A stretch of 64,000 nucleotides of DNA from NCBI GenBank assembly GCA_902604905.1, contig CACLAN010000001.1, positions 75,118-139,117 on the forward strand, read 5' to 3'. This DNA comes from an uncultured Alphaproteobacteria bacterium. Lineage in GTDB: Bacteria > Pseudomonadota > Alphaproteobacteria > HIMB59 > GCA-002718135. The notes beneath the pieces are model-generated. The model had not been told where the DNA came from. It saw nothing but the letters and a program-made list of their open reading frames with translations, and made no database searches. Numbering within the stretch: the stretch's first letter is position 1; each line of letters starts with the position of its first letter. The position numbers were made by a program, and so were the translations under genes. Positions 1 to 64,000 of this stretch are shown one piece after another.

Positions 1-131
1 TCCTCAATCCTATGATTGTTCCAAAGCCCATCAGAGTCTCTGAATGTTTCAATTCCAGATTCTTTACTTATACCAGCACCCGTTAATACAAAGATCTGGG
101 AATTAGCTGAAATCTGCTGTATTTGTTCCAT
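1..131 (-). CDS. cobB: NAD-dependent protein deacylase (Sir2/CobB family), N-terminal fragment running off the window
   Basis: My reverse-strand translation from the ATG at 129-131 gives [43 protein letters not shown]. This carries the sirtuin GAGIS-x-ESGI-x-FR...GLW NAD-binding signature. It is absent from the ORF track because fewer than 60 aa lie in the window. Confidence 0.7.
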
Positions 132-260
132 TTCGTATACTATATACAGTATTTTATTACACGTGAAAATCTATATCTAGTTTATAATATTATAATATGT
201 ATTAATTAATATGTGTAATATACTGATTTATAATTATTTTCTTTATTACTTGACTATTAT

Positions 261-284
261 TTACGATAACTGTAATTATCGTAA
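261..284. promoter_or_regulatory. Perfect inverted repeat TTACGATAA-N6-TTATCGTAA immediately upstream of the integrase start
   Basis: Read directly: ttacgataa ctgtaa ttatcgtaa at 261-284, ending 8 nt before the ATG at 293. Could be an operator or a recombinase-binding site. No functional evidence. Confidence 0.3.
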
Positions 285-292
285 TATATAAT

Positions 293-1351
293 ATGGTTAA
301 AATATCACTAAATGATAACGTAAATAAATTAAAAGAAAAATCTAAAGCAAAAAATACTCAAAATAAATACAATGGAGATTGGCTTAGATTTATCGACTAT
401 TGCAAAAAAAAGTACAATTGCGGTCCATTAGATGTTGATGATTTAGAAAGTGCATATGCTTTAACTGCTAATTATATGGATTGGCTTCATGAAGATCCAG
501 AGGCAAAAATATTGAAAGGAACAAGTAATATTCCAGGAAGAGAAAAGTTAAATAATAACCCCTACTCTTCATCTGCATATAAAGCTTCAACTATACAAAG
601 AATTTTAGCCTCTATCACTTACAAATATAGAGTTAATGGTTTTCAGTTTGATAGAAAAAATCCAAACATATCAGAAACGATAAGTGCAATTGTAAGAGAT
701 GAAAAAAATAACAAATCTGGTCAAGCAAAGGAGCTTCTAAAAGCCGATATCGAAAAAATAATTAATAAAATTCCAAATAATAATAATGATTTTAGAAACA
801 TAAGAGATAAAGCGCTAATATTAATTGGTTTTTATAGTTTTTGCAGAAGATCAGAGTTGTTAGGCATGAAATATGAACATTTGAATTTTGAAGATGATGG
901 AGTTCAGGTTTTAATTCCCTTTTCTAAAACTGATCAAAAAGGTGAAGGGAGAATGATCTATTTACCTAAAAATAACTCACCTTATTGTCCCGTAACCGCG
1001 TTAAAGAAATGGTTAGAGGTGGCATTAATTGATTCAGGTCCACTCTTTTATAAAATTAACAAAGCTAACAATATAGAAAAATATATTCTTAATAATAAAA
1101 ATCAAAAAGTAAGTTTAACTGATACAAGTTTTGTTTTAATTTTAAAGAAAAGAGCTGAGGAAGCAGGCATAGAAAATTGTGATAAAATTTCTGGTCATAG
1201 CCTAAGAATAGGTTCAATTACTCAGGCTAGAATGAATGGAGTACCCACTCATGAAATTATGGCTCAAAGTGGTCATAAGACAACACAAATGATAGATAGA
1301 TATACAAAGCTAACAAATATTAAAGAAACAAGTGCAGCAAAAAAATTATAA
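293..1351 (+). CDS. Tyrosine recombinase / phage-type integrase
   Basis: 352-aa ORF. The C-terminal catalytic region matches the tyrosine recombinase pattern: FCRRSELLGMKYEHL (Arg I), GHSLRIGSITQ (H-x-x-R) and GHKTTQMIDRYTK (His...Tyr nucleophile). Confidence 0.85.
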   Translation: MVKISLNDNVNKLKEKSKAKNTQNKYNGDWLRFIDYCKKKYNCGPLDVDDLESAYALTANYMDWLHEDPEAKILKGTSNIPGREKLNNNPYSSSAYKASTIQRILASITYKYRVNGFQFDRKNPNISETISAIVRDEKNNKSGQAKELLKADIEKIINKIPNNNNDFRNIRDKALILIGFYSFCRRSELLGMKYEHLNFEDDGVQVLIPFSKTDQKGEGRMIYLPKNNSPYCPVTALKKWLEVALIDSGPLFYKINKANNIEKYILNNKNQKVSLTDTSFVLILKKRAEEAGIENCDKISGHSLRIGSITQARMNGVPTHEIMAQSGHKTTQMIDRYTKLTNIKETSAAKKL

Positions 1352-1352
1352 A

Positions 1353-1778
1353 CTAATAAAATGCAATTGCTGCTGCAATTAAAACTATTACTAGCAGCCC
1401 TCTTCCGCTCATCGTTGCTATCTTCATGATAGTTTTATTTGGTGGTAATTTATTTTTAGAAGAATTAAAAACATGAAAATTTACAAAGGCAGATAGGCCT
1501 AAAAGAAAACCTGCTGCAATTATTTTGATTGTAAATGCACTATTAATAATAAAGCCTCCATATAAATTAATTGAAAGAATAATTCCTGATATCCATAAGA
1601 TAATAAGAGATATTAAACCAATGTAACCAAGTAATTTTAATATCTTTGCTGTAGTCAAGTCGGGAATTTGATTTGCCTTTGTATAAACAGATTGTATTAC
1701 ACCACCACCAACCAAAACACCGCCTGAGAAAACTATTGCTAGGTAATGAATGAATTTTAATATAACTATTATTGTCAT
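1353..1778 (-). CDS. Hypothetical integral membrane protein (about 4 TM)
   Basis: 141-aa ORF made almost entirely of hydrophobic helices. No motif I recognise. Confidence 0.5.
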   Translation of the reverse strand: MTIIVILKFIHYLAIVFSGGVLVGGGVIQSVYTKANQIPDLTTAKILKLLGYIGLISLIILWISGIILSINLYGGFIINSAFTIKIIAAGFLLGLSAFVNFHVFNSSKNKLPPNKTIMKIATMSGRGLLVIVLIAAAIAFY

Positions 1779-1825
1779 TAAAATTTAATATTAAATTATT
1801 ATTTTATATTATTATAGTTAATTAT

Positions 1826-2365
1826 ATGAAAATAAAAAAAGGAGATAAATTAGAAGAAATTACTCTACCCAGACATGATGGCAATCAATTTAATTTATCA
1901 GATACTAAAGGAAAAAAAGTTTTATTGACTTTTTATAGGGTTGCTGGATGCACTTTTTGTAATTTAAGACTACTTGAGTTTAATAAAAGATTTAATGAAT
2001 TTGGTCCAAATTTTACTCACGTAGGAATTTTTCATTCAAATGTTAATCTTTTGAAATCAAATATGAAGAAGCACGGCCCTATTCCATTTACAGTTTTAGC
2101 TGATGAAGAATTTAAATATTTTCAAAAGTATTCAATAGAGCGAAGTTGGTTTAAGTTATTTTTAGCAGGAATTTATAAAACATTTGCAATCTTTCCGGCC
2201 TTAATAAGAGGATTTATGCCTATTCCTCTTGGGGGATATTTTAATACTGCAGTAACAGATATAATGATTAATGAAGAAGGTATAGTAGAAGAAGTTTTGT
2301 ATGCAAAAAAACATGCCGCTGATCATTTTGCATTTAATAAAGTAAAGGAATTTTCATTAAGTTGA
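1826..2365 (+). CDS. Thioredoxin-fold redoxin (AhpC/TSA-like, single C-x-x-C)
   Basis: GKKVLLTFYRVAGCTFCNLRLLEF is the typical redoxin/peroxiredoxin-like active-site strand-helix. The track ORF starts at 1772, but that start overlaps the divergent gene. MKIKKGDKLEEITLP at 1826 is the more plausible start. Confidence 0.65.
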   Translation: MKIKKGDKLEEITLPRHDGNQFNLSDTKGKKVLLTFYRVAGCTFCNLRLLEFNKRFNEFGPNFTHVGIFHSNVNLLKSNMKKHGPIPFTVLADEEFKYFQKYSIERSWFKLFLAGIYKTFAIFPALIRGFMPIPLGGYFNTAVTDIMINEEGIVEEVLYAKKHAADHFAFNKVKEFSLS

Positions 2366-2370
2366 TAAAA

Positions 2371-2390
2371 GCTGGGAAATTAATCCCAGC
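2371..2390. terminator. Hairpin between convergent genes (putative bidirectional intrinsic terminator)
   Basis: GCTGGGA-aattaa-TCCCAGC is a 7-bp perfect stem. It starts 6 nt after the stop at 2365 and ends 7 nt before the stop of the minus-strand gene at 2397. Flanks are A/T-rich (TTTTATC on the minus strand). Confidence 0.5.
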
Positions 2391-2396
2391 ATTTAG

Positions 2397-2807
2397 TTAC
2401 ATATAAATTATATCTGACATATTATATAAAAGATATATTGCTATAAATAAAAACACATGCCCTATTACTTCATCAGCAACATCACTTTTTGCATCAGGGT
2501 CTATAAATTTTAATCTTTGTGCCCAACTTAAAATAACTTGAGCAAAAGAAAGTAAAAATCCGTTTACAAAAAATATCCAGCAAGATTGAGGTCCATTTTC
2601 TCTAAATAATATCCAAATTCCAATTATTACTATTGGCACAATAAATGTTCCTATGATTCTTACAATTGGCAAAGCCTTTTCTCCTAAATCATATCTTGTA
2701 ACAAGTGAATTTGGTGAAAATACAGTCAGGAAACCATAATAAGATATTCCTAATAAATTAATTAAAAATAAAATTAGATTTAAAGTACCTCCAAAATTTT
2801 CAACCAT
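2397..2807 (-). CDS. Small 4-TM membrane protein, paralog A of a tandem pair
   Basis: 136 aa. N-terminus MVENFGGTLNLILFLINL and C-terminus SDIIYM parallel the neighbouring ORF. Confidence 0.55.
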   Translation of the reverse strand: MVENFGGTLNLILFLINLLGISYYGFLTVFSPNSLVTRYDLGEKALPIVRIIGTFIVPIVIIGIWILFRENGPQSCWIFFVNGFLLSFAQVILSWAQRLKFIDPDAKSDVADEVIGHVFLFIAIYLLYNMSDIIYM

Positions 2808-2827
2808 AATTACTCCTTTTAAAATTA

Positions 2828-3244
2828 TTATAGATAAATTTTATCAGATAAACCATAAATTATAATTAAGTTTAATACTAGAACTACTGCTGATACAATT
2901 GGCTGTTCTATTGTCGAATTAACCTTATCTCTTCCAAAAAGGAAAGCTATTTTAAAATGAAAACAAAAATTGTAGACAGTTGCCATTGCAAAGACAATAA
3001 CATTAATAATAAAGAAAGGCCAAGTACCTTCGGGTCCAGTAAATAAAATATAAAGACCAACAAAGAAAAAAGCAGTAACCCAAAAAATTCCAAAATTAGC
3101 AGCTGGTGCAGCACTTGAGTCAGTGTTATATTTTGCAAATTCTTTTTCTTTATTAAATAAAAAAGTAAATGAGTAATAACCTGCTAAAGCAATATTAATT
3201 ATGTATAAAATCAAATAAAAAATTCCATTAAAACTTTCAACCAT
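2828..3244 (-). CDS. Small 4-TM membrane protein, paralog B of a tandem pair
   Basis: 138 aa. MVESFNGIFYLILYIINI ... SDKIYL has the same length and architecture as 2397-2807. Confidence 0.55.
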   Translation of the reverse strand: MVESFNGIFYLILYIINIALAGYYSFTFLFNKEKEFAKYNTDSSAAPAANFGIFWVTAFFFVGLYILFTGPEGTWPFFIINVIVFAMATVYNFCFHFKIAFLFGRDKVNSTIEQPIVSAVVLVLNLIIIYGLSDKIYL

Positions 3245-3358
3245 AAAAGCCTCCTATAAAAGTTATTATATATTTATATATTTGTTTTTTAAGATTCTGT
3301 GATAATAGTTACCATATTTGGCTGGTATTTTAAAAAAAATTTAGTTAAAAAAAAATAT

Positions 3359-5173
3359 ATGAATTCTGAAAGAAAATTAGCAACCATTCTTGCTACCGAC
3401 TGTGTTAATTTTAGTAAACATATGGAAGAGAACGAAGAACTTACACTCACCAACCTAAATGAATGCAGAAAAATAATTGATGATGTTATAGCTGAATTTG
3501 GAGGTAAAATTTTTTCAACTGCTGGTGACTCTGTTGTTGCTGAATTCCCAAGTCCTGTACAGTGCGTTAAAGCTGCTATTAAATTCCAGGATAAAATATA
3601 TGAAAGAAATGAGCATTCATTAACTAAGTTACAATTAAACTGGAGAGTTGGTATTCATGTAGATGATGTAATTGTAGAAAATAACAATATTATGGGCTCA
3701 GGTGTCAATGTAGCTGCAAGACTAGAAAGTAAAAGTGAGCCAGGTAAAATTCTTGTTTCAAAAATTGTCAAAGATCAAGTTGATAAAAGAATTGATTATT
3801 CAATAGAAGCTGATGGTACAAGAAAACTAAAAAATATAAGCGATGAGTTCGAGGTTTTCCAAGTAAAAGGTTTAAATATTGATGAAGATGATTTCTTCTA
3901 TGAAGAAATTAATGAGGAAAGCAATGAAGATGAAAATAATAAAAAAGATGATAATGTAATTATTTCACGAAATTCTTCACATCCAAAAATAGCAATACTG
4001 ACATTTAAGAATGTAAGTAAAAATGATGACAGTGAATTTTTGGTAGAAGCTATTACAGGTGATTTAATTATAGAGTTTTCCAGAATGAAAGAATTTGATG
4101 TTGTATCGAAAAAAACATGTGACGATCATGATAAAAGTAATGAAGACGCACTTACATTTGCAAAAAAACATAAAATAGATTTTTTAGTTGGCGGAAATAT
4201 TAGATCAGCTGGTAATAGATTAAGAGTAGCAGTGGATTTAACTAATGCAAAAGATGGTTCCATTATATGGGGAGATAGATATGATAGAGTTCTTGAAGAC
4301 ATTTTTGATATTCAAGATGAAATTGTACAAAAAATATCAAAAGAATTATTAGGTAATATAGAAATTACAAATTTACAAAATATAAAAAGAAAACCTACTG
4401 ATAATTTAAATTCATATGAAAATTTAGTTATTGGAAGATATCACTGGCTCAGACAATCATCAGCAAAAGAACATAATGATAAAGCTTTATTTCACTTTGA
4501 TAAAGCTCTCGAACAAGATGAAACGAATGCAAGAGCGCACTCACTTAAAGCTTGTACAATTGGTGGTGGCCTAGGTAAACAATATTATGAAGATAATGAT
4601 AAAATGATGAAAATGATTTTTCATCATATTGAGAAAAGCTTAGAGCATGATGAGAACGATTATGAAGTAAGAAGAATTAGCTCAGCCATTTCCTTAATGC
4701 AAAAAAAATATGAAGAATCAGAAGAACACGGAAAAATTGCATACTCTATGAATCCAAATGATCCAAGAGTTCTTGCAGTTTATGGCGAAATATTAGTAAG
4801 AAATAAAAAAATTGATCAAGGTTTAGAATTACTTCATAAAGCGCTTGAATTAGATCCTATACCTGCTGGTCAAAAAACATCAGATAATAGATATAGAGAT
4901 CTTGTATTAGGATATTTTTGTAAAAAAGATTATGATGTTTGCATAACTCAAGCTAAAAAAATTAAAGAGTTGGAGCCGCGATCTTGGGTATTCCTCTTAT
5001 TTTCATTAAAAGAAAAAGATAATGCAATTAATTTAAAAGAAAATGAATATTTTATTAACAAATATGATGACTATTCAAAACTAGATTGGAAAGAGACAAT
5101 TAAAGGTTTTCACCTACCAGATGAAGAAATGAATAAAAATTTAGAAAATTTTACAACTCAAGTTATTAATTAA
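3359..5173 (+). CDS. Class III nucleotidyl cyclase domain fused to a TolB-like/TPR C-terminal region
   Basis: Cyclase homology domain: LATILATDCVNFS (metal Asp), STAGDSVVAEF (second metal Asp), GSGVNVAARLES (Asn/Arg transition-state motif). An acidic linker follows, then PKIAILTFKNVS...DFLVGGNIR (TolB-like) and TPR-like repeats. The track start at 3299 is GTG; the ATG at 3359 (MNSERKLATIL) is preferred. Confidence 0.8.
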   Translation: MNSERKLATILATDCVNFSKHMEENEELTLTNLNECRKIIDDVIAEFGGKIFSTAGDSVVAEFPSPVQCVKAAIKFQDKIYERNEHSLTKLQLNWRVGIHVDDVIVENNNIMGSGVNVAARLESKSEPGKILVSKIVKDQVDKRIDYSIEADGTRKLKNISDEFEVFQVKGLNIDEDDFFYEEINEESNEDENNKKDDNVIISRNSSHPKIAILTFKNVSKNDDSEFLVEAITGDLIIEFSRMKEFDVVSKKTCDDHDKSNEDALTFAKKHKIDFLVGGNIRSAGNRLRVAVDLTNAKDGSIIWGDRYDRVLEDIFDIQDEIVQKISKELLGNIEITNLQNIKRKPTDNLNSYENLVIGRYHWLRQSSAKEHNDKALFHFDKALEQDETNARAHSLKACTIGGGLGKQYYEDNDKMMKMIFHHIEKSLEHDENDYEVRRISSAISLMQKKYEESEEHGKIAYSMNPNDPRVLAVYGEILVRNKKIDQGLELLHKALELDPIPAGQKTSDNRYRDLVLGYFCKKDYDVCITQAKKIKELEPRSWVFLLFSLKEKDNAINLKENEYFINKYDDYSKLDWKETIKGFHLPDEEMNKNLENFTTQVIN

Positions 5174-5910
5174 TCTTTATTTTTTCTATCTGTAAAAGCA
5201 CTTGCTAATATACCTGCTGGTAAAGCAACTGCTCCAATTCCAAACAATGCAGTGCATACTGCTGCAAACCTACCTAAAAACGTAATAGGCGTATAATCAC
5301 CATAACCAGTGGACAATAAAGCAGCAGAACTAACCCAAAGAGATCTTGGGATCGAACCAAAAGCTTCTGGTTGCAAATCCCCTTCTACAACATAAAGTAA
5401 AGTTGCAGATAATAACATTAAACTTAGAGTAAGTAGTAATGAAAAAATTAATTCGTGTCTTCTGTCATATATCGCATGAAGTATAAAATCTACTGACTCA
5501 CTAAAACGGCCAAAACGAAGAATGCTAAATATTCTTATAGCTCTTAACAACCGTACTAAGAAACCTTCATTGATACCAATTAAAAATAATGGAATAAGTG
5601 CAATTGCATCAATTAGAGCTGGTACTGTAAAAATATACTTTATCCTACCTTTAAATCCTTTAAATTTATCAATTTGATCTACAGCAATTAATCTGCAAAT
5701 ATATTCAATTAGAAATACTATACCAAAAAAAATTTTTGTTGAGTCAAAGAGTTGATGATATTGTTCATAAATTAGTTTTTCTGACTCAATAACAACAAAA
5801 ACGCAGTTCAATACAATAAGAAAGAATATAATTTTTTCAATTAATGTAAAATCCTTCTCTTCTAGACCAAAATGTAAGTGTTCGAATAAATACTTTGAAA
5901 ATGAATTCAT
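5170..5910 (-). CDS. Voltage-gated-type K+ channel (6-TM, Kv-like)
   Basis: K+ selectivity filter STGYGDYTP. S4-like helix VRLLRAIRIFSILRFGRF has Arg at about every third residue. Six hydrophobic segments. Confidence 0.85.
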   Translation of the reverse strand: MNSFSKYLFEHLHFGLEEKDFTLIEKIIFFLIVLNCVFVVIESEKLIYEQYHQLFDSTKIFFGIVFLIEYICRLIAVDQIDKFKGFKGRIKYIFTVPALIDAIALIPLFLIGINEGFLVRLLRAIRIFSILRFGRFSESVDFILHAIYDRRHELIFSLLLTLSLMLLSATLLYVVEGDLQPEAFGSIPRSLWVSSAALLSTGYGDYTPITFLGRFAAVCTALFGIGAVALPAGILASAFTDRKNKD

Positions 5911-5944
5911 TTTTATATAAATTCTTTATAGTAAAAATTACAAA

Positions 5945-7615
5945 ATGAAAATTAACATTTTTTACCTTCTATCTAAGATAAGCATAATTTTAATATCCTT
6001 GTTATGTATCTTATCTATTCTGCTATTTTATAATAGTGCAGTTACTTTAAATTCTTTATATATACTTATTTCTCTATTGATTATTGGTTCTGTATTACAG
6101 CTGAACAAATTAAAGAAATTTACTCGAGTATTATTTACTATCATTATACTTCCTATTCTATCATACCTAATGGTGAATTTTTCTTATGATATAGTTACAC
6201 AAAAGGAATTTTTTTTAATTAATCAATCTATCAGTAACCTTATAGATAAAATCTTACTAATAACTTTATATTTTATTCCATCAATATTTATAATGATGTT
6301 TTATAAATATGAAGTATTGTCACTAAACCAGAAATCAGGAACAACAATACCTGAAATAATAACATTTCTTTTTCAGTTTTTATTATTTGCAATACCATCA
6401 TTTTTAGTTTTATCGTTTGTTTTCAATTTAGAACTTACAAGTATACTTGCTGCTGGTGGAATAGTTTTTGCGGCCATTGCTCTTTCTCTGCAGTCAAGTC
6501 TATCAGATTTAATTAAAGGAATTTTTGTAAATATTGAGAGGCCATTTGCTATTAATGATTGGATAACTGTTGATGATAAAACAGGTTATGTAGAAAATAT
6601 TACCTGGAGAAGTACAAGGATAAGGACATTTCAGAATACTGAAGTAATCATTCCAAATGAAATAGTTGCAGATTCAATTTTAACTAATTGGAGTAAACAA
6701 GATAAAGAGAAAATGAGTGAAGGGTTCCATATTTTTAATAAACTATATTTTCATCCTTCTCATGATCCAGAAAATATTTCAAAGCTACTTTATAATGCAC
6801 TTAAAAAAGCTAAGCCAGTTGATGGAAGAGAGCAATTAAATTTACAGTGGGTTCGCTTTATTGGAGCTAATGAATTTGGATTAGAGTTTGTTGTTGCTTT
6901 TGATTGTACAAAAAGAATTTTAAAAAATTCGATGCAAGATAGTGTTATGATGGAAATACATAAAACTTTAAGACATGCAGGAGTTCAGATGTCTGCTGGA
7001 AAACTTTATGGGAAACTTGAAGAAGATACAGGATTGCATGCTCTTGATACACATAGAAGTAGAGAAGATTTTGAAAAAAGGAAAGTTAGCGAATTTAATC
7101 CTTATAATGAATCAGTAAAAAATAGAGTTCTACTTCAAAAAATTCCTATTTTTATGTCTTTAAATTCTGAAGATTTAGATGAAATTGCTGAAAATGCAGT
7201 AAGGCTCCATTTTGAAAAAGATGATTACATTATTAAGCAAAATGACTCTGGAGATTCTCTTTATGTTATAAATGATGGGGTAGTATCTGTTTATTTAGAT
7301 AATGAAAATAAAGAGAAAGTATTTTTAGCCAAACTTGGTGTTGGAGATTTTGTTGGTGAAGGTAGTCTTCTTACTGGAGAACCAAGATCTGCCAATGTGA
7401 TAGCTGAAACGCCTTGTATCGTTATAAAAGTAAGCAAAGATATTATTAAAGATATTTTTTCTAAAAATCCTGACGTGTATGACTATGTGGCAAATATTTT
7501 AGCTCAAAGAAAATTAAAACTTGATAAGAAAAAAAGTGAAAGTCAGGAATATAAAGATGAAAGTAAAAATCTTGTTAATGATATTAAGAATGCAATAATA
7601 AATTTTTTAAAATAG
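5945..7615 (+). CDS. MscS-family mechanosensitive channel fused to a C-terminal cyclic-nucleotide-binding domain (bCNG-type)
   Basis: MscS core: IKGIFVNIERPFAINDWITVDDKTGYVENITWRSTRIRTFQNTEVIIPNEIVADSILTNWS. cNMP-binding domain: IPIFMSLNSEDLDEIA...FVGEGSLLTGEPRSANVIAETPC. Confidence 0.85.
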   Translation: MKINIFYLLSKISIILISLLCILSILLFYNSAVTLNSLYILISLLIIGSVLQLNKLKKFTRVLFTIIILPILSYLMVNFSYDIVTQKEFFLINQSISNLIDKILLITLYFIPSIFIMMFYKYEVLSLNQKSGTTIPEIITFLFQFLLFAIPSFLVLSFVFNLELTSILAAGGIVFAAIALSLQSSLSDLIKGIFVNIERPFAINDWITVDDKTGYVENITWRSTRIRTFQNTEVIIPNEIVADSILTNWSKQDKEKMSEGFHIFNKLYFHPSHDPENISKLLYNALKKAKPVDGREQLNLQWVRFIGANEFGLEFVVAFDCTKRILKNSMQDSVMMEIHKTLRHAGVQMSAGKLYGKLEEDTGLHALDTHRSREDFEKRKVSEFNPYNESVKNRVLLQKIPIFMSLNSEDLDEIAENAVRLHFEKDDYIIKQNDSGDSLYVINDGVVSVYLDNENKEKVFLAKLGVGDFVGEGSLLTGEPRSANVIAETPCIVIKVSKDIIKDIFSKNPDVYDYVANILAQRKLKLDKKKSESQEYKDESKNLVNDIKNAIINFLK

Positions 7616-7625
7616 AATAATCCCC

Positions 7626-8912
7626 CTACTCTTCGTCAATTTCTTTACTAAAATCTTCTTGAAGTTTTTTTAATTCTTTCATTGCAGCTTTCATGTCGGA
7701 ACTATCAAATATTTGAATATCCACGTGGTTTCCTTTTTTTGAATATGATTTTTTTGTTTTAATATTAGTTTTATTTTTAAAACTAATTACCTTGTAAGTT
7801 TTAACGGGTCTTACAAAACCTTTAGGGATTATTTCTTCATACTCTTCACAATTTATTTGATTTTTGACTAAATTATATGTCGTATCAGAGATTATAATTT
7901 CATTTTCTGGAGCAATAGATTGTAATCTAGAAGCTAAATTTACAGAAGATCCTATAGCTGTATAATCACTCATTATACTAGATCCAAAATCTCCAACATT
8001 TGCAAAACCAGAAGAAATACCATATCTTACCTTCAATCCATCTTTGACACCTTGTCTAGTCCAAAATGATTGAAGATCATCAACTCGTTCTTTCATTTCT
8101 AATGCCATACTTATACAATTTATAGCATCATTTTCATCACCTAGTGTTTCAGGAGCACCATGAAAGGAAAGAATTGCATCACCTATAAACTTATCAATCG
8201 TAGCATTTGAATTTATTGCAATTAAACTCATTTCACTCAGATAATTATTTAAAATTAGAGCAAGTTTTTCTGCTTCTAATGAATCGGATAAATCAGTGAA
8301 ATTTACGATATCAGAGAAAAATATTGTTAAATTTTTTCTGACATAGCTTTCTTTTGTTTTTTTACCTGACTCTTCTTCATCAAAAATAGATTTATATACT
8401 TGAGGTGAAAGGTATTTTGATAATCTATTAGCAATATTTTCTAATCTTTTAGTTTTTTCTTCAATCAATTCTCTATCTCTTAATTTTTGATCAAGTAATT
8501 CTTCCTTCTCCTTTCGAAGATTATATTCATCTGTTCGGTCCACAAATTGTCCTTGAATACCATTTAAAAAAGGGAAATCTTTGTTTTCAGTATAAGCAGA
8601 AAGTAAAGAATATACTTTAATTTCATCAACAATTTTGATTTCTATTTTTGGAATAATAACAAAACCATTTTTTTCTAAATTTTGTTGAAAATTTTTAATA
8701 TATTCATCTGCAACTCCAAGCTGTTCTAAAATACTTGTGAAAGGAATATTATTTACTGTTTTAAGAATAGGAAAAAATTTTTTAAAATTTTTATTAACTC
8801 TTAGAACCTCTAAATTTCGATTAGCAAAATATGCAGCAGTTACAGCATTTGAAAAATTAAAAAAACTTAAATCTATGACAGTTTTTTCATCGAAAAACTT
8901 ATCAAGTTTCAT
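7626..8912 (-). CDS. Class III adenylate/guanylate cyclase with N-terminal sensor-like domain and coiled coil
   Basis: LTIFFSDIVNFTDLS, IDKFIGDAILSFHG (Lys at the adenine-specifying position, metal Asp) and AIGSSVNLASRLQS. About 190 aa of N-terminal region has no motif I recognise. Confidence 0.85.
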   Translation of the reverse strand: MKLDKFFDEKTVIDLSFFNFSNAVTAAYFANRNLEVLRVNKNFKKFFPILKTVNNIPFTSILEQLGVADEYIKNFQQNLEKNGFVIIPKIEIKIVDEIKVYSLLSAYTENKDFPFLNGIQGQFVDRTDEYNLRKEKEELLDQKLRDRELIEEKTKRLENIANRLSKYLSPQVYKSIFDEEESGKKTKESYVRKNLTIFFSDIVNFTDLSDSLEAEKLALILNNYLSEMSLIAINSNATIDKFIGDAILSFHGAPETLGDENDAINCISMALEMKERVDDLQSFWTRQGVKDGLKVRYGISSGFANVGDFGSSIMSDYTAIGSSVNLASRLQSIAPENEIIISDTTYNLVKNQINCEEYEEIIPKGFVRPVKTYKVISFKNKTNIKTKKSYSKKGNHVDIQIFDSSDMKAAMKELKKLQEDFSKEIDEE

Positions 8913-8923
8913 TTTTTATTTAA

Positions 8924-9442
8924 TTATGGGTGATGTTTAGTAATTCCACTAATATAATCCATTATTGCTATGACTAAGCCTGATAAAATAAATACAGCAT
9001 GAATAAATATCATTAAGTAGATTTCTTCTGATGTTTTCGAACCAACATCAATAAAAGCTTCTAGCAAACCGATACTTGAAATAGCTACTATTGAGGCAAT
9101 AAGTTTTAATTTCAAACCTGAAAAATCGAGTTTACCCATCCATTCTGGCTTATCTTCAGACTGATTTGCAATATCAATTTTTGAAACAAAATTTTCATAT
9201 CCAGCAAATATAACCATTAAAACTAGATTTCCGACAAGAGCCAAATCAACAATATGCAGAACAAATACAAGAAGTTCATTTAATGTTAAGTCACCTAAGT
9301 GTGTGATTTCATAGATGAATAATGCAATTACCTTATAGGTAATAACTAAAAGTGTTAAACATAATGCAATATAAACTGGAGCAAGCGCCCATCTGCTTGA
9401 AAACATTGCTCTTTCAAGAAAACCTTCGATAAAGTTACGCAT
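8924..9442 (-). CDS. yqhA: UPF0114 (YqhA-like) membrane protein
   Basis: 172 aa. MRNFIEGFLERAMFSSRWALAPVYIALCL is the characteristic YqhA/UPF0114 N-terminus as I remember it. Confidence 0.6.
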   Translation of the reverse strand: MRNFIEGFLERAMFSSRWALAPVYIALCLTLLVITYKVIALFIYEITHLGDLTLNELLVFVLHIVDLALVGNLVLMVIFAGYENFVSKIDIANQSEDKPEWMGKLDFSGLKLKLIASIVAISSIGLLEAFIDVGSKTSEEIYLMIFIHAVFILSGLVIAIMDYISGITKHHP

Positions 9443-9486
9443 AAAACATAACTAATTTTTATATAATATTTGTCAATTAAATTTTA

Positions 9487-10407
9487 TTATTTACCCCATT
9501 TATAAGTAAGCAAATCATATTTTTTTGCTAAAATTAGTAGTAAGTTTTTTGTATCTGGATCTAAAGGTTTAATAGGATCTCTGCAAAAATCTGATTTTAT
9601 TACTCCGCCCTCTTTCATTACTGTTTTTGTAGCTCTGAAACCACATTGTCTATTTTCAAAATTTATTAAAGGGAGAATGTTATTATACATTTCTTCAGCT
9701 TTATGTTTTTCATTATTCCAAAAATAATCAATTACCGGAGCAATTTTTTCTGGAAGTAATGCTGAACTCATACTACCAGAAATTCCAGCTTCTAAGTCTG
9801 CATACAAAGTTATACTTTCTTCTCCATCGAAAGGTGCATCCAATCTTTCATTACAATTTTTAATAAGTGCTCTTATTTTTGAAGCAGCTTGAGCACTTTC
9901 AATTTTAAAGCATGTTAAATTTTCAATTTCATTTATCATTTTAGTTAAAAGAGGTATGGTAAGTTCTATACCAGATAAGGGTGCGTCTTGAATCATGATT
10001 GGAATACCTACGTTTGAAATTTCATTAAATTGTTCAAAAATTTGATCTGAATTCCCCTTTAGTAATGCACCATGATAAGGGGGCATCATCATTATAATAT
10101 CTGCACCAAGTGATTTTGCTAATTCTGCTCTAGGACGAACAATATCAGTAGCAAAATGAGAAACTGTAACTATTGTTTTAACTCTTCCATCAATTTTTTT
10201 CATACAAAGTTTCGTTAATTTTTCTCTTTCTTCGTCTGAAATTAAAAATTGCTCAGAATAATTAGCTAGAATGCAGATGCCTTCAACTTTTTGATCAACC
10301 ATACAATCCAAAACTCTTTCCATACCTTCATAATCTACTTCACCATTATCGTGAAAAGGTGTTGGAGCAACAGGCCACATTCCATAATATTTATATTTAG
10401 AACTCAT
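9487..10407 (-). CDS. Dihydrodipicolinate synthase/N-acetylneuraminate lyase family class I aldolase (non-DapA subfamily likely)
   Basis: PVAPTPFHDNGEVDYEGMERVLDCMVDQKVEGICILANYSEQFLISDEEREKL follows the DHDPS-family N-terminal pattern, but with ANYSEQ in place of GTTGE. FKIES is a candidate Schiff-base Lys strand. Confidence 0.75.
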   Translation of the reverse strand: MSSKYKYYGMWPVAPTPFHDNGEVDYEGMERVLDCMVDQKVEGICILANYSEQFLISDEEREKLTKLCMKKIDGRVKTIVTVSHFATDIVRPRAELAKSLGADIIMMMPPYHGALLKGNSDQIFEQFNEISNVGIPIMIQDAPLSGIELTIPLLTKMINEIENLTCFKIESAQAASKIRALIKNCNERLDAPFDGEESITLYADLEAGISGSMSSALLPEKIAPVIDYFWNNEKHKAEEMYNNILPLINFENRQCGFRATKTVMKEGGVIKSDFCRDPIKPLDPDTKNLLLILAKKYDLLTYKWGK

Positions 10408-10425
10408 ATTATTTATTATTAAATA

Positions 10426-11313
10426 TTAATTTCCGTTAATAACAATATTTTTAGTATTTTTAAAATCTTTGTTTCTTTCATTATAAGTTATAAGTAATAC
10501 TGATGAAAATACAACTATTCCGCCAATCCATGTCCATGCATCTGGGGTTTCATTAAAGACAAAAAAGCCAAAAGCTGAACCAAAAATTAATCCACTAAAC
10601 CAGACTGGTTGCGTTACTGATAATTCAGCATATTTATATGACAAAGCTAAAGATAGATGGAGAATTGTTCCTGAGATCGCCCCTATAAAAACAAATATTA
10701 AGGATTGTAATGAGGGCATTTGCCAAAAAAAAATAGCAAGAGGTAAAGCAAAAAATGTCATAAGAGTATATTGATATGTAACCATTGTTATAGGAGAATC
10801 ATCTTTAGAAACAAATTTAGATACGATAATAATTAAGGACCAGAATGTTAATGAAATTAGAATCATAATTGTTCCAATATTAAAATCTACAATCCCAGGC
10901 CTAACAATAATAAGCATTCCTATAAAACCAATTACTAATGCCATAATACGATACATATAAACTTTCTCTCTAAAAATTACAAAACTAAGTAAAACGACAA
11001 TTATTGGACTCAAGAAATGTAAAGCTTTAAATTGCTCAAAAGGAACATATACTAGAGCACCAAATCCAAGTATCATCATTGGAAGGTTAAATAACCCACG
11101 AATAAAATAAAATTTAAAATTTTTTGTTTTATACGGAATAAATTTTTTTTTAATTAAATATGGAAAAATTATTATCAAACCAAAAAAGAATCTTAGAAAA
11201 CCGATTGTATAAACATTAGAATCATATTGCGCACTTCGAATTAATGATTCCATTAAAACTGCAAAAAAAGATCCTGAAATAGTTAATAAAATTGCTTTTA
11301 TATTATTATTCAT
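10426..11313 (-). CDS. EamA/DMT-family transporter (10 TM)
   Basis: 295 aa with two EamA-like halves. Clear paralog of the adjacent ORF (GFLRFFFGLIIIFPYL vs GFLRFFFGLILILPFI). Confidence 0.8.
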   Translation of the reverse strand: MNNNIKAILLTISGSFFAVLMESLIRSAQYDSNVYTIGFLRFFFGLIIIFPYLIKKKFIPYKTKNFKFYFIRGLFNLPMMILGFGALVYVPFEQFKALHFLSPIIVVLLSFVIFREKVYMYRIMALVIGFIGMLIIVRPGIVDFNIGTIMILISLTFWSLIIIVSKFVSKDDSPITMVTYQYTLMTFFALPLAIFFWQMPSLQSLIFVFIGAISGTILHLSLALSYKYAELSVTQPVWFSGLIFGSAFGFFVFNETPDAWTWIGGIVVFSSVLLITYNERNKDFKNTKNIVINGN

Positions 11314-12206
11314 TAGCTATTTAGGTTTAATTGAATTGATTTCTTTGCAATATCTTTTTTAAGATAATTTTCTCTGTAAGTAATAATCAGTATGGAAGAA
11401 AAAATTATTAATCCACCAATTATTGTCCAAATATCAGGAATTTCATCAAAAATTAAAAAACCAAAAAACGATGCTATGAGCAGTCTTGAAAAATTAACAG
11501 GTTGTAAAACAGATAGATCGGTAAGCTTATAAGCTGTATTTATACAAAGATGCACTATAGTGCCAGCAATGCCAGCAAAGATTAGATAAATTATTGTTTG
11601 CGAAGATGGAGTATCCCAAAAATATAACGCTATAGGAAATGATAATAATGTAACAAAAGTGTATTGATAAGATAAAATTGTAAAAGCACTATCTTCTTTC
11701 GAAGCAAATTTAGTTATAATTACTACAACTGACCAAATTAAACAGGCACATAAAACCATATATGCCCCTACATTAATGCTAACAAATCCAGGTCTTAAGA
11801 TTACAAAAACTCCAATCAACCCAATAAATAAAGCGCTAATACGTATTAAATAAATTTTCTCTTTTAAAAAAATTACACTCAATATTACTACAATTATTGG
11901 AGTAACAAATGAAATAGCTTTAATTTGTTCCAGAGGTATAAATTGCAACGCAGAAAAACTGAGAAGCATCATTGGAATATTTAAAACACCTCTTGTTAAA
12001 TGAATTTTAAAATTTGGTGTCTTATAATTTTGAAATTTACTATATAAAATAAAAGGTAGTATTAAAATTAATCCAAAAAAAAATCTTAAAAATCCAGAAG
12101 TAAATACATTAATATCTTCCAAAGAAATTTTTAAAAAAACATTCATTACTACACCAGAAAAAGAAGCAATAAGTGCTAAGACGATAGCCTTAACATCATC
12201 TGTCAT
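11313..12206 (-). CDS. EamA/DMT-family transporter (10 TM), tandem paralog
   Basis: 297 aa, collinear similarity to 10426-11313. Its stop overlaps the downstream start by 1 nt. Confidence 0.8.
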   Translation of the reverse strand: MTDDVKAIVLALIASFSGVVMNVFLKISLEDINVFTSGFLRFFFGLILILPFILYSKFQNYKTPNFKIHLTRGVLNIPMMLLSFSALQFIPLEQIKAISFVTPIIVVILSVIFLKEKIYLIRISALFIGLIGVFVILRPGFVSINVGAYMVLCACLIWSVVVIITKFASKEDSAFTILSYQYTFVTLLSFPIALYFWDTPSSQTIIYLIFAGIAGTIVHLCINTAYKLTDLSVLQPVNFSRLLIASFFGFLIFDEIPDIWTIIGGLIIFSSILIITYRENYLKKDIAKKSIQLNLNS

Positions 12207-12209
12207 AGC

Positions 12210-13319
12210 TTATACAAATGGAATATCACAAATTTCTCCGACATATTTCTTTGAATCAATCAATATGTCGAAGTAACCTTTATTATTAAAGTATGGTTTA
12301 TTTATCATTGCTATACCAATAACTTTATTAAATGTTGGTGAAAAAACTGCAGATCTTATTTCACCAATAATTTTATCATCTATAGTTAAATGAATAGCTG
12401 ATCTTAAGTTTATTTTGTCTAGATTAATTTTAACACCCATTAATTTTTTTTCAATTCCATTGTTTTTGATTTTAATTAATTTTTCTTTTCCAAGAAATTC
12501 TATATCATTATCTAAATTAACAAATTTTTCTAATCTACATTCGAATGGATTATCATTTATATCAATATCATTTCCGTATGATAGCAAAGCACCTTCAATT
12601 CTTTCTATTTGATGGGGGCATCCTGGTTTGACATTAAACTCCTTTCCTTCTTCAAATAATAAATCGTATAATTCTAATCCTGATTTAGTATCCTCTACAT
12701 AAATCTCCACACCGCCTTGCTTTGACCAGCCTGATCTAGCAACTAAATGTTTAGAATTTTTAAAATTAAAATATTTAAAATTATAAAATTTTAAATCTAA
12801 AATCTGTTTACCAAATATTTTTTCCAATAAATTGAAAGACTTAGGGCCTTGAACAGCCATAATATTTACATCAGGTTCAGAAATTGAAACTTCTAATTTT
12901 TTTCCTATTGCTAGACCTTTAGCAAATAACATAACATCAGAATCAGCAATTGAAATCCACCATTTTTCATTACTAAACTTTAGTACAACTGGATCATTAA
13001 TCATTCCCCCATTTTCATCAATTATTGGACAGTAATAACATTTACCCTCCTTAGCCTTACTTAAATCTCTGCATGTCATTAATTGAACTAACTGATAAGA
13101 ATCCTTGCCACTAATTTCTATTTGCCTCTCAGCTGCAACATCCCATACCTGAACGAAGTTTTTTAAATGATGATATGTTTCTTCAAGGCTTCCATCAAAA
13201 CCTGCTGGAAGAAGCATATGATTGTATATTGTATAAGAAGTTACACCCTGGTTTTCAATTCTGGAAGAATAAATGGTACTTCTTAATCTTCTTGATTTAG
13301 CAACAAATTGATTGGACAT
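12210..13319 (-). CDS. GcvT-family aminomethyltransferase, DmdA-like (candidate DMSP or other methyl-onium demethylase)
   Basis: 369 aa. [33 protein letters not shown]...[23 protein letters not shown]...[14 protein letters not shown]. The N-terminal YNHMLLP-type pattern and the length match what I recall for DmdA rather than canonical GcvT, which is present separately at 47399-48523. Confidence 0.7.
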
Positions 13320-13387
13320 CGAAAACTCGTATAAATATTTGTATCAAATTAGTCTACATCTAAATAAATTAAATTTGATTCAATGAA

Positions 13388-13558
13388 TCAAAGAAAATAA
13401 TTGTAGGCAAAGTAAAAAGATAAAACAACCAATACAATAGCTACCCAAATAGATAAGTTAGTAAAAAAAGTTTTTAAATTACTATTTGAGCTTAAGAAAG
13501 AAGGTAAAACCAATAAAAGTACTCCAATCATATAAATTATTGGAACTAGCTTATCCAT
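13388..13558 (-). CDS. Possible 56-aa two-TM membrane peptide (below the ORF-track length cut-off)
   Basis: My translation: MDKLVPIIYMIGVLLLVLPSFLSSNSNLKTFFTNLSIWVAIVLVVLSFYFAYNYFL. The ATG lies 3 nt downstream of the stop of the preceding minus-strand gene (13562). Two hydrophobic helices. No homology evidence. Confidence 0.3.
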   Translation of the reverse strand: MDKLVPIIYMIGVLLLVLPSFLSSNSNLKTFFTNLSIWVAIVLVVLSFYFAYNYFL

Positions 13559-13561
13559 TTA

Positions 13562-14422
13562 TTAATATTTTTCTTTATCAATTAATTCACTAACAAGTAA
13601 ATTACCGTATCCTTTTTCTGAAGCTTGTTTGTAAAATGATTTTGCTATTTTTGAAAGTTTATTTGCATTTGGTAAATCTGAAACAAGATCATTTATATAA
13701 TTTAAATCCTTATATGTATTATCTACAGAAAAAACATATCCTTTGTAATTGCCTTTTATAGCTTTGTCTGCAATTCTATCTAAAGCTCCTGAATTTCCAG
13801 AACCCAATCTAGCTACATCACAAAGAAGTTTTATATTGATATCTAGTTTTTTAGCAGATTTGAAAAATTCAATTACCGAAGTAGTAGTCATTAATGATAA
13901 AAAATTAGACAATAGTTTAGCCGAAGATGCTTTTGACACATCACCAAAATTAAAAACAGACTTACAAAAAGAATTAAGAAATTTTTTACATTTTAAAAAA
14001 TTACTTTTTTTACCTCCATAAATCCCACCTAATATACCCTGCTCACTTTGAACTGGACCTCCCATTACTCCACAAAAATTATAACTTATTTTTTTTGATT
14101 TAAAAATTTTATCCATTTTAAAAGCACCATTTTTGTTATGCGTTGTTAAATCGATTACAAGTGTTTTACTATCAAGTTCTTGTTTAATTTTTTTTGCAAC
14201 ATTTAATGCTACTGGTGTATTTGTTACACATATCATTAAACAATCAAGTTTTTGTTTTTTGATTTCATTATATGATTTTAATTCTATAGCCCCAATCATT
14301 TTTAATTTGTTTATAGGTTTTCTATTTTTATGAGCAAAAATAAATACATTATGTTTTTTTAATAAATTTTTAGCCATTCCATAGCCCATATAGCCAACAC
14401 CTATAAAACCTATATTGCTCAT
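13562..14422 (-). CDS. NAD(P)-dependent beta-hydroxyacid dehydrogenase (3-hydroxyisobutyrate dehydrogenase family)
   Basis: N-terminal Rossmann motif MSNIGFIGVGYMGYGMAKNL. Length 286 aa, typical of HIBADH/6PGDH-NAD-binding proteins. Confidence 0.8.
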   Translation of the reverse strand: MSNIGFIGVGYMGYGMAKNLLKKHNVFIFAHKNRKPINKLKMIGAIELKSYNEIKKQKLDCLMICVTNTPVALNVAKKIKQELDSKTLVIDLTTHNKNGAFKMDKIFKSKKISYNFCGVMGGPVQSEQGILGGIYGGKKSNFLKCKKFLNSFCKSVFNFGDVSKASSAKLLSNFLSLMTTTSVIEFFKSAKKLDINIKLLCDVARLGSGNSGALDRIADKAIKGNYKGYVFSVDNTYKDLNYINDLVSDLPNANKLSKIAKSFYKQASEKGYGNLLVSELIDKEKY

Positions 14423-14471
14423 AATAATAACTATAGTGAAAATTTTATTATTTAAAAGTGAATTATTAAAT

Positions 14472-15632
14472 TTAATTATTTCTTGATGAAATAAAAGAAA
14501 CTACTAAAACAATAATTAGTAGAGGAACACATAAAAGATTTATAACTGTCCAATTTGAAAAATATAAAAGAAAACCAGCTGATAATGATCCTATGCCTTG
14601 AGTAGAAAAAACGATAAAATCATTTAGACCTTGTGCTGTAAATTTATCCTTTTCTTCATAAGAAACAACTAACAAACTCGAGCCTGAAACAAATAAAAAA
14701 TTCCAGCCAATACCAAGTAGTATTAAACCTAGCATATAAGAATAATAGAAATCAAAGAATGTATTAGTTAGTATACTTAACAACAAAATAATTACTCCTG
14801 CATATATAATATTTGTATTTCCAAACCTTTTAATTAAATCTCCAGAAAATAAAGAGGGTAAAAACATACCAATGACGTGAAGTTGAATTACGATACTTGT
14901 TTCAAACAAAGTAAATTTATTAACAAGATGCATATGTAAAGGGGTAGCAGTCATGATTATAGCCATTGTAAAATAACCAAGACCAGCGCTTACGATTGAT
15001 TGTATAATTTTAATATTTTTTAAAAGTTTGAAAATAGTTTCAATTTCAAATTTACTTTGATTAATAGTATTTTTTGTTTCCTCATAAAAAAGCAGAACAA
15101 AAAAAGGAATGATTGCTGTAAAAGATAAGAAAATATAACTACCAAGAAATAAATAACTTGGAAAAAAATCTTTAAAATATTCTGCAAAATTAGATGAAAG
15201 TAATGCAGAAACTATACCTAATAATAATATAATTGAGATAGATCTTGGAATAAATTCTTTTTTGACTGATTCAGACGCAGCAAATCGATACTGATGAATA
15301 AAAGCTTGTGAGCTGCCTATTAAAAAATTACCTAATGCAAAAATAAAAAAATTTTCCAAATAAATTGCAATTGAACAAATAATTAAAGCTAAACAACTTA
15401 AAAGAGATGAAAATAAAAATCCTTTCTGCCTACCCCAGATGCTCATAAACCTAGATGCAATAGGCGCACTTATTGCTATACCTATAATCATTAATGTCAT
15501 TGGAACTGTTGCTAAAGAATCTTTTAACATTATTTGGGATGCAATTATTCCACCTAATAAAACTACAGCCATAGGTGGGAAAGCCGCAATTGTAGAAGAA
15601 ATACAAATAATAATAAAATTTTTATTAATCAT
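14472..15632 (-). CDS. MFS transporter (12 TM)
   Basis: 386 aa, 12 hydrophobic segments, typical MFS loop SRFMSIWGRQKG between TM2 and TM3. Confidence 0.75.
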   Translation of the reverse strand: MINKNFIIICISSTIAAFPPMAVVLLGGIIASQIMLKDSLATVPMTLMIIGIAISAPIASRFMSIWGRQKGFLFSSLLSCLALIICSIAIYLENFFIFALGNFLIGSSQAFIHQYRFAASESVKKEFIPRSISIILLLGIVSALLSSNFAEYFKDFFPSYLFLGSYIFLSFTAIIPFFVLLFYEETKNTINQSKFEIETIFKLLKNIKIIQSIVSAGLGYFTMAIIMTATPLHMHLVNKFTLFETSIVIQLHVIGMFLPSLFSGDLIKRFGNTNIIYAGVIILLLSILTNTFFDFYYSYMLGLILLGIGWNFLFVSGSSLLVVSYEEKDKFTAQGLNDFIVFSTQGIGSLSAGFLLYFSNWTVINLLCVPLLIIVLVVSFISSRNN

Positions 15633-15750
15633 TATAAAAGATAATTTCTAATTGGTTATATTAATTTGATCACATGTCACTCTTTGATTTCCAATAAAAG
15701 TTAATAAAATTATTGAGTAGACAATATTTGCTATTAAGATAAAAATAATT

Positions 15751-16641
15751 ATGGTTTCAAGTCATGATTTTGTAGATGATAAAAGAAATAAAAATATTAA
15801 AATTTATATCAACGGAAAATTTTATAAAAGAAAAGATGCCAAAATATCAGTCTTTGATTCATCTACAATGCTTGGAGATGGTATCTGGGATTCGTTAAGA
15901 TATCATAATAATAATTTCATTTTTCTAAAAGAACATCTAGATAGGTTATATAAAGATGCAAAACTTATCGACTTAAAAATACATTTTACCCGTAAAAAAC
16001 TTTCAGAAGCACTAATAAAGACTATCAAAATAAATAAAATGAAAACAGATGTTCATTTAAGAATAATTGTTTCTAGGGGTATTAAATCAACACCCTATCA
16101 ATCACCTAAAGTTACAATATCCAAACCAACCATAATCATAATACCTGAATATAAAAAACCAGATATTAAAGCTTACAAAAAAGGATTAAAATTGGTTACA
16201 GTAAAAACTATTAGAGGGCCAATCAATGTTCAAAATCCACAAATAAATTCACTAAGTAAATTAAATTGTATACTAGCATGTATTGAAGCTAATAAAAAGA
16301 ATGCTGATGAAGCACTTATGTTTGATATTAATGGAAATATTGCTACAAATAATAGTACGCATTTCTTCTTCGTAAAAAATAAGACAGTCTTTACCTCAAC
16401 AGGAAAATATTGCGTTACAGGAATTACGAGACAGAAAATTATAGATATATGTAAAAAAAATAAAATAAAAGTAAAAGAAAAAAATTTTAAATTAAACGAA
16501 GTATTAAATGCAGATGAAGCATTTTGTACAGGATCTTTCGCAGGAATTGTACCGGTAAATCAAATAAATAAAAAAAAATACTCATTAAAGAAAAATCCTA
16601 TTACTAAAGAATTAACTAATTTTTATAATAATTTATTTTAA
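15751..16641 (+). CDS. Class IV (fold type IV) PLP aminotransferase / branched-chain or D-amino-acid aminotransferase-like
   Basis: ISVFDSSTMLGDGIWDSLRYHNN, LRIIVSRG and FCTGSFAGIVPV are typical IlvE/PabC-family blocks. Confidence 0.75.
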   Translation: MVSSHDFVDDKRNKNIKIYINGKFYKRKDAKISVFDSSTMLGDGIWDSLRYHNNNFIFLKEHLDRLYKDAKLIDLKIHFTRKKLSEALIKTIKINKMKTDVHLRIIVSRGIKSTPYQSPKVTISKPTIIIIPEYKKPDIKAYKKGLKLVTVKTIRGPINVQNPQINSLSKLNCILACIEANKKNADEALMFDINGNIATNNSTHFFFVKNKTVFTSTGKYCVTGITRQKIIDICKKNKIKVKEKNFKLNEVLNADEAFCTGSFAGIVPVNQINKKKYSLKKNPITKELTNFYNNLF

Positions 16642-17355
16642 ATGATTAATTTATTCGTTTGGTCTGGACCAAGAAATATTAGTACTGCATTGATGCGATC
16701 TTTTGAAAATAGAAAAGACACAAAAGTTTATGATGAACCTTTTTATGCATATTATTTAAGAAAAACTAACTTAAATCATCCAATGAAAGATGAAATTATA
16801 GATCACTATCATACAAATGAAGATGAAATTATTAATTTAATCACTAAAGAAGATAATAAGTATAAAATATTTTATCAAAAACATATGACTCATCATATTT
16901 TAGATGAAACACGCTTAGATTGGATTAACAAAGGTATAAATTGCTTTTTAATCCGTGATCCGGCTAAAGTAATTGTTTCATATTTAAAAAAAAATACTTT
17001 AAAATCAATTCAAGATGTAGGTTTTAAAAAACTTTATGAAATTTTTAAATTATTAAATTCAAAGGAGCCTATAGTAATAAACTCTGATTATTTATTAGCA
17101 AGTCCTGAAAAGTATTTAAAAATTTTGTGTCAAAAATTAAATTTAGATTTTGATCAAAGTATGCTTGATTGGCCAAAAGGCTATAGAGATACAGATGGTA
17201 TTTGGTCTAAAGTTTGGTATCAAGATGTAATCTCCTCTACTACTTTTAACACCATAAATTCTAAAGAATATATTGTACCAAAAACTTATGAAAATATTTA
17301 TAAAGAATGTTTAGACATATATGAAGAAATTAATAAGTACGCAATTAAAGTATGA
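16642..17355 (+). CDS. Sulfotransferase-like P-loop protein (tentative)
   Basis: N-terminal VWSGPRNISTALMRS resembles the 5'-PSB loop of Stf0-type sulfotransferases. The start abuts the upstream stop (16641/16642). Weak call. Confidence 0.35.
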   Translation: MINLFVWSGPRNISTALMRSFENRKDTKVYDEPFYAYYLRKTNLNHPMKDEIIDHYHTNEDEIINLITKEDNKYKIFYQKHMTHHILDETRLDWINKGINCFLIRDPAKVIVSYLKKNTLKSIQDVGFKKLYEIFKLLNSKEPIVINSDYLLASPEKYLKILCQKLNLDFDQSMLDWPKGYRDTDGIWSKVWYQDVISSTTFNTINSKEYIVPKTYENIYKECLDIYEEINKYAIKV

Positions 17356-18146
17356 ATAAAGAAGATATTCAAGAAGCATCAAAAATTTTATTTGAACATA
17401 GGTTAAATAAAACTGGTTTAAGTTCTTTAAAAAATCTAGAACCTCAGACAATTGATGAGGCTTATGCAATTCAAGATAATTTAAAACTAAGATACTTAGA
17501 ACTGAAAGATAATTTCTGTATTGGAAAAAAAGTTGGATGCACATCTCTAGCTGCACAGAAACAAATGAATATAAAAGAACCCTTCTATGGAAATTTATTT
17601 AACCGATACAGTTCAAATAATATTAATTTATTAAATTCTAAAAATTTCTTTGAACCCTATGTTGAGCCAGAAATTAGTTTCAGAATAAAAGATGATATAA
17701 ATATTTCTAAAGCACCTTTCAAATTTAAAGACTTAGATTATTTATTAGATGGTTTATTTTGTTCAGTTGAAATAGTTGATTTTAGATTTAGAAAACCATT
17801 ATCAGAGATTGGCGCCTTAAATGTAATATCAACTAATGGAGCCTCAGAATTTTGGATACGTGATGAAAATTTAATTAAAATTAAAGATGTAGATCTTAAC
17901 AATTTTGAAGTAAGTTTATTAATAAATGACACAATTGTAGATACTGGAAATACAAAAAATGTATTGGATAATCCATTAAATGCAGTTCTTTGGCTGATAA
18001 ACAATCTGGCAGAAAAAGGCGAGCCAATGCTTAAAGGTCAGTTTATTAGTTCTGGATCTTGCACTAAAGCATTTAGAATTTATCCTAAAAGTAAAATTAA
18101 GGCTGATTTTAATCAATTAGGTTCAATTGAATTTGAATATTTTTAA
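17352..18146 (+). CDS. 2-keto-4-pentenoate hydratase / FAH-family hydratase-decarboxylase
   Basis: AYAIQDNLKLRYLE...GKKVGCTSLAAQKQMNIKEPFYGNLF and the EPEISF block match the MhpD/HpcG-like pattern. 4-nt overlap with the upstream gene. Confidence 0.65.
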   Translation: MNKEDIQEASKILFEHRLNKTGLSSLKNLEPQTIDEAYAIQDNLKLRYLELKDNFCIGKKVGCTSLAAQKQMNIKEPFYGNLFNRYSSNNINLLNSKNFFEPYVEPEISFRIKDDINISKAPFKFKDLDYLLDGLFCSVEIVDFRFRKPLSEIGALNVISTNGASEFWIRDENLIKIKDVDLNNFEVSLLINDTIVDTGNTKNVLDNPLNAVLWLINNLAEKGEPMLKGQFISSGSCTKAFRIYPKSKIKADFNQLGSIEFEYF

Positions 18147-18160
18147 GTTATTTAATTATT

Positions 18161-18523
18161 ATGGAGACAAAAGTTTTTTATAACAAATCATGCAGTATTT
18201 GTAGTTTTGAAATCAATCACTATAAAAAAACTAAGAATAATATTGAGTGGGTAGACATAAATAATGTAAATGAATCAAAATTAGAAACAAATAAAAATGC
18301 AAAAGAACTTTTAAGACGTCTACATACAAAAAAAAATAATAAAGTTTTTTCAGGAGTTGATGCTTTTATTGAAATGTGGTTAGAGATACCAAAATACAGG
18401 TTTTTGGCAAAAATTATTAGAAAACCAATAATATATCAGATTTCTTGGGTTATTTATGAAGCTTTTGCATTAATTCTATTTTACAAAAACAAGAATCAAC
18501 TAAATAAATTAGAAAGAATTTAA
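18161..18523 (+). CDS. Thiol-disulfide oxidoreductase DCC family (DUF393)
   Basis: VFYNKSCSICSFEINHYKK carries the D/N-x-x-C-x-x-C motif at the N-terminus of a 120-aa protein, as in DCC-family proteins. Confidence 0.6.
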   Translation: METKVFYNKSCSICSFEINHYKKTKNNIEWVDINNVNESKLETNKNAKELLRRLHTKKNNKVFSGVDAFIEMWLEIPKYRFLAKIIRKPIIYQISWVIYEAFALILFYKNKNQLNKLERI

Positions 18524-18910
18524 ATGAATAATTATTTTGAGTTATTAGAGAAGATAGTACTGTCAGTACTTATTGTTTGCACAATCATAGCGATTGGAAT
18601 GGAAATACAAGGTATGATTGTAAATTACAAAGTTACACTTGCAGACATTCTTTTGTTATTTATTTATATTGAAATTATTGGAATGATCAAAGAATACTGG
18701 GTTTCTAAAATGATTAGAATGAGCTACCCTCTTTTCATTGCAATGACAGCTCTAGCCAGAATGATAATTATGCAAAGAAAAGATGTAGATCCATCTGCAT
18801 ATGTGTATGAGTCTGTAGCAATATTGATATTAGCAATCGCAATTGTAGTATTAAGAGTGCGTCACATGGAAATACTTAATAGGCGCTCTAAAAAATTACC
18901 TGACGATTAA
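18524..18910 (+). CDS. Small 4-TM membrane protein (PsiE-like, tentative)
   Basis: 128 aa. The IYIEIIGMIKEYW ... ALARMIIMQ pattern is reminiscent of phosphate-starvation-inducible PsiE-family proteins. The start abuts the upstream stop. Confidence 0.4.
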   Translation: MNNYFELLEKIVLSVLIVCTIIAIGMEIQGMIVNYKVTLADILLLFIYIEIIGMIKEYWVSKMIRMSYPLFIAMTALARMIIMQRKDVDPSAYVYESVAILILAIAIVVLRVRHMEILNRRSKKLPDD

Positions 18911-18921
18911 TTAATATTAAA

Positions 18922-20106
18922 ATGTTAAAATCAAATATCAGCTTTGCTGAAGAGCAACTCCTATCTTATTTGCCAAAAACTGGAAAATACTATGAAGCAA
19001 ATAGAAATTACAGTGAAGACAGATCGAATAATAATAATAATACTACATCTCTATTATCTCCCTTCATAAGATATAGGCTAATTTCTGAAGAACAAGTTTT
19101 GGGTGAAGTCTTAAAAAAATATGATCTTAGAGAATGTGAGAAATTTATCCAAGAAATTTATTGGAGAACTTATTGGAAAGGTTGGCTTGAACATAGACCT
19201 TCGGTTTATTCTGATTATTTAGAAGATAGAAATAAATTAATTGAAGAATTTGGTAATAAAAAATTTTATTTAAATGCAATTTCTGGAAATACAAATCTAT
19301 CATTTTTTAATAATTGGGTAAATAATCTTAAAGAAAATGGATACTTGCATAACCATGTAAGAATGTGGTTTGCCTCAATTTGGATTTTTACTCTTAATTT
19401 ACCTTGGCAACTTGGAGCAGATTTTTTTATGCAACATTTATTGGATGGCGATCCAGCATCTAATACTCTATCATGGAGATGGGTTGCCGGTATACAGACT
19501 AAGGGTAAAAATTATTTGGCAAGAAAAAGTAATATAGAAAAATATAGTAATATTGAAATATCAGATAATGAAATTTTAAATGAAAATGCAAATCCTTTAA
19601 TTGAAGAAAAAATTTATAATGTAAATGAACTAAATTTAAATTCTGATTATAATCTTGAAGAGATAAAATATATTTTAATACCAACTGATGAATTAAATAT
19701 TTTAAAAGATTTAAATCATAAAAAAGTAAATGTTTTTACAGGTTTGCCACTAGAAGATTATAATGATCACAATTTCTCTGAAAAAATAATTAAACATATA
19801 AAAAGTATTTGTATTTCATGTTTCAGTGATGATGATTTTTATAAAAATATTAAAATTGATATTCAATTTGAAAGTTATTTTGAAAGTTTAGATAAATGGA
19901 TAGAAAAATTTCAAATTCAAGAAATTTATTTACCCTATGTTACAAAGGGAAATTGGAAAAAAATTTATAAAAAAATAATTACAAAATACCCATCAATTAA
20001 TTTTATAATTTTTAATAGAAAATATGATCTTAATAGTTGGATTTTTTCAAAAAAAGGTTATTTCAAATTTAAACAAAATATTCCAAATCTAATTACAAAA
20101 ATTTAA
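18922..20106 (+). CDS. Photolyase/cryptochrome-related protein with the FAD-binding-type domain at the N-terminus
   Basis: TSLLSPFIRYRLIS, IYWRTYWKGWLEH and HNHVRMWFASIWIFTLNLPWQLGADFFMQHLLDGDPASNTLSWRWVAG are photolyase FAD-domain blocks. They occupy aa 1-215, followed by about 180 aa of unassigned sequence. Confidence 0.65.
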   Translation: MLKSNISFAEEQLLSYLPKTGKYYEANRNYSEDRSNNNNNTTSLLSPFIRYRLISEEQVLGEVLKKYDLRECEKFIQEIYWRTYWKGWLEHRPSVYSDYLEDRNKLIEEFGNKKFYLNAISGNTNLSFFNNWVNNLKENGYLHNHVRMWFASIWIFTLNLPWQLGADFFMQHLLDGDPASNTLSWRWVAGIQTKGKNYLARKSNIEKYSNIEISDNEILNENANPLIEEKIYNVNELNLNSDYNLEEIKYILIPTDELNILKDLNHKKVNVFTGLPLEDYNDHNFSEKIIKHIKSICISCFSDDDFYKNIKIDIQFESYFESLDKWIEKFQIQEIYLPYVTKGNWKKIYKKIITKYPSINFIIFNRKYDLNSWIFSKKGYFKFKQNIPNLITKI

Positions 20107-20109
20107 ATT

Positions 20110-21054
20110 ATGAAGAATATACTTGAGATAAATAATGTAACTAAATTTTATAAAAATTCAGTTAAAGCATTAGAAAATGTAAATCTTAATATTAAAGAAG
20201 GAGAAATATTTGCTCTACTTGGACCAAATGGTGCAGGAAAATCAACACTGATAAACTCAATTTGTGGAATTGTAAATTTTAATACAGGAACAATAAAAAT
20301 AAATAATATGGATATTGTTAAAAATTATCGAACTACTAGAAAAATAACAGGTATTGTTCCTCAAGAATTAAATCTTGAATCTTTTGAAACTGTCTGGAAC
20401 AATGTTAATTATTCTAGAGGTCTTTTTGGGAAGAAGCCTGATCATAATTATATAGAAAAGCTTTTAAAACAACTATCCTTATGGGACAAAAAAGATAATA
20501 AAATTAAAGAACTATCGGGCGGAATGAAAAGAAGGGTTCTGATAGCTAAAGCTTTATCTCACCAACCTAAATTATTATTTTTAGATGAACCAACAGCTAG
20601 TGTGGATGTTGAATTACGTAAAGACATGTGGGATGTTGTAAAAAAATTAAATGAAGATGGAGTAACAATTATTTTAACAACACATTATATTGAAGAAGCT
20701 GAAGAGTTAAGTGATAGAGTGGCAGTTATAAATGATGGTAAAATAATTTTAGTCGATGAAAAAGATAAATTAATTAAAAAACTTGGAGAAAAAACAATTA
20801 AAATTGAATTATTTGAACCTATAGAAAAAATAAATGGTAATTTATCAAAATATAATTTTACTTTAGATCAAACAAATAAAATTATCTCACATACCTATAA
20901 TTTAAACTCAAACACAACTGATGTTACTGAATTATTAAATGATGTAAAAAAAGATGGTTATGAAATAAAAGATATTAATACTGAGCAAAGTTCACTGGAA
21001 GAGATTTTCATTAAACTAATAAAGGAAAATAATAATGAATTGGTACGGAGTTAA
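20110..21054 (+). CDS. ABC transporter ATP-binding protein (ABC-2 exporter type)
   Basis: Walker A GPNGAGKST, signature LSGGMKRR, Walker B LLFLDEPT. Confidence 0.9.
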   Translation: MKNILEINNVTKFYKNSVKALENVNLNIKEGEIFALLGPNGAGKSTLINSICGIVNFNTGTIKINNMDIVKNYRTTRKITGIVPQELNLESFETVWNNVNYSRGLFGKKPDHNYIEKLLKQLSLWDKKDNKIKELSGGMKRRVLIAKALSHQPKLLFLDEPTASVDVELRKDMWDVVKKLNEDGVTIILTTHYIEEAEELSDRVAVINDGKIILVDEKDKLIKKLGEKTIKIELFEPIEKINGNLSKYNFTLDQTNKIISHTYNLNSNTTDVTELLNDVKKDGYEIKDINTEQSSLEEIFIKLIKENNNELVRS

Positions 21055-21796
21055 AGCAATATATATTCATGAAATGGAAAGGTTTAGAAGAACCTTATTT
21101 CAAAGTCTTGCCTCGCCAATAATCACAACTTCTCTTTACTTTGTAGTTTTTGGGTCTGCAATTGGTTCAAGAATTACAGAGATAGATGGAATAAATTATG
21201 GCTCTTATATCGTACCAGGAATGATTATGTTAACTATCTTGACTCAATCAATTTCAAATGCTTCTTTTGCTTTTTATTTTCCAAGATTTACAAATACTAT
21301 CTATGAAATACTTGCTGCACCATTATCATCATTTGAGATAGTACTTGGTTTTGTAGGAGCCGCAGCATCCAAATCATTAATAATTGGATGTGTAATTATT
21401 CTAACAGCTAATTTTTTTGTAGATGTAAGAATAGATCACCCTCTTCTCATGATGTTTTTTTTAATTCTAACATCCATTACATTTGCTTTATTTGGCTTTA
21501 TAATTGGAATGTATGCCGAGGGCTTTGAAGGATTACAAATTATTCCAATTCTAATAATTACACCGTTAGTTTTTTTAGGTGGAAGTTTTTACTCTATTAA
21601 TATGCTTCCAGAATTTTGGCAGAAAATATCATTACTTAATCCTGTTTTATATTTAATAAGCGGTTTCAGATATAGTTTTTATGAAGTTTCTGATGTATCA
21701 CTACTTACAAGTACATTAACTATCCTAACAATTCTGATTGGATGCATAATATTTATCACATATACATTTTCAAAAGGATATAGAATTAAAGATTAA
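21035..21796 (+). CDS. ABC-2 type transporter permease
   Basis: 253 aa, 6 TM. N-terminal YGVKAIYIHEMERFRRT is typical of YadH/ABC-2 permeases. Overlaps the ATPase gene by 20 nt. Confidence 0.85.
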   Translation: MNWYGVKAIYIHEMERFRRTLFQSLASPIITTSLYFVVFGSAIGSRITEIDGINYGSYIVPGMIMLTILTQSISNASFAFYFPRFTNTIYEILAAPLSSFEIVLGFVGAAASKSLIIGCVIILTANFFVDVRIDHPLLMMFFLILTSITFALFGFIIGMYAEGFEGLQIIPILIITPLVFLGGSFYSINMLPEFWQKISLLNPVLYLISGFRYSFYEVSDVSLLTSTLTILTILIGCIIFITYTFSKGYRIKD

Positions 21797-22591
21797 ATGA
21801 TTGAAAAAAATACTAGTAATGAGTTTCAGAATAATGGAGTTGTATTACTAAAAAGAATTATTGATCAAAAATGGATTGAAGAACTAAGAAAGGGTGTTGA
21901 GCATAATTTTAAAAACCCAAGTAAATATAAATGTGTTTATGAAGAAGAAAATAATCAAGAGATATTTTATGATGATTATTGTAATTGGCAAAGAATAAAA
22001 GAGTATAAAAATTTTATTTTTAATTCTAATATTGCCAAAATCGCTGGTTCATTAATGCAATCTAATAAAGTAAATTTATTCCACGAGCATGTTTTAATAA
22101 AAGAAAAAGGATCAAAAAAAAGAACACCTTGGCATCAAGATCAAGGGTATTACTGTGTACAAGGAAGAGATAATGTAAGTATTTGGATACCACTTGATAA
22201 AATTGATATTAATTCATCAATGGAATTCATACTAGGGTCACATAAGTGGGATAAAATATTTTTACCTACAAAATTTAAAGGTTATGATTATGATCATAAA
22301 GATAAAGAATTTGAAAAAATTCCAGATATTGAAAATAATAGAAAAGATTATGAAATAATATCCTATGAATGTGAGCTAGGAGATGCCATAGCATTTAACT
22401 ATGCAACAATTCATGCTGCATATGGTAATAATTCAAATACTAGAAGAAGAGCTTTTTCAGTGAGATTTACTGGTGATGACGCAAGATATATTAAGAGGAA
22501 AGGTGAAATGTCTCCCCCATTTCCAAATATTAATCTCAAAAATAATGAGGTTTTAGATAGTGAAACTTTTCCAGTCTTAATTTCTTCTTAA
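21797..22591 (+). CDS. Phytanoyl-CoA dioxygenase (PhyH) family Fe(II)/2-oxoglutarate oxygenase
   Basis: TPWHQDQGYY (H-x-D facial triad), SIWIPLD, distal His in ATIHAAYGN, Arg in RRRAFSVRF. Confidence 0.7.
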   Translation: MIEKNTSNEFQNNGVVLLKRIIDQKWIEELRKGVEHNFKNPSKYKCVYEEENNQEIFYDDYCNWQRIKEYKNFIFNSNIAKIAGSLMQSNKVNLFHEHVLIKEKGSKKRTPWHQDQGYYCVQGRDNVSIWIPLDKIDINSSMEFILGSHKWDKIFLPTKFKGYDYDHKDKEFEKIPDIENNRKDYEIISYECELGDAIAFNYATIHAAYGNNSNTRRRAFSVRFTGDDARYIKRKGEMSPPFPNINLKNNEVLDSETFPVLISS

Positions 22592-23413
22592 GAAATATAT
22601 TAATGGCAGAGCTGTTGCATACATTATTAAACTATAAATAGCAGCAGGTATCAAATAAACCGTACTTGCAAAAAAAGTATTAGCTACTACAATTGCTAAA
22701 GTTCCATTTTGTAGCCCCACTTCCATTAACCAACATCTGAAAGTTTCTTTAGATGCATTAAAAGATCTCGATAGAAAATAAACAATTATCATCATTATCA
22801 CATTGAGAAATAACATAACCAAACCGGCTTGAGCAAAATAACTAAAAACATTTTCTCTTTGAGAAACAATCGCACCGAGAAGCACTAAAGCAAATAAGAC
22901 AATAGAGATGTTTTTAGCAATTTTCTCAAAACTGGATAAGAAGCCACTTAATAAAACACCCAAAATTACGGGAATAGTTACAATTAAAAACATTTGAAAA
23001 GCGATGTTTAATAATGATTGACCTTCATTTAAGCCACCATAACCCAGAAGTGATAATGAAATAATTAAAATTACTGGAACAGTAATAACACAAAGAATGC
23101 TATTTATAGCTGTTAATGAAATAGATAAAGCGATGTTTCCTTTTGCATAAGATGTTAGAACATTACTTGTAACTCCTCCAGGAGCAGCTGCTAGGATCAT
23201 CACTCCAATTGCAAGCTCAGGTGTTAATGGCCAAAAGAATACAATAATAAGTGCAACTATAGGTAAAATAATTATCTGAAAAAATAAACCTATTAAAAAA
23301 TCTCGCGGTTTAAAAAAAACTCTAGTAAAATCTGAAAGAGATAATCCCAAACCAAGAGAAAACATAATAAATGCTAAAGATATTGGTAAAATTACATCAG
23401 TTACAATTCCCAT
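22577..23413 (-). CDS. Bile acid:Na+ symporter (BASS) family transporter
   Basis: 278 aa. MFSLGLGLSLSDF and AAAPGGVTSNVLTSYAKGNIALSISLT are BASS-family signature blocks. Confidence 0.75.
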   Translation of the reverse strand: MGIVTDVILPISLAFIMFSLGLGLSLSDFTRVFFKPRDFLIGLFFQIIILPIVALIIVFFWPLTPELAIGVMILAAAPGGVTSNVLTSYAKGNIALSISLTAINSILCVITVPVILIISLSLLGYGGLNEGQSLLNIAFQMFLIVTIPVILGVLLSGFLSSFEKIAKNISIVLFALVLLGAIVSQRENVFSYFAQAGLVMLFLNVIMMIIVYFLSRSFNASKETFRCWLMEVGLQNGTLAIVVANTFFASTVYLIPAAIYSLIMYATALPLIYFLRRN

Positions 23414-23465
23414 AAAGAAATAACTATCATTTGTTTACTGAAAAAAAAATATATTATTTTGAAAA

Positions 23466-23864
23466 TTAAGTCGAAAATTTTTCTAGCATTTCATGGGGAA
23501 TTTTTGCAATTTTACCATTAAAAAAAACTGGAGTAATTAATATTTCCGAATCAACCAATAATTCTTCATTCTTTTTGATTTGCTGATGAAACAATATTTT
23601 TACTTTAGAAATGTTTATAATTTTTGTCGTAATTTTTAAAATATCCTCAAAATATGCTGGCTTTTTATAGTCTATCTTGCAATTCTTTACTACAAAATAG
23701 AATTTATATTTTTCTAGTATATTTTTGTGAGTGAAGCCTAAGTTATATAAGTAATCTGTTCTTCCTCTTTCAAGAAATTTTAGATAATTTGCATAATAAA
23801 CTCTTTCAGAAGCATCGGTATCTTCGTAATAAATTTTAATTTCTGTATTCATAAAATTGATCAA
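23466..23864 (-). CDS. 4HBT/YbgC-type acyl-CoA thioesterase
   Basis: IKIYYEDTDASERVYYANYLKFLERGRTDYL is the classic hot-dog YbgC N-terminal motif with its catalytic Asp. Confidence 0.8.
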   Translation of the reverse strand: MINFMNTEIKIYYEDTDASERVYYANYLKFLERGRTDYLYNLGFTHKNILEKYKFYFVVKNCKIDYKKPAYFEDILKITTKIINISKVKILFHQQIKKNEELLVDSEILITPVFFNGKIAKIPHEMLEKFST

Positions 23865-24963
23865 TAAATTGATTTAAATTGTCTGATATCTGAAAACCAA
23901 TTCCATAATTTTCATTTAATTCTAGATAACCGTTAATAATTTGAAATGATGGATTTACTATTTTTGTTCTGAGTTCATTTTCATTAATATCATATTCTAA
24001 ATATCCGTCAGGGTTTAAAGCTGACATTATATGAGCTGAAGAAATTAAACCAATAGCTCCTCCCAAATAATGTAACCATATTTTATTTTTTTTAATATTT
24101 TTACCTAAATCTAAGATGTCAGTGATACCTCCATAACGTGCTAAATCTGGTTGTAAAAACTGTATTTGTGTATCATTATCTAATTCATAAAATTTTTTTA
24201 AATAAATTAGATTTTCACCAAATGCTAAATTTTTGTGTAATTTGTTTAGTTGAACTATTTCAGATATCGAATGGTTTGCAGATATAGGTTCTTCTAACCA
24301 CAAATAATTGAAGTTTTTCAATTTACTAATATTTTCATGAACATTATCTAAGCTCCAAGCCTGGTTTACATCTAGCATATATTTTTCATTAGATGCTATA
24401 GTTTCTTCAATAGAAGTTATCGCTTTAATGTCTTCTAAAATATTAAAACCAATTTTAATTTTAAATCTATCTATGCCCAATAGTCGAGCTTCTTGAATTC
24501 TTTCTAAGTGTTCATCTCTGTTTATTCCACTTGCATAAACTTTAATTTTATTTTTGGATTGATCATTAATTAATTTGTTTAAGGGTTTTTTTTTAATTTT
24601 AGAAAAAAGATCCCATGCAGCACAATCTATACCAGAAAAAATGTTTTCAAAAGCACCAAAGTCACCTGTTTGATTTTTAATTGAATTAAATTTTTCTATT
24701 AAAAATTTTTTAACACTTGAGGGATCTTCAAATTGAAAATTAATTAAAAAATCAATGAAATAGTCTTTTAAGATTTCAAATCTATATCTACCGCCATGAT
24801 TTGGAAAATTACACCATATTTCCCCTATTCCATAATTATTATTTTCATCATCAATTTCTATAACTAAAGAGGATCTAAATTTGATATTACCAAAAGATGA
24901 AAGTACAGGATTTTTGTTGTTATATTTTAATAAATAAATTTTGATATTTGTTATTTTGATCAT
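23836..24963 (-). CDS. Enolase-superfamily enzyme (mandelate racemase/muconate lactonizing family)
   Basis: FKIKIG (K-x-K), with metal ligands in LDVNQAW, WLEEP and FGEN. Confidence 0.75.
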   Translation of the reverse strand: MIKITNIKIYLLKYNNKNPVLSSFGNIKFRSSLVIEIDDENNNYGIGEIWCNFPNHGGRYRFEILKDYFIDFLINFQFEDPSSVKKFLIEKFNSIKNQTGDFGAFENIFSGIDCAAWDLFSKIKKKPLNKLINDQSKNKIKVYASGINRDEHLERIQEARLLGIDRFKIKIGFNILEDIKAITSIEETIASNEKYMLDVNQAWSLDNVHENISKLKNFNYLWLEEPISANHSISEIVQLNKLHKNLAFGENLIYLKKFYELDNDTQIQFLQPDLARYGGITDILDLGKNIKKNKIWLHYLGGAIGLISSAHIMSALNPDGYLEYDINENELRTKIVNPSFQIINGYLELNENYGIGFQISDNLNQFIDQFYEYRN

Positions 24964-25835
24964 TTATTTTTAATAAAATTAAACATTGATGTCCAATCTA
25001 GATCTCCAAATTCTTTTTTTGAAGCATCATCATAAATTTTCTCTGCTGCCTTACCCATATTTAGATTTAAATTTTGTTCAGATGCAAATTGAATAGCAAG
25101 ACGTAAATCTTTTAATGCTAAATTATTTTTAAAACCTGGAGATACATCATTTTTAAAAACTTTAGCAGGATATGTCAAATTCATGTGTCCCTTCCCGGCT
25201 GCAGTTGTGAGCATTAATTCAATAGCCATTTTTTTGTCTATACCTGATTTATCAGCTAAATTTAAAGTTTCTGCTGTCAATATATTTAAGGCAATGGACA
25301 TGTAGTTATTTATAATTTTCATTTTACTACCTGAGCCATTTTCACCGCAATAAACTATATCGCTTCCCATAGTTTCTAATAAATTTTTTATATTCTTAAA
25401 TTCATCTTTATTACCACCTACCATTATTAAAAGAGTACCATCAATTGCATTCTGTACTAATCTTGCAACAGGTGCATCAAACATTTTTATGTTATTTTTT
25501 TTTAGCTCCTCATTAATAAAAATAGAATCATTAGGATTAATTGTACTCATATCAATTAATACAAAATTTTTATTATCTTGATAAATCAAACCATTTTTAC
25601 CAAAACATATTTCTTTTACATTGTCTCCATTTGGCAACATAGTAATGATTATTTCAACATTTTGAGATAATTCTGATAAACTTGATTTTTGGATACCTCC
25701 TAGTTTTTCTAAAGTATTAACTGAATCAGAATTAACAAAAGGATCATAAAAGGATAAACTATAACCTTTGTTAATAATATTAGATGCCATCGGGAAACCC
25801 ATTGTACCTATTCCAATAAATCCAATTTTTTTCAT
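24960..25835 (-). CDS. NAD(P)-dependent beta-hydroxyacid dehydrogenase (HIBADH/YihU-like family)
   Basis: MKKIGFIGIGTMGFPMASNI Rossmann motif; GSGSKMKIINN is the conserved catalytic Lys block. Confidence 0.85.
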   Translation of the reverse strand: MKKIGFIGIGTMGFPMASNIINKGYSLSFYDPFVNSDSVNTLEKLGGIQKSSLSELSQNVEIIITMLPNGDNVKEICFGKNGLIYQDNKNFVLIDMSTINPNDSIFINEELKKNNIKMFDAPVARLVQNAIDGTLLIMVGGNKDEFKNIKNLLETMGSDIVYCGENGSGSKMKIINNYMSIALNILTAETLNLADKSGIDKKMAIELMLTTAAGKGHMNLTYPAKVFKNDVSPGFKNNLALKDLRLAIQFASEQNLNLNMGKAAEKIYDDASKKEFGDLDWTSMFNFIKNK

Positions 25836-25849
25836 AACTATCTCCTTAT

Positions 25850-26776
25850 TTATAAATCTAAAGTCGATTTAAGTTTTTCAACTCTCTCCAAACCTTGATT
25901 TTCTAACCATTTAATAAATTCAGTATTTGATTGATTGCAAAATATATCAATTGAGTCTTGCCATAAAGATCTTCCACATAAAAAACCAAGACAATTAATG
26001 TTTAATTTCATTGAAATAGACATTGATTTATAAAAATTACTAAATTTCATTCCAGCACTCAAAAATACAAATGGCTTCATTGTTTTACCAAATGTATTCA
26101 ATAATATTTCTTCACAATAACTAATTGTATTAGCATTATTATAATCATCTAGAATGCTTTCATTAAAAGGAAATTCGATTTTAATAATGCTAACATTATA
26201 ATCTGGTTTAGAAAATTCAGAGTAAAAATATGTTATATATTCATGCTTTTTCTTATTATATTCTTCATTAGACTTTTTGATTAAAGGATCATTGTACAAT
26301 AAGGGCTCAAATAAAAATGGTTTATTTAAATTTAAACACATATTTCCTATTTTTTTTATTAAAATATTTTTTTTATTATTTATTTCTTGAGGAGAGTCTG
26401 GATTATAATACATAAAAAATTTAATTGCCTTAAAATCATCTATTGTTTTATCTATTGATTTATTAGTTGGTAGTTTAGTAATTCTTTCAACATTATCAAT
26501 GTTATAAGCATCATCTTCATATGCGATAATTTTTGGTATATTTAAATTTTTAAACTTTTCATGTTTTTCATATGTCTCAAAATCAAATAAAACAGCTGAA
26601 AGATTTGATCCTAATATTTGTATTATGTTTTTTTTAAAAAAAAAATAATCCTCATCTTTAAAATTATTTTTTTTTTGATTTATAATTTCTTTTAGACTCG
26701 TTCCCTGGTCTATTGCTAATGCAAAAAACTTTTTATTAATTAACACATCATTAATTAATTCTTTTTGATGCATCAT
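25850..26776 (-). CDS. Class I aldolase of the LacD/YihT (tagatose-bisphosphate / sulfofructose-phosphate aldolase) family
   Basis: FFALAIDQGTSLKEII (cf. ALAIDQRG), IIKIEFP (Schiff-base Lys strand) and FLSAGMKF...GFLCGRSLWQD (cf. LCGRATW). The track start at 26812 overlaps dhaK by 40 nt. The ATG at 26774-26776 gives an ATGA overlap with the dhaK stop and is preferred. Confidence 0.6.
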   Translation of the reverse strand: MMHQKELINDVLINKKFFALAIDQGTSLKEIINQKKNNFKDEDYFFFKKNIIQILGSNLSAVLFDFETYEKHEKFKNLNIPKIIAYEDDAYNIDNVERITKLPTNKSIDKTIDDFKAIKFFMYYNPDSPQEINNKKNILIKKIGNMCLNLNKPFLFEPLLYNDPLIKKSNEEYNKKKHEYITYFYSEFSKPDYNVSIIKIEFPFNESILDDYNNANTISYCEEILLNTFGKTMKPFVFLSAGMKFSNFYKSMSISMKLNINCLGFLCGRSLWQDSIDIFCNQSNTEFIKWLENQGLERVEKLKSTLDL

Positions 26777-27771
26777 AAGTGAAAATAAGGAACTGATGAA
26801 GGCTCCAGCCATAACTTTCTCATTTCTTCACTAGAATTTAGTAAAGATATAGAAAATCCTCCACTATCTTGAGTTGTGATGTATTCATTAATTAAAGGTT
26901 TAAATATTTGAATATTATATTTTGATAAATATTCTTCTAAATCATTAAATATTATTAATAATTCCATTAAAGTTGTAGACCCTGATCCATTAACAAATGG
27001 TATAACTATATCGCCCGATTTGTAATTAAAATCATCAAATATTTTATCTAACATAAATGAAATAATTTTTTTAGATGGTTGAATTTTTTGCCTACCATAT
27101 CCAGACTCTCCATGAACACCCATTCCAATAAAAATTTCATCTTCTTCAATTGTGAAAATTTTTTCTCCAGTAATTGGAGATGTGCCAGGGCTTATTGCAA
27201 CTGATAATGTTCTTGTATTATCAACAATTTGTTTTCCTAGACTTAGTAATTGTTCAATATCAGCACCTTTTTCAGATAAGGCTCCAAGTATTTTATAAAC
27301 AAATGTTGTACCTGCCCCTCCTCTTCTTTGATCTTCATTTCCTCTTGGTGCAGAAGCTATGTCATCATACATAATTAAACAATTAGCATTTATATTTTCA
27401 TCTTCAGCCATTTCTATTGCCATTTCTCCATTCATTACATCACCAGAATGATTAGAAATTAATAATAAAATAGAAGAATGTTCCTTAAAAATTTTAATTC
27501 CTTCAAATATTAAATCTCCTGATGGAGCAGAAAAAATGTCTCCGACAATATTAGCATCAAGCATACCCTCACCAACCCAACCTACCGCAATAGGCTCATG
27601 CCCAGATCCATTTCCAATCAAGATGGGAACTTTACTAAATTGTTTTTTATTTTTTCGACAAATAATTCTTTTATTTATTTCAGAAAATTTAACTCTGTCT
27701 GAATGTGATTTAACATAACCACTCAACATATCATCCACGATATTTATGTTATTATTAATTATTTTTTTCAT
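26773..27771 (-). CDS. dhaK: Dihydroxyacetone-kinase-type kinase, substrate-binding subunit (DhaK domain)
   Basis: GNGSGHEPIAVGWVGEGMLDA and GMGVHGE are canonical DhaK blocks. Confidence 0.85.
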   Translation of the reverse strand: MKKIINNNINIVDDMLSGYVKSHSDRVKFSEINKRIICRKNKKQFSKVPILIGNGSGHEPIAVGWVGEGMLDANIVGDIFSAPSGDLIFEGIKIFKEHSSILLLISNHSGDVMNGEMAIEMAEDENINANCLIMYDDIASAPRGNEDQRRGGAGTTFVYKILGALSEKGADIEQLLSLGKQIVDNTRTLSVAISPGTSPITGEKIFTIEEDEIFIGMGVHGESGYGRQKIQPSKKIISFMLDKIFDDFNYKSGDIVIPFVNGSGSTTLMELLIIFNDLEEYLSKYNIQIFKPLINEYITTQDSGGFSISLLNSSEEMRKLWLEPSSVPYFHL

Positions 27772-28366
27772 TATTAATTTCCTTAAAGAATTCTTTTAAT
27801 ATTATAGACGTTGAATATGCGCCTGGATCTATCACACCAACACCTTTTGAATCTAAAAACTTTGCTCTGCCAACACGAGCTTCCAAAGATTTTGTGTATT
27901 CGAGAGATTCATCAATTTTTGTAATTATTTTATCAAAATCAATAAGATTATTTTGAATTAATTCTTGATGAATAGGCACATAAATATCTAAAAAACTTTT
28001 ATCACCAAAATTTACTTTACCTCTTGTTTCTATTTTATTTATAGTATTTGAAAAAGTAGTTAAGATTGTATTATAAAGATCATTAAAATTTAAATTACCT
28101 AATTCTTTAAAGAAGATTGTCATCAAAATACCAGAAGCGCCACCCATAGAAATCCTCATCAATTTCGAAATTTCATTCATCAATGATATTGAATTATCAA
28201 ATTCATTATTTGTTCTAAAATGAGATACAGCTTCCTCTAGGCCTCTTAATATTGTTGTACCGTGATCTCCATCACCAATCTCTTGATCAAGCATATTAAT
28301 TTTTTGACAGTTTTCTCTAATTATTAAACAAGAATTAGTTATCCATTTTTTATGAAATTCTATCAT
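27755..28366 (-). CDS. dhaL: Dihydroxyacetone-kinase-type kinase, nucleotide-binding subunit (DhaL domain)
   Basis: LDQEIGDGDHGTT and MGGASGILM are canonical DhaL blocks. Confidence 0.8.
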   Translation of the reverse strand: MIEFHKKWITNSCLIIRENCQKINMLDQEIGDGDHGTTILRGLEEAVSHFRTNNEFDNSISLMNEISKLMRISMGGASGILMTIFFKELGNLNFNDLYNTILTTFSNTINKIETRGKVNFGDKSFLDIYVPIHQELIQNNLIDFDKIITKIDESLEYTKSLEARVGRAKFLDSKGVGVIDPGAYSTSIILKEFFKEINNEKNN

Positions 28367-29205
28367 TTAATAAAATTCTTTAAATATTTATAAGATTTTT
28401 GAATTGCATCAAAAGGATTATCTTCAATATTTCTCCATGTAAATAAATCTTTACTTGTCTCTTGGTTTGATTGAATAAACATTTCTAAAGTAACATTGCC
28501 AGAATAATTTATTGTATTTAAAGTTTCAAAAATTCTATTAAAATTTAATCCCCCTGAACCAGGTATACCTCTATCATTTTCTGCTACATGAAAATGAAAA
28601 ATATTATGATTTGCTTTGAGAATTGACGCGCACATATCTTTCTCTTCTATATTCATATGATAAACATCTAACAATAAACCAACGTGAGAATGATTGATCA
28701 TCGAGCATAATTCTAAACCTTCATCAACAGTGTTAATAAAATCAGTTTCATATCTATTTAGAGGCTCTATTCCTAATTTAATATCTTTATCTTCTAAAAT
28801 GTCTGTTAATCCGATTAGAGTATTTGATGAATTTTTATATTTTAGAGATTTATCTTTTCCATAATTATCACTTATTCCCCATGCAGTGTGTATAACCCCA
28901 GATAAAATTTTAGACCCCATAAGAGAAGTCAAATTAATAGCCTCTATGAGTTTATCCTTACCTCTTTTTCTAATATTTTGATTATTACTTGTTATATCTT
29001 CATCTTTAGACAAACCTGTTGTACATGTAATATTAATATCTAGATCTTTACTTAATCTACCTATTTCTATGGCTGACTTTTCGTTTTGACCTAGTAATGA
29101 TACTTCAACTGAAGAGTAACCAGCATCTCTACAAAGTTTAATATAAGGAGTAATATCCTCTGACCAATTTTTAACAAATGTTGCTGAATGAACTCCTAAT
29201 TTCAT
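28363..29205 (-). CDS. Xylose-isomerase-like TIM-barrel sugar(-phosphate) isomerase/epimerase
   Basis: 280 aa. LGIEPLNRYETDFINT, LLDVYHMNIEE and FHFHVAENDRG are the typical AP-endonuclease-2/XI-like TIM metal-ligand blocks. Confidence 0.8.
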   Translation of the reverse strand: MKLGVHSATFVKNWSEDITPYIKLCRDAGYSSVEVSLLGQNEKSAIEIGRLSKDLDINITCTTGLSKDEDITSNNQNIRKRGKDKLIEAINLTSLMGSKILSGVIHTAWGISDNYGKDKSLKYKNSSNTLIGLTDILEDKDIKLGIEPLNRYETDFINTVDEGLELCSMINHSHVGLLLDVYHMNIEEKDMCASILKANHNIFHFHVAENDRGIPGSGGLNFNRIFETLNTINYSGNVTLEMFIQSNQETSKDLFTWRNIEDNPFDAIQKSYKYLKNFIK

Positions 29206-30311
29206 TTAAGATTATTTAATTTTTTAAAAAAATCATTAAAAATTTCATCTCTATTAACACCAAAGGCTTCTCTAATAAGATGATTGCTATCATTTTTAAT
29301 CCAGTACAAATCATTATCAAGTGATGAGGAATTGATAATTTTTGTTGGTACCCAATTTGGATTTATTAACCAAGCAATATTAATAACATCCCATATGACC
29401 CATGTTCTCCAACTTTGATCTAAAACACCTCTTTGTTTATGCAAAGGGTTATTTGTGTATAGAAAATATAAGTAATCACCTATTTCACCTCTTCCTTTTA
29501 CAAATTCTTTCATATCGGGTAACGAAAGAGTTAACTGTGCCCCCACATTGAAACCTGGTAGATAAACATGCGCAACACCACATTCAAAAAGTAATTGAGA
29601 TGCTAAAACATCTTGAACTAAATTCAATGAGTTTTTATTATTATTAAAACTGTATGTAGGAAAACCAGATGTCCAAACAACTACTAAATTTTTAATAATT
29701 TCTGGGTTTGTTAAAAGAGCCGAAGCGATATTTGTAAGACACCCTATTGCACAAACATAAATCTTTTCATTTGAATATTTTTTACACATATCTACAATGA
29801 ATTTACTAGATTCAGTTACTATTGGTTCGTTATAATTTTCTAAATATTTAGGCGAACCTCTAAACACCATTCCTTCATGTTTAATATTAAGTTTATTAAA
29901 TATAGTAATTATTTCTTGATAGCTTTTTTCAACTCCTTCTTCTGGTGTATCAAAATAAATATCATTTGGATGAATATTTGCATCTATGAGTCCATTAACC
30001 CAAGATCTATAATTAGAAACTAAATTTTCTTTAGTATTATCAATAGTTTTATTGTTAGATATTATATCGAATGCTTCTATTAATTCGTCTTTATGATGTT
30101 GAAAAGAATAAGGCTCAGCAGTAACTCCTAAAAGGTCAATTTTATCTTTTGATAATAATGTCCATGCTAATGCAAATTGATCATCTATTTCATTAGCTGT
30201 ATCTGTATCAAGTATCATTTTGTTTTTTCCACTTGGTAAGGATAAATTGTTAAGCAAAATTTCTTTTGATAATTTTGGGAATTTATCTAAAATTTTTTTA
30301 GGAACTTGCAT
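29202..30311 (-). CDS. Inosine-uridine-preferring nucleoside hydrolase (IUNH) family protein, variant motif
   Basis: MILDTDTANEIDDQFALAW resembles the IUNH D-x-D-x-x-x-D-D fingerprint, but with a 2-residue insertion. It is preceded by about 31 extra N-terminal residues in the ORF. Confidence 0.7.
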   Translation of the reverse strand: MQVPKKILDKFPKLSKEILLNNLSLPSGKNKMILDTDTANEIDDQFALAWTLLSKDKIDLLGVTAEPYSFQHHKDELIEAFDIISNNKTIDNTKENLVSNYRSWVNGLIDANIHPNDIYFDTPEEGVEKSYQEIITIFNKLNIKHEGMVFRGSPKYLENYNEPIVTESSKFIVDMCKKYSNEKIYVCAIGCLTNIASALLTNPEIIKNLVVVWTSGFPTYSFNNNKNSLNLVQDVLASQLLFECGVAHVYLPGFNVGAQLTLSLPDMKEFVKGRGEIGDYLYFLYTNNPLHKQRGVLDQSWRTWVIWDVINIAWLINPNWVPTKIINSSSLDNDLYWIKNDSNHLIREAFGVNRDEIFNDFFKKLNNLK

Positions 30312-30342
30312 GAAATAAAATATTTACTTTAATTTTTTAAAT

Positions 30343-31359
30343 TTATACATCTTTTAATTTTTTAACCGCATCAATTATTTTTTTTGTTGAAGGAATATAA
30401 AAATCTTCCATTGGTGGACTAAATGGTACAGGTGTATGAGGAGCAGTTATTTTAATTACTGCAGCTTTTAAATCTGAAAAACATTTTTCTGAAATTAAAG
30501 AAGATATTTCTGAAGCCAAAGAACATTTAGGGTTTGATTCATCAACAACTATAACTTTACCAGTTTTTTTGACTGATTGAAAAATTAATTCCTCATCAAG
30601 GGGAGAATAAGTTCTTGGATCAACTATTTCACAGCTAATATTAATTTTTTCTAATTCATCAGCTGCTTCTTCAGCAAATAAGTTCATTCTTTGAATAGCA
30701 ATAATAGTAACATCAGTTCCTTCTCTTCTTATTCTACCTTTACCAATTGGAATAGGTTTTAAATCATCAGGCACTTCACAGCTTGTCATGTATAATCTTT
30801 TATGCTCCATAAAAATTACTGGATCATCATCTTTTATTGAGGATAGTAAAAGACCTTTGGCATCGTATGCATCATATGGCGCAACAACCTTTAGCCCTGG
30901 TATATGAGTATAAAGACTATAAAGAGTTTGTGAATGTTCACTACCTGCACGAAATCCTGCACCAACTACAGTTCTTACAACCATCGGTACTTTTTGTTTG
31001 CCACCAAACATGTATCTCACTTTAGCTGCTTGATTCATCATTTGATCAAAACATACACCGGCAAAGTCTACATACATTAATTCCACAATAGGTCTTAAGC
31101 CTGTCATTGCAGCTCCAATAGCGGCACCGAAAAAACCTGCTTCTGCAATAGTAGTATCTCGAACTCTTTCTCCACCAAATTTAGTATAAAGCCCCTGAGT
31201 AACACCAAAAGGTCCTCCCCATGCATCTTGTGTACCTTGATATTGTTCTCGACCTTTACCTCCTGCAATATCTTCACCCATCAAAATAACATTTTTATCT
31301 TCTTCAAATGATTGAACTAAGGCATCATTAATTGCATCTTTAACTGTTTTTATTGTCAT
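30343..31359 (-). CDS. 2-oxoacid/acetoin dehydrogenase E1 component, beta subunit
   Basis: MGEDIAGGKG...GVTQGLYTKFGGERVRDTTIAEAGFFGAAIGAAMTGLRPIVE is the canonical E1-beta (transketolase pyrimidine-binding) sequence. Confidence 0.9.
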   Translation of the reverse strand: MTIKTVKDAINDALVQSFEEDKNVILMGEDIAGGKGREQYQGTQDAWGGPFGVTQGLYTKFGGERVRDTTIAEAGFFGAAIGAAMTGLRPIVELMYVDFAGVCFDQMMNQAAKVRYMFGGKQKVPMVVRTVVGAGFRAGSEHSQTLYSLYTHIPGLKVVAPYDAYDAKGLLLSSIKDDDPVIFMEHKRLYMTSCEVPDDLKPIPIGKGRIRREGTDVTIIAIQRMNLFAEEAADELEKINISCEIVDPRTYSPLDEELIFQSVKKTGKVIVVDESNPKCSLASEISSLISEKCFSDLKAAVIKITAPHTPVPFSPPMEDFYIPSTKKIIDAVKKLKDV

Positions 31360-32333
31360 CTATTAATTTCCACTGGATAGTTTACATATACTTCTTCAAG
31401 TGCGTCCTCTGGTTGAGGCCAAGGTTGAGTATCAGCAAAATCAAATGCTTTATCAACCTCTTCTTTAGCTTCATTAATAATTTTTTCTAAATCATTTTTG
31501 TTCAAACCATATTTTGATGAATTTTCTTTTGCTAACTTTATTGGATCATTTTGTTTTGCTTTATCAATTTCTTCTTGTGGTTGATAAAGTTGAGTATCGC
31601 CTTCGTACTGTCCAGAAAATCTGTAGTTTTTAAATTCTAAAAAAATGGGAGTATTTTTTTGTTTAGCTTCATTAATAGCTTTTTTTGTAATGTCGTAAAC
31701 TTCAAATACATTATTGCCATCACCAATGTACGAGAGCATGTCATAAGCTTTAGTTATATCTGATAACTCTTTTGTATTTAAATGCCAATCAGTTGCAGTA
31801 GCTTCCGCATAACCATTATTTTCACAAACAAAAATCATTGGTATATCCCATAGCTTTGCTAAACCTGCAGCTTCATGAAAAGCTCCATTATGAATTGCAC
31901 CATCACCAAAAAAAGATACACATGTTTTATTACTCTTATTTATTTTTTCTTGTAAAGCTGCACCTAAAACTACTGCTGGACCAGCTGCAACAATTCCAAA
32001 TGAACCAAGCATACCTTTACTAAAATCACTTATATGCATACTACCACCTCGCCCCTTGCAAATTCCAGTTTTTCTTCCATAAATTTCAGAAGTAATTTCG
32101 TTTAATTCACAACCTTTAGCTATAGCATGACCATGGTTTCTATACGTACTTGATATCCAATCATCTTGATTTAATGCTGCCATTACTCCTACACAAATAG
32201 CCTCAGAACCTATACAAGTGTGAAGATAGCCTGGTACTGTTTTCTCTTTAGCAATTTTTTTTATTCTTTCTTCAAAAAATCTAATCGTAAAGATTTTTTT
32301 ATAGATCCAATTAATTTTTTCTTTCTCAATCAT
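31356..32333 (-). CDS. 2-oxoacid/acetoin dehydrogenase E1 component, alpha subunit (ThDP-binding)
   Basis: GYLHTCIGSEAICVGV, YRNHGHAIAKG, GRGGSMHI and the ThDP motif GDGAIHNGAFHEA...VCENNGYA. Confidence 0.9.
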   Translation of the reverse strand: MIEKEKINWIYKKIFTIRFFEERIKKIAKEKTVPGYLHTCIGSEAICVGVMAALNQDDWISSTYRNHGHAIAKGCELNEITSEIYGRKTGICKGRGGSMHISDFSKGMLGSFGIVAAGPAVVLGAALQEKINKSNKTCVSFFGDGAIHNGAFHEAAGLAKLWDIPMIFVCENNGYAEATATDWHLNTKELSDITKAYDMLSYIGDGNNVFEVYDITKKAINEAKQKNTPIFLEFKNYRFSGQYEGDTQLYQPQEEIDKAKQNDPIKLAKENSSKYGLNKNDLEKIINEAKEEVDKAFDFADTQPWPQPEDALEEVYVNYPVEINR

Positions 32334-32439
32334 TTTTTATGAAAATACTAACGTTTAATATTAAAATATAGAAATAAGATTTAACTTAAGATTAAATAAT
32401 TGACAATAGATACATTATATCATTTAGTATAATTCGGAT

Positions 32440-33879
32440 ATGAAGGAAGTATTGACAATTGGTTTTGTAGCTACAGCAATTAGTCCTTACTTTTCAGAGG
32501 AACAACAGGTAAGAATAAAATCCGAAAATCATCTAAAAAAAATCATTGCAGAATATGACGGTAAATTAATTTGTTTCCATAAAACTATATTTTCTAAAGA
32601 GGACTCAGTAGAGGCAGAAAAATTTTTTAAAAACAAAATTGATTTTTTAATATTACAAACAAGTTCATGCAGTTCAGGAGAACAATTATACCCTCTTTGT
32701 AATATTACAAATAAAATGGGTTTATGGGCAGTTCCAGACCTTGAAAATGAGGGTGATGTAAAATTACACTCTTTAGTTTCAGTAAGTCATTATTTAGGAA
32801 TAATTAAAAAAATACTTCATGAAAAAAAAATTAAAACTAAATGGTTTTATAATTATGGTGATACTGATGAATTTAAAAACAAGTTTTTGATTACTTTAAG
32901 ATCATTAATAGCAGATAAAAAAATTAAACAATCAAAAATAGGATTAGTTGGTGGTATATCTCCAGGGTTTGACAATATGATTGTCGATAATAAAAAAATA
33001 AAACAAAATATTGGATCAACAATTGAAGAAACAACAATTAAAGAATTAATTTCACTTGCAAAAAGTTTTGATCAATCATTAATTGATCAAGAAATAAAAA
33101 AAATAAAAAATGCTGCATCTTCAATCTCAGTATCAGACGAAGAATCATTCAATAAAGTAACAAGAGTATATTTTGCATTAAAAAAAATGAGGCATGAAAA
33201 TAATTGGGACTCTATGGCAGTCCAATGTTGGTCTCAGTTTCAAGAATTATATGGAATTGCTCCCTGCATGGCTTATGGTTGGATGGGTAGCGAAGATGGT
33301 ATAGCGGTATCTTGTGAAGGAGATATTCAAGGTTCATTAAGCATGCTACTATTAAATTACATATCAAGTAGTGATAAATCATCTACACTATTAGATCTTG
33401 CAACATTTGATACGAAAGCTGATGCCGTATTAATGTGGCACTGCGGAGTGTCGCCAAGACATTTTGCGAATGAAGATGGAATAAAATGGGTTGATCATAG
33501 TACTTTAGGAAGAAAAACAGATAAAAAATATGGCGTTGCTGGAGATCAAGTATTTAAAGCTCAAAAATCTACAACAACATACTTAGGAAATAATGCTGAA
33601 AGAATACTAATTTTAAACTCAGAAATTTTTGAACATAATAATAAAGGTTTTGATGGAACAAGAGGATGGTTTAAAGAAACAAAATTGAATAGATCTCATA
33701 TTTCGGCAGAAAACTTGATAAATACTCTAAATATTATTGGACATGAACATCATTATGCCGTCGGTCAAGGAGATTATAGTAAAGAATTATTAGAATTTGC
33801 AGCTTGGAATGATTTAAAGCTTGTAGACGAGATTCCTTTAGTAGATTATATTTCACCAAAGGATAATGGATCAAATTAA
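32440..33879 (+). CDS. L-fucose/L-arabinose isomerase family sugar isomerase
   Basis: 479 aa. The N-terminal IGFVAT... Rossmann-like region, MAVQCWSQFQELYGIAPCMAYGWM and VSCEGDIQGSLSMLLL resemble the FucI/AraA-family core. Confidence 0.6.
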   Translation: MKEVLTIGFVATAISPYFSEEQQVRIKSENHLKKIIAEYDGKLICFHKTIFSKEDSVEAEKFFKNKIDFLILQTSSCSSGEQLYPLCNITNKMGLWAVPDLENEGDVKLHSLVSVSHYLGIIKKILHEKKIKTKWFYNYGDTDEFKNKFLITLRSLIADKKIKQSKIGLVGGISPGFDNMIVDNKKIKQNIGSTIEETTIKELISLAKSFDQSLIDQEIKKIKNAASSISVSDEESFNKVTRVYFALKKMRHENNWDSMAVQCWSQFQELYGIAPCMAYGWMGSEDGIAVSCEGDIQGSLSMLLLNYISSSDKSSTLLDLATFDTKADAVLMWHCGVSPRHFANEDGIKWVDHSTLGRKTDKKYGVAGDQVFKAQKSTTTYLGNNAERILILNSEIFEHNNKGFDGTRGWFKETKLNRSHISAENLINTLNIIGHEHHYAVGQGDYSKELLEFAAWNDLKLVDEIPLVDYISPKDNGSN

Positions 33880-33912
33880 ATTATTTTTTGATTCTATATA
33901 TTAGGAGGAAAG

Positions 33913-35163
33913 ATGAAAATTAAACTTAAATTTCTTACCTTAACATTTATAAGTTTATTTTTTTCAAAATTAGTATTTGCTGAAACTGCACCTGGATTTA
34001 ATTCATGGGATGATGTTGTTAAAGCAGCTGATGGCGGACAGGTAAACGTATATATGTGGGGTGGATCAGACGCTATCAATGGTTTTGTTGATGACTTTTA
34101 TGGAGTTCCGTTAAAAGAAAAGTATAATATAACTTTGAACAGAGTTCCTTTAAAGGGGACAGTTGACGCTGTTAACCAAGTACTAAGTGAAAAAGAAGCT
34201 GGAGTAACTGGCGATAATGGAAATATTGATTTAATTTGGATTAATGGAGAAAATTTCTGGACATTAAAACAAGCTAATCTTCTTTATGGACCATTCGCTG
34301 CTGGTTTACCCAACAGTGAATTTGTTGCTTGGGACAATCCAGCAGTAAACTTAGACTTTGGAAGACCTGTTGAAGGTATGGAAAGTCCATGGTCTAGTGC
34401 TCAGTTCCACTTTATGTATGACTCAGCTAGAAATAATTATGATGATATGCCTCGTAGTTATGCTGAATTAAGTAATTGGATAGAAGAAAATCCTGGAAGA
34501 TTTACTTACATAAGACCTGGTAAAGGTGGATTTGTTGGTACAAGATTTGTAAAACAAATTTTCTTTGAACTAAGTGGTGGACATGCGCAATGGGTAGGTC
34601 CATTCAATCAAGAATTATATGATAAGTGGGCTCCAGAAGTTTGGAAATTATTAAATTCTTGGGAAAAAGATCTGTGGAGAGGTGGAGAAACTTATCCAAA
34701 AGATAATGCAGAAATGCATAGTCTATTTGCTAATGGTGAAGTTGATTTAGACTTTACACAATCTCCAAGAGGTGCTGGACCTACAAATACTGCCGGAACA
34801 ACACCTCCAACATCAAGAGCATTTGCTTTTTATGAAAATATGATCGGAGATTTCAATTATTGGGCTATTCCTTATAACGCTCCTAACAAAGCTGCTGCTC
34901 TAGTATATGCAAACCTAGTATTAGAACCTGAACTACAAGCTGCTCAAGTACAACCAGCAAATGGTTTCTGCTGTGGTTGGGGTATTAGTACAGCTAAAGT
35001 TTCAGATTCTGCTGGAAAGGCAGCAATAGCTGAAGCTCAAAATAATCTTGGAGACGCTGCTGAGGATCAAGACATTCTTGCTAAAGCACTTGTTTCTGAT
35101 ATTGCTGCAGAATATCAAGATTTAATTGAAGCTGATTGGGAAGCAAACGTACTTTTAAAATAA
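33913..35163 (+). CDS. ABC importer periplasmic substrate-binding protein
   Basis: Signal peptide MKIKLKFLTLTFISLFFSKLVFA/ETAPG, followed by a 390-aa soluble domain. It is the first gene of an SBP, 2 permeases and ATPase set. Confidence 0.8.
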   Translation: MKIKLKFLTLTFISLFFSKLVFAETAPGFNSWDDVVKAADGGQVNVYMWGGSDAINGFVDDFYGVPLKEKYNITLNRVPLKGTVDAVNQVLSEKEAGVTGDNGNIDLIWINGENFWTLKQANLLYGPFAAGLPNSEFVAWDNPAVNLDFGRPVEGMESPWSSAQFHFMYDSARNNYDDMPRSYAELSNWIEENPGRFTYIRPGKGGFVGTRFVKQIFFELSGGHAQWVGPFNQELYDKWAPEVWKLLNSWEKDLWRGGETYPKDNAEMHSLFANGEVDLDFTQSPRGAGPTNTAGTTPPTSRAFAFYENMIGDFNYWAIPYNAPNKAAALVYANLVLEPELQAAQVQPANGFCCGWGISTAKVSDSAGKAAIAEAQNNLGDAAEDQDILAKALVSDIAAEYQDLIEADWEANVLLK

Positions 35164-35183
35164 AATAATATTTTATTTAGAAA

Positions 35184-36059
35184 ATGGGCGGAGAAAGATT
35201 AAAAATTATTTTATCTTTAACTCCGCCCCTTTTAATTATTTTTACTCTATTTTTTGGAGGAATTTTTTACGGTTTTTTACAAAGCTTAGGTTATCAACCA
35301 GCAATTGGAAAATATGAATTGAATTTTTCAGCATATTACAATGTTATGTTTTCCGAAAGATATGCAAAATTATTCTGGACTGGTTTAGGATTAAATTTAT
35401 GGGTCAGTTTTGCTAGTACTTTTTTAGCAGCAGTTTTGGCTTTATTTGGTGCTCTAGCAATAAGAAAAACATTTTTTGCAAAAACAATTTGTAATTTTAT
35501 ATATTCATTAAATCTACCAATGCCTCATTTAGTTGTAGCAGTTGGTATTATATTTGTGTTTTCTCAAAGTGGTTTATTAGCACGTTTAGCATCACAAATT
35601 GGATTAATTGCTAGTCCTGGAGATTTTCCTGTTTTAGTTAAAGATAAATATGGTTTTGGTATTATTCTTGCTTATATTTGGAAAGAAGCAGCATTCTTTT
35701 TTATAATTTTAATGTCAGTATTACAATCTTTGGGAGAAAATTTTGAAGAACTTGCTCAAAGTTTGGGAGCAAATAGATGGCAAAGATTTCGATATGTTAT
35801 TTTACCCTTGGTAATGCCAAATCTATTTTCTGCATCAATAATAGTCTTTGCCTTTAGTTTTGGCGCATATGAAGTGCCAGCATTACTAGGTGTAATTTAT
35901 CCTCAAATGTTACCCGTAATGGCATTTGAATTCTTTTTAAACCCAGATCTTAATGCAAGAAGTGAAGGAATGGCATTAAGTATTATTATTGCAATTATAG
36001 TAATGATTTTAGTTGTTCTTTATTTCTGGTTAACTCAGGCAAAAATTAGGAAAGATTGA
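35184..36059 (+). CDS. ABC importer permease 1
   Basis: 6 TM. EAA-loop ELAQSLGANRWQRFRYVILPLVMP. Confidence 0.85.
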   Translation: MGGERLKIILSLTPPLLIIFTLFFGGIFYGFLQSLGYQPAIGKYELNFSAYYNVMFSERYAKLFWTGLGLNLWVSFASTFLAAVLALFGALAIRKTFFAKTICNFIYSLNLPMPHLVVAVGIIFVFSQSGLLARLASQIGLIASPGDFPVLVKDKYGFGIILAYIWKEAAFFFIILMSVLQSLGENFEELAQSLGANRWQRFRYVILPLVMPNLFSASIIVFAFSFGAYEVPALLGVIYPQMLPVMAFEFFLNPDLNARSEGMALSIIIAIIVMILVVLYFWLTQAKIRKD

Positions 36060-36922
36060 TGAATAATAATTTAAAAAAAATAAACATATATGCAATTTAT
36101 TTAGGTGCATTTATTTTAATATTACCTCTTATCGCTTTCTTTATTAATGCATTTTCTTTTAGATGGTTTTATCCGCAAGTTATTCCAAAAGAGTTAAGTC
36201 TTCAAGCTTGGGTAAGGTTGAAATTAATACCAAAACCAGGACAAAGAACTTTCGATGGATTTATAGAACTTTGGGCTTCTAATCCTGCAGTTATTAAAGC
36301 ATTATTAAATAGTTTGAGTATTGGTTTTTTAGTGACAATTGTTTCAATAATTATCGCATTACCTGCAGCAAGGGTACTAGGTCTATTAAATTTTAGATTT
36401 AAAAAATTAATTATTTTTATAATGGTCTCTCCTACTATACTTCCTCCAATAGCTTTTGTTTTAGGATTGAATATCAATTTTATATCATGGGGTTTTTCAG
36501 GTAATTATTTTGGTGTATGTTTAGTGCACTTAGTTCCAATTATGCCGTATGTTGTTCTTACTATGACTGGAATATTTGCAAACTATAACCCTGATTTTGA
36601 GCATCAAGCAAGGACGTTAGGAGCAAATAAGACAAAAACATTTTTGTTAATTACTTTACCTGCTATAGCCCCAGGAATGGTTGTTGCAGCATTATTTGCA
36701 TTTTTAGTTTCATGGAGTCAGTATCTTTTAACATTTTTAATTGGTGCTGGAAAAGTTATGACACTACCGCTCCTTGTTTTTTCAACTGCTTCATCAGGAA
36801 ATCCAGCTTTAACAGCTGCAATATCAATTATATTTATTTTTCCTGCTATATTGATTTTATTTTTTACATCAAAATTTGTTTCTGGTGAATCTGGGGCTAC
36901 TAGTGGATTTGGGAAAATATAA
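36056..36922 (+). CDS. ABC importer permease 2
   Basis: 6 TM. EAA-loop HQARTLGANKTKTFLLITLPAIAP. 4-nt overlap with permease 1. Confidence 0.85.
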   Translation: MMNNNLKKINIYAIYLGAFILILPLIAFFINAFSFRWFYPQVIPKELSLQAWVRLKLIPKPGQRTFDGFIELWASNPAVIKALLNSLSIGFLVTIVSIIIALPAARVLGLLNFRFKKLIIFIMVSPTILPPIAFVLGLNINFISWGFSGNYFGVCLVHLVPIMPYVVLTMTGIFANYNPDFEHQARTLGANKTKTFLLITLPAIAPGMVVAALFAFLVSWSQYLLTFLIGAGKVMTLPLLVFSTASSGNPALTAAISIIFIFPAILILFFTSKFVSGESGATSGFGKI

Positions 36923-36924
36923 AA

Positions 36925-37980
36925 ATGAGTAAACTAAATATTAAAAATTTAATCAAAAGTTTTCCTAGCATGGATAGGCCAGCAGTAAACAATATAAATT
37001 TAGATATTGAAAGCGGAGAACTAGTTGCGTTTCTTGGACCTTCAGGTTGCGGTAAAACAACTATTTTAAAAATGATCACAGGATTGTTTCAACCTGATAG
37101 TGGAGATATTATACTTGATGAGCAATCACTATTAAAAATTCCAACTGAAAAAAGAGGGGTAGTTATGGTTTTCCAAAATTATCTTTTGTTCCCTTATATG
37201 AATGTAAATGAAAATGTTGGCTTTGCACTAAAAATGAAAGGTGTAGATAAAAATATAATAGATCAAAAAGTAAAAGAAATGTTAGAACTGGTAAAATTAC
37301 CAGATATTGGATTAAGAAAACCAAAACAACTTTCTGGAGGTCAACAACAAAGAGTTGCACTAGCCAGAGCATTGATATCTAATCCTAGAATATTGCTTCT
37401 AGATGAACCATTAAGTAATCTTGACGCACATTTAAGAGATGAAATGCGAGATTTAATTGTAACTATTCAACAAAAATTAAAAGTAACAACAATATTTGTA
37501 ACACATGATCAAGAAGAAGCGGTTCTTCTAGCAGATAAGATAGCTTTAATTTTTGATGGCGAATTACAAAATTTTACTTCTCCAAAAAATTATTATGAAA
37601 AACCAAAAAATATAAAAGCTGCAAAATTTTTTGGTGGAGTTAATTTTATTAATGCAAAGAAAGATAATAATAATCTATCTACTACTATTGGAACAGTTCA
37701 TTACAAAGGTGAAAATTATACAGATTTAAATGAAGATAATATAATTACTATTAGACCCGAAAATATTAAGTTAAGTAAAAATAATGATTTCAATGATAAT
37801 TCATTCAAAGGCTTAATTAAATCAGTTATATTTTCAGGAACTCATACTAGATACAAAATTATAGTAAAGGATTTAGAATTAGAATGCTCATTACAATCCG
37901 TAGGATTACAAGACATAAAAACAGATGATACAATTTATGTTCATTTACCCAGTGATAAAATATGGGCGATGAATGAATAA
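36925..37980 (+). CDS. ABC importer ATP-binding protein (PotA/MalK-like, with C-terminal regulatory/TOBE-like domain)
   Basis: Walker A GPSGCGKTT, signature LSGGQQQRVALARAL, Walker B LLLDEPLSNLD. Confidence 0.9.
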   Translation: MSKLNIKNLIKSFPSMDRPAVNNINLDIESGELVAFLGPSGCGKTTILKMITGLFQPDSGDIILDEQSLLKIPTEKRGVVMVFQNYLLFPYMNVNENVGFALKMKGVDKNIIDQKVKEMLELVKLPDIGLRKPKQLSGGQQQRVALARALISNPRILLLDEPLSNLDAHLRDEMRDLIVTIQQKLKVTTIFVTHDQEEAVLLADKIALIFDGELQNFTSPKNYYEKPKNIKAAKFFGGVNFINAKKDNNNLSTTIGTVHYKGENYTDLNEDNIITIRPENIKLSKNNDFNDNSFKGLIKSVIFSGTHTRYKIIVKDLELECSLQSVGLQDIKTDDTIYVHLPSDKIWAMNE

Positions 37981-39916
37981 AAATATTGCAACAATTTCTT
38001 TTTCAAAAAATAATATAATATCAAAACTTTCAAAACATATGTTTGGAACTAATCTGGAACATATTGGAGATGCAATTTATAGAAATGGAATTTGGGCAGA
38101 AGTAGTAGAAAATAGAAAATTTTGTGGTCCTGATAAATTAGTTTGGAACAATGGTTTAGAAAATGATCATTTAGATTTTGGCATTGTTCAGCCTTGGAAA
38201 GGTTATAACGCTTCTGCAAAACACGTGATGTACGCACATACTAACTCCGAATATATTGTAAAAGGTGAAGAGATTATTAGTAGATACGGGAGCGGCAAAC
38301 AATCTCAACAAATTACTATTCGAGAAAAATCACAAATACAAAGAGGTATTAAGCAAAAGATTAATATTATTGACTCAAAAGATGAATACGAATTCAGTAT
38401 TTATTTCAAAGGTGAAAATCAAAAAGTATTTATAAATATTGGAGAAATAAATTTTACTTTTAATGCAAATAAAAATTGGAAAAAAATAAAAAAAACATTT
38501 ACTTTTAAAAAAAGTAATAGCTTAAAAACCCTATCTATCTCTATTAAGTCTGGAACAATTTTTATTGCAAACTGTTCATTAATGCCAAAAAATACAATTT
38601 TTGGATTTAGAAAAGATATCACAGAAATGATTAAAGAATGGAAGCCAAGTTATATTCGTTGGCCTGGGGGTAATTTTCTTTCAGGTTATAATTGGCAGAA
38701 TGGTGTTGGAAAAAAAGATTACCGTCTCCCCTACTACGATCACGCTTGGTATCAATGGGAGTACAACGATGTAGGGACAGATGAATTTATGAAATGGTGT
38801 GAATATATTGGTAGCGAGCCAATGATTACCATCAATACTGGTGATGGTACTATTCAAGAAGCAAAAAATTGGATCGAATATATGATTGGATCAATTAACA
38901 CAAAATATGGAAAATTAAGATATAAAAACGGCAGAAAAAATCCTTATGAATTAGAAACAATTTTTATTGGAAATGAAATGTTTGGGGGATGGCAAATTGG
39001 TCATACAGATCCAGTTACTTATGCAAATAAATATAATGTTTTTGTAAAAGAGTTAAAAAAATTAAATAAAAAATTACGATTTATTGCGGTTGGTGCTTGT
39101 TCTGATCATTTTGGACATTGGAATGAATATGTTTTAAAAAATATTAAAGAAAAAATTGATGAATTAAGTGTCCATTATTATTCTATAAGAACTGAAAAAG
39201 ATAAAAAACATCCTGATTATAGAAAACGTTTTATACCAACAGTCGCTGCCGCAACAGAAGTGAGATTAATGTTGGATAGAACAATAAAAGAAATAAAAAA
39301 ATATTCTAATAAAAACATTAAAATAGCCTTTGATGAATGGAACACTTATGTGGAGGCAATTCCACCTTATTTTATTGAGAATTATAATATTGCTGATGCA
39401 ATTTACGCTGCCTCACTTCTCAACGCATGTATAAATAGAGGAAATATAATTACCAACACTGGTATTTATCATTTGATAAATGTAATGGGTAATTACCGAA
39501 TAGAAAAAAAGAAAATTTGGAAAACTCCAACAACACTTGTTTTAGAACTTTATACAAAATTTCATAAAGGTAAAATTTTAAAATCAGTTGTTAATTCTTC
39601 AACTTTTGTGTCTTTTAAATTAGGTAAACAGCCTGAATATAAAAATAATAAACTAATTGACTCTGCTGTAACAATGGATGGAAAAAATATATGTATGTCT
39701 GTTGTTAATAAATCAAGTTCAGAAAAAATACGTTTAAAGATTCCACATCTAGACAGGATAACTGAAAACTATTGTATTAAAGGATCTAATAAAGTTGACC
39801 TAAATACTTATTCAAATACTTCAAAGGTTAAGATCAAAAAAAATTCCTTAAAAATTAGTAAAGGATTTTTAATACTACCACCACACTCAATAAGTGTTAT
39901 ACTTTTTAATATATAA
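37973..39916 (+). CDS. Glycoside hydrolase family 51 (alpha-L-arabinofuranosidase-like), cytoplasmic
   Basis: IRWPGGNFLSGYNWQNGVG, FIGNEMFGGWQIGH (acid/base Glu) and IAFDEWN (nucleophile Glu) are GH51 blocks. No signal peptide. The start overlaps the ATPase stop by 8 nt. Confidence 0.8.
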   Translation: MNKNIATISFSKNNIISKLSKHMFGTNLEHIGDAIYRNGIWAEVVENRKFCGPDKLVWNNGLENDHLDFGIVQPWKGYNASAKHVMYAHTNSEYIVKGEEIISRYGSGKQSQQITIREKSQIQRGIKQKINIIDSKDEYEFSIYFKGENQKVFINIGEINFTFNANKNWKKIKKTFTFKKSNSLKTLSISIKSGTIFIANCSLMPKNTIFGFRKDITEMIKEWKPSYIRWPGGNFLSGYNWQNGVGKKDYRLPYYDHAWYQWEYNDVGTDEFMKWCEYIGSEPMITINTGDGTIQEAKNWIEYMIGSINTKYGKLRYKNGRKNPYELETIFIGNEMFGGWQIGHTDPVTYANKYNVFVKELKKLNKKLRFIAVGACSDHFGHWNEYVLKNIKEKIDELSVHYYSIRTEKDKKHPDYRKRFIPTVAAATEVRLMLDRTIKEIKKYSNKNIKIAFDEWNTYVEAIPPYFIENYNIADAIYAASLLNACINRGNIITNTGIYHLINVMGNYRIEKKKIWKTPTTLVLELYTKFHKGKILKSVVNSSTFVSFKLGKQPEYKNNKLIDSAVTMDGKNICMSVVNKSSSEKIRLKIPHLDRITENYCIKGSNKVDLNTYSNTSKVKIKKNSLKISKGFLILPPHSISVILFNI

Positions 39917-40002
39917 ATTACCTTTTTTTTTGTTAAATCTCAGAGTTTAAAAGAGTATTGAAGTGATTGAAATAAAGATTTTAATGACTACCTATTCACA
40001 AT

Positions 40003-40578
40003 ATGGACAGTTATTTGGAATCAATAATTAAAAGAGATCCTGCAGCCAGAAGTAAATTAAGCATAATATTAACTTATCCTGGTGTAAAATCTGTATTTTT
40101 TCATAAAATAGCAAATCAATTATGGAATTTAAATTTATACACTCTTGCAAGAATAATATCTCAATTTAGTCGTTTCTTAACTGGAATTGAAATTCACCCA
40201 GCTGCAAAAATAGGTAAAAATCTTTTTATAGATCACGGGATGGGAACTGTAATTGGTGAAACAAGTGAAATTGGTGATAATGTTACACTTTATCATGGCG
40301 TAACATTAGGAGGTATTAGTCCTGCTGAAAATTCGAAAGATCAAAGAGATACAAAAAGACACCCAACGATTAAGGATAATGTAATTATTGGTTGTGGTGC
40401 AAGTATTCTTGGTCCAATTAATATTGGAAGTTGTGCAAGAGTTGGAGCTAATACAGTAGTATTAAAAGATGTTCCTCCTTATGCAACAATGGTAGGTAAT
40501 CCTGTTAAAAACATTAATATTAATAAAGATACATCATTCAATCCATATGGTGTAAGAGATATTGATGATAACAAATAA
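40003..40578 (+). CDS. cysE: Serine O-acetyltransferase
   Basis: [57 protein letters not shown] (hexapeptide LbH). Confidence 0.9.
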
Positions 40579-41563
40579 TGTTACTGAATTAATTGGTAAC
40601 ACTCCTTTAATAAAATTAAAATACCCCACAGAAATTTCAGGTTGCGAAATATATGGTAAGGCTGAATTTATGAATCCAGCTGGTTCAGTAAAAGATAGAA
40701 CAGCACTTGGTATCATCGAAGATGCAGAAGATAAAAAATTATTGGAACCAGGTGGAACTGTTGTTGAGGGTACTTTTGGGAACACTGGGATAGGCTTAGC
40801 ATTAGTTTGTAATGCAAAAAATTATAATCTAGAAATAGTGATGCCTAACATAACTGTGCAATCTAAAAGAGATATACTAAAAAATATGGGGGCAAAACTT
40901 CATTTAGTTGACGCAAAACCTTATTCTGATCCTGGAAATTATCAAAAAGTCTCACAGCAATTAGCTAAAGATATTGAAAAACAAACAGGTAAGAAAACTT
41001 TTTGGGCCGGTCAGTTTGAAAATACTGCAAATTATAAATTTCATGAAAAAACAACTTCTATGGAAATTTTTAATCAAACTGATGGAAAAATAGATGGATT
41101 TACATGTGCAATCGGAACTGGAGGAACTTTAACTGGTGTAAGTGTTGGATTAAAAACAAAAAATAAAGAGATTATTATTGCTTGTACGGACTCACAAGGT
41201 TCATCTATGTTTAATTATTTTACAAATGGTACTCCAGAAAAAAAAGGCGATGAATCAATCACAGAGGGCATCGGACAGGCTAGAGTAACAAAAAATTTAG
41301 AAAATTGTGTTGTAGATCAATCATTTTTTGTTTCTGATAAAGAATGTATGGAAATGCTATTTAAAATCATGAAAACAGATGGATTATTTCTTGGATTAAG
41401 TTCTGGAGTAAATATATGTGGTGCAGTAAAGCTGGCTAAATCAATGGGTACGGGTAAAAAAATAGTAACTATACTTTGTGATGATGCAAATAAATATTAT
41501 GATAAAATGTTTAATAAAGAATACTTAGTATCTAGAAATTTACCTTATGCTGATTGGATGTAA
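40562..41563 (+). CDS. PLP-dependent cysteine synthase / cystathionine beta-synthase family enzyme (CysK/MccA-like)
   Basis: [10 protein letters not shown]...[15 protein letters not shown] (PLP Lys), [16 protein letters not shown]. Confidence 0.85.
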
Positions 41564-41565
41564 TA

Positions 41566-42726
41566 ATGAGTACTAAAAATAAAAAATTTAATTCAAAAGT
41601 TATTCATTCAGGTCATGGTGCTGATAAAACTACTGGCGCTGTTATGCCCCCTATTCATCTTTCATCGACTTTCAAGCAAAATTCCCCTGGGGACTTTACT
41701 TATGAATATGCAAGAACAGGAAACCCTACAAGAGATATATTAGAAAAATTATTAGTTGAATTAGAAGATGGTAAATTTGCTTATGCTTTTAGCTCAGGTA
41801 TGGCTGCAATCTCTGCATTATCAGATGCTTTAGGTAAAAATTATTCAATTATTTGTAGCGATGATGTTTATGGCGGAACAAGAAGAATATTTGATAAAAT
41901 TAAAACAGTAAATCAAAATGTGGAAGTAACCTATGCCGATCTTAGTAAAGAAAATAATTGGCAAGGTCATCTAAAAGAAAATACAAAAATGATTTGGGTT
42001 GAGACACCCTCTAATCCATTACTAAAAATTATAGATATAAAGAAAATTAGAAAAAGCTTAAAAGATGACAATATTATTATAGTCTGTGATAATACTTTTG
42101 CATCTCCTTACAATCAACAACCAATAAATAATGGCGCTGATGTTGTTATACATTCGTCAACTAAGTATCTTGGGGGGCATTCAGACATAATTGGAGGTGC
42201 ATTAATTATAAATGATAATAAAATTTTAGCTGATAAAATTAAATATATTCAAAATGCAGTTGGTGCTGTGCCCAGCCCCTTCGATTGTTATTTACTTATT
42301 CGCTCAATTAAGACACTTTCTGTAAGAATGGAGAGGCACAATAATAATGCCTTAGAAATTGCTAATTATTTATTAAAACATCCTAAAATTAAAAACGTTT
42401 TTTATCCTGGATTGGAAAATAACCCAAGTTATGAAATTGCAAAAAAGCAAATGACTGGATTTGGAGGAATATTATCAATTGAATTAATGGGTGATATTAA
42501 TTCAGCAAAAAAATTTCTTGAGACAATTCAAATATTTACTCTAGCAGAAAGTTTGGGTGGAGTTGAAAGCTTAATTGAGCATCCAGCTATAATGACACAC
42601 GCATCTATTGATAAAAAAATTAGAGATGAATTAGGAATTTCTGATACCTTAATCAGACTTTCAATTGGCATTGAAGATATTTTAGACTTAAAGAAGTCTT
42701 TAGATGATGCTCTAAAAAATATTTAA
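41566..42726 (+). CDS. Cys/Met-metabolism PLP enzyme (cystathionine gamma-lyase/beta-lyase family, MccB/MetC-like)
   Basis: YARTGNPTR, FSSGMAA, DNTFASPYNQQP, HSSTKYLGGHSD (PLP Lys), ESLGGVESL. The ATG at 41566, 2 nt after the upstream stop, is preferred over the track start at 41554. Confidence 0.85.
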   Translation: MSTKNKKFNSKVIHSGHGADKTTGAVMPPIHLSSTFKQNSPGDFTYEYARTGNPTRDILEKLLVELEDGKFAYAFSSGMAAISALSDALGKNYSIICSDDVYGGTRRIFDKIKTVNQNVEVTYADLSKENNWQGHLKENTKMIWVETPSNPLLKIIDIKKIRKSLKDDNIIIVCDNTFASPYNQQPINNGADVVIHSSTKYLGGHSDIIGGALIINDNKILADKIKYIQNAVGAVPSPFDCYLLIRSIKTLSVRMERHNNNALEIANYLLKHPKIKNVFYPGLENNPSYEIAKKQMTGFGGILSIELMGDINSAKKFLETIQIFTLAESLGGVESLIEHPAIMTHASIDKKIRDELGISDTLIRLSIGIEDILDLKKSLDDALKNI

Positions 42727-43103
42727 ATTATTTTTTTCAAATCTGGAGGTGAATAATTAGGACCCTTCATAACTTTACCGAATTCATTATAAATTGGCTT
42801 ACCTTCATCTGAAAGTTTACTCATATTACTACGATGAACTTCGTTAAAACATTTATCTAGATCTATACCAAAAGCAGCACCTGCTCCGTATGTTACAACT
42901 AAAATATCAGTTAATGCATCAGCAACTTCAACGATATCATTATCATTAATTGCATCTTTTAATTCATTAAATTCTTCATCAATCAATTTTTTTCTTAATT
43001 CAACAATTTTATTTTCTGGAAATTCAGCACTAGTTTTTACTTCTTGGCCAAAAGTTGTCATAAATTCTTTTACTTTTTCAAAATTTGTCATTTTAACTCC
43101 CAA
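42723..43103 (-). CDS. MazG-like all-alpha nucleoside triphosphate pyrophosphohydrolase
   Basis: 126 aa. LIDEEFNELKDAI...IVEVADALTDILVVTYG carries the E-x-x-E...D metal-binding helices typical of small MazG/HisE-like NTP-PPases. Confidence 0.55.
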   Translation of the reverse strand: MGVKMTNFEKVKEFMTTFGQEVKTSAEFPENKIVELRKKLIDEEFNELKDAINDNDIVEVADALTDILVVTYGAGAAFGIDLDKCFNEVHRSNMSKLSDEGKPIYNEFGKVMKGPNYSPPDLKKII

Positions 43104-43109
43104 TAATAT

Positions 43110-44138
43110 TTATTTATAAAAAATATCGTTGTAAGTCACAACTATAAAAAGAAAAGATATTATTGTTATCCCCACAGCCAAATAAACTCTTGTAATAAAC
43201 TCAGGAAGAGAGTTTGAAAAAATTCTTCTAATAATAAAATACATTATATGACCACCATCTAAAAGAGGAATAGGAAGTAAATTAAATAACCCCACAAACA
43301 AAGAAATAATAATAAATAAAAATAGAACTCCTCTAACCTGATCTAGCATCATTTGATCTGCATTTTTAACGATCCCTATAGGTCCGGCTAACTGATCTCC
43401 TAATGTACTTTCTTTATAAGATTGTTGAAGAAATGTAAAAGAAGCAGCATAATATGTTGGTATAAATAAAGATGAGTTTTTAATTGAATCAATTAAATTA
43501 TACTTATCAATAATAGGATTTTGAGGTGAAGATATTCCAATAATATACCTATTTAATTCTTCATTAAATTTTAGATCAAAATTTTTTTCAATTATCTGAT
43601 TATTTCTTTCTATTAAGATATTTATACTTTGGTTATTTGCAATTGCTTTTGGTATATCAGAAAACTCTTCAATACTAATATTATTTATTTCAAGTATTCT
43701 ATCTCCTTCTCTAAGATCATTTTCAAATGCTGATGAATTTTCACTGACTGATCCAATAATTGGCATTAAACTAACAATTCCAAAAAAGAAAAAAATGCAG
43801 AAAAGAGCAAACCACGCACTAAGAATATTAAAAATACTTCCTGCTAAAAGTACTAATATCTTTTGAATAAGTGTAAGAGATTGAAAGGATCCTTGATCAT
43901 CGTTAGGGTTTGGAGAAAATATATTATCAAGACCCTTGATTTTTACATATCCACCCAATGGAATAGGAGATAATTTCCATGTAGTGCCATTTCTATCTGT
44001 ATATTTTAAAAGAGGCTTACCAAATCCAATTGAAAAATCAGTAACTTCAGCTTTAAACCATCTAGCAACTATATAATGACCATACTCATGGATTGCGACC
44101 AGTACTAAAAAAACTAAAATAAGATTAATATAAATCAT
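43110..44138 (-). CDS. rseP: RIP zinc metalloprotease RseP (site-2 protease, M50)
   Basis: HEYGHYIVARWF (HExxH), a central PDZ-like segment, and NLLPIPLLDGGH (LDG motif). Confidence 0.85.
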   Translation of the reverse strand: MIYINLILVFLVLVAIHEYGHYIVARWFKAEVTDFSIGFGKPLLKYTDRNGTTWKLSPIPLGGYVKIKGLDNIFSPNPNDDQGSFQSLTLIQKILVLLAGSIFNILSAWFALFCIFFFFGIVSLMPIIGSVSENSSAFENDLREGDRILEINNISIEEFSDIPKAIANNQSINILIERNNQIIEKNFDLKFNEELNRYIIGISSPQNPIIDKYNLIDSIKNSSLFIPTYYAASFTFLQQSYKESTLGDQLAGPIGIVKNADQMMLDQVRGVLFLFIIISLFVGLFNLLPIPLLDGGHIMYFIIRRIFSNSLPEFITRVYLAVGITIISFLFIVVTYNDIFYK

Positions 44139-44181
44139 ACTTATTATTAAATTAATATTTTAATTAATTGATAAATAGTAA

Positions 44182-47034
44182 TTATCCTGTTTTAGCCTCT
44201 TCGTATTTATCAATTGGAGGACAAACACAAAATAAATTTCTATCACCGTATACATTATCAATTCTACTAACTGGACTCCAGTATTTATTATTAATTAAAT
44301 AAGCATGGGGGTAAGCAGCATCTTTACGGGAATATTTGTGATCCCAATTGTCAGAAGATACTTCTTCTATGGTATGAGGGGCATTTTTTATAGGATTGTC
44401 TACTTTATCAAATTTACCCTCTCTAATCATAGTGATTTCATTGTGAATAGAAATCATTGCTTCACAAAATCTATCTAGTTCCTCTTTTGATTCACTTTCA
44501 GTAGGCTCAATCATCAAAGTACCGGGAACAGGAAAAGACATTGTAGGTGCATGAAATCCATAATCGATTAGTCTTTTAGCAATATCTTCGTCTGAAATAT
44601 TTAATTCTTGTTTAAATGGCCTGATATCAATAATAAATTCGTGTGCCACCATATTATTTTTACCATTGTATAAAATAGGGTAATAATTTTTTAATCTTTC
44701 TTTAATATAATTAGCATTTAAAATTGCAACTTGAGTTGCTAATTTTAAACCATCGTCACCCATCATAGAAATATAGGAATATGAAATAGGTAAAATAGAT
44801 GCGCTGCCCCAAGGAGCTGCAGAAACTGCCTCTTGAGTTGTTAAACCAATTTCATTTTTAAACATGGGATGTCCAGGAGCAAAATCTGCTAAATGTTTTT
44901 TTAATCCTATAGCTCCAACTCCAGGCCCACCTCCTCCATGAGGTATACAAAATGTCTTATGCAGATTCATGTGACATACATCAGGTCCAAACTTACCTGG
45001 TTTGGCTACACCAACCATTGCATTATAATTAGCGCCATCAAGATACACTTGTCCTCCGGCATCATGAATTTTTTTACAAATCTCAACAATACTTTCCTCA
45101 AATACACCATGTGTTGATGGGTATGTAATCATTAAAGCAGATAATTTATCTCCTGCTTCTTCAATTTTTTTATCTAAGTGAGTTAAGTCAACGTTACCTT
45201 TATCATCACAGTTTACTATTAAAATATCCATACCGCACATCTGTGCACTGGCCGGATTAGTTCCATGAGCACTTTTTGGAATTATACAAATGTTTCTTTT
45301 AGTATCTGAATTTTTTTCATGATATTTTTGAATAGCTAATAAACCAGCAAACTCACCTTGTGCTCCTGCATTAGGTTGAAGTGAAACTGCGTCAAAACCA
45401 GTAATATCTTTTAACATCGATATTAATTCACTCATCATTTCATTATATCCCTCACGTTGATGGGGTTCTAAGAATGGATGCGCATTTGAAAAACCTGGTA
45501 AAGTAATTGGAAGCATTTCAGATGCCGCATTTAATTTCATAGTACAAGATCCAAGAGGTATCATTGATCTATTTAAAGCAACATCTTTGTTTTCTAATTT
45601 TTTTAAATATCTCATCATTTCTGTTTCAGAATGATAGATATTAAATACTGGATGAGTTAAAATATTGTCTTTTCTTTCTAAATCACTTTTAAAAATTGAA
45701 TTTTCAATTTTGCCCTCGATCTCTTCAGCATATATTTCAGAATTATTTTCATTAAAAAATTTAATTAAATTATCTACATCTTGTAGTGATGTAGTTTCAT
45801 CTAAGGAAATTGAAAAATGATCATTATTTACAAATCTAAAATTGATACCATTGTCTATAGATTTATTTACCCAGTATTTAGATTTTGAGTCTTTTACTAA
45901 TAAGGTATCAAAATAATTTTTAGATTTTACTTCAAAATTTAATATCTCTAATGATTTTTTTAGATATCTAGACTTATAGTGAATGTCATTAGCAATATTT
46001 TTTAATCTAGTTGGACCATGATACATTGCATATGAAGCAGAAATAATTGCTAATAAGGCCTGTGCGGTACATATATTACTTGTAGCTTTTTCCCTTCTAA
46101 TATGTTGCTCACGCGTTTGAAGAGCCATTCTGTAAGATCTTTTATTAGTACGATCAACTGACACACCAATTAGTCTTCCAGGTATCATTCTTTTGTATTC
46201 ATCTAGTGTTGCAAAGTATGCTGCGTGAGGGCCTCCTAGACCCATTGGAACACCAAACCTTTGTGTACTTCCAACAACTATATCAGCTCCAAAATCTTTT
46301 GGTGATTTCATAACTACCAAACTCATTATATCAGCTGCTATGATTGATAACGCGTCGTGAGATTTATTTATATTTATTAAATCGTTGAGATTTGCAATTT
46401 CCCCGTATGTGTCTGGATTTTGAATTAAACAACCAAATGTATCATTATCTGGATTGTCAAATATAATTTTTATACCTAGAGGCTTAGCTCTTGTTTTTAA
46501 AACAGATAGTGTTTGTGGATGGCATTTATTTTGAACACAAAAAGTAAACTTTGAACTTTTTTTAATTTTAAAAGCCATCATCATAGCCTCAGCTGCCGCA
46601 GTACTTTCATCAAGTAAAGATGCATTTGCAATATCCATTCCAGTCAAATCAATTATCATTTGTTGAAAATTCATTAACATTTCCAACCTGCCCTGACTTA
46701 CTTCTGGTTGATAAGGTGTGTAAGCAGTATACCATCCTGGATTTTCAAGAATATTTCTTAAAATAACGCTAGGTGTAATAGTATTATAATAACCCATTCC
46801 AATATAAGTTTTTTTGAAATTATTTTTTAAAGATAAAAGTTGAGTATTAATTTTATTAAACTCCTCAGACATCCCAGGTCTAAATTTAAGTTTATCTTTA
46901 AAAATGATATGATTAGGTACGGTTTTTTCAATTAATTCATCTAATGAAGAGCAATTTATTAATTTGAGCATTTCTCCAATATCTTCATTTCTAGGTCCTA
47001 TGTGTCTGCTAACAAATTTATCTATTTCAATCAT
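44182..47034 (-). CDS. gcvP: Glycine dehydrogenase (decarboxylating), glycine cleavage P protein
   Basis: 950 aa single-chain P protein. YTPYQPEVSQGRLE and the CHMNLHKTFCIPHGGGGPG PLP-Lys block. Confidence 0.95.
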   Translation of the reverse strand: MIEIDKFVSRHIGPRNEDIGEMLKLINCSSLDELIEKTVPNHIIFKDKLKFRPGMSEEFNKINTQLLSLKNNFKKTYIGMGYYNTITPSVILRNILENPGWYTAYTPYQPEVSQGRLEMLMNFQQMIIDLTGMDIANASLLDESTAAAEAMMMAFKIKKSSKFTFCVQNKCHPQTLSVLKTRAKPLGIKIIFDNPDNDTFGCLIQNPDTYGEIANLNDLININKSHDALSIIAADIMSLVVMKSPKDFGADIVVGSTQRFGVPMGLGGPHAAYFATLDEYKRMIPGRLIGVSVDRTNKRSYRMALQTREQHIRREKATSNICTAQALLAIISASYAMYHGPTRLKNIANDIHYKSRYLKKSLEILNFEVKSKNYFDTLLVKDSKSKYWVNKSIDNGINFRFVNNDHFSISLDETTSLQDVDNLIKFFNENNSEIYAEEIEGKIENSIFKSDLERKDNILTHPVFNIYHSETEMMRYLKKLENKDVALNRSMIPLGSCTMKLNAASEMLPITLPGFSNAHPFLEPHQREGYNEMMSELISMLKDITGFDAVSLQPNAGAQGEFAGLLAIQKYHEKNSDTKRNICIIPKSAHGTNPASAQMCGMDILIVNCDDKGNVDLTHLDKKIEEAGDKLSALMITYPSTHGVFEESIVEICKKIHDAGGQVYLDGANYNAMVGVAKPGKFGPDVCHMNLHKTFCIPHGGGGPGVGAIGLKKHLADFAPGHPMFKNEIGLTTQEAVSAAPWGSASILPISYSYISMMGDDGLKLATQVAILNANYIKERLKNYYPILYNGKNNMVAHEFIIDIRPFKQELNISDEDIAKRLIDYGFHAPTMSFPVPGTLMIEPTESESKEELDRFCEAMISIHNEITMIREGKFDKVDNPIKNAPHTIEEVSSDNWDHKYSRKDAAYPHAYLINNKYWSPVSRIDNVYGDRNLFCVCPPIDKYEEAKTG

Positions 47035-47406
47035 CTATTGTTCCAAAAATTGTTTATACTCATCTTCTGACATAAGTTCAGAATATTGATTTGAATCAGA
47101 AATTTTCATTTTAAAAATCCATCCCTCATTTTCTGCATCTTGATTAATAATAGCAGCATCATTTTCTAGATTATTATTAACTTCAATTATTTCACCATCT
47201 ATTGGAGCATAAATATCAGAAGCGGCTTTTACAGATTCAACAACGCATATTTCATCTTTTGCTTTTACCGAATTTCCAACTGATGGTAATTCAATAAATA
47301 CAATATCACCAAGAGATTCTTGGGCATGATTGCTAATACCAATTGTAGCAATTTCATTTACAATTGAAACCCATTCATGATCTTTTGTGTATTTTTTTTC
47401 ACTCAT
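47035..47406 (-). CDS. gcvH: Glycine cleavage system H protein
   Basis: YTKDHEWV..., lipoyl-Lys motif VESVKAASD. The ATG at 47404-47406 (MSEKKYT) is preferred. The track start at 47418 would add MGAY and overlap gcvT further. Confidence 0.9.
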   Translation of the reverse strand: MSEKKYTKDHEWVSIVNEIATIGISNHAQESLGDIVFIELPSVGNSVKAKDEICVVESVKAASDIYAPIDGEIIEVNNNLENDAAIINQDAENEGWIFKMKISDSNQYSELMSEDEYKQFLEQ

Positions 47407-48523
47407 ATATGCTCCCATTTTTTTTATATTTTTTTTTTACAAAAGGTAGATTATTAATTTTTACTAATTCTAAGTTTTTTCTTATTTCACAAAAAATTGG
47501 ATTATCAATATTGAATTCAGATATTATATAACCAATAGCAATAGATTTGTTTAGATTAGGAGAAAAACATCCACTTGTAATTTTTCCAACTTCATTATTA
47601 TTATTATCCAATAATGTCATTCCATCTCTTAGCATTGATTTACTGGTAGAAATTAAACCTATTTTTTTTTTAGATAGTTTATTTTTTAATTGATCAGATA
47701 AAATTTTATTTCCATTTAAATTTTCATCTTCTAATCTTTCTTTATCTAAAGCCCATGATAAACCAGCTTCAATTGGTGTAATTTTTTCATTTAATTCATG
47801 ACCATATAAACTTAATCCAGCTTCGAGTCTTAATGAATCTCTAGAACCTAACCCACAAAGCATTGTATTTTCATTTTTAAGTAAATGAGTAATTAAATTT
47901 TCTGCACTTTCATTTGGAATAGAAAGTTCAAAACCATCTTCACCAGTATAACCTGATCTACTTACTATTATTTCATTGTTATTGTATTTACTTATTAAAA
48001 TATCAAAAAAATTCATATTATTTGGAATATCAATAATATTTTTTAAAACATAAATAGAATCAGGTCCTTGGATTGCGAATAAACAATTTTTTTTATAAAT
48101 TTTTTCTGCATTAGGAGCGCAAGAAGTAAATATTTCTTCGTCTTCTTTTTTTCGAGATGCATTATAAACAATATACAAATATGACTTATCTTTAATATCA
48201 ATATTTGAAATAATTAGATCATCAATAACACCACCATCTTTATTGAGCAAAAATGAATAATGCGATCTATTTTTAATTAATTTTTTTAATTGTAATGGAA
48301 TATATTTTTCTAATTTATGTAAATAAGATTCATTATTTTCAATTAAAATTTGCCCCATATGACTAACATCAAAAATACCAGAATGATTTCTAACGTTTTT
48401 GTGTTCATTAATTATTCCAGTTTTATAATTAATAGGCATATTAAAACCTGCAAATGGCATTAACTTTGCACCATTATTTTGATGAAAATATTTCAACGGG
48501 ATGTCTGTTGGTAACTGGTTCAA
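47399..48523 (-). CDS. gcvT: Aminomethyltransferase, glycine cleavage T protein
   Basis: GAKLMPFAGFNMPINY, GIFDVSHMG, SRSGYTGEDGFE. The start codon in the track frame is TTG (48521-48523), with GGAG 7 nt upstream. Confidence 0.9.
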   Translation of the reverse strand: MNQLPTDIPLKYFHQNNGAKLMPFAGFNMPINYKTGIINEHKNVRNHSGIFDVSHMGQILIENNESYLHKLEKYIPLQLKKLIKNRSHYSFLLNKDGGVIDDLIISNIDIKDKSYLYIVYNASRKKEDEEIFTSCAPNAEKIYKKNCLFAIQGPDSIYVLKNIIDIPNNMNFFDILISKYNNNEIIVSRSGYTGEDGFELSIPNESAENLITHLLKNENTMLCGLGSRDSLRLEAGLSLYGHELNEKITPIEAGLSWALDKERLEDENLNGNKILSDQLKNKLSKKKIGLISTSKSMLRDGMTLLDNNNNEVGKITSGCFSPNLNKSIAIGYIISEFNIDNPIFCEIRKNLELVKINNLPFVKKKYKKNGSIYE

Positions 48524-48540
48524 ATAAATTCTCCAAGCTA

Positions 48541-48680
48541 CCCCTCTGTCTTTTTACCTGAGAGCTTTTCACCTTCGGTAGAGCTAAATGCTCTTTTCCA
48601 GAGTTTTTTTTTCACGGTCCATTGTGCCTGAGAGTTTCCGGGTCGTTGCTCCTTCGGCTCTGAAATTTCAGTATCTCCCG
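48541..48680 (-). promoter_or_regulatory. Tandem glycine riboswitch in the gcvT leader
   Basis: Minus-strand reading gives aptamer 1: CGGGAGAUACUGAAAUUUCAGAGCCGAAGGAGCAACGACCCGGAAACUCUCAGGCACAAUGGACCG. Aptamer 2: CUCUGGAAAAGAGCAUUUAGCUCUACCGAAGGUGAAAAGCUCUCAGGUAAAAAGACAGAGGGG. Both carry the glycine-aptamer hallmarks GGAGA/CUCUGGA...ACCGAAGG...CUCAGG.A...GAC. Confidence 0.9.
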
Positions 48681-48716
48681 TTAATTATTTATATACTTAT
48701 TTTTATAATTTAACAA

Positions 48717-49289
48717 TTAATTTAGAGGAATTTTATTATCAATTTTTGATTTTTGATAAATTTCTGACATTTTTTGGTACTCTTCTTTGATCTGATAAAT
48801 TTTATCTGATAATGAGTCCCCTATGCCTAATCTTTTAATTTCTGATAAAATTGAGTAACTCTCCCAATAATCATTATTAATATTGTATTTACCATCTTTG
48901 ATCTTAAACACCTCTCTCAAAATTTTAAGATCGTGCGGGATATGAAAACCTTCTTTTGTGTCAGTATAGGAAAAAAAATAATAGAAATTGTCAAATCCGG
49001 CCCATGTTATAGCTGATAAACACATAGAACAAGGTTGATGTGTACTTATGAAATAATAATCTTTTGTATTAAACAGTTTTTTTTCAAATAAATTAAAAAG
49101 AGTTGAGATTTCTCCATGAAATAAAGGATTTGTGATTTCCTGGTTTGTACCTAGACAAACAAGACTTAGGTCAGATTTTTTAACAATAAATCCGCCAAAT
49201 ATTTTATTTCCTTCATTAATTGAAATTTTTGTTAATGGAATAAGTTCATCTAAAATAACATCTAAAATTCTTTCATAATTTGTTATCAT
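48717..49289 (-). CDS. Cytidine/deoxycytidylate-deaminase-fold zinc deaminase (substrate unknown)
   Basis: HGEISTLFN (H-x-E) and HQPCSMCLSAITWAGF (P-C-x-x-C) zinc/catalytic motifs. 190 aa. Confidence 0.75.
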   Translation of the reverse strand: MITNYERILDVILDELIPLTKISINEGNKIFGGFIVKKSDLSLVCLGTNQEITNPLFHGEISTLFNLFEKKLFNTKDYYFISTHQPCSMCLSAITWAGFDNFYYFFSYTDTKEGFHIPHDLKILREVFKIKDGKYNINNDYWESYSILSEIKRLGIGDSLSDKIYQIKEEYQKMSEIYQKSKIDNKIPLN

Positions 49290-49333
49290 TATGAAATGTT
49301 TGATACTTTATTTATTAGATTTGTCCATAAAAC

Positions 49334-49362
49334 AAAAAAAAAGGACCCAGCAAGCTAGGTCC
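49334..49362 (-). terminator. Rho-independent terminator (minus strand) upstream of the deaminase gene
   Basis: Minus-strand RNA GGACCUAG-CUUG-CUGGGUCC followed by U9 (plus-strand A-run 49334-42). The 8-bp stem is continuous only on the minus strand, because one position is a U-G wobble there and a C/A mismatch on the plus strand. Confidence 0.6.
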
Positions 49363-49445
49363 CTTTTGTGTATCGTGCATTTCCTCCCGATACAATTTAA
49401 TAATCGTTTCCTTTTATTAAATTGATTATTACCTTTGCGTGTAAT
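49334..49445 (-). ncRNA. Candidate about 110-nt structured RNA (sRNA or cis-acting leader/attenuator): three consecutive hairpins ending in the terminator
   Basis: Hairpin 3 is UAAUAAUC-N18-GAUUAUUA (49398-49431). Hairpin 2 is UGUAUCG-GGAGGAAAUGCA-CGAUACA (49369-49394). The terminator hairpin is at 49343-49362. A sigma70-like promoter lies just upstream. The 5' end is not defined. No family recognised. Confidence 0.35.
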
Positions 49446-49450
49446 AATTA

Positions 49451-49480
49451 ATTATAAGATATCTATTTGTTATTTATCAA
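49451..49480 (-). promoter_or_regulatory. Candidate sigma70-type promoter for the structured RNA
   Basis: Minus strand TTGATA (49475-49480), an 18-nt spacer, then TATAAT (49451-49456). AT-rich background makes chance matches likely. Confidence 0.3.
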
Positions 49481-49569
49481 TCAATAAAAAAATGTATTTT
49501 TAAAAGTAAATAATCTATTTTTGTTGATATGTTTGTTAATAAAATGTGCAAAATTAAATTTGATTAAAA

Positions 49570-50676
49570 ATGAATAAAAATTCAAAACTTAATGTCTTAG
49601 GAGTTATGACAGGCACATCAATGGATGCCGTTGATATTAGTTTGATTAATACAAATGGGACTGACTTTGTAAAAATTAAATGTGAAAAATCATATAAATT
49701 TAATAAAAATTATCAAAATACAATAAACAATCTAATAATAAATAAACCAAAAAAAAATAATAAAATTAAAGAATATTTTTTAAAAAAAGATGATTTTGTT
49801 ACAGATATTTTACAAAAAAAAATAATTTTATTTCTGAAACAAAAAAAAATTAATAAAAAAAATATCGATTTAATATCAATTAGTGGGCAGACTGTTTATC
49901 ACGACCCATCAAATAAAATATCTATACAATTAGGAAATGGAAACAAAATTGCAAAAAATCTTAAAGTTAAAACTATAAGTAATTTAAGAGATAATGATAT
50001 TAAAAATGGTGGTCAGGGAGCACCAATTGGATCATATTATCATAAGTTTTTAATACAAAAATTTAAGGAAAAATCAATTATAGTAAACCTTGGAGGTATA
50101 GCAAATTTTTCAACTGTAGTTTCAAGAACATTATTATCATCGGATATAGGGCCTGCAAATTGCTTAAGTGATGATCTTTGCAATTATTTTTTTAAAAAAA
50201 AATTTGATAATGATGGAAACTATGCAAGAAAAGGAAACATTGATAATAAATTAATCGAAAAATTCAAGAAAGATAAATTTTTTAAGAAAAAGTACCCAAA
50301 ATCATTAGATAGAAATTATTTTAGAAATTATTTTAATAAGCTGATTAAATTGAATAAATATGATGCGCTAATGACTGCTAACTACATGACTTATATTGGA
50401 TTTAAAGAATTATTAAAAAAGAAAAAATTTAAGATTAAAAGAATTTTACTTACTGGAGGAGGAAGAAAAAATAAATTACTCAAAGAAATATTAATTAATA
50501 AACTAAATAAAAAAATTGAACTTATTGATAAATATAAAATAAATGGTGATTTAGTAGAAGCTCAAATGTTTGCGTATATTGGCATGAGATCATTTAAAAA
50601 TTTAGAAATAAGTAATAAGAATACTACAGGTGTGAAAAAAAATTTAAGTGGTGGTATTTTATATTTTCCAGATTAA
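49570..50676 (+). CDS. anmK: Anhydro-N-acetylmuramic acid kinase
   Basis: LGVMTGTSMDAVD N-terminal motif (cf. GxMSGTSxDGxD), GGQGAP, TGGGRKN. Confidence 0.85.
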   Translation: MNKNSKLNVLGVMTGTSMDAVDISLINTNGTDFVKIKCEKSYKFNKNYQNTINNLIINKPKKNNKIKEYFLKKDDFVTDILQKKIILFLKQKKINKKNIDLISISGQTVYHDPSNKISIQLGNGNKIAKNLKVKTISNLRDNDIKNGGQGAPIGSYYHKFLIQKFKEKSIIVNLGGIANFSTVVSRTLLSSDIGPANCLSDDLCNYFFKKKFDNDGNYARKGNIDNKLIEKFKKDKFFKKKYPKSLDRNYFRNYFNKLIKLNKYDALMTANYMTYIGFKELLKKKKFKIKRILLTGGGRKNKLLKEILINKLNKKIELIDKYKINGDLVEAQMFAYIGMRSFKNLEISNKNTTGVKKNLSGGILYFPD

Positions 50677-51644
50677 TTAGTTAAATCTGACCAAGTTTTT
50701 TTATCAATATTTGAGCCACACAATATCACCATTGTATTTTTGCCAATAAGCTTATTATTGATTTTATATTTTAAAGCAGCGAGTCCAGCAACACATGCGG
50801 GCTCAAGAAATAACTTAAATTTTTTATAACAAAAAACCATAAATTTTTTCATTTCATTATCAGAAACAGTTACCATTTCATCAATTACTTCTTTTGCTAC
50901 ATCAAAAGAATATTGCATATGTAAAGGTGCAGAAAGACTGTCCGCAATACTATTTACATTAACATTATTTAATGGTTTGTTAGCTTTTAAACTTTGATTT
51001 AAACCATTAGCATTTTCAGGTTCAACACCAATAATTTTAATCTTAGGATAAAATTGTTTTATATACGATGAAACACCACTTATTAATCCCCCTCCTCCAA
51101 CTGAAATTAGTAGATTGTCAATTTTAGTATTAATTGATTTTAAATATTCTACAATTTCTAATCCCAAGGTAGCACTACCTTGTAATGTCAATGGGCCGTC
51201 AAAAGGGTGAATAAAATAGAAACCTTCATTTTTAGCATTTTCAGCATCAAGAAAAGCTTGTTTTGGATTTGTAAAGATAATGTTAGCACCATAATTTTTA
51301 CAAGTTTGAACTCTATATTTATTTGCACTTTCGTATAAGAAAATTTTATTTTTCAAATTAAATTGATTGGCTACAAATGAAGCAGCGATTGCATGATTTC
51401 CAGCACTAACTGCTGTAATTCCTTTGTTAAATTTATTCTGATCTTGAGAAATTATATTATTAATAGCCCCTCTTGCCTTAAATGAACCAGATTTTTGTAA
51501 AAATTCGCATTTAAAAAATAAATTAGTAGAAAAATAATTATCGATAACTTCGGAACACTTTAAAAAAGGGGTTTGATTAATAAATGGTCTAATTTTTTTA
51601 TAAATTTTACTAATATTATCGACAGATAAATCTTTAGGTATCAA
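50673..51644 (-). CDS. PLP-dependent threonine/serine dehydratase family enzyme (no ACT domain)
   Basis: FFKCEFLQKSGSFKARGA (PLP Lys), SAGNHA, GGGGLISG. 323 aa. Confidence 0.8.
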   Translation of the reverse strand: MIPKDLSVDNISKIYKKIRPFINQTPFLKCSEVIDNYFSTNLFFKCEFLQKSGSFKARGAINNIISQDQNKFNKGITAVSAGNHAIAASFVANQFNLKNKIFLYESANKYRVQTCKNYGANIIFTNPKQAFLDAENAKNEGFYFIHPFDGPLTLQGSATLGLEIVEYLKSINTKIDNLLISVGGGGLISGVSSYIKQFYPKIKIIGVEPENANGLNQSLKANKPLNNVNVNSIADSLSAPLHMQYSFDVAKEVIDEMVTVSDNEMKKFMVFCYKKFKLFLEPACVAGLAALKYKINNKLIGKNTMVILCGSNIDKKTWSDLTN

Positions 51645-52384
51645 GAAATTCCTCTAATTTCTTTAATTTTATCGTAAGCGATATTAATAGCCGCCAACTC
51701 TTTATTAGATTGTTTAATAAATTCTTTTGGCATACCTTTTGCAATTAAATTATCTGGGTGATGTTCTTTATTTAATTTTATCCATTTTTTTCTTATCTCA
51801 TTATCAGTACTCGATCTATTCACACCCAATATTTTGTAAGGGTCAGATTCACTGTTTTTTAAATTTGATTGGAAAATTCTTTGGAAATCTTTTTCACTAA
51901 ATTTAAACGATTTAGAAATTGATCTTAAAAAATCTATTTCGCTAATAGATACCTTTCCATCAGATGCAGCAATATAAAATAAATTATTTAATAATTCTTC
52001 CAATAAAATTTTATCAGATGAAAATAACCCCCCTACTTGATTTGCTATTTGTTTATAGCCATACGTATCTTTTCTTGCCTCATTGAATATTTTTGCAACT
52101 TTAGGAATTTCAGATTTTGGAACTTTAAATTTTTCTTTGAATGCCCTAATTTCATCATCTGATACAATTCCATCTGATTTAGCTAATTTTGCAGCTAAAA
52201 TAATAAAACTTAATGTAAAAATTTGTTGTTTTTGATTGTTATTTATTCGATTAAAGTTAAATGATGATTTTGATTTAGATCTTCTGTCAAAAGCACCACC
52301 AGCCATTACACCTAATATAGCCCCTATAGGTCCACCTAAAGCAAATCCTGCTGCTCCACCTATAACTCTTCCCCAAATACTCAT
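51641..52384 (-). CDS. djlA: DnaJ-like co-chaperone DjlA (N-terminal TM, TerB-like domain, C-terminal J domain)
   Basis: Gly-rich TM MSIWGRVIGGAAGFALGGPIGAILGVMAGGAF. J domain DPYKILGVNRSSTDNEIRKKWIKLNKEHHPD. Confidence 0.8.
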   Translation of the reverse strand: MSIWGRVIGGAAGFALGGPIGAILGVMAGGAFDRRSKSKSSFNFNRINNNQKQQIFTLSFIILAAKLAKSDGIVSDDEIRAFKEKFKVPKSEIPKVAKIFNEARKDTYGYKQIANQVGGLFSSDKILLEELLNNLFYIAASDGKVSISEIDFLRSISKSFKFSEKDFQRIFQSNLKNSESDPYKILGVNRSSTDNEIRKKWIKLNKEHHPDNLIAKGMPKEFIKQSNKELAAINIAYDKIKEIRGIS

Positions 52385-52629
52385 TTTAAAGATTCAATTA
52401 TACCTTTTAATTCATTTATCTCATTTTGAGAAATTTTATTATCTTGATTCAGATCTATAATTTGAAAGAGTAGATTTAATGATTGTTCAATTTCTTCATA
52501 GGAAATAACTCCATCATTATTTAAATCAACAAAATTAAAGTACATTTCTTCTTCTTCATTTAATTCAGCAGAATATGCGATAGCAGAAAGTAAAAGTAAA
52601 AATAAAAAAAAAATTTTTATCCAAACCAT
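52381..52629 (-). CDS. Secreted EF-hand calcium-binding protein (two EF loops)
   Basis: Signal peptide MVWIKIFFLFLLLLSAIAYSA. EF loops DLNNDGVISYEE and DLNQDNKISQNE. Confidence 0.7.
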   Translation of the reverse strand: MVWIKIFFLFLLLLSAIAYSAELNEEEEMYFNFVDLNNDGVISYEEIEQSLNLLFQIIDLNQDNKISQNEINELKGIIESLK

Positions 52630-52844
52630 CTATACATTCCTATAATACCTGCACCAGCGTAGAAGAATTGTAAGAACAATATCCCATTGTGTTTTAATTT
52701 ATAGGCCCAGACTCCGATTAATAATGCTGATAGCAATAATAATGAAAAACCAATAAATTCTAATCCAATGTTAAATGCAACTAGTAGGGAATAAAGGATG
52801 GCTGTTGTTACGCCAATCCATTCTAAAAGTTTATTTGAATTCAA
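52617..52844 (-). CDS. 75-aa three-TM membrane protein
   Basis: Three hydrophobic helices. The C-terminal LQFFYAGAGIIGMYRWF is reminiscent of the PnuC-type LQ.FY....GW..W helix. Overlaps the downstream gene by 13 nt. Confidence 0.45.
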   Translation of the reverse strand: MNSNKLLEWIGVTTAILYSLLVAFNIGLEFIGFSLLLLSALLIGVWAYKLKHNGILFLQFFYAGAGIIGMYRWFG

Positions 52845-52851
52845 TTAAATA

Positions 52852-53055
52852 TTATTTTTTCTTAATATTAATAGCGTTTTCTTTTCCACGGTTTTCACCG
52901 ATTTCAAATTCAACTGGCATACCCTCTTCTAAAGTATCAATACCAGCAGCTTCTAAAGCTGAGACATGAAGAAAAACATCTTTTCCTCCATCATCATTTT
53001 CTATAAATCCATAACCTTTGGTCGGATTAAACCATTTAATTTTACCACTTGGCAT
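52852..53055 (-). CDS. cspA: Cold-shock protein (CspA family)
   Basis: [31 protein letters not shown] contains the RNP1 (KGYGFI) and RNP2 (VFLHV) motifs. Strong SD AAGGAG at 53064-53069, 8 nt upstream of the start. Confidence 0.95.
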
Positions 53056-53182
53056 ATTTTATTCTCCTTATTTATTATTGGGGGATTAAATTTATTTAAC
53101 TTATATAAATATTGTATATTGATTAATTTAATACTTTAAATAACTAATAAGAAATTAATTTCAACAATTTTTTTTTATTTTT

Positions 53183-54013
53183 ATGCTTAGCTATAAACAC
53201 GGATATCATGCTGGAAATCATGCAGATGTTATAAAACACATTATAATGCTTTACTTATATAATCTTGAAAAAAAAGTAAATAATTCAATAAGTTATATAG
53301 ATAGTCATTCTGGTAATGGAATTTATAAATATATATCAAAGTATATGGATAAAAATAAAGAGTATAAAGAAGGAATTAAAAAGATACAAAATTACAAAGG
53401 GAATAATATTTTAATTAAAAATTATCTTTCAACTATTTCTAAAATTACTGAAAAAAATAATTTTTATCCTGGATCACCTATATTTATTTCGTCCATAGCT
53501 AATGAAAAAGATAAATTATTTTTTTGTGAACTACACAAGAATGAATTTGAATTATTAAAAAAAAACTTAAACAAATATACCAATGCTAAAATTTTAAATG
53601 CAAATGGATTTAATTTTATTTTTAATAAAATTAATAAAGACAAGAATTATTTTGTATTTATAGATCCATCATATGAAATAAAGGATGATTTTGAAAAAGT
53701 AGAGGAGATACTAAATAATATTGAAAATTTATTCTTAAAATCGAAAATCATTATATGGTATCCAGTTTTGAATATTTCGGAAAATGATTCCTTTATTCAG
53801 AATATTAGAAAAAAAGGTATAAGTAATATTATCAATGTTGAAGTCCCTATTATGAAATATGGAGACAATGTTGGAATGCAAGGAAGTGGCTTATTATTAA
53901 TAAATTTTTCAAATAGATCTATAATGAAAAACCTCAAAGAGGTAATATACGAAATTCAAAATATTTTAAAACTAGAGGAAAATTGTACTAGATTTAAATT
54001 AAGATATTTATAA
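53183..54013 (+). CDS. rlmJ: 23S rRNA (adenine2030-N6)-methyltransferase RlmJ
   Basis: MLSYKHGYHAGNHADVIKH is the hallmark RlmJ N-terminus. IDPSYE motif (cf. DPPYE). Confidence 0.85.
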   Translation: MLSYKHGYHAGNHADVIKHIIMLYLYNLEKKVNNSISYIDSHSGNGIYKYISKYMDKNKEYKEGIKKIQNYKGNNILIKNYLSTISKITEKNNFYPGSPIFISSIANEKDKLFFCELHKNEFELLKKNLNKYTNAKILNANGFNFIFNKINKDKNYFVFIDPSYEIKDDFEKVEEILNNIENLFLKSKIIIWYPVLNISENDSFIQNIRKKGISNIINVEVPIMKYGDNVGMQGSGLLLINFSNRSIMKNLKEVIYEIQNILKLEENCTRFKLRYL

Positions 54014-54015
54014 AT

Positions 54016-55389
54016 ATGAAAAAAATTAATTTACTTGATGAAGATATCTATAAGCTATTTATAAAAATTGCTTTGCCTGCCTCAATTGGAACAATATTTA
54101 ATAATCTGTATTCTTTAGTTGATACTATTTTTGCAGGTAGAATGATTTCTGAAACAGCTTTAGCAGCTATTGGTCAAACATTTCCCGTATATTTTATAAT
54201 TATTGCACTTGGAATAGGACTGAGCATAGCTACAACAAGTAATGTTGCTAATTCTTTAGGGGAAAAAAATATTAAAAAAGCAAGTCATGCATTTTCACAA
54301 TCTTTTGTCGTAACAATTTTAGTAGGCTTAGGTATAACTATTTTTGGACTTTATTTTGGGAACATAATTTTAGAATCTATAAATGATGATCCAAAAACTC
54401 TTAAACTTTCATCATTATATATGAATGTAATTTATTTAGGATCAGTCATAATTCTTTTACTCATGGTATGTAATTCTTGTTTATCTGCCCAAGGTGATAC
54501 TAAAAGTTATAGAAATGTTTTAATCTTCAGTTTTTTTCTTAATATAATTTTAAATCCAATATTAATCACAGGAAAAATAATTAATTTTAAATTATTTGCG
54601 CCAATGGGTATCACTGGAATAGCAATAGCTACCATACTATCTCAAATAATTGGTTTGTTATATTTACTATATAAAATTTATAAAACAGAGATTTTTGAAA
54701 ACTTTAAAAATAATTATTTAATTCCTAAATTAAATTTAATTAAGGAAATTTCATTTCAGGCTATTCCAGCGGCATTAGGATTGATGATGATTGCTCTCGG
54801 ATCATATATATTATTATTTTTCGTAAGTCGTTTTGGTAATGATGCAATTGCAGGTTTTTCCTCTGCTGGAAGATATGAACAACTTCTTTTCTTACCCTTA
54901 TTAGGATTAAGTACAGCAGTAACCGCAATTGTGGGTCAGAATTTTGGAGCTAAAAACTATGAAAGAATCTTAGAAACTTACAATAAAGCAATGATTACAG
55001 GAGTAATAATATTAACTATAGCAGGATTAATCTTATTTATAACTGCAGAAGATTCCATGAGATTATTTACTGATGATAAAGAAGTAATTTACTATGGATC
55101 AATATATCTTAAAATATACGCACTGGGTTTTCCAGCTTTTCCACTCTTCTTTATTTCTAATGCTTCATTCCAAGGGCTAAAAAAAGCAATAATAGTAATG
55201 TATATGGCCATACTTAGGTTTGTGTTAGTGCCTATAATTGTAATATTATTTGTAAATAATTTTATAGAAGAAAACTATATCTATATGTTTATTGGGTTAA
55301 CTCTTGTTCATTGGATAATTGGTATATTATATTATTTTTATTCTTCTAATAAAATTCGAAATATTCAAAGTAGCTATACTACACCTTGA
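54016..55389 (+). CDS. MATE family efflux transporter
   Basis: 457 aa, 12 TM. The N-terminal LFIKIALPASIGTIFNNLYSLVDTIFAGR block is typical of NorM/MATE. Confidence 0.9.
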   Translation: MKKINLLDEDIYKLFIKIALPASIGTIFNNLYSLVDTIFAGRMISETALAAIGQTFPVYFIIIALGIGLSIATTSNVANSLGEKNIKKASHAFSQSFVVTILVGLGITIFGLYFGNIILESINDDPKTLKLSSLYMNVIYLGSVIILLLMVCNSCLSAQGDTKSYRNVLIFSFFLNIILNPILITGKIINFKLFAPMGITGIAIATILSQIIGLLYLLYKIYKTEIFENFKNNYLIPKLNLIKEISFQAIPAALGLMMIALGSYILLFFVSRFGNDAIAGFSSAGRYEQLLFLPLLGLSTAVTAIVGQNFGAKNYERILETYNKAMITGVIILTIAGLILFITAEDSMRLFTDDKEVIYYGSIYLKIYALGFPAFPLFFISNASFQGLKKAIIVMYMAILRFVLVPIIVILFVNNFIEENYIYMFIGLTLVHWIIGILYYFYSSNKIRNIQSSYTTP

Positions 55390-56000
55390 AGATTTGGAAC
55401 AAATAAAACATCATCATATTCTTCAGAAATTATTTTATTATTTTGTTTTGTATATTTGACAAGTATCTGCTTATTATTTTTAACAATAGGACAAACAATA
55501 ATTCCTTCATTTTCAATATGAGAAAAGATCTCATTATTTATTTTTTTTGATGCTGCTGTAAATATTATTCTATCAAAAGGTATTTGTTCAATCCAACCAT
55601 TATTGCCATCATTATATTTAGAAACAATATTAGTTAATTTTAATTTATCAAAAATAAAATTAGAGCTTTCATGTAAATTTTTAATTCTTTCAATTGTATA
55701 TACACGCCTTGCTAAGATTGATAAAACTGCACACTGATATCCGCTACCAGTACCTATTTCTAGGACCTTGTGGTTACTTTTAACATCAAGTAATTCAGTC
55801 ATCCTGGCTACAACGTAGGGTTGACTAATTGTTTGATTGTTTTCAATTGGTAAAGCTATATTTTCATAAGCTTGATTTCTGTAAGCTTCACTTATAAACT
55901 TTTCTCTTGGAATTTTTTCTATTGCAGAGAGAACGTCAGCATTACTAATACCAGACTCTCGTAACTCAAGTATCAATCTTATTTTTCTAACATCAAGCAC
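55374..56000 (-). CDS. pcm: Protein-L-isoaspartate O-methyltransferase
   Basis: TISQPYVVARMTELL and VLEIGTGSGYQCAVLS (SAM motif I). GTG start overlaps the serS stop by 1 nt. Confidence 0.9.
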   Translation of the reverse strand: MLDVRKIRLILELRESGISNADVLSAIEKIPREKFISEAYRNQAYENIALPIENNQTISQPYVVARMTELLDVKSNHKVLEIGTGSGYQCAVLSILARRVYTIERIKNLHESSNFIFDKLKLTNIVSKYNDGNNGWIEQIPFDRIIFTAASKKINNEIFSHIENEGIIVCPIVKNNKQILVKYTKQNNKIISEEYDDVLFVPNLQGVV

Positions 56001-57262
56001 TAGATAAGAGTATCAGAATTATTAAAATATTTTTTTAAAACTTCTGGGATTTTAATATTTCCATCTTTCATTTGATAATTTTCAAGAATAGCAATTAGTG
56101 TTCTTCCTACTGCTAATCCAGATCCATTAAGTGTATGAACAAAAATATTTTTATGTTCTAATTTATATCTTGTATTCATTCTTCTAGCTTGAAAATCATT
56201 ACAATTAGAACAGCTTGAAATTTCTCTATAAGTATTTTCTCCTGGAAGCCACACTTCAATATCATATGTTTTTGATGCTGAAAAACCCATGTCACCAGTA
56301 CATAGAGTCATAATCCTATAATGAATATTTAAATCTTGAAGAATACTCTCTGCGCTTTCAAGCATTCTTTCTAATTCATCTTGTGAATGCTGTGGTTCTA
56401 CTATTGAAACTAATTCAACTTTAGTAAATTGATGCTGTCTTAACATACCACGAGTATCCTTACCAGCAGCACCAGCCTCTGATCTAAAACAGGGGGTATA
56501 AGAAGTTACTCTCATGGGTAATTGATTTTGGTTAAGTATTTCCTCTCTAACCATATTTGTTAAAGGAACTTCAGCAGTTGGTATTAACCAATGATCTTCC
56601 CCAGCAGCAAATAAATCTTCACCAAATTTAGGTAATTGCCCTGTTCCAATAAGAGCAGAATCTTTAACCAAAAAAGGTAAATTATATTCAATATAGCCAT
56701 TTTCATTAGTATGTTTATCTAACATAAAATTTGCTATTGCTCTTTCCAACTTAGAAAGTTGATTTTTTAATAAAACAAATCTTGATCCTGATAATTTAGA
56801 TGCAGTTTCAAAATTCATTAAACCTAAATTTTCCCCTAATTCAAAATGAGTTTTAGGATTGTAATCAAATCCTGGTTTTTCACCCCATTCTCTATATTTT
56901 GTATTGTCTGCTTCATTGCTTCCTATAGGCACAGTCTTATCAGCTATATTTGGAAGTCTTAAGAGGATAGTTTTTAGCTCCTCATCTTTAATTGTCTCAA
57001 GTTCCTTTAAATTATTAATTTTATTTTTAATTTCATCAACTTTACTCATTTCTGATGAAGTATCTTTATTTTCACTTTTAAGTTTACCAATGTTTTTAGA
57101 AATAGAGTTTCTTTCTGCTAAAAGATTCTGAAGAACAGTCTGGGTTTCTCTTTTAACTTTATCTAGTTCTAATATTTTATTTGATATTTGATGCTCACCT
57201 CTTTGTTTCATATAATTATCAAACTCTGTTGGATTTTCTCTGATAAAATTTATATTATGCAT
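56000..57262 (-). CDS. serS: Seryl-tRNA synthetase
   Basis: N-terminal coiled-coil arm. Class II motifs FRSEAGAAGKDTRGMLRQHQFTKVE and LNGSGLAVGRTLIAILENYQ. Confidence 0.95.
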   Translation of the reverse strand: MHNINFIRENPTEFDNYMKQRGEHQISNKILELDKVKRETQTVLQNLLAERNSISKNIGKLKSENKDTSSEMSKVDEIKNKINNLKELETIKDEELKTILLRLPNIADKTVPIGSNEADNTKYREWGEKPGFDYNPKTHFELGENLGLMNFETASKLSGSRFVLLKNQLSKLERAIANFMLDKHTNENGYIEYNLPFLVKDSALIGTGQLPKFGEDLFAAGEDHWLIPTAEVPLTNMVREEILNQNQLPMRVTSYTPCFRSEAGAAGKDTRGMLRQHQFTKVELVSIVEPQHSQDELERMLESAESILQDLNIHYRIMTLCTGDMGFSASKTYDIEVWLPGENTYREISSCSNCNDFQARRMNTRYKLEHKNIFVHTLNGSGLAVGRTLIAILENYQMKDGNIKIPEVLKKYFNNSDTLI

Positions 57263-58017
57263 TACTTATCTTTATTTTTTTGTATTAGTTTTGCAATATA
57301 AATTGAAACTTCGTATAAAAATATTATTGGAAGAGCTAAACTTATTTGACTAAATGGATCAGGTGGAGTTAAGAATGCTGCCGATAAAAATGCTAATACA
57401 ATTGCATATTTTCTAAATCTTTTAAGTGATTCATAAGTAACAATCCCTACTCTCGCCATTAAAGATAAAACAACAGGAAGCTGAAATGCTAAACCAAAAG
57501 CAAAAATAAATCGCATCATAAGTGATAAATATTCTCCCATCTTAGCTTCTAATCGAATAGGAACTCCGCTAGAACCAAGGTTTTGATAAGATAGGAAAAA
57601 AGACCATGCCAATGGCGCAATAATATAGTAAACCATAGAGCCCCCGGCAAAAAATAAAATTGGTGTCGCAATTAAATAGGGTAAAAAAGCTGTCTTTTCC
57701 TTTTTGTATAATCCTGGTGCAATAAATCTCCATATTTGTATTGCAATTAATGGGAATGAAAAAAATAAAGCAAAGAAAAAAGCTATTTTTAATTCTGTAA
57801 AAAAAGCTTCTTGTAAAGCTGTATAAATAAAACCTTGACCTTTATCTTTATCAAATAGTTCTACTAAAGGACTAGCTAAAAAAGCAAATAATTCATCTGC
57901 AAAGTAAAAACAAACAATGAAGATTAATAATATATATAAAAAACTCCATAGTAATCTTTTTCGTAACTCAGTGAGATGCCCTATTAGAGACATTTCTTCA
58001 AATTTTTCTTCAGCCAT
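57262..58017 (-). CDS. tatC: Twin-arginine translocase subunit TatC
   Basis: LIGHLTELRKRL, APGLYKKEK, LTPPDPFSQ. Confidence 0.95.
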   Translation of the reverse strand: MAEEKFEEMSLIGHLTELRKRLLWSFLYILLIFIVCFYFADELFAFLASPLVELFDKDKGQGFIYTALQEAFFTELKIAFFFALFFSFPLIAIQIWRFIAPGLYKKEKTAFLPYLIATPILFFAGGSMVYYIIAPLAWSFFLSYQNLGSSGVPIRLEAKMGEYLSLMMRFIFAFGLAFQLPVVLSLMARVGIVTYESLKRFRKYAIVLAFLSAAFLTPPDPFSQISLALPIIFLYEVSIYIAKLIQKNKDK

Positions 58018-58031
58018 TACAAAACAACAAA

Positions 58032-58346
58032 TTATTTTTTATTTGAAAATTCATCCTCAGTCATTTTTACTGTTTCTTGAACTTCTTTAATCTCATTTTC
58101 AAAATTTTTTTTTATATTAATACCATCTTTTATTTTTTTAACTTCTTTAACAGATTTAGCTAATTCTTTAATATCTTCTTCTTCTGCAATTTCATTTATA
58201 GATGACTTAAACTCAGATGACACTTTTTTAATATATTTAGTAAAAGATCCAACCTGTTTAATAAATTTTGGAAGATCTTTTGGACCAATAACCACAACTA
58301 CTATTATCCCAATTAAGAAAATTTCACTCCAGCCAAAAGTAAACAT
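58032..58346 (-). CDS. tatB: Twin-arginine translocase subunit TatB
   Basis: MFTFGWSEIFLIGIIVVVVIGPKDLPKF is a TatA/B-type N-terminus. The longer charged tail and the position between tatA and tatC fit TatB. Confidence 0.75.
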   Translation of the reverse strand: MFTFGWSEIFLIGIIVVVVIGPKDLPKFIKQVGSFTKYIKKVSSEFKSSINEIAEEEDIKELAKSVKEVKKIKDGINIKKNFENEIKEVQETVKMTEDEFSNKK

Positions 58347-58351
58347 AGTAT

Positions 58352-58537
58352 TTACTTTTCTTCGTCGTTTTTGTTCTCTAAATTTTTATCTTCTTTTTTT
58401 TCTTCGTCTGACATTCCTCTTTTGAATGATTTGATTCCTTTTGCCATATCACCCATTAGCTGAGGTATCTTACCTCTTCCAAAAAGAAGTAAAACAATAA
58501 CGAGTACAATTAATAATTGCCAAATGCTTGGTGTCAT
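58352..58537 (-). CDS. tatA: Twin-arginine translocase subunit TatA
   Basis: [37 protein letters not shown]. Confidence 0.85.
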
Positions 58538-58822
58538 TTGGCTCTTATACGGAAACTACAAGAAAAAACAAGAAATAATGGGAATAAAAATGTTTAAATT
58601 ATGATAAATAAGAAAAATTATGAGTGCAAATTTGATACACTTATTGTGAAACTATTGGCTATATTTATAATTTTAAATAAAGGTAAAAATGAAACACGTA
58701 GTATTATAGAAAGAATTTTATGACAGTAAGCAAGGTATGCTTTCTATGCGGCAATCATCATTATTGTATTAGTAATCAAGATTTACTATAAAGACTTCAT
58801 TGTCTTAAATTTAATTAATTTT

Positions 58823-59704
58823 ATGTGCGGAATAGTTGGAATATATCTAAAATCAAAAAAATTTGAGAAAGATTTAGGTAAAATGCTATCTGGAATGTTA
58901 GTAAATATGGAATCTAGAGGACCTGATAGTGCGGGTTTTGCAATTTATAAAAAAGAAAAAAAGGAAGAATTTAAATACTCAATTTGTATGAATAATTTAG
59001 TATTTGAAAAATTTAAAAAAGATATTTCAAAAAAAATTAAATATAATTCAATCTTTAAAAATTCAGATCACGCAATTTTAAGCTCTAAAGAAAAACCTGA
59101 AAAAGTATTGTCTATTTTAAATGAGCTTAAAGAAATTTCTTTAGTTGGTTATGGTAGATCTATTGAAATATTTAAACAAATTGGTAATCCAAAAGATGTA
59201 GTAAAAAAATTCAATTTAGAAAAATTTAGTGGCACGCATGCTATAGGTCACACAAGAATGGCTACAGAAAGTGCTATCACAACTGATGGATCTCACCCCT
59301 ACTCGACTGGGTCTGATGAGTGCTTAGTCCATAATGGATCATTATCCAATCACAATAATTTACGTAGAGATTTAATTAAAAGAGGGATAAATTTTAAGTC
59401 AGAAAACGATACAGAGGTTGCAGCAGGATATATTTCAAATCATTTGTCGAATAAAAAAAATTTAAAGAAAACGCTCCAAAGTGGTTTAAGTGACTTAGAT
59501 GGATTTTACACTTTTATAACAGGAACTAAAAAAGGATTTGCTATAGTTAGAGATGAAATTGCTTGCAAACCTGCTGTTATTTCTGAAACAAAAGACTATG
59601 TTGCTATTGCATCAGAGTTTCAAGCAATGGCACATTTACCTGGTGTTAATAAAGCTAATATTTTTGAGCCTGAACCAGGTATTGTATATACTTGGGGTAA
59701 TTAG
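58823..59704 (+). CDS. Class II (Ntn) glutamine amidotransferase-like protein, GlxB / N-methylglutamate synthase subunit A type
   Basis: MCGIVGIY N-terminal nucleophile Cys, AIGHTRMAT, VHNGSLSNH. First of a GATase / GXGXG / FMN-GltS-like / GS-like gene quartet. Confidence 0.8.
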   Translation: MCGIVGIYLKSKKFEKDLGKMLSGMLVNMESRGPDSAGFAIYKKEKKEEFKYSICMNNLVFEKFKKDISKKIKYNSIFKNSDHAILSSKEKPEKVLSILNELKEISLVGYGRSIEIFKQIGNPKDVVKKFNLEKFSGTHAIGHTRMATESAITTDGSHPYSTGSDECLVHNGSLSNHNNLRRDLIKRGINFKSENDTEVAAGYISNHLSNKKNLKKTLQSGLSDLDGFYTFITGTKKGFAIVRDEIACKPAVISETKDYVAIASEFQAMAHLPGVNKANIFEPEPGIVYTWGN

Positions 59705-60387
59705 TGAAATTAGATTTAAGAAAATTGAAACTTAGAAAAATAAATGAGACGTTGCAATCTATCGATCCCAAAAGAAATAATAAAAAATATACAATTTTAA
59801 ATCCAGAAGGAAATCATGCAATTGGTGTGGGTTTAACTGATGACATTGACATAACTGTAAAAGGTCACGTAGGATATTATTGTGGTGGAATGAATCAAAA
59901 TGCAAATATCACTATTGAGGGAAATGCAGGAACTGGGGTTGCTGAAAATATGATGTCTGGAAAAATTCATGTAAAAGGAAATGCATCTCAATCTGCTGGT
60001 GCTACAGCACACGGAGGATTTTTAATTATTGATGGAGATGCAAGTTCTAGATGTGGCATTTCAATGAAAGGAATTGATATTGTTGTAAAAGGTTCTGTAG
60101 GACATATGTCTGCTTTTATGGCCCAGTCAGGTAATTTAATTGTTTGTGGTAATGCTGGTGAGGCATTAGGCGATAGTTTATATGAAACAGATATTTATAT
60201 TAAAGGGAAAGTTAAATCTTTAGGAGCTGATTGTGTAGAAAAAAAAATGGACAATAAACATTTAAAAAAATTAGACAAACTTCTAAAAAAAGCTAATTTA
60301 GAAAAGTTAAAATCTAAAGATTTTAAAAGATATGGTTCAGCTAGAAAACTTTATAATTTTAAAATAGATAATGTATCAAGTTATTAA
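59704..60387 (+). CDS. GXGXG-motif glutamate-synthase-domain protein, GlxC / N-methylglutamate synthase subunit B type
   Basis: Repeated beta-helix motifs ITVKGHVGYYCGGM, ITIEGNAGTGVAENM, IHVKGNASQSAGA, VVKGSVGHMSAF. GTG start overlaps the upstream TAG by 1 nt. Confidence 0.8.
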   Translation: MKLDLRKLKLRKINETLQSIDPKRNNKKYTILNPEGNHAIGVGLTDDIDITVKGHVGYYCGGMNQNANITIEGNAGTGVAENMMSGKIHVKGNASQSAGATAHGGFLIIDGDASSRCGISMKGIDIVVKGSVGHMSAFMAQSGNLIVCGNAGEALGDSLYETDIYIKGKVKSLGADCVEKKMDNKHLKKLDKLLKKANLEKLKSKDFKRYGSARKLYNFKIDNVSSY

Positions 60388-60389
60388 AT

Positions 60390-61715
60390 ATGAAAAAAAA
60401 TAATAAAATATTTCCAAGACAATCTTGGACTTTTGATAAGTATACAAATTCCGAAATTAGAAGAGCAGCTGAAACAGGAATTTATGATATTAGAGGAGGC
60501 GGATCTAAAAGAAGACTTCCTCATTTTGATGATCTTTTATTTTTAGGAGCATCAATATCCAGATATCCTTTGGAAGGATATAGAGAGAAATGTTCAACAA
60601 ATGTTACATTAGGCACTAGGTACGCAAAAAAACCTTTAGAACTTGAAATACCAATAACAATTGCGGGAATGAGTTTTGGAGCATTATCAGGATCAGCTAA
60701 AGAGGCTTTAGGACGTGGGGCTAGTATTGCAGGTACCTCTACTACAACTGGTGATGGAGGTATGACACCAGAAGAAAGAGGACAGTCAAATCATCTAGTT
60801 TACCAACTTTTACCATCCAGATATGGAATGAATCCTGATGATTTAATGAAAGCAGACGCAATAGAAGTAGTAATAGGACAAGGTGCGAAGCCTGGCGGAG
60901 GTGGAATACTTTTGGGTCAAAAAATTAGTGATCGAGTTGCCGAAATGAGAACGTTACCTAAAGGAGTAGATCAACGTTCAGCATGCAGACATCCCGATTG
61001 GACTGGGCCAGATGATTTAAAAATCAAAATTTTAGAATTAAGAGAAATTACAAAGTGGAAAGTGCCAATATTTGTAAAAATTGCAGGATCAAGACCTTAT
61101 TATGATACCGCTTTAGCAATAAAAGCTGGCGCAGATGTTGTTGTTTTAGATGGGATGCAGGGTGGAACTGCAGCAACTCAAGAAGTGTTTATAGAAAATG
61201 TTGGTCAACCAACTTTGGGATGTATAAGACCAGCTGTTGATGCTCTTCAAGATTTAGATATGCATAGAAAAGTTCAATTAATTATATCTGGTGGTGTAAG
61301 AAATGGAGCAGATGTAGCTAAAGCATTAGCTCTTGGAGCTGACGCAGTTTCAATTGGAAGCGCAGCAATGATTGCTATTGGAGATAATGATCCTAAATGG
61401 GAAAAAGATTATAATAAACTTGGAACTACTGCTGGTGCATATGATGATTGGCATGAAGGAAATGATCCTGCTGGTATTTCGACTCAAGATCCTAAATTAA
61501 TGAAAAGGTTAGATCCAATAAAAGCTGGAAAAAAACTCTCAAACTATTTAAAAGTAATGTCCTTGGAAGCTCAAACTCTAGCTAGAGCGTGTGGAAAAAA
61601 TAACTTACATAATTTAGAGCCTGAAGATTTGTGTGCATTAACAGTTGAAGCTGCAGCAATGGCAAGAGTACCCTTAGCTGGGACCTCTTGGATACCTGGT
61701 ATAAATAATAAATAA
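60390..61715 (+). CDS. FMN-dependent glutamate-synthase-like protein, GlxD / N-methylglutamate synthase subunit C type
   Basis: IAGMSFGALS, VIGQGAKPGGGG, VVLDGMQGGTAA and SGGVRNGADVAKALALGADAV are GltB FMN-domain blocks. Confidence 0.85.
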   Translation: MKKNNKIFPRQSWTFDKYTNSEIRRAAETGIYDIRGGGSKRRLPHFDDLLFLGASISRYPLEGYREKCSTNVTLGTRYAKKPLELEIPITIAGMSFGALSGSAKEALGRGASIAGTSTTTGDGGMTPEERGQSNHLVYQLLPSRYGMNPDDLMKADAIEVVIGQGAKPGGGGILLGQKISDRVAEMRTLPKGVDQRSACRHPDWTGPDDLKIKILELREITKWKVPIFVKIAGSRPYYDTALAIKAGADVVVLDGMQGGTAATQEVFIENVGQPTLGCIRPAVDALQDLDMHRKVQLIISGGVRNGADVAKALALGADAVSIGSAAMIAIGDNDPKWEKDYNKLGTTAGAYDDWHEGNDPAGISTQDPKLMKRLDPIKAGKKLSNYLKVMSLEAQTLARACGKNNLHNLEPEDLCALTVEAAAMARVPLAGTSWIPGINNK

Positions 61716-61753
61716 AATATTGCTACTTAGTAATTTAATTCATATTATATTAT

Positions 61754-63079
61754 ATGCCTAAAAATTTGTCTCAAATAGCTAAATCTAAAAAAATTAAATA
61801 TTTTCTAATAAGTTTTGTAGATTTATTTGGGGTATTAAGATCAAAATTAGTACCATCACAAGCAATTAATGAGATGCAAAAGAATGGAGCTGGTTTTGCA
61901 GGTTTTGCTACTTGGCTAGATATGTCACCAGCAGACAGTGATATGTTTGCAATACCTGATACAAATAGTTTGATTCAATTGCCATGGAATAAAGAAATAG
62001 GATGGTTAGCTTCAGATTTATATATGGATGGTGAAGCTGTAGATGCATCACCTAGAGTAATGTTGAAAAATCAAATAAGAAAATTAAGTGAAAAAAAACT
62101 TCAAATGAAATCAGGTGTTGAGTGTGAATATTTTTTAATCTCTGAAGATGGATCATCTATTGCAGACCAAAGGGATATTCAGTCAAAACCTTGTTATGAT
62201 CAATCAGCACTAATGAGAAGATATGATTTAATTAAAGAGATATGTGACAGTATGATTGAGTTGGGATGGAAACCTTATCAAAATGACCATGAAGATGCGA
62301 ATGGTCAATTTGAAATGAATTGGGATTACTCAGATTGTTTAGTAACTGCAGATAGACACGTATTTTTTAAATTTATGGTTAAAAATATAGCTGAAAAACA
62401 TGGTCTAAGAGCAACATTTATGCCAAAACCATTTAATAATTTAACAGGTAATGGTTGCCATGCACATATTTCTGTTTGGAGAGAAGGTAAAAATCAATTT
62501 CTGGATAAAAAAGATAAATTAGGTCTTAGCAAATTAGGTTACAACTTTTTAGGTGGAGTGATAAAAAATGCACAACCTTTATCAGCTTTTTTTAATCCAA
62601 CAATAAACAGTTATAGAAGAATAAATGCTCCACCAACTAAATCCGGGGCAACTTGGTCTCCTAGCAGCATATCTTATACAGGAAATAATAGAACACATAT
62701 GATCAGAATTCCTGAACAAGGAAGATTTGAACTTAGGTTAATGGATGGTTCGGTTAATCCATATTTATTACAGGCTGGCGTGCTTGCTGCTGGTTTAGAG
62801 GGCATGGATAAAAAAATAAATCCAGGGAAACCTCTATTCTGTAATATGTATACAGATTATAAGAAATATCCTAATTTACCTAAGCTACCAAATGATGTTT
62901 CTGAAGCATTAAATAGGCTAAGTGATAGTAAAGTTCTAAATAAAGCATTTGGAAAAAAAAATATTGATAGTTATATAAAATTAAAGAGAAACGAATTAGA
63001 CGCTTTCAAGAAACAAGGGCGATTTGATAAGAAAAAATCAGTGACTAAATGGGAAAAAGATAACACTTTAGATTGTTAA
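61754..63079 (+). CDS. Glutamine-synthetase-family ligase, GlnT / gamma-glutamylmethylamide synthetase (GmaS) type
   Basis: 441 aa. GVECEYFL, HEDANGQFEMNW, ATFMPKPF...GNGCHAHISVW and NSYRRI are GS catalytic-domain blocks. Confidence 0.8.
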   Translation: MPKNLSQIAKSKKIKYFLISFVDLFGVLRSKLVPSQAINEMQKNGAGFAGFATWLDMSPADSDMFAIPDTNSLIQLPWNKEIGWLASDLYMDGEAVDASPRVMLKNQIRKLSEKKLQMKSGVECEYFLISEDGSSIADQRDIQSKPCYDQSALMRRYDLIKEICDSMIELGWKPYQNDHEDANGQFEMNWDYSDCLVTADRHVFFKFMVKNIAEKHGLRATFMPKPFNNLTGNGCHAHISVWREGKNQFLDKKDKLGLSKLGYNFLGGVIKNAQPLSAFFNPTINSYRRINAPPTKSGATWSPSSISYTGNNRTHMIRIPEQGRFELRLMDGSVNPYLLQAGVLAAGLEGMDKKINPGKPLFCNMYTDYKKYPNLPKLPNDVSEALNRLSDSKVLNKAFGKKNIDSYIKLKRNELDAFKKQGRFDKKKSVTKWEKDNTLDC

Positions 63080-63091
63080 TAATAAAATTAA

Positions 63092-63727
63092 TTAATTATT
63101 TGAAATAAAATCATCAATATTATTTTCATCATCCTGTTCTAAATTATCGTTGCTTTGTAAATTTTCATTATTTTTTGCTAGGTCGCTAATAGTTGCAATT
63201 GCTGCACGTTTATCAAGAAAACCACTTGCCTTTAGCTCTTCTTTATTAGGTAAATCCGATAGACTATTTAATCCAAAATGCTCAACAAACAAATCTGTGG
63301 TAGACCATAAAGTTGGTTTACCTGGTATACTTTTCCTACCTGAAGGACTTATCCATCCTATTTCCATCAAATGATCTAAAGAGCCTCTACCCATTTGAAC
63401 ACCTCTAATATTTTCAATTTCTGATCTTGTTATTGGCTGTTGGTAAGCAATTATTGATAATGTTTCAAGTGCTGCTCTTGATAATTTTCTTTTCTGTGTT
63501 TTAAAAATAGTTAATTCATCACTGAGTTCTTCAGCAGTCCTAAAAGACCATTTGTTGCCAGTCTTAATTAAATTTATCCCTCTGTTTTTATAGAAATCTT
63601 TAATTTCTTGTAATAGTTTACTTATATTTTTTTTGTCTTTAATTTTTTCTTTTAAATCATTTTCATCAAGTGGCTCTCCTGATGCAAATAATATTGCTTC
63701 TAAAATTTTACTATCTTTATTATTCAT
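63092..63727 (-). CDS. scpB: Segregation and condensation protein B
   Basis: ILEAILFASGEPL, ALETLSIIAYQQPITRSEIENIRGV. Confidence 0.9.
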   Translation of the reverse strand: MNNKDSKILEAILFASGEPLDENDLKEKIKDKKNISKLLQEIKDFYKNRGINLIKTGNKWSFRTAEELSDELTIFKTQKRKLSRAALETLSIIAYQQPITRSEIENIRGVQMGRGSLDHLMEIGWISPSGRKSIPGKPTLWSTTDLFVEHFGLNSLSDLPNKEELKASGFLDKRAAIATISDLAKNNENLQSNDNLEQDDENNIDDFISNN

Positions 63728-64000
63728 TTTGATTAAATTTTATATAAATGTTACCAAAACTTTCATCTTGTTTTAAATCAATAAAGCCATTTTTTGACAA
63801 TTCTAAAGAGGCAACAAAATTTGATGAGATAATTGATTTATTAATTGTTTTATTAGCTTTAATTAAATTTGGAATTACATTTAAAAAATTAGTCCATTCT
63901 GTAATATTACCAAAAATACCTTTTAATCTTTTAACTGCTTGATCAACTGAATAAAGCTCTGAATATTCAATGGTTAATTGCTTTACCTGTTCATTCGATT
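63720..64000 (-). CDS. scpA: Segregation and condensation protein A, C-terminal fragment (runs off the window end)
   Basis: My reverse-strand translation: ...SIISSNFVASLELSKNGFIDLKQDESFGNIYIKFNQNE*. This is the typical ScpA C-terminus (LEL.K.G.I.L.Q...FG.I.I). The stop overlaps the scpB ATG (ATGAATAA). The plus-strand track ORF at 63748-63942 is its antisense shadow. Confidence 0.75.
   Translation of the reverse strand, partial: SNEQVKQLTIEYSELYSVDQAVKRLKGIFGNITEWTNFLNVIPNLIKANKTINKSIISSNFVASLELSKNGFIDLKQDESFGNIYIKFNQNE

Follow-up and report, generated by a model that had tools for sequence, protein, structure and literature searches.

A conserved gene cluster of marine Alphaproteobacteria whose SAR11 version appears to split a furanoside- or nucleoside-like compound into a glycolytic intermediate and a small sulfonate

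Which compound is degraded by a divergent catabolic locus whose enzyme combination matches no described pathway? A preliminary description of the window (the whole stretch of 64,000 nucleotides analysed here) raised this question, and in a full-text search of the searchable literature we found neither a description of the gene set nor a characterised pathway containing it. Here we document its gene content, gene coupling, co-conservation, protein folds, and conserved catalytic and pocket residues. The locus appears to import a furanoside- or nucleoside-like compound, whose sugar appears unable to enter the ordinary pentose or hexose kinase routes, and to split it into a glycolytic intermediate and a small sulfonate. 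With somewhat less than even confidence, we read it as a sulfo-EMP-like route assembled from non-canonical families, leading from glycoside through aldose, ketose and ketose-1-phosphate to DHAP and sulfolactaldehyde, and from the latter to DHPS.

Results

Organization of the locus

The 16 ORFs, overlaps and 106-nt divergent spacer described previously agree with the coordinates recomputed from the ORF list of the window (Table 1). On the minus strand, where the E1α gene is the first of the operon, genes overlap by 4 nt at 31356-31359, 29202-29205, 28363-28366 and 24960-24963, by 17 nt at 27755-27771 and by 29 nt at 23836-23864, with gaps of 31 nt (30312-30342) and 14 nt (25836-25849); plus-strand overlaps occur at 36056-36059 and 37973-37980. 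In the mechanical ORF list the aldolase begins at 26812. Position 26776 has an ATG in the same frame, which is probably the true start as judged from the better fit of the N-termini of homologous aldolases and which forms the ATGA-type overlap with DhaK previously noted at 26773/26776. The divergent spacer, in which the promoters and control region presumably lie, contains only short AT-rich inverted repeats. No regulator gene is found in the present variant, whereas most other variants have a GntR/UTRA regulator.

Table 1. Features of the locus and its immediate flank, with supporting family or domain.
Feature	Coordinates	Strand	Basis
E1 alpha subunit, ThDP-dependent	31356..32333	-	E1_dh
E1 beta subunit	30343..31359	-	Transket_pyr + Transketolase_C
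Nucleoside-hydrolase-fold (IUNH-like) hydrolase	29202..30311	-	PF01156 IU_nuc_hydro
Ketose 3-epimerase, xylose-isomerase-like TIM barrel	28363..29205	-	AP_endonuc_2
DhaL, nucleotide-binding subunit of Dak-type kinase	27755..28366	-	Dak2
DhaK, substrate-binding subunit of Dak-type kinase	26773..27771	-	Dak1
LacD-type class I aldolase	25850..26812	-	DeoC/LacD
YihU-type (sulfolactaldehyde-reductase-like) beta-hydroxyacid dehydrogenase	24960..25835	-	HIBADH family
Enolase-superfamily enzyme	23836..24963	-	MR_MLE_C + MR_MLE_N
YbgC-like 4HBT acyl-CoA thioesterase	23466..23864	-	4HBT + 4HBT_2
BASS-family (bile acid:Na+ symporter family) transporter	22577..23413	-	SBF
Divergent intergenic spacer, 106 nt	32334..32439	.	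ORF coordinates
AraA/FucI-fold aldose-ketose isomerase, distantly SftI-like	32440..33879	+	Fold match
Periplasmic substrate-binding protein (SBP), YnjB/PotD-type	33913..35163	+	SBP_bac_8
ABC permease 1, PotB/PhnU/CysT-like	35184..36059	+	BPD_transp_1
ABC permease 2, PotC-like	36056..36922	+	BPD_transp_1
ABC ATPase with TOBE_2 domain	36925..37980	+	ABC_tran + TOBE_2
GH51 glycoside hydrolase	37973..39916	+	GH51 match

Co-conservation and cluster types

The locus belongs to a cluster conserved among marine Alphaproteobacteria, of which it is the SAR11 form. A failure of co-conservation in related genomes had been named beforehand as a possible refutation; the genes are co-conserved, 14 of the 16 being syntenic across SAR11-type loci diverged to 45-90% protein identity. 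The core comprises ten genes, encoding the Pot/YnjB-type ABC importer, IUNH-fold hydrolase, AraA/FucI-fold isomerase, 3-epimerase, DhaK/DhaL and LacD-type aldolase, and homologs of ten locus genes lie within one cluster in Rhodobacterales, Hoeflea, Nitratireductor and Devosia. Marinovum, Parasedimentitalea, Jannaschia and Monaibacterium share this core, as do many metagenomic loci. SAR11-type loci have constant additions of their own, namely E1α/β, GH51, the reductase and the enolase-family gene, and often also a TauE exporter, a BetA-like oxidase and an aldehyde dehydrogenase of the GabD-like type. The key motif-based calls of the preliminary description hold at HMM or fold level, as detailed below.

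Genes predicted for import, hydrolysis and isomerization

The SBP passes the NCBIfam subfamily model PRK11622 (380 bits, cutoff 203), and has no PDB relative at sequence level. SAR11 types A and B share 94% identity in the SBP, compared with 45-86% for the enzymes. In NCBIfam, permease 1 has as neighbours the permeases for polyamines, phosphonate, sulfate, molybdate and thiamine and not the sugar permeases of the CUT1 type, and the best matches of the ATPase are PhnT2-like and PotA-like, both below cutoff.

The IUNH-like hydrolase is the signature gene of the conserved cluster. Its family call is supported by PF01156 (66 bits, Pfam cutoff 34) and by an AlphaFold model (pLDDT 93.5) whose top PDB matches are all nucleoside hydrolases, with target-normalised TM of 0.72-0.78 at 14-20% identity. 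The acidic motif DTDxANEIDDQ does not vary, nor do W307-D308 and a stretch around N194 that reads TNIASA in most members. The protein is 48-50% identical to homologs in the Rhodobacterales, Hoeflea and Devosia clusters, and a subgroup (55% identical) adjoins a PnrA-type nucleoside SBP and a xanthine-DH-like enzyme.

The GH51 gene, which follows the transporter genes, is found in 19 of 19 SAR11-type loci extending this far, and a copy of the same architecture (37% identical) lies within the non-SAR11 cluster L112. Residues 209-643 match Thermotoga GH51 arabinofuranosidases (239 bits), and the protein keeps the canonical N-terminal NLEHIG and both catalytic Glu motifs, GNE (E335) and DEWN (E455). 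The extra ~150 aa, formerly taken for an N-terminal extension, form an internal insertion, which is conserved.

The FucI/AraA-like call for the isomerase, which has no Pfam match, is borne out by superposition of its AlphaFold model (pLDDT 90) on L-arabinose isomerases (TM 0.77, E 1e-26) and L-fucose/D-arabinose isomerases (TM 0.73-0.75). Against the NCBIfam model of sulfoquinovose isomerase SftI it scores 140 bits (E 9e-41), below the cutoff of 700. Marine metagenomes commonly contain homologs, with 638 and 964 sequences in two protein clusters formed at 90% identity. The predicted TIM-barrel isomerase has the AP_endonuc_2 domain, with ketose 3-epimerases as closest relatives: the best NCBIfam match is D-psicose 3-epimerase (206 bits, cutoff 300), and the best PDB matches are D-psicose, D-tagatose and L-ribulose 3-epimerases (E down to 2e-36). 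The epimerase is kept in all cluster types. Since conversion of sulfoquinovose to sulfofructose requires no 3-epimerase, its presence counts against the sulfo-EMP-like reading.

Kinase and aldolase

DhaK and DhaL match Dak1 (316 bits) and Dak2 (106 bits) as predicted; DhaL scores 130.9 bits against TIGR02365 (cutoff 138.3), and the ORF list shows no DhaM gene in the locus. DhaK is 46-49% identical to Roseobacter-type DhaK, and its His56, Asp109 and His218 (numbered as in E. coli) do not vary in any cluster type. We propose that it acts as a ketose 1-kinase. Dak-type kinases are known to act on trioses and tetruloses and are not known to act on hexuloses, which also weighs against the sulfo-EMP-like reading.

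The aldolase had been called LacD/YihT-like. The LacD part stands: it passes the tagatose-bisphosphate-aldolase subfamily model PRK12858 of NCBIfam (211 bits, cutoff 184), and its best PDB matches are LacD tagatose-1,6-bisphosphate aldolases (1e-29). The YihT part is true at superfamily level only, YihT being absent from the list of PDB matches; the 21% identity to YihT is a further point against the sulfo-EMP-like reading. Residues corresponding to the Schiff-base Lys (K193 of YihT) and to D22, K124, E159, S226 and R253 are invariant, a set that covers phosphate-site residues as well as the Schiff-base Lys. The gene is present in 20 of the 23 metagenomic SAR11-type loci spanning its position. 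It is absent from the type-B loci L024-L026, which again speaks against the reading. As a separate observation, the gene map of L026 is that of L072, one of the three aldolase-less metagenomic loci.

Reductase and a possible sulfonate link

The reductase matches both NAD-binding domains of the HIBADH family, as called earlier, with YihU as closest relative: it is 38% identical to E. coli YihU, and its best PDB match is YihU 6sm7 (210 bits; next HIBADH, 155). Its best NCBIfam model is sulfolactaldehyde 3-reductase at 300 bits, below the equivalog cutoff of 348, which counts against the sulfo-EMP-like reading. It shares with YihU the motifs PVxR123, K171-x-x-N174-N-Y-M-S178 and TAAGKGH, including R123, N174 and S178 of the sulfonate pocket as defined in YihU (PMC8006165), whereas E. 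coli GarR differs from both proteins at all three motifs. These pocket residues strengthen the parallel to the sulfo-EMP route drawn earlier. In locus L080, the gene after an IUNH-like gene encodes a reductase scoring 411 bits, above the equivalog cutoff of 348, and a sulfatase lies alongside. The aldehyde dehydrogenase of type-C loci is SSADH/GabD-like, a family that includes known SLA dehydrogenases (PMC11131964).

The enolase-superfamily call is confirmed by the MR_MLE matches; the protein has KxK and QPDxxKxGG motifs, its best PDB match is 3ddm, of unknown function, and the gene is conserved at 44-47% in all SAR11-type variants. Among the neighbourhoods of relatives 28-38% identical, the Sulfitobacter gene is coupled to TauE, that of Bradyrhizobium adjoins a Tau-sized ABC transporter and a GMC oxidase, and that of L116 adjoins a Roseobacter-type cluster. 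TauE lies directly downstream of the enolase-family gene in four type-C loci, and a BetA-like GMC oxidase in six. The protein may act as a sulfo-acid dehydratase or, on sulfolactate, as a sulfo-lyase or racemase; the enolase-superfamily enzyme SfcF is a proven sulfosugar-acid dehydratase (PMC12421959).

Orphan E1 and accessory genes

The E1 subunits belong to the families assigned, E1α by E1_dh (227 bits; below the PDH equivalog cutoffs) and E1β by the NCBIfam subfamily model PRK09212 (349 bits, cutoff 321), and E1β has no lipoyl domain. They also fit the term orphan: no E2 or E3 was detected among annotated window ORFs of at least 150 aa, about half of which were scanned, including all those flanking the locus. 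The nearest annotated relatives of E1α (~40% identity) are acetoin-dehydrogenase E1 subunits with their own E2 encoded adjacently. E1α is present in all ~40 SAR11-type loci reaching its position and absent from Roseobacter-type clusters; E1β is 85-91% conserved in most SAR11-type variants and 67-82% in the most divergent. Candidate roles are oxidative decarboxylation of downstream-formed pyruvate or sulfopyruvate, or acyloin-type ketose cleavage. That so constant a pair is given no step in the proposed route counts against the sulfo-EMP-like reading.

The 4HBT call for the thioesterase holds, with 129 bits against TIGR02799 (cutoff 141). The gene occurs in type-A loci only, is absent from types B and C, and is probably a variable accessory gene, not core. 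For the BASS transporter (SBF, 104 bits; TIGR00841, 162 bits, below cutoff), synteny is limited to near-identical type-A genomes; it is possibly an organic-anion exporter, and its membership of the system is uncertain. Comparison of family models rejected an assignment to Acr3.

Discussion

A published list of sulfosugar routes comprises sulfo-EMP, -ED, -SFT/TAL, -TK, -SMO and -SDO and the sulfofucolytic ED pathway (PMC12421959). Unlike the locus, none of them employs DhaK/DhaL, a ketose 3-epimerase, GH51 or an enzyme of the nucleoside-hydrolase fold.

We infer the following order of steps, along with the C1 specificity of the kinase and the identities of aldehyde and substrate. The compound would be imported by the Pot/YnjB-type ABC importer, and the nucleoside-hydrolase-fold enzyme, probably assisted in SAR11 by the insertion-bearing GH51, would release a free aldose. 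The AraA/FucI-fold isomerase would convert this to a ketose, which the 3-epimerase would bring to the 3S configuration accepted by class I aldolases. DhaK/DhaL would then phosphorylate the open-chain ketose at C1, and the LacD-type aldolase would cleave the ketose 1-phosphate to DHAP and an aldehyde, in SAR11 most likely 3-sulfolactaldehyde or else a closely similar sulfonate. There the YihU-type reductase would make DHPS, exported perhaps via the adjacent BASS transporter. In sister variants, the GabD-like dehydrogenase would oxidise the aldehyde to sulfolactate, the enolase-family enzyme would process the sulfolactate, and TauE would dispose of sulfite or sulfonate.

Roseobacter-type clusters tell against the sulfo-EMP-like reading and point towards a nucleoside with a non-sulfonate side chain. 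These clusters carry a betaine-aldehyde-DH-like ALDH, an acetate-CoA-ligase-like enzyme and an SCP-x-type thiolase, sometimes with a PNP_UDP_1 nucleosidase or phosphorylase, the GMC/enolase pair of L116 being their sole sulfonate-linked genes in cis. For the sulfo-EMP-like reading of the SAR11 locus, with its YihU-like sulfonate pocket, the substrate is probably a sulfosugar conjugate other than the usual α-sulfoquinovosides. An ordinary α-sulfoquinovoside is unlikely. Neither glycosidase of the locus fits these abundant natural sulfosugar conjugates, known sulfoquinovosidases being GH31 or NAD-dependent enzymes, and this mismatch itself tells against the sulfo-EMP-like reading. So does the lack of any report of a furanosidic or ribo-configured sulfosugar in the searchable literature. 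In favour of the reading, brown algae contain sulfofucose, a non-glucose sulfosugar (PMC12421959).

SAR11 bacteria are already known to metabolise DHPS. The locus may represent a so far unrecognised link in the marine carbon-sulfur cycle.

Gene organization and genomic setting of the locus

The 10 minus-strand and 6 plus-strand open reading frames occupy exactly the positions given in the preliminary description, and its 4-nt, 17-nt and 29-nt overlaps, its gaps of 31 nt and 14 nt and its 106-nt divergent spacer were all recovered. The aldolase gene starts at 26812 in the mechanical ORF list; an in-frame ATG at 26776, which makes the ATGA overlap with the DhaK stop codon, agrees with the N-termini of homologous aldolases. 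In DNA as AT-rich as this, neither promoter and terminator scans nor a search of the 106-nt spacer for inverted repeats was informative. A SAR11-type genome fits the combination of a G+C content of ~28% in the window, the presence of genes for DmdA (above its equivalog cutoff) and GcvP, and the occurrence of almost identical loci in marine single-cell genomes recorded as uncultured Alphaproteobacteria.

The features of the window and of the related loci and contigs compared with it (L-numbers) are collected in the table below. SAR11-type loci comprise type A, the sub-type of the window, and the sister variants B and C, and the more distant alphaproteobacterial clusters are termed Roseobacter-type. 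Directly after the GH51 gene, a sulfur-amino-acid trio adjoins the putative sulfonate locus and is not kept beside the type-B locus; because the cysE, cysK-like and metB-like genes are not conserved beside other variants, they are not counted as parts. On the opposite flank, a PhyH-family gene converges on that of an SBF-family neighbour, which is a BASS-type transporter and not Acr3, with a 15-nt overlap of their 3' ends. A PhyH dioxygenase was considered as a component common to the window and the unrelated contig L080 and rejected, the two proteins being just 22% identical. The cyclase and MscS genes near the start of the window are a notable signalling content for a streamlined genome.

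Coordinates and content of the features considered in the window and in related loci
Feature	Location	Strand	Content
Signalling genes	window 3299-8912		two class-III nucleotide-cyclase-domain proteins (one with TPR repeats) flanking a cyclic-nucleotide-binding MscS-type channel
DmdA run	window 9487-13319	minus	DmdA (DMSP demethylase; 520 bits, cutoff 410) at the head, two EamA-family transporters, DapA-like (DHDPS-family) protein
Second HIBADH gene	window 13562-15632	minus	HIBADH-family dehydrogenase paired with an MFS transporter; unrelated to the locus
PhyH gene	window 21797-22591	plus	PhyH-family Fe(II)/2OG dioxygenase
BASS gene	window 22577-23413	minus	
Catabolic locus	window 23466-39916	both	
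Enolase-family gene	window 23836-24963	minus	
Reductase gene	window 24960-25835	minus	
SBP gene	window 33913-35163	plus	
Sulfur-amino-acid trio	window 40003-42726	plus	serine O-acetyltransferase, cysteine-synthase-A-like (PRK10717 454 bits, cutoff 387) and cystathionine γ-synthase/lyase-like genes
Type-B loci	L024:1-2286; L025:1-2301; L072		no aldolase or thioesterase; after the enolase-family gene, a DUF4396 protein, a luciferase-like (LLM) oxidoreductase with weak subfamily matches only (including SfnG at 38 bits) and an α/β hydrolase
Thiolase/CoA-ligase genes	L016:363-3560; L114:1135-4335; L115:1466-4673; L116:2379-5601		upstream of Roseobacter-type clusters
Enolase clade	L031:8255-10137; L032:7980-10702; L116:17218-20015; L053:16832-20569		sites in Sulfitobacter, Bradyrhizobium, a Roseobacter-type contig and SAR11 type C
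IUNH-like subgroup	L083:3543-11101 (also L081-L085)		55%-identical IUNH-like gene beside a PnrA/Bmp-type nucleoside-binding SBP, an SDR and a xanthine-dehydrogenase-like molybdoenzyme
Contig L080	L080:10001-14243		IUNH-like gene, bona fide YihU, PhyH dioxygenase, sulfatase; no sugar-catabolic genes near
Hoeflea prorocentri cluster	L021:12759-14303		cluster abutting ArsR, LMW-phosphatase-type ArsC and aquaglyceroporin genes

Conservation of the cluster in SAR11 and other Alphaproteobacteria

A contig scan seeded with one protein returned only 95-98% identical SAR11 single-cell genomes and MAGs and is silent on deep co-conservation. The expectation that these genes stay together in related genomes was borne out by distant clusters and by diverged SAR11-type loci. 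A tblastn search against plasmids retrieved three marine Rhodobacterales replicons in which ~5 kb separate an IUNH-like gene (48-50% identity) from a FucI-like one, and the same conserved cluster is carried by these replicons, by Nitratireductor, Devosia, Hoeflea, Jannaschia and Monaibacterium, and by metagenomes. The Roseobacter-type order is epimerase–DhaL–DhaK–LacD-type aldolase–(ALDH)–GntR–isomerase–ABC ATPase/SBP/two permeases–IUNH-like hydrolase. In these clusters, ten proteins of the window have homologs that are 22-50% identical; E1α/β, the thioesterase, GH51, the enolase-family protein and the reductase have no counterpart. Some of these clusters contain a PNP_UDP_1 gene. Every Roseobacter-type cluster that was examined upstream has an SCP-x-type thiolase, a zf-ChsH2/DUF35-like protein of ~125 aa and an acetate-CoA-ligase-like enzyme, often with an MFS transporter.

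Within the SAR11 lineage, a metagenome scan and look-ups yielded about 45 loci. E1α/β, GH51, the reductase and the enolase-family gene are found in every SAR11-type locus that reaches the relevant position, at identities down to 45-90%. Among the SAR11-type loci spanning DhaK to HIBADH (n=23), the aldolase is present in 20, a GntR regulator in 18 and a GabD/SSADH-like aldehyde dehydrogenase in 17; the regulator gene lies between the E1β and hydrolase genes in most variants, and three type-B loci are without any aldolase. Two copies of the locus, 97-98% identical to that of the window, have been deposited as a 'Methanobacteriota archaeon' MAG (L002) and as 'Gammaproteobacteria bacterium TMED225' (L007), and both are probably mis-binned. 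Homologs of the isomerase are common in marine metagenomes, where two protein clusters at 90% identity hold 638 and 964 sequences.

Predicted glycoside-hydrolysing enzymes

The call of an IUNH-like hydrolase stands, with IU_nuc_hydro (PF01156) matched at 66 bits (cutoff 34) and an AlphaFold model (pLDDT 93.5) whose top fold matches are all nucleoside hydrolases. The family conserves an acidic motif, DTDxANEIDD, two residues longer than the canonical DxDxxxDD, and a Trp-Asp pair replacing the His-Asp motif, which can be read as a purine-stacking type. By score, modelled fold and a variant form of the N-terminal acidic Ca2+/ribose-binding motif, the protein belongs to PF01156 as a putative nucleoside hydrolase. 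The genes beside a related IUNH-like subgroup (L081-L085) suggest true nucleoside hydrolysis in the wider family.

The GH51 call was equally sound (239 bits against solved GH51 enzymes, with Alpha-L-AF_C above the Pfam cutoff). Both catalytic glutamates are invariant, namely E335 (acid/base, GNE motif) and E455 (nucleophile, DEWN motif), and the features of the family, which has these residues on a (β/α)8 domain followed by a C-terminal β-sandwich, are accompanied by an atypical internal insertion of ~150 aa. A GH51 protein with the same insertion is encoded within the transporter operon of L112, a cluster outside SAR11. Neither the IUNH-like enzyme nor GH51 suits α-sulfoquinovosides.

Isomerase, epimerase, kinase and aldolase

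The isomerase (479 aa) has no Pfam match, and the Arabinose_Isome and Fucose_iso models were left unmatched. The sole curated family model that it does match, over its full length, is that of SftI sulfoquinovose isomerase (NF048012; E 9e-41), at 140 bits against a cutoff of 700; Roseobacter-type isomerases score weaker still (76 bits), and two of these homologs contain PF02952. At the level of the fold, the earlier FucI/AraA-like assignment holds: the AlphaFold model (pLDDT 90) resembles L-arabinose isomerases (TM 0.77, E 1e-26) and then L-fucose/D-arabinose isomerases. Searches of PDB sequences with the isomerase and with the SBP gave no matches; by Pfam and NCBIfam the importer to which the SBP belongs is a Pot/YnjB-type ABC system.

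The protein described as an XI-like TIM barrel does have a xylose-isomerase-like fold, and its nearest solved relatives are ketose 3-epimerases: all but two of the 24 PDB matches at E up to 1e-10 are named epimerases, mostly ketose 3-epimerases (best 2e-36). It carries the characters of the ketose 3-epimerase family (D-psicose, D-tagatose and L-ribulose 3-epimerases), with an NCBIfam D-psicose 3-epimerase score of 206, below the cutoff of 300. DhaK and DhaL contain the Dak1 and Dak2 domains expected of them. His56, Asp109 and the substrate-binding His218 are kept in DhaK, both proteins fall below their equivalog cutoffs, and of the phosphoryl donors of this family, DhaM of the PTS or ATP, no DhaM is encoded in the locus; given the gene context, their substrate is very probably other than dihydroxyacetone. 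Dak-family tetrulose kinases of erythritol and threitol catabolism act on open-chain ketoses larger than dihydroxyacetone, alongside TIM-barrel isomerases and epimerases; these kinases are single-chain, ATP-dependent enzymes for C4 sugars, and no aldolase, hydrolase or sulfonate-type reductase accompanies them.

Of the double name LacD/YihT-like that had been given to the aldolase, the first half stood (PRK12858 211 bits, cutoff 184) and the second failed beyond the superfamily level, at which alone the protein is 'YihT-like'. Equivalents of the YihT Schiff-base K193 and of R253 are invariant; identity to YihT is 21%, and LacD enzymes are much closer.

Reductase, enolase-family enzyme and a probable link to sulfonates

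Pfam and NCBIfam searches supported the assignment of the reductase to the HIBADH family, in which YihU is both its best family model and its best solved relative (38% identity to E. coli YihU); its NCBIfam score of 300 lies below the equivalog cutoff of 348. The sulfonate pocket of YihU is formed by N174, S178 and the backbone of R123 (PMC8006165). At these positions and in the flanking motifs, the reductases of SAR11 types A and B are the same as YihU, and E. coli GarR differs throughout; we therefore regard the enzyme as a predicted SLA (sulfolactaldehyde) reductase of YihU type. On L080, the gene next after an IUNH-like one encodes a reductase above the sulfolactaldehyde-reductase equivalog cutoff (411 bits, cutoff 348), which makes this contig a minimal 'hydrolase plus sulfonate-alcohol dehydrogenase' context.

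Downstream of the aldolase gene, the commonest SAR11 variant has genes for a GabD-like ALDH, the reductase and the enolase-family enzyme, and several such loci continue with a TauE/SafE exporter, a BetA-like GMC oxidase and a second enolase-family gene. The enolase-superfamily call was confirmed by both the N- and C-terminal MR_MLE Pfam domains and by the superfamily motifs FKxKxGF, DxNQ, EEP, GEN and QPDxxKxGG, all of them kept; every equivalog score is far under its cutoff. Relatives include a Sulfitobacter plasmid gene translationally coupled to TauE, a Bradyrhizobium gene beside a Tau-sized ABC transporter and an orthologous GMC oxidase, and a gene following the Roseobacter-type cluster of L116, where the GMC oxidase is again present. 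One enolase clade (GWGExxxNxP, FKxKxGF, QPDxxKxGG) recurs beside a TauE/SafE exporter and/or a BetA-like GMC oxidase, and it may represent an undescribed sulfolactate/sulfonate lyase, racemase or sulfo-acid dehydratase. In the searchable literature we found no relevant description of an enolase-superfamily sulfolactate lyase, no sulfonated pentose or nucleoside, and no relevant report linking SAR11 with sulfoquinovose. SfcF, an enolase-superfamily enzyme, dehydrates a sulfosugar acid, and sulfofucose, a non-glucose sulfosugar, occurs in Fucaceae (PMC12421959). The C3 sulfonate DHPS is already catabolised by SAR11 (PMC11131964).

Orphan E1 subunits and thioesterase

Pfam and NCBIfam bore out the E1α and E1β calls, and the nearest annotated relatives of the pair are acetoin-dehydrogenase E1 subunits. 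Neither the annotated window genes nor any of the related loci yielded an E2 or E3, so that, as far as these genes show, the pair does not form part of a 2-oxoacid or acetoin dehydrogenase complex, in which an E1 acts with its cognate lipoylated E2 and E3. The aldolase-less type-B loci suggested that C-C cleavage might fall to E1α/β in place of the aldolase, an idea that we down-weighted given the aldolase in 20/23 SAR11-type loci. The predicted 4HBT thioesterase is indeed of that family (YbgC-like) and is limited to the sub-type of the window.

Comparison with described pathways

Among the closest described systems is the sulfo-EMP pathway of E. coli (YihQ, YihS, YihV, YihT, YihU), which proceeds, like our proposal, from glycoside to aldose, ketose, ketose 1-phosphate, DHAP plus a C3 aldehyde, and finally an alcohol. 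The aldolases of both belong to the same DeoC/LacD class I superfamily, with the Schiff-base Lys and the Arg kept, and the reductases share a subfamily and the residues of the sulfonate pocket. In contrast, the isomerase of the locus has an AraA/FucI fold and is not of the YihS family (PF07221); the kinase is DhaK/DhaL, with no PfkB gene such as YihV; neither a GH31 sulfoquinovosidase (YihQ) nor any other known one is encoded, their place being taken by the IUNH-like enzyme and GH51; and the importer is of ABC type rather than YihO. A ketose 3-epimerase, the orphan E1α/β and the enolase-family enzyme are additions of the locus. The PfkB-family sulfofructose kinase recognises the sulfonate through a K27-N109-R138 triad (PMC8006165). 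With the sulfo-TAL/SFT pathway of Bacillus the locus shares the match of its isomerase to the SftI model, although the score is far below the cutoff, and the locus has no transaldolase.

The DHAP shunt (MtnN/MtnP, MtnK, MtnA, Ald2; DrdK/DrdI/DrdA) cleaves a nucleoside and passes through a ketose 1-phosphate to an aldolase that yields DHAP and an aldehyde (PMC10986504). The resemblance is one of logic only, in that a terminally blocked pentose becomes a ketose 1-phosphate and is cleaved, and the aldehyde is reduced or oxidised. In the locus, however, isomerisation of the free sugar would come before phosphorylation, there are in addition a 3-epimerase and an importer, and all enzyme families differ (nucleoside-hydrolase fold, AraA fold, Dak kinase, class I aldolase), MtnN/MtnP, MtnK, MtnA and a class II aldolase (Ald2/DrdA) being absent. 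The L-fucose/L-rhamnose routes (FucI, FucK, FucA, FucO) likewise combine an isomerase, of a fold related to that of the locus enzyme, with a ketose 1-kinase, an aldolase and an aldehyde reductase or dehydrogenase, but the kinase of the locus is Dak-type and not FGGY, its aldolase class I and not class II, and its reductase HIBADH/YihU-type and not an Fe-ADH.

The sulfofucolytic Entner-Doudoroff pathway of Paracoccus wurundjeri (SfcH, SfcD, SfcF, SfcE with SuyAB and TauE) demonstrates that Alphaproteobacteria use non-glucose sulfosugars and that a single organism can carry out both sulfoglycolysis and desulfonation, with export by TauE (PMC12421959). Its SfcF, acting on a sulfosugar acid, is, at the level of the superfamily, an enolase-type enzyme like that of the locus; the pathway is oxidative, and its SDR dehydrogenase, lactonase and HpcH aldolase belong to families that are all absent from the SAR11 locus. 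Membership of the sulfo-EMP, L-fucose and DHAP-shunt pathways is thus refuted at the level of the defining enzymes, with the exceptions of the YihU-type reductase and, at the superfamily level, the aldolase. The earlier impression that the combination maps to no described pathway agrees with our survey, as we found no description of this gene set or combination in the searchable literature.

Proposed route and alternative readings

From the gene content, coupling, co-conservation, folds and residues observed, we infer the step order, substrates and products of a sulfo-EMP-like route. A glycoside would be taken up by the Pot/YnjB-type ABC system and hydrolysed by the nucleoside-hydrolase-fold enzyme and GH51; the isomerase would convert the aldose into a ketose, which would be 3-epimerised to the 3S configuration used by class I aldolases. 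DhaKL would then phosphorylate the open-chain ketose at C1, and aldol cleavage would yield DHAP and sulfolactaldehyde, to be reduced to DHPS or, in the sister variants, to be oxidised to sulfolactate, processed by the enolase-family enzyme and exported by TauE. We consider it likely, with good confidence, that the genes belong to a single conserved system of glycoside catabolism built on the isomerase, epimerase, DhaKL and aldolase; the sulfo-EMP-like route as described here is put forward tentatively, with somewhat less than an even chance of being correct. The glycosidases are unsuited to α-sulfoquinovosides and the epimerase would be needless for sulfoquinovose; the substrate is therefore better sought elsewhere, and is probably some other, possibly undescribed, furanosidic or ribo/arabino-configured conjugate. 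Also at odds with the route are the constant orphan E1α/β, to which it gives no step, and the three type-B loci without an aldolase.

Two alternatives are kept alive by the Roseobacter-type clusters, where genes for a CoA-ligase, a thiolase and PNP_UDP_1 are found instead of sulfonate genes. The first, which we regard as unlikely, is a route akin to the DHAP shunt for exogenous 5'-deoxy-nucleosides or 5-deoxypentoses (5'-methylthioadenosine, 5'-deoxyadenosine, methylthioribose, 5-deoxyribose). The hydrolase would free a 5-substituted ribose, the isomerase would form an obligatorily open-chain 5-deoxy-ribulose, and the 3-epimerase would bring it to the xylulose configuration, a step that this scheme explains neatly because class I aldolases need 3S. 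DhaKL would produce the 1-phosphate, from which the aldolase would release DHAP and a C2 aldehyde (acetaldehyde or methylthioacetaldehyde) to be reduced or oxidised, and the SAR11 sulfonate-type genes would constitute a separate DHPS/sulfolactate module, adjacent only. The covalent mechanism of DhaK requires a free carbonyl, which 5-deoxy-ketopentoses always offer. The nucleoside-hydrolase fold with a Trp-Asp pair instead of His-Asp, the PnrA nucleoside SBP and xanthine-DH-like enzyme beside a related IUNH-like subgroup, the PNP_UDP_1 gene in or beside several Roseobacter-type clusters and the acetate-CoA-ligase-like enzyme and thiolase constant with those examined all agree with such a route, whose logic is established (PMC10986504, PMC12632272). 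Yet the YihU-type anion pocket of the reductase is ill-suited to neutral C2 aldehydes, GH51 would have no role although it is constant in SAR11 and recurs in L112, and the canonical MtnN, MtnK, MtnA and class II aldolase are all missing. Nor do the ALDH, reductase, enolase-family and TauE genes form a separate operon, being coupled to or contiguous with the sugar genes, and a GMC/enolase pair follows a Roseobacter-type cluster as well.

The second alternative, improbable in our view, is a ribofuranoside with a sulfonate aglycone, i.e. a DHPS glycoside such as an arsenosugar. It would cover both a C5-blocked ribose pathway and a DHPS-type module: the hydrolase would free DHPS for processing by a reverse-running YihU-type enzyme, the ALDH or GMC oxidase, the enolase-family enzyme and TauE, and the C5-blocked ribose would pass through isomerase, epimerase, DhaKL and aldolase to DHAP and a C2 aldehyde. 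Contig L080 is consistent with this, having the hydrolase, a bona fide YihU and a sulfatase without sugar-catabolic genes; so is the betaine-aldehyde-DH-like nature of the Roseobacter ALDH, and a nucleoside precursor could be the substrate of the PNP_UDP_1 enzyme. GH51 and E1 are nevertheless left without explanation, and to our knowledge arsenosugars are the sole class of DHPS glycosides, with no non-arsenical ones known. Arsenosugars are 5-deoxy-5-dimethylarsinoyl-β-D-ribofuranosides of DHPS, glycerol sulfate or glycerol; their C2 aldehyde would be the precursor of dimethylarsinoyl-ethanol or -acetate, and dimethylarsinoylethanol is reported as a degradation product of arsenosugars. The ArsR, ArsC and aquaglyceroporin genes adjoining the Hoeflea cluster would fit, but they are the sole arsenic-gene adjacency in >100 loci, and arsenosugar fluxes are tiny against the investment of a streamlined genome in 16 carbon-catabolic genes. 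Other hints of arsenic were discarded: the MFS gene beside the Nitratireductor cluster is the mobile resistance gene FloR, an ArsP_1 protein is Cu/Zn-efflux-like, and the SBF protein is the BASS transporter.

We also give little credence to a mosaic in which a conserved 10-gene sugar module is transcribed together with unrelated neighbours (E1α/β, the enolase-family gene, the thioesterase and GH51). Even where protein identities fall to 45-80%, no SAR11-type variant has parted E1α/β, GH51, the reductase or the enolase-family gene from the core; GH51 lies within the transporter operon of an unrelated lineage (L112), an enolase-family gene with a GMC oxidase is found again beside a Roseobacter-type cluster, and most variants have the GntR regulator gene inserted between those of E1β and the hydrolase. 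These observations stand against the facts that a mosaic would accommodate, namely that thioesterase and aldolase differ between variants, that accessory genes differ by lineage, that overlaps are common in tightly packed SAR11 genomes, and that E1 and the enolase-family gene lack an assigned step.

An ordinary neutral-sugar route for L-arabinofuranosides or ribosides seems very doubtful. GH51 or the IUNH-like enzyme would free L-arabinose or D-ribose, leading by way of a ketopentose 1-phosphate to DHAP and glycolaldehyde, the latter reduced, or oxidised to glycolate, which SAR11 can use instead of glycine. The intact catalytic residues of GH51, the AraA-type isomerase fold, an L-ribulose 3-epimerase among the structures nearest to the epimerase, and the acceptance of several ketose configurations by LacD-type aldolases are compatible with it; however, the importer is of Pot/Phn/YnjB type and not a CUT1/CUT2 sugar system, the anion pocket of the reductase is of YihU type, TauE occurs in association with the locus, canonical pentose kinases would leave DhaKL and the epimerase needless, and the Roseobacter-type clusters are without GH51. 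Highly improbable is the most specific proposal, that the core degrades 5-deoxy-5-substituted β-D-ribofuranosides that are arsenosugars, including the DHPS-linked 'sulfonate' arsenosugar and the nucleoside precursor 5'-deoxy-5'-dimethylarsinoyl-adenosine, with the hydrolase freeing DHPS for the YihU-type/ALDH/enolase-family/TauE module and the ribose yielding DHAP and dimethylarsinoyl-acetaldehyde, precursor of dimethylarsinoylethanol and dimethylarsinoylacetate; if true, it would supply the missing enzymology of the long-postulated route leading from algal arsenosugars towards arsenobetaine.

Implications for SAR11 and the marine sulfonate cycle

Because related clusters occur in cultivable Roseobacters, Hoeflea and Devosia, the sulfo-EMP-like hypothesis is directly testable; carriers that can be grown include Marinovum algicola DG898 (pMaD8), Parasedimentitalea marina W43, Hoeflea prorocentri, Jannaschia sp. 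EhC01 and Monaibacterium marinum. Such a route would extend enzymology to a Dak-type kinase serving as a sugar 1-kinase, to an IUNH-fold enzyme and an insertion-bearing GH51 in the release of sulfosugars or deoxy-sugars, to an E1 component without its own E2, and possibly to an enolase-superfamily C-S lyase or sulfolactate racemase. SAR11 bacteria are usually seen as carbohydrate-poor in their catabolism and as reliant on other plankton for sulfur compounds, a picture that a dedicated and widespread pathway of 14-16 genes would alter. The locus is abundant in SAR11 and would tie carbohydrate catabolism to the marine sulfonate cycle: if it converts a glycoside into DHAP and DHPS or sulfolactate, it would represent a new producer-consumer link in the marine organosulfonate network and a possible source of dissolved DHPS besides its direct supply by phytoplankton.

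Follow-up and report, generated by a model that had tools for sequence, protein, structure and literature searches.

IMES RNAs are reportedly abundant in marine metatranscriptomes, and we know of no function for one of these families, IMES-4 (RF02037), which Rfam lists under the type 'Gene'. Weinberg, Perreault, Meyer and Breaker (Nature 2009) reportedly described the motif, using marine environmental sequences only and with no cultivated host. It reportedly overlaps with putative small RNAs that Shi, Tyson and DeLong (Nature 2009) detected in metatranscriptomes. Terminator-type riboswitches and attenuators share their layout with many IMES-4 lineages, in which an ORF follows within 12-44 nt, but IMES-4 has neither an anti-terminator nor an enclosing P1 helix, persists without the downstream gene and occurs as tandem duplicates. 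CsrB, RsmY and RsmZ are likewise small terminator-ended RNAs with GGA-containing, Shine-Dalgarno-like motifs in their hairpin loops. They carry 4-22 such motifs, whereas the RNA described below has two or three, and no sequence or covariance-model similarity connects them; the likeness is one of working principle only. A U7-10 tail and an A-rich linker before the terminator hairpin, as in Hfq-type small RNAs, were found in all IMES-4 copies, but these features are generic and do not discriminate.

The locus studied here lies in a 64,000-nt stretch of DNA from an uncultured alphaproteobacterium (the window). It occupies a spacer of 280 nt between anmK (49570-50676, plus strand) and a CDA-fold deaminase gene (48717-49289, minus strand; Pfam PF00383, E = 3.4e-10), whose product is distant to the cytosine and guanine deaminases in the PDB. 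Such a spacer is exceptional here, where coding sequence makes up 95% of the window and the median intergenic gap is 2 nt. An earlier note on this DNA had called the spacer unusually long, had placed the upstream neighbour on the plus strand, and had seen a structured element 44 nt from the deaminase gene. These observations held, the deaminase ATG lying 44 nt past the U-tract of the terminator described below. The deaminase gene is downstream context outside the RNA, although it may receive read-through.

The earlier note had regarded the element as unassigned, having seen by eye no match to purine, SAM, glycine and SRP RNA features, and had named a match to a known Rfam family as an outcome that would refute it. 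When the whole window was scanned, two matches reached the gathering threshold, and the one over the element contradicted this view: RF02037 matched at 49448-49369 on the minus strand with 101.7 bits (E = 5.7e-16), covering model positions 1-80 of 80. The gathering score of RF02037, which is the curated criterion for membership, is 48 bits. The element is therefore a full-length copy of IMES-4, an already known marine small RNA family, and the strong match had been overlooked. It has the same three hairpins and conserved loop sequences, and no difference was found over the 80 nt that the Rfam model describes. The three hairpins, which follow one another with 8, ~13 and 6 bp, carry compensatory changes among relatives, and the loops CACGCAAAGG, GGAAAC and AUCGGGAGGAAAUGCACGAU are identical in the window to the upper-case consensus positions of the Rfam alignment. 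A marine bacterial origin is indicated by 74 genome loci and by the window itself, which is 27.9% GC, SAR11-like, and encodes gcvTHP with a glycine riboswitch. Judged from sequence and predicted structure, every feature of IMES-4 that we examined is present in the window. Matches to BjrC68, rpsL_ricks and STnc50 were under the respective Rfam gathering scores and were dismissed. The match to BjrC68, a small RNA of Bradyrhizobiaceae (RF02353), covered P3 and the terminator and scored 23.9 bits, where the gathering score is 39, and the likeness is that of a generic hairpin-then-terminator pattern.

The predicted RNA has a minimum free energy of -35.3 kcal/mol (z = -5.9), and none of 200 shuffled sequences folded equally well. 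It forms four hairpins, P1, P2, P3 and the intrinsic terminator P4, rather than the three proposed earlier, and 102 of 103 distinct full-length RNAs fold in this way. P1, which had been missed altogether, is an 8-bp hairpin at 49448-49425 on the minus strand (arms 49448-49441 and 49432-49425) with the loop L1, ACGCAAAG, at 49440-49433. P2 follows at 49423-49394 with up to 13 bp (arms 49423-49411 and 49406-49394), and its apical loop contains AGGAAAC (49412-49406). The first hairpin of the earlier proposal, UAAUAAUC (49431-49424) with GAUUAUUA (49405-49398), wrongly takes the 3' arms of P1 and P2 as partners of one another. This pairing was rejected: across relatives it was paired in 77.7% of cells compared with 75.5% in shuffles, and its basal pairs failed in 17-21 of 41 sequences. 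The hairpin with the 12-nt loop GGAGGAAAUGCA was found as proposed. It is P3, a 6-bp hairpin at 49393-49370 with the loop L3 at 49387-49376, its pairing is conserved in both of the sequence sets described below, and an extra outer U-A pair (49394/49369) is possible.

The strong terminator with a CUUG loop and U9 that had been proposed was recovered by a terminator scan. P4 spans 49367-49334 on the minus strand and comprises nine core pairs (49363-49343), or 13 when the A-U extension is counted, with the CUUG loop at 49354-49351 and U9 at 49342-49334. A terminator was present in every copy uncut by a contig end. Across the 103 distinct RNAs, the terminator hairpin had a mean free energy of -14.2 kcal/mol and the U-tract was 7-10 nt long, most often 9. 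The A-rich linker that precedes P4 was found throughout, and the terminator sequence GACCUAGCUUGCUGGGUC was nearly invariant. On the evidence of these aligned sequences, the conservation of P4 exceeds what a terminator needs.

Covariation of the hairpins in relatives, which the earlier note had named as a test, was observed for all four helices, terminator included, in two independent sets. In the first set, consisting of 41 distinct sequences from single-cell and metagenome-assembled genomes, 94.3% of cells were paired and 23 of 36 pairs had changed on both sides. None of 500 shuffles reached the observed covariation, and pairing fell to 31-45% when the partners were slid by 1-3 columns. The result was reproduced with 63 distinct metagenomic sequences, aligned by fitting to the covariance model, where 97.0% of cells were paired and 26 of 36 pairs had changed on both sides. 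P1 was paired in 98.5% of cells in the genome-derived set, with both sides changed in 4/8 pairs, and in 97.5% in the metagenomic set, with 6/8 pairs changed. Pairing in P2 was 88-94%, and both-side changes were seen at 11/13 and 13/13 of its pairs, respectively. The corresponding values for P3 were 100%, with two pairs changed on both sides in the genome-derived set, and 99.7%; those for P4 were 95.9% (six pairs) and 99.3% (five pairs). The element is thus real and strongly supported as a structured RNA, although of a family already known.

The RNA lies on the minus strand. Transcription of that strand had been deduced from a U.G pair in the terminator stem, and this reasoning was borne out by the presence of the pair in 38/41 sequences; many other G.U pairs also fix the strand. 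A kissing interaction between L1 and L3 (GCA with UGC) was also considered and rejected, as it involves only 3 bp, between loops that offer no covariation because each is either invariant or was set by the search pattern.

Upstream regions of the relatives could be aligned without gaps, and promoter frequencies were taken from 58 representatives <80% identical to one another. The consensus was TTGATn-17-TAnnTT. In the window, the conserved -35 element is TTGATT (49484-49479, minus strand), the TTG of which is located at -36 to -34 from the first base of P1 (T 0.79, T 0.86, G 0.55). The conserved -10 element, TATCTT (49461-49456; consensus TAaaTT), follows after 17 nt at -13 to -8 (T 0.78, A 0.78, final T 0.79). 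A conserved A (0.91) at -1, corresponding to 49449, lies 7 nt beyond the -10 element and is the predicted start. These alignments indicate that the RNA has its own sigma-70-type promoter, conserved among relatives, with a predicted start at ~49449.

The promoter named by the earlier note, TTGATA-18-TATAAT at 49480-49451, is present in the window and matches at 11/12 positions, but its register was not upheld, because the conserved promoter is 4-5 nt further upstream. In this window-specific alternative, the TATAAT at 49456-49451 is paired with TTGATA at 49480-49475. Relatives mostly have TATTTT or TAATTT at the position of the TATAAT, and a start directed by it would fall inside the 5' arm of P1. 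From the alignment, this -10 hexamer probably lies 5 nt out of register with the conserved promoter. Promoter-like matches in the AT-rich stretch occurred at chance frequency (12 found versus 11.6 expected). With the conserved promoter geometry, the predicted IMES-4 transcript extends on the minus strand from the conserved A at 49449 into the U-tract, at most to 49334, and is ~112-116 nt long. Its length is consistent with matches to a four-hairpin covariance model, R1, and with the four-hairpin folds.

Relatives were collected by two scans. An exact pattern searched in one genome per species gave 79 loci, of which 74 were real; these belong to Pelagibacterales, Pelagibacteraceae, HIMB59, MarineAlpha5, or single-cell and metagenome-assembled 'uncultured Alphaproteobacteria'. 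A metagenome scan, in which the dominant sequence type was excluded and L1 and the P2 loop were left free, gave 80 loci, and 64 of these matched model R1 with 82-134 bits, over its whole length except where a copy was truncated at the edge of a contig. The remaining five genome and 16 metagenome pattern matches were chance occurrences in GC-rich contigs and were excluded. When 12 divergent loci were re-scanned with Rfam, 14 IMES-4 copies were recovered at 74-102 bits. In total, ~140 copies were found, all of them in SAR11-type marine Alphaproteobacteria and all at a single syntenic position. The pattern had no match among viral contigs, and a phage origin was accordingly rejected.

Upstream of the RNA, relatives have either a divergent anmK or an EamA transporter gene, and the usual order downstream is deaminase, glycine riboswitch and gcvTHP. 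The deaminase gene lies directly downstream in 66/77 genome and 32/55 resolvable metagenome copies (98/132, ~74%). In three genome and 22 metagenome loci, a convergent PBP_like_2 gene of transporter type lies between the RNA and the deaminase gene, its end only a few bases away from the U-tract. Five loci have no deaminase gene in the neighbourhood sequence examined. Two of these (L004 and L071) contain two head-to-tail IMES-4 copies 218 nt apart, each with a promoter and a terminator, followed by a glycine riboswitch and gcvT; each of the four tandem copies is thus followed either by another copy of the RNA or by the glycine riboswitch of gcvT. PrrF1 and PrrF2 of Pseudomonas are likewise tandem RNAs, but they are unrelated in sequence, and most IMES-4 genomes, including the window, have a single copy. 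In the other three loci, the RNA is followed by an FKBP-rhodanese gene (L019 and L036) or by an RseP-like gene (L111). At both FKBP-rhodanese loci, the first ~36 nt of the post-terminator spacer stay with the RNA gene despite the different ORF. The RNA, promoter and terminator were intact in every exceptional locus. These loci are the informative cases because synteny is otherwise conserved.

Taken with the conserved promoter and terminator, the covariation and the variable downstream genes, these data lend good support to the first of two readings offered by the earlier note, an independent small RNA of ~110 nt that is transcribed from the minus strand and has its 3' end at the U-tract. We consider, with a probability of roughly 0.8, that the IMES-4 gene of this SAR11-type alphaproteobacterium encodes a small RNA that is transcribed independently, is terminated constitutively and acts in trans. 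The RNA is maintained independently of the gene downstream.

A more complex possibility is a dual-function unit, in which an abundant trans-acting small RNA is produced while a leaky terminator sets a low, constitutive level of deaminase transcription without any sensing. In lineages with short spacers a separate promoter would not fit. The coding density and intergenic gaps of the window illustrate the extreme compactness of SAR11-type genomes, and the ~36 nt that remain with the RNA gene before another ORF also fit such a unit. However, a hairpin of ~-14 kcal/mol followed by U9 would be expected to terminate efficiently, and the deaminase is evidently transcribed from a promoter of its own in those lineages where the spacer measures 88-141 nt or the PBP gene is divergent. 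We regard the dual-function unit as unlikely. Terminator read-through nevertheless probably feeds the deaminase gene where the latter abuts the terminator. In eight lineages, the deaminase ATG lies only 12-16 nt past the U-tract, and the RNA and deaminase are very probably co-transcribed there by read-through, with a possible contribution in cis. Such read-through looks like a by-product of genome compaction.

The second reading of the earlier note, a riboswitch-like leader controlling the deaminase, is not supported. In its general form, a cis-acting attenuating leader, either riboswitch-like or protein-dependent, would control the deaminase and perhaps gcvTHP through termination at P4. Attenuators typically have such a layout, with a promoter followed by a structured RNA, a terminator, a short spacer and an ORF, and the deaminase gene is the immediate neighbour in most copies. 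The spacer is short both in the eight lineages and in the window (44 nt), where no sigma-70-like match of at least 9/12 was found between the terminator and the deaminase ATG. However, a leader should consistently precede the same or a functionally related gene, and among the 132 resolvable copies the next gene was the PBP gene in 25 and an unrelated gene in three. The intact RNA persists behind the convergent gene in these 25 loci, without the deaminase in five loci, and as tandem duplicates. Because synteny is generally conserved in these genomes, co-location by itself carries little weight.

An attenuator also requires mutually exclusive anti-terminator and terminator pairings, and no such pair was seen in the 103 distinct RNAs. 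When nascent transcripts were folded after being cut before the 3' arm of the terminator, the 5' arm had a mean pairing probability of 0.21 and at most 1 nt was paired in 81/103 RNAs. Since the 5' arm is unpaired in the nascent folds, no anti-terminator was detectable in the 103 RNAs, nor was a conserved alternative helix that would sequester this arm. In addition, the three upstream hairpins are independent of each other and no enclosing helix links them to the terminator. A role of the RNA as an attenuating leader is, on these grounds, quite improbable.

Returning to an independent small RNA acting in trans, we asked where sequence constraint falls. L1 and L3 are upper-case in Rfam's own consensus, and their invariance in the genome set is partly imposed by the search pattern. 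L1 was unconstrained in the metagenome search, and it was CACGCAAAGG in 54 of 63 readable metagenomic copies; one metagenomic subgroup had CACGUYAAAAGG instead. GGAAAC in L2 was nearly invariant, including when it was left free in the search pattern. The tandem paralogues have diverged in three stems (P2, P3 and P4) and, within P1, at one or two pairs, although their loops are identical, and the loops are for this reason taken to be the functional surface. The best reading of these comparisons is that constraint falls on the loops rather than the stems and that the loops form the working surface of the RNA.

The loops have related sequences. All three are Shine-Dalgarno-like (AAGG in L1, AGGAAAC in L2 and GGAGGAAAUG in L3); L2 and L3 have AGGAAAY in common, and L1 has AAGG but no GGA. 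The distance from AGGAAAC in L2 to GGAGGAAAU in L3 is ~26 nt. Such a spacing would suit a CsrA dimer, but to our knowledge CsrA is generally absent from Alphaproteobacteria. When the window and one neighbourhood per locus were searched (159 loci, ~1 Mb), no csrA, hfq or proQ was found and only a csp gene was present.

In the mechanism we propose, transcription would start at ~49449 from the sigma-70-type promoter TTGATT-17-TATCTT, and P1-P3 would act as scaffold hairpins that present the purine-rich loops L1, L2 and L3. P4 with U9 would end the transcript at ~112-116 nt, giving a stand-alone unit conserved independently of the gene that follows. The RNA would then act in trans via its loops. 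The most likely action may be that of a mimic or decoy of ribosome-binding sites (RBS), or of a partner for an RBS-recognising factor, which could be a translational regulator protein or the anti-Shine-Dalgarno sequence of the 30S subunit. Alternatively, the loops might pair with mRNAs. We prefer an RBS mimic or decoy over pairing through a linear seed because L2 and L3 share AGGAAAY and all three loops are Shine-Dalgarno-like. Complements of the loops, as trans targets, occurred at chance-level frequency in the 64-kb window.

A specific version of this proposal, in which IMES-4 is an RBS decoy whose three loops titrate a translational regulator or the 30S anti-Shine-Dalgarno sequence and whose terminator hairpin provides a second protein-contact site, is doubtful. 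If true, it would represent a Csr/Rsm-like global post-transcriptional switch in SAR11-type cells, which are among the most abundant organisms of the ocean and have famously few regulators. The evidence against a role in cis, together with the constraint on the loops, narrows the search for the partner of the RNA.

Two further explanations have little left to support them. A short protein-coding gene would begin in L3, where GGAGGAAAUG resembles a Shine-Dalgarno sequence plus start codon and GGAGG followed by AUG opens a small ORF that is 21 codons long in the window and continues across the terminator; this is highly improbable, since the spacing to the AUG is only 2-3 nt, a stop follows after four codons (AUG CAC GAU ACA UAA) in lineages with EamA upstream, near-identical copies differ in frame as the length of their U-tract varies (7-10), and substitutions track base-pairing rather than codon structure. 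Neither the length nor the frame of the ORF is conserved, and it was rejected. According to the other explanation, the element would only terminate or insulate, its hairpins having arisen by chance in AT-rich sequence and the RNA having no function. This might be suggested by the frequency of short hairpins and promoter-like hexamers in an AT-rich genome and by the possibility that the hairpin ends the convergent PBP gene in some lineages. It is effectively refuted by the strong covariation of P1-P3, and the strand-specific G.U pairs, the z-score of -5.9, the 101.7-bit match and the invariance of the loops across lineages with diverged stems also argue against it.

To the described IMES-4 motif, the present analysis adds a conserved promoter, a conserved fourth hairpin that is the terminator, and a transcription unit of ~115 nt. 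It also adds the SAR11-type host lineages, the tandem paralogues, the constancy of the loops against varying stems, and a fixed locus, with anmK or EamA on one side and the deaminase-gcvTHP cluster on the other. Some of these additions may already be in the literature. As to the hosts, no cultured strain was among the matches to the exact pattern, which was a strict search. Meyer et al. (2009, PMC2704228) list the glycine-riboswitch spacer of HTCC1062 with a membrane-protein gene as its immediate neighbour on one side and gcvT on the other. From this listing, HTCC1062 appears to have neither the deaminase gene nor IMES-4 at this position, a layout that would fit a restriction of the RNA to uncultured SAR11-type lineages.

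The sequence of the IMES-4 terminator hairpin, GACCUAGCUUGCUGGGUC (49343-49363 in the window), was nearly invariant between the window and all of its relatives, while the other stems diverged across those lineages. This conservation of GACCUAGCUUGCUGGGUC exceeds the need of termination alone. At three relatives' loci (L045, L052 and L077) and at 22 metagenomic loci, a convergent gene for a periplasmic binding protein (PBP_like_2; for example 4368-5227 in the metagenomic locus L083) ended approximately 1-10 nt from the IMES-4 U-tract. Because the A-rich linker 5′ of the terminator stem would form a U-run when read on the opposite strand, the hairpin is probably a bidirectional terminator at the loci that carry this convergent gene.

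Two relatives' loci contained tandem IMES-4 copies, at 3256-3335 and 3474-3553 in L004 and at 1889-1968 and 2107-2186 in L071. Each of these paralogues had its own promoter and terminator, and loops L1-L3 were identical between the copies whereas stems P2, P3 and P4 had diverged. The deaminase gene was absent from both tandem-copy loci, where a glycine riboswitch began approximately 80 nt past the Rfam match of the second copy. The HTCC1062 locus also lacks the deaminase, according to a table in PMC2704228.

In the window, the deaminase gene (48717-49289, minus strand) matched no NCBIfam model, and the PDB relatives of its product, cytosine deaminases of the yeast type and guanine deaminases, were only distant (E ~1e-6). 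The 193-nt gap between its stop codon and gcvT (48523-47399), which is followed by gcvH and gcvP, holds a glycine riboswitch aptamer (RF00504, 48605-48690, minus strand, 58.6 bits). At threshold this aptamer was single in the window; L052 gave two adjacent matches.

In eight relatives (L121, L128, L135, L148, L049, L032, L101 and L133), only 12-16 nt separated the U-tract from the deaminase start codon. A spacer of this length has no room for a separate promoter, which implies that the deaminase would be co-transcribed in those lineages by read-through of the IMES-4 terminator. The window's own spacer may contain a weak promoter-like element, TGGACA-16-TATCAA, at approximately 49327-49300. The first ~36 nt of this type of spacer, containing TAGACAAAT...AAAGTAACA, were kept at two other loci (L019, 7525-7700; L036, 4001-4180), where an FKBP-rhodanese ORF followed in the deaminase's place. 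The post-terminator spacer travels with the IMES-4 gene.

A subgroup of IMES-4 loci with anmK directly upstream had a variant L1, one base longer, with the remaining loops unchanged. This L1 read CACGUYAAAAGG in L081, L087, L095, L109, L112, L118, L123 and L126, and CUCUUCAAAAGG in L113.

A second unusually long spacer in the window (285 nt, 58538-58822) has an amidotransferase-like ORF on one side and a divergent tatA-like ORF on the other; no Rfam family matched it at the gathering threshold. Approximately 3.5 kb from IMES-4, and conserved in most loci, is a cold-shock protein gene (52900-53049, minus strand; 54% identical to CspA of E. coli across 50 residues); a role as post-transcriptional regulators has been proposed for Pelagibacter Csp proteins (PMC2864753).
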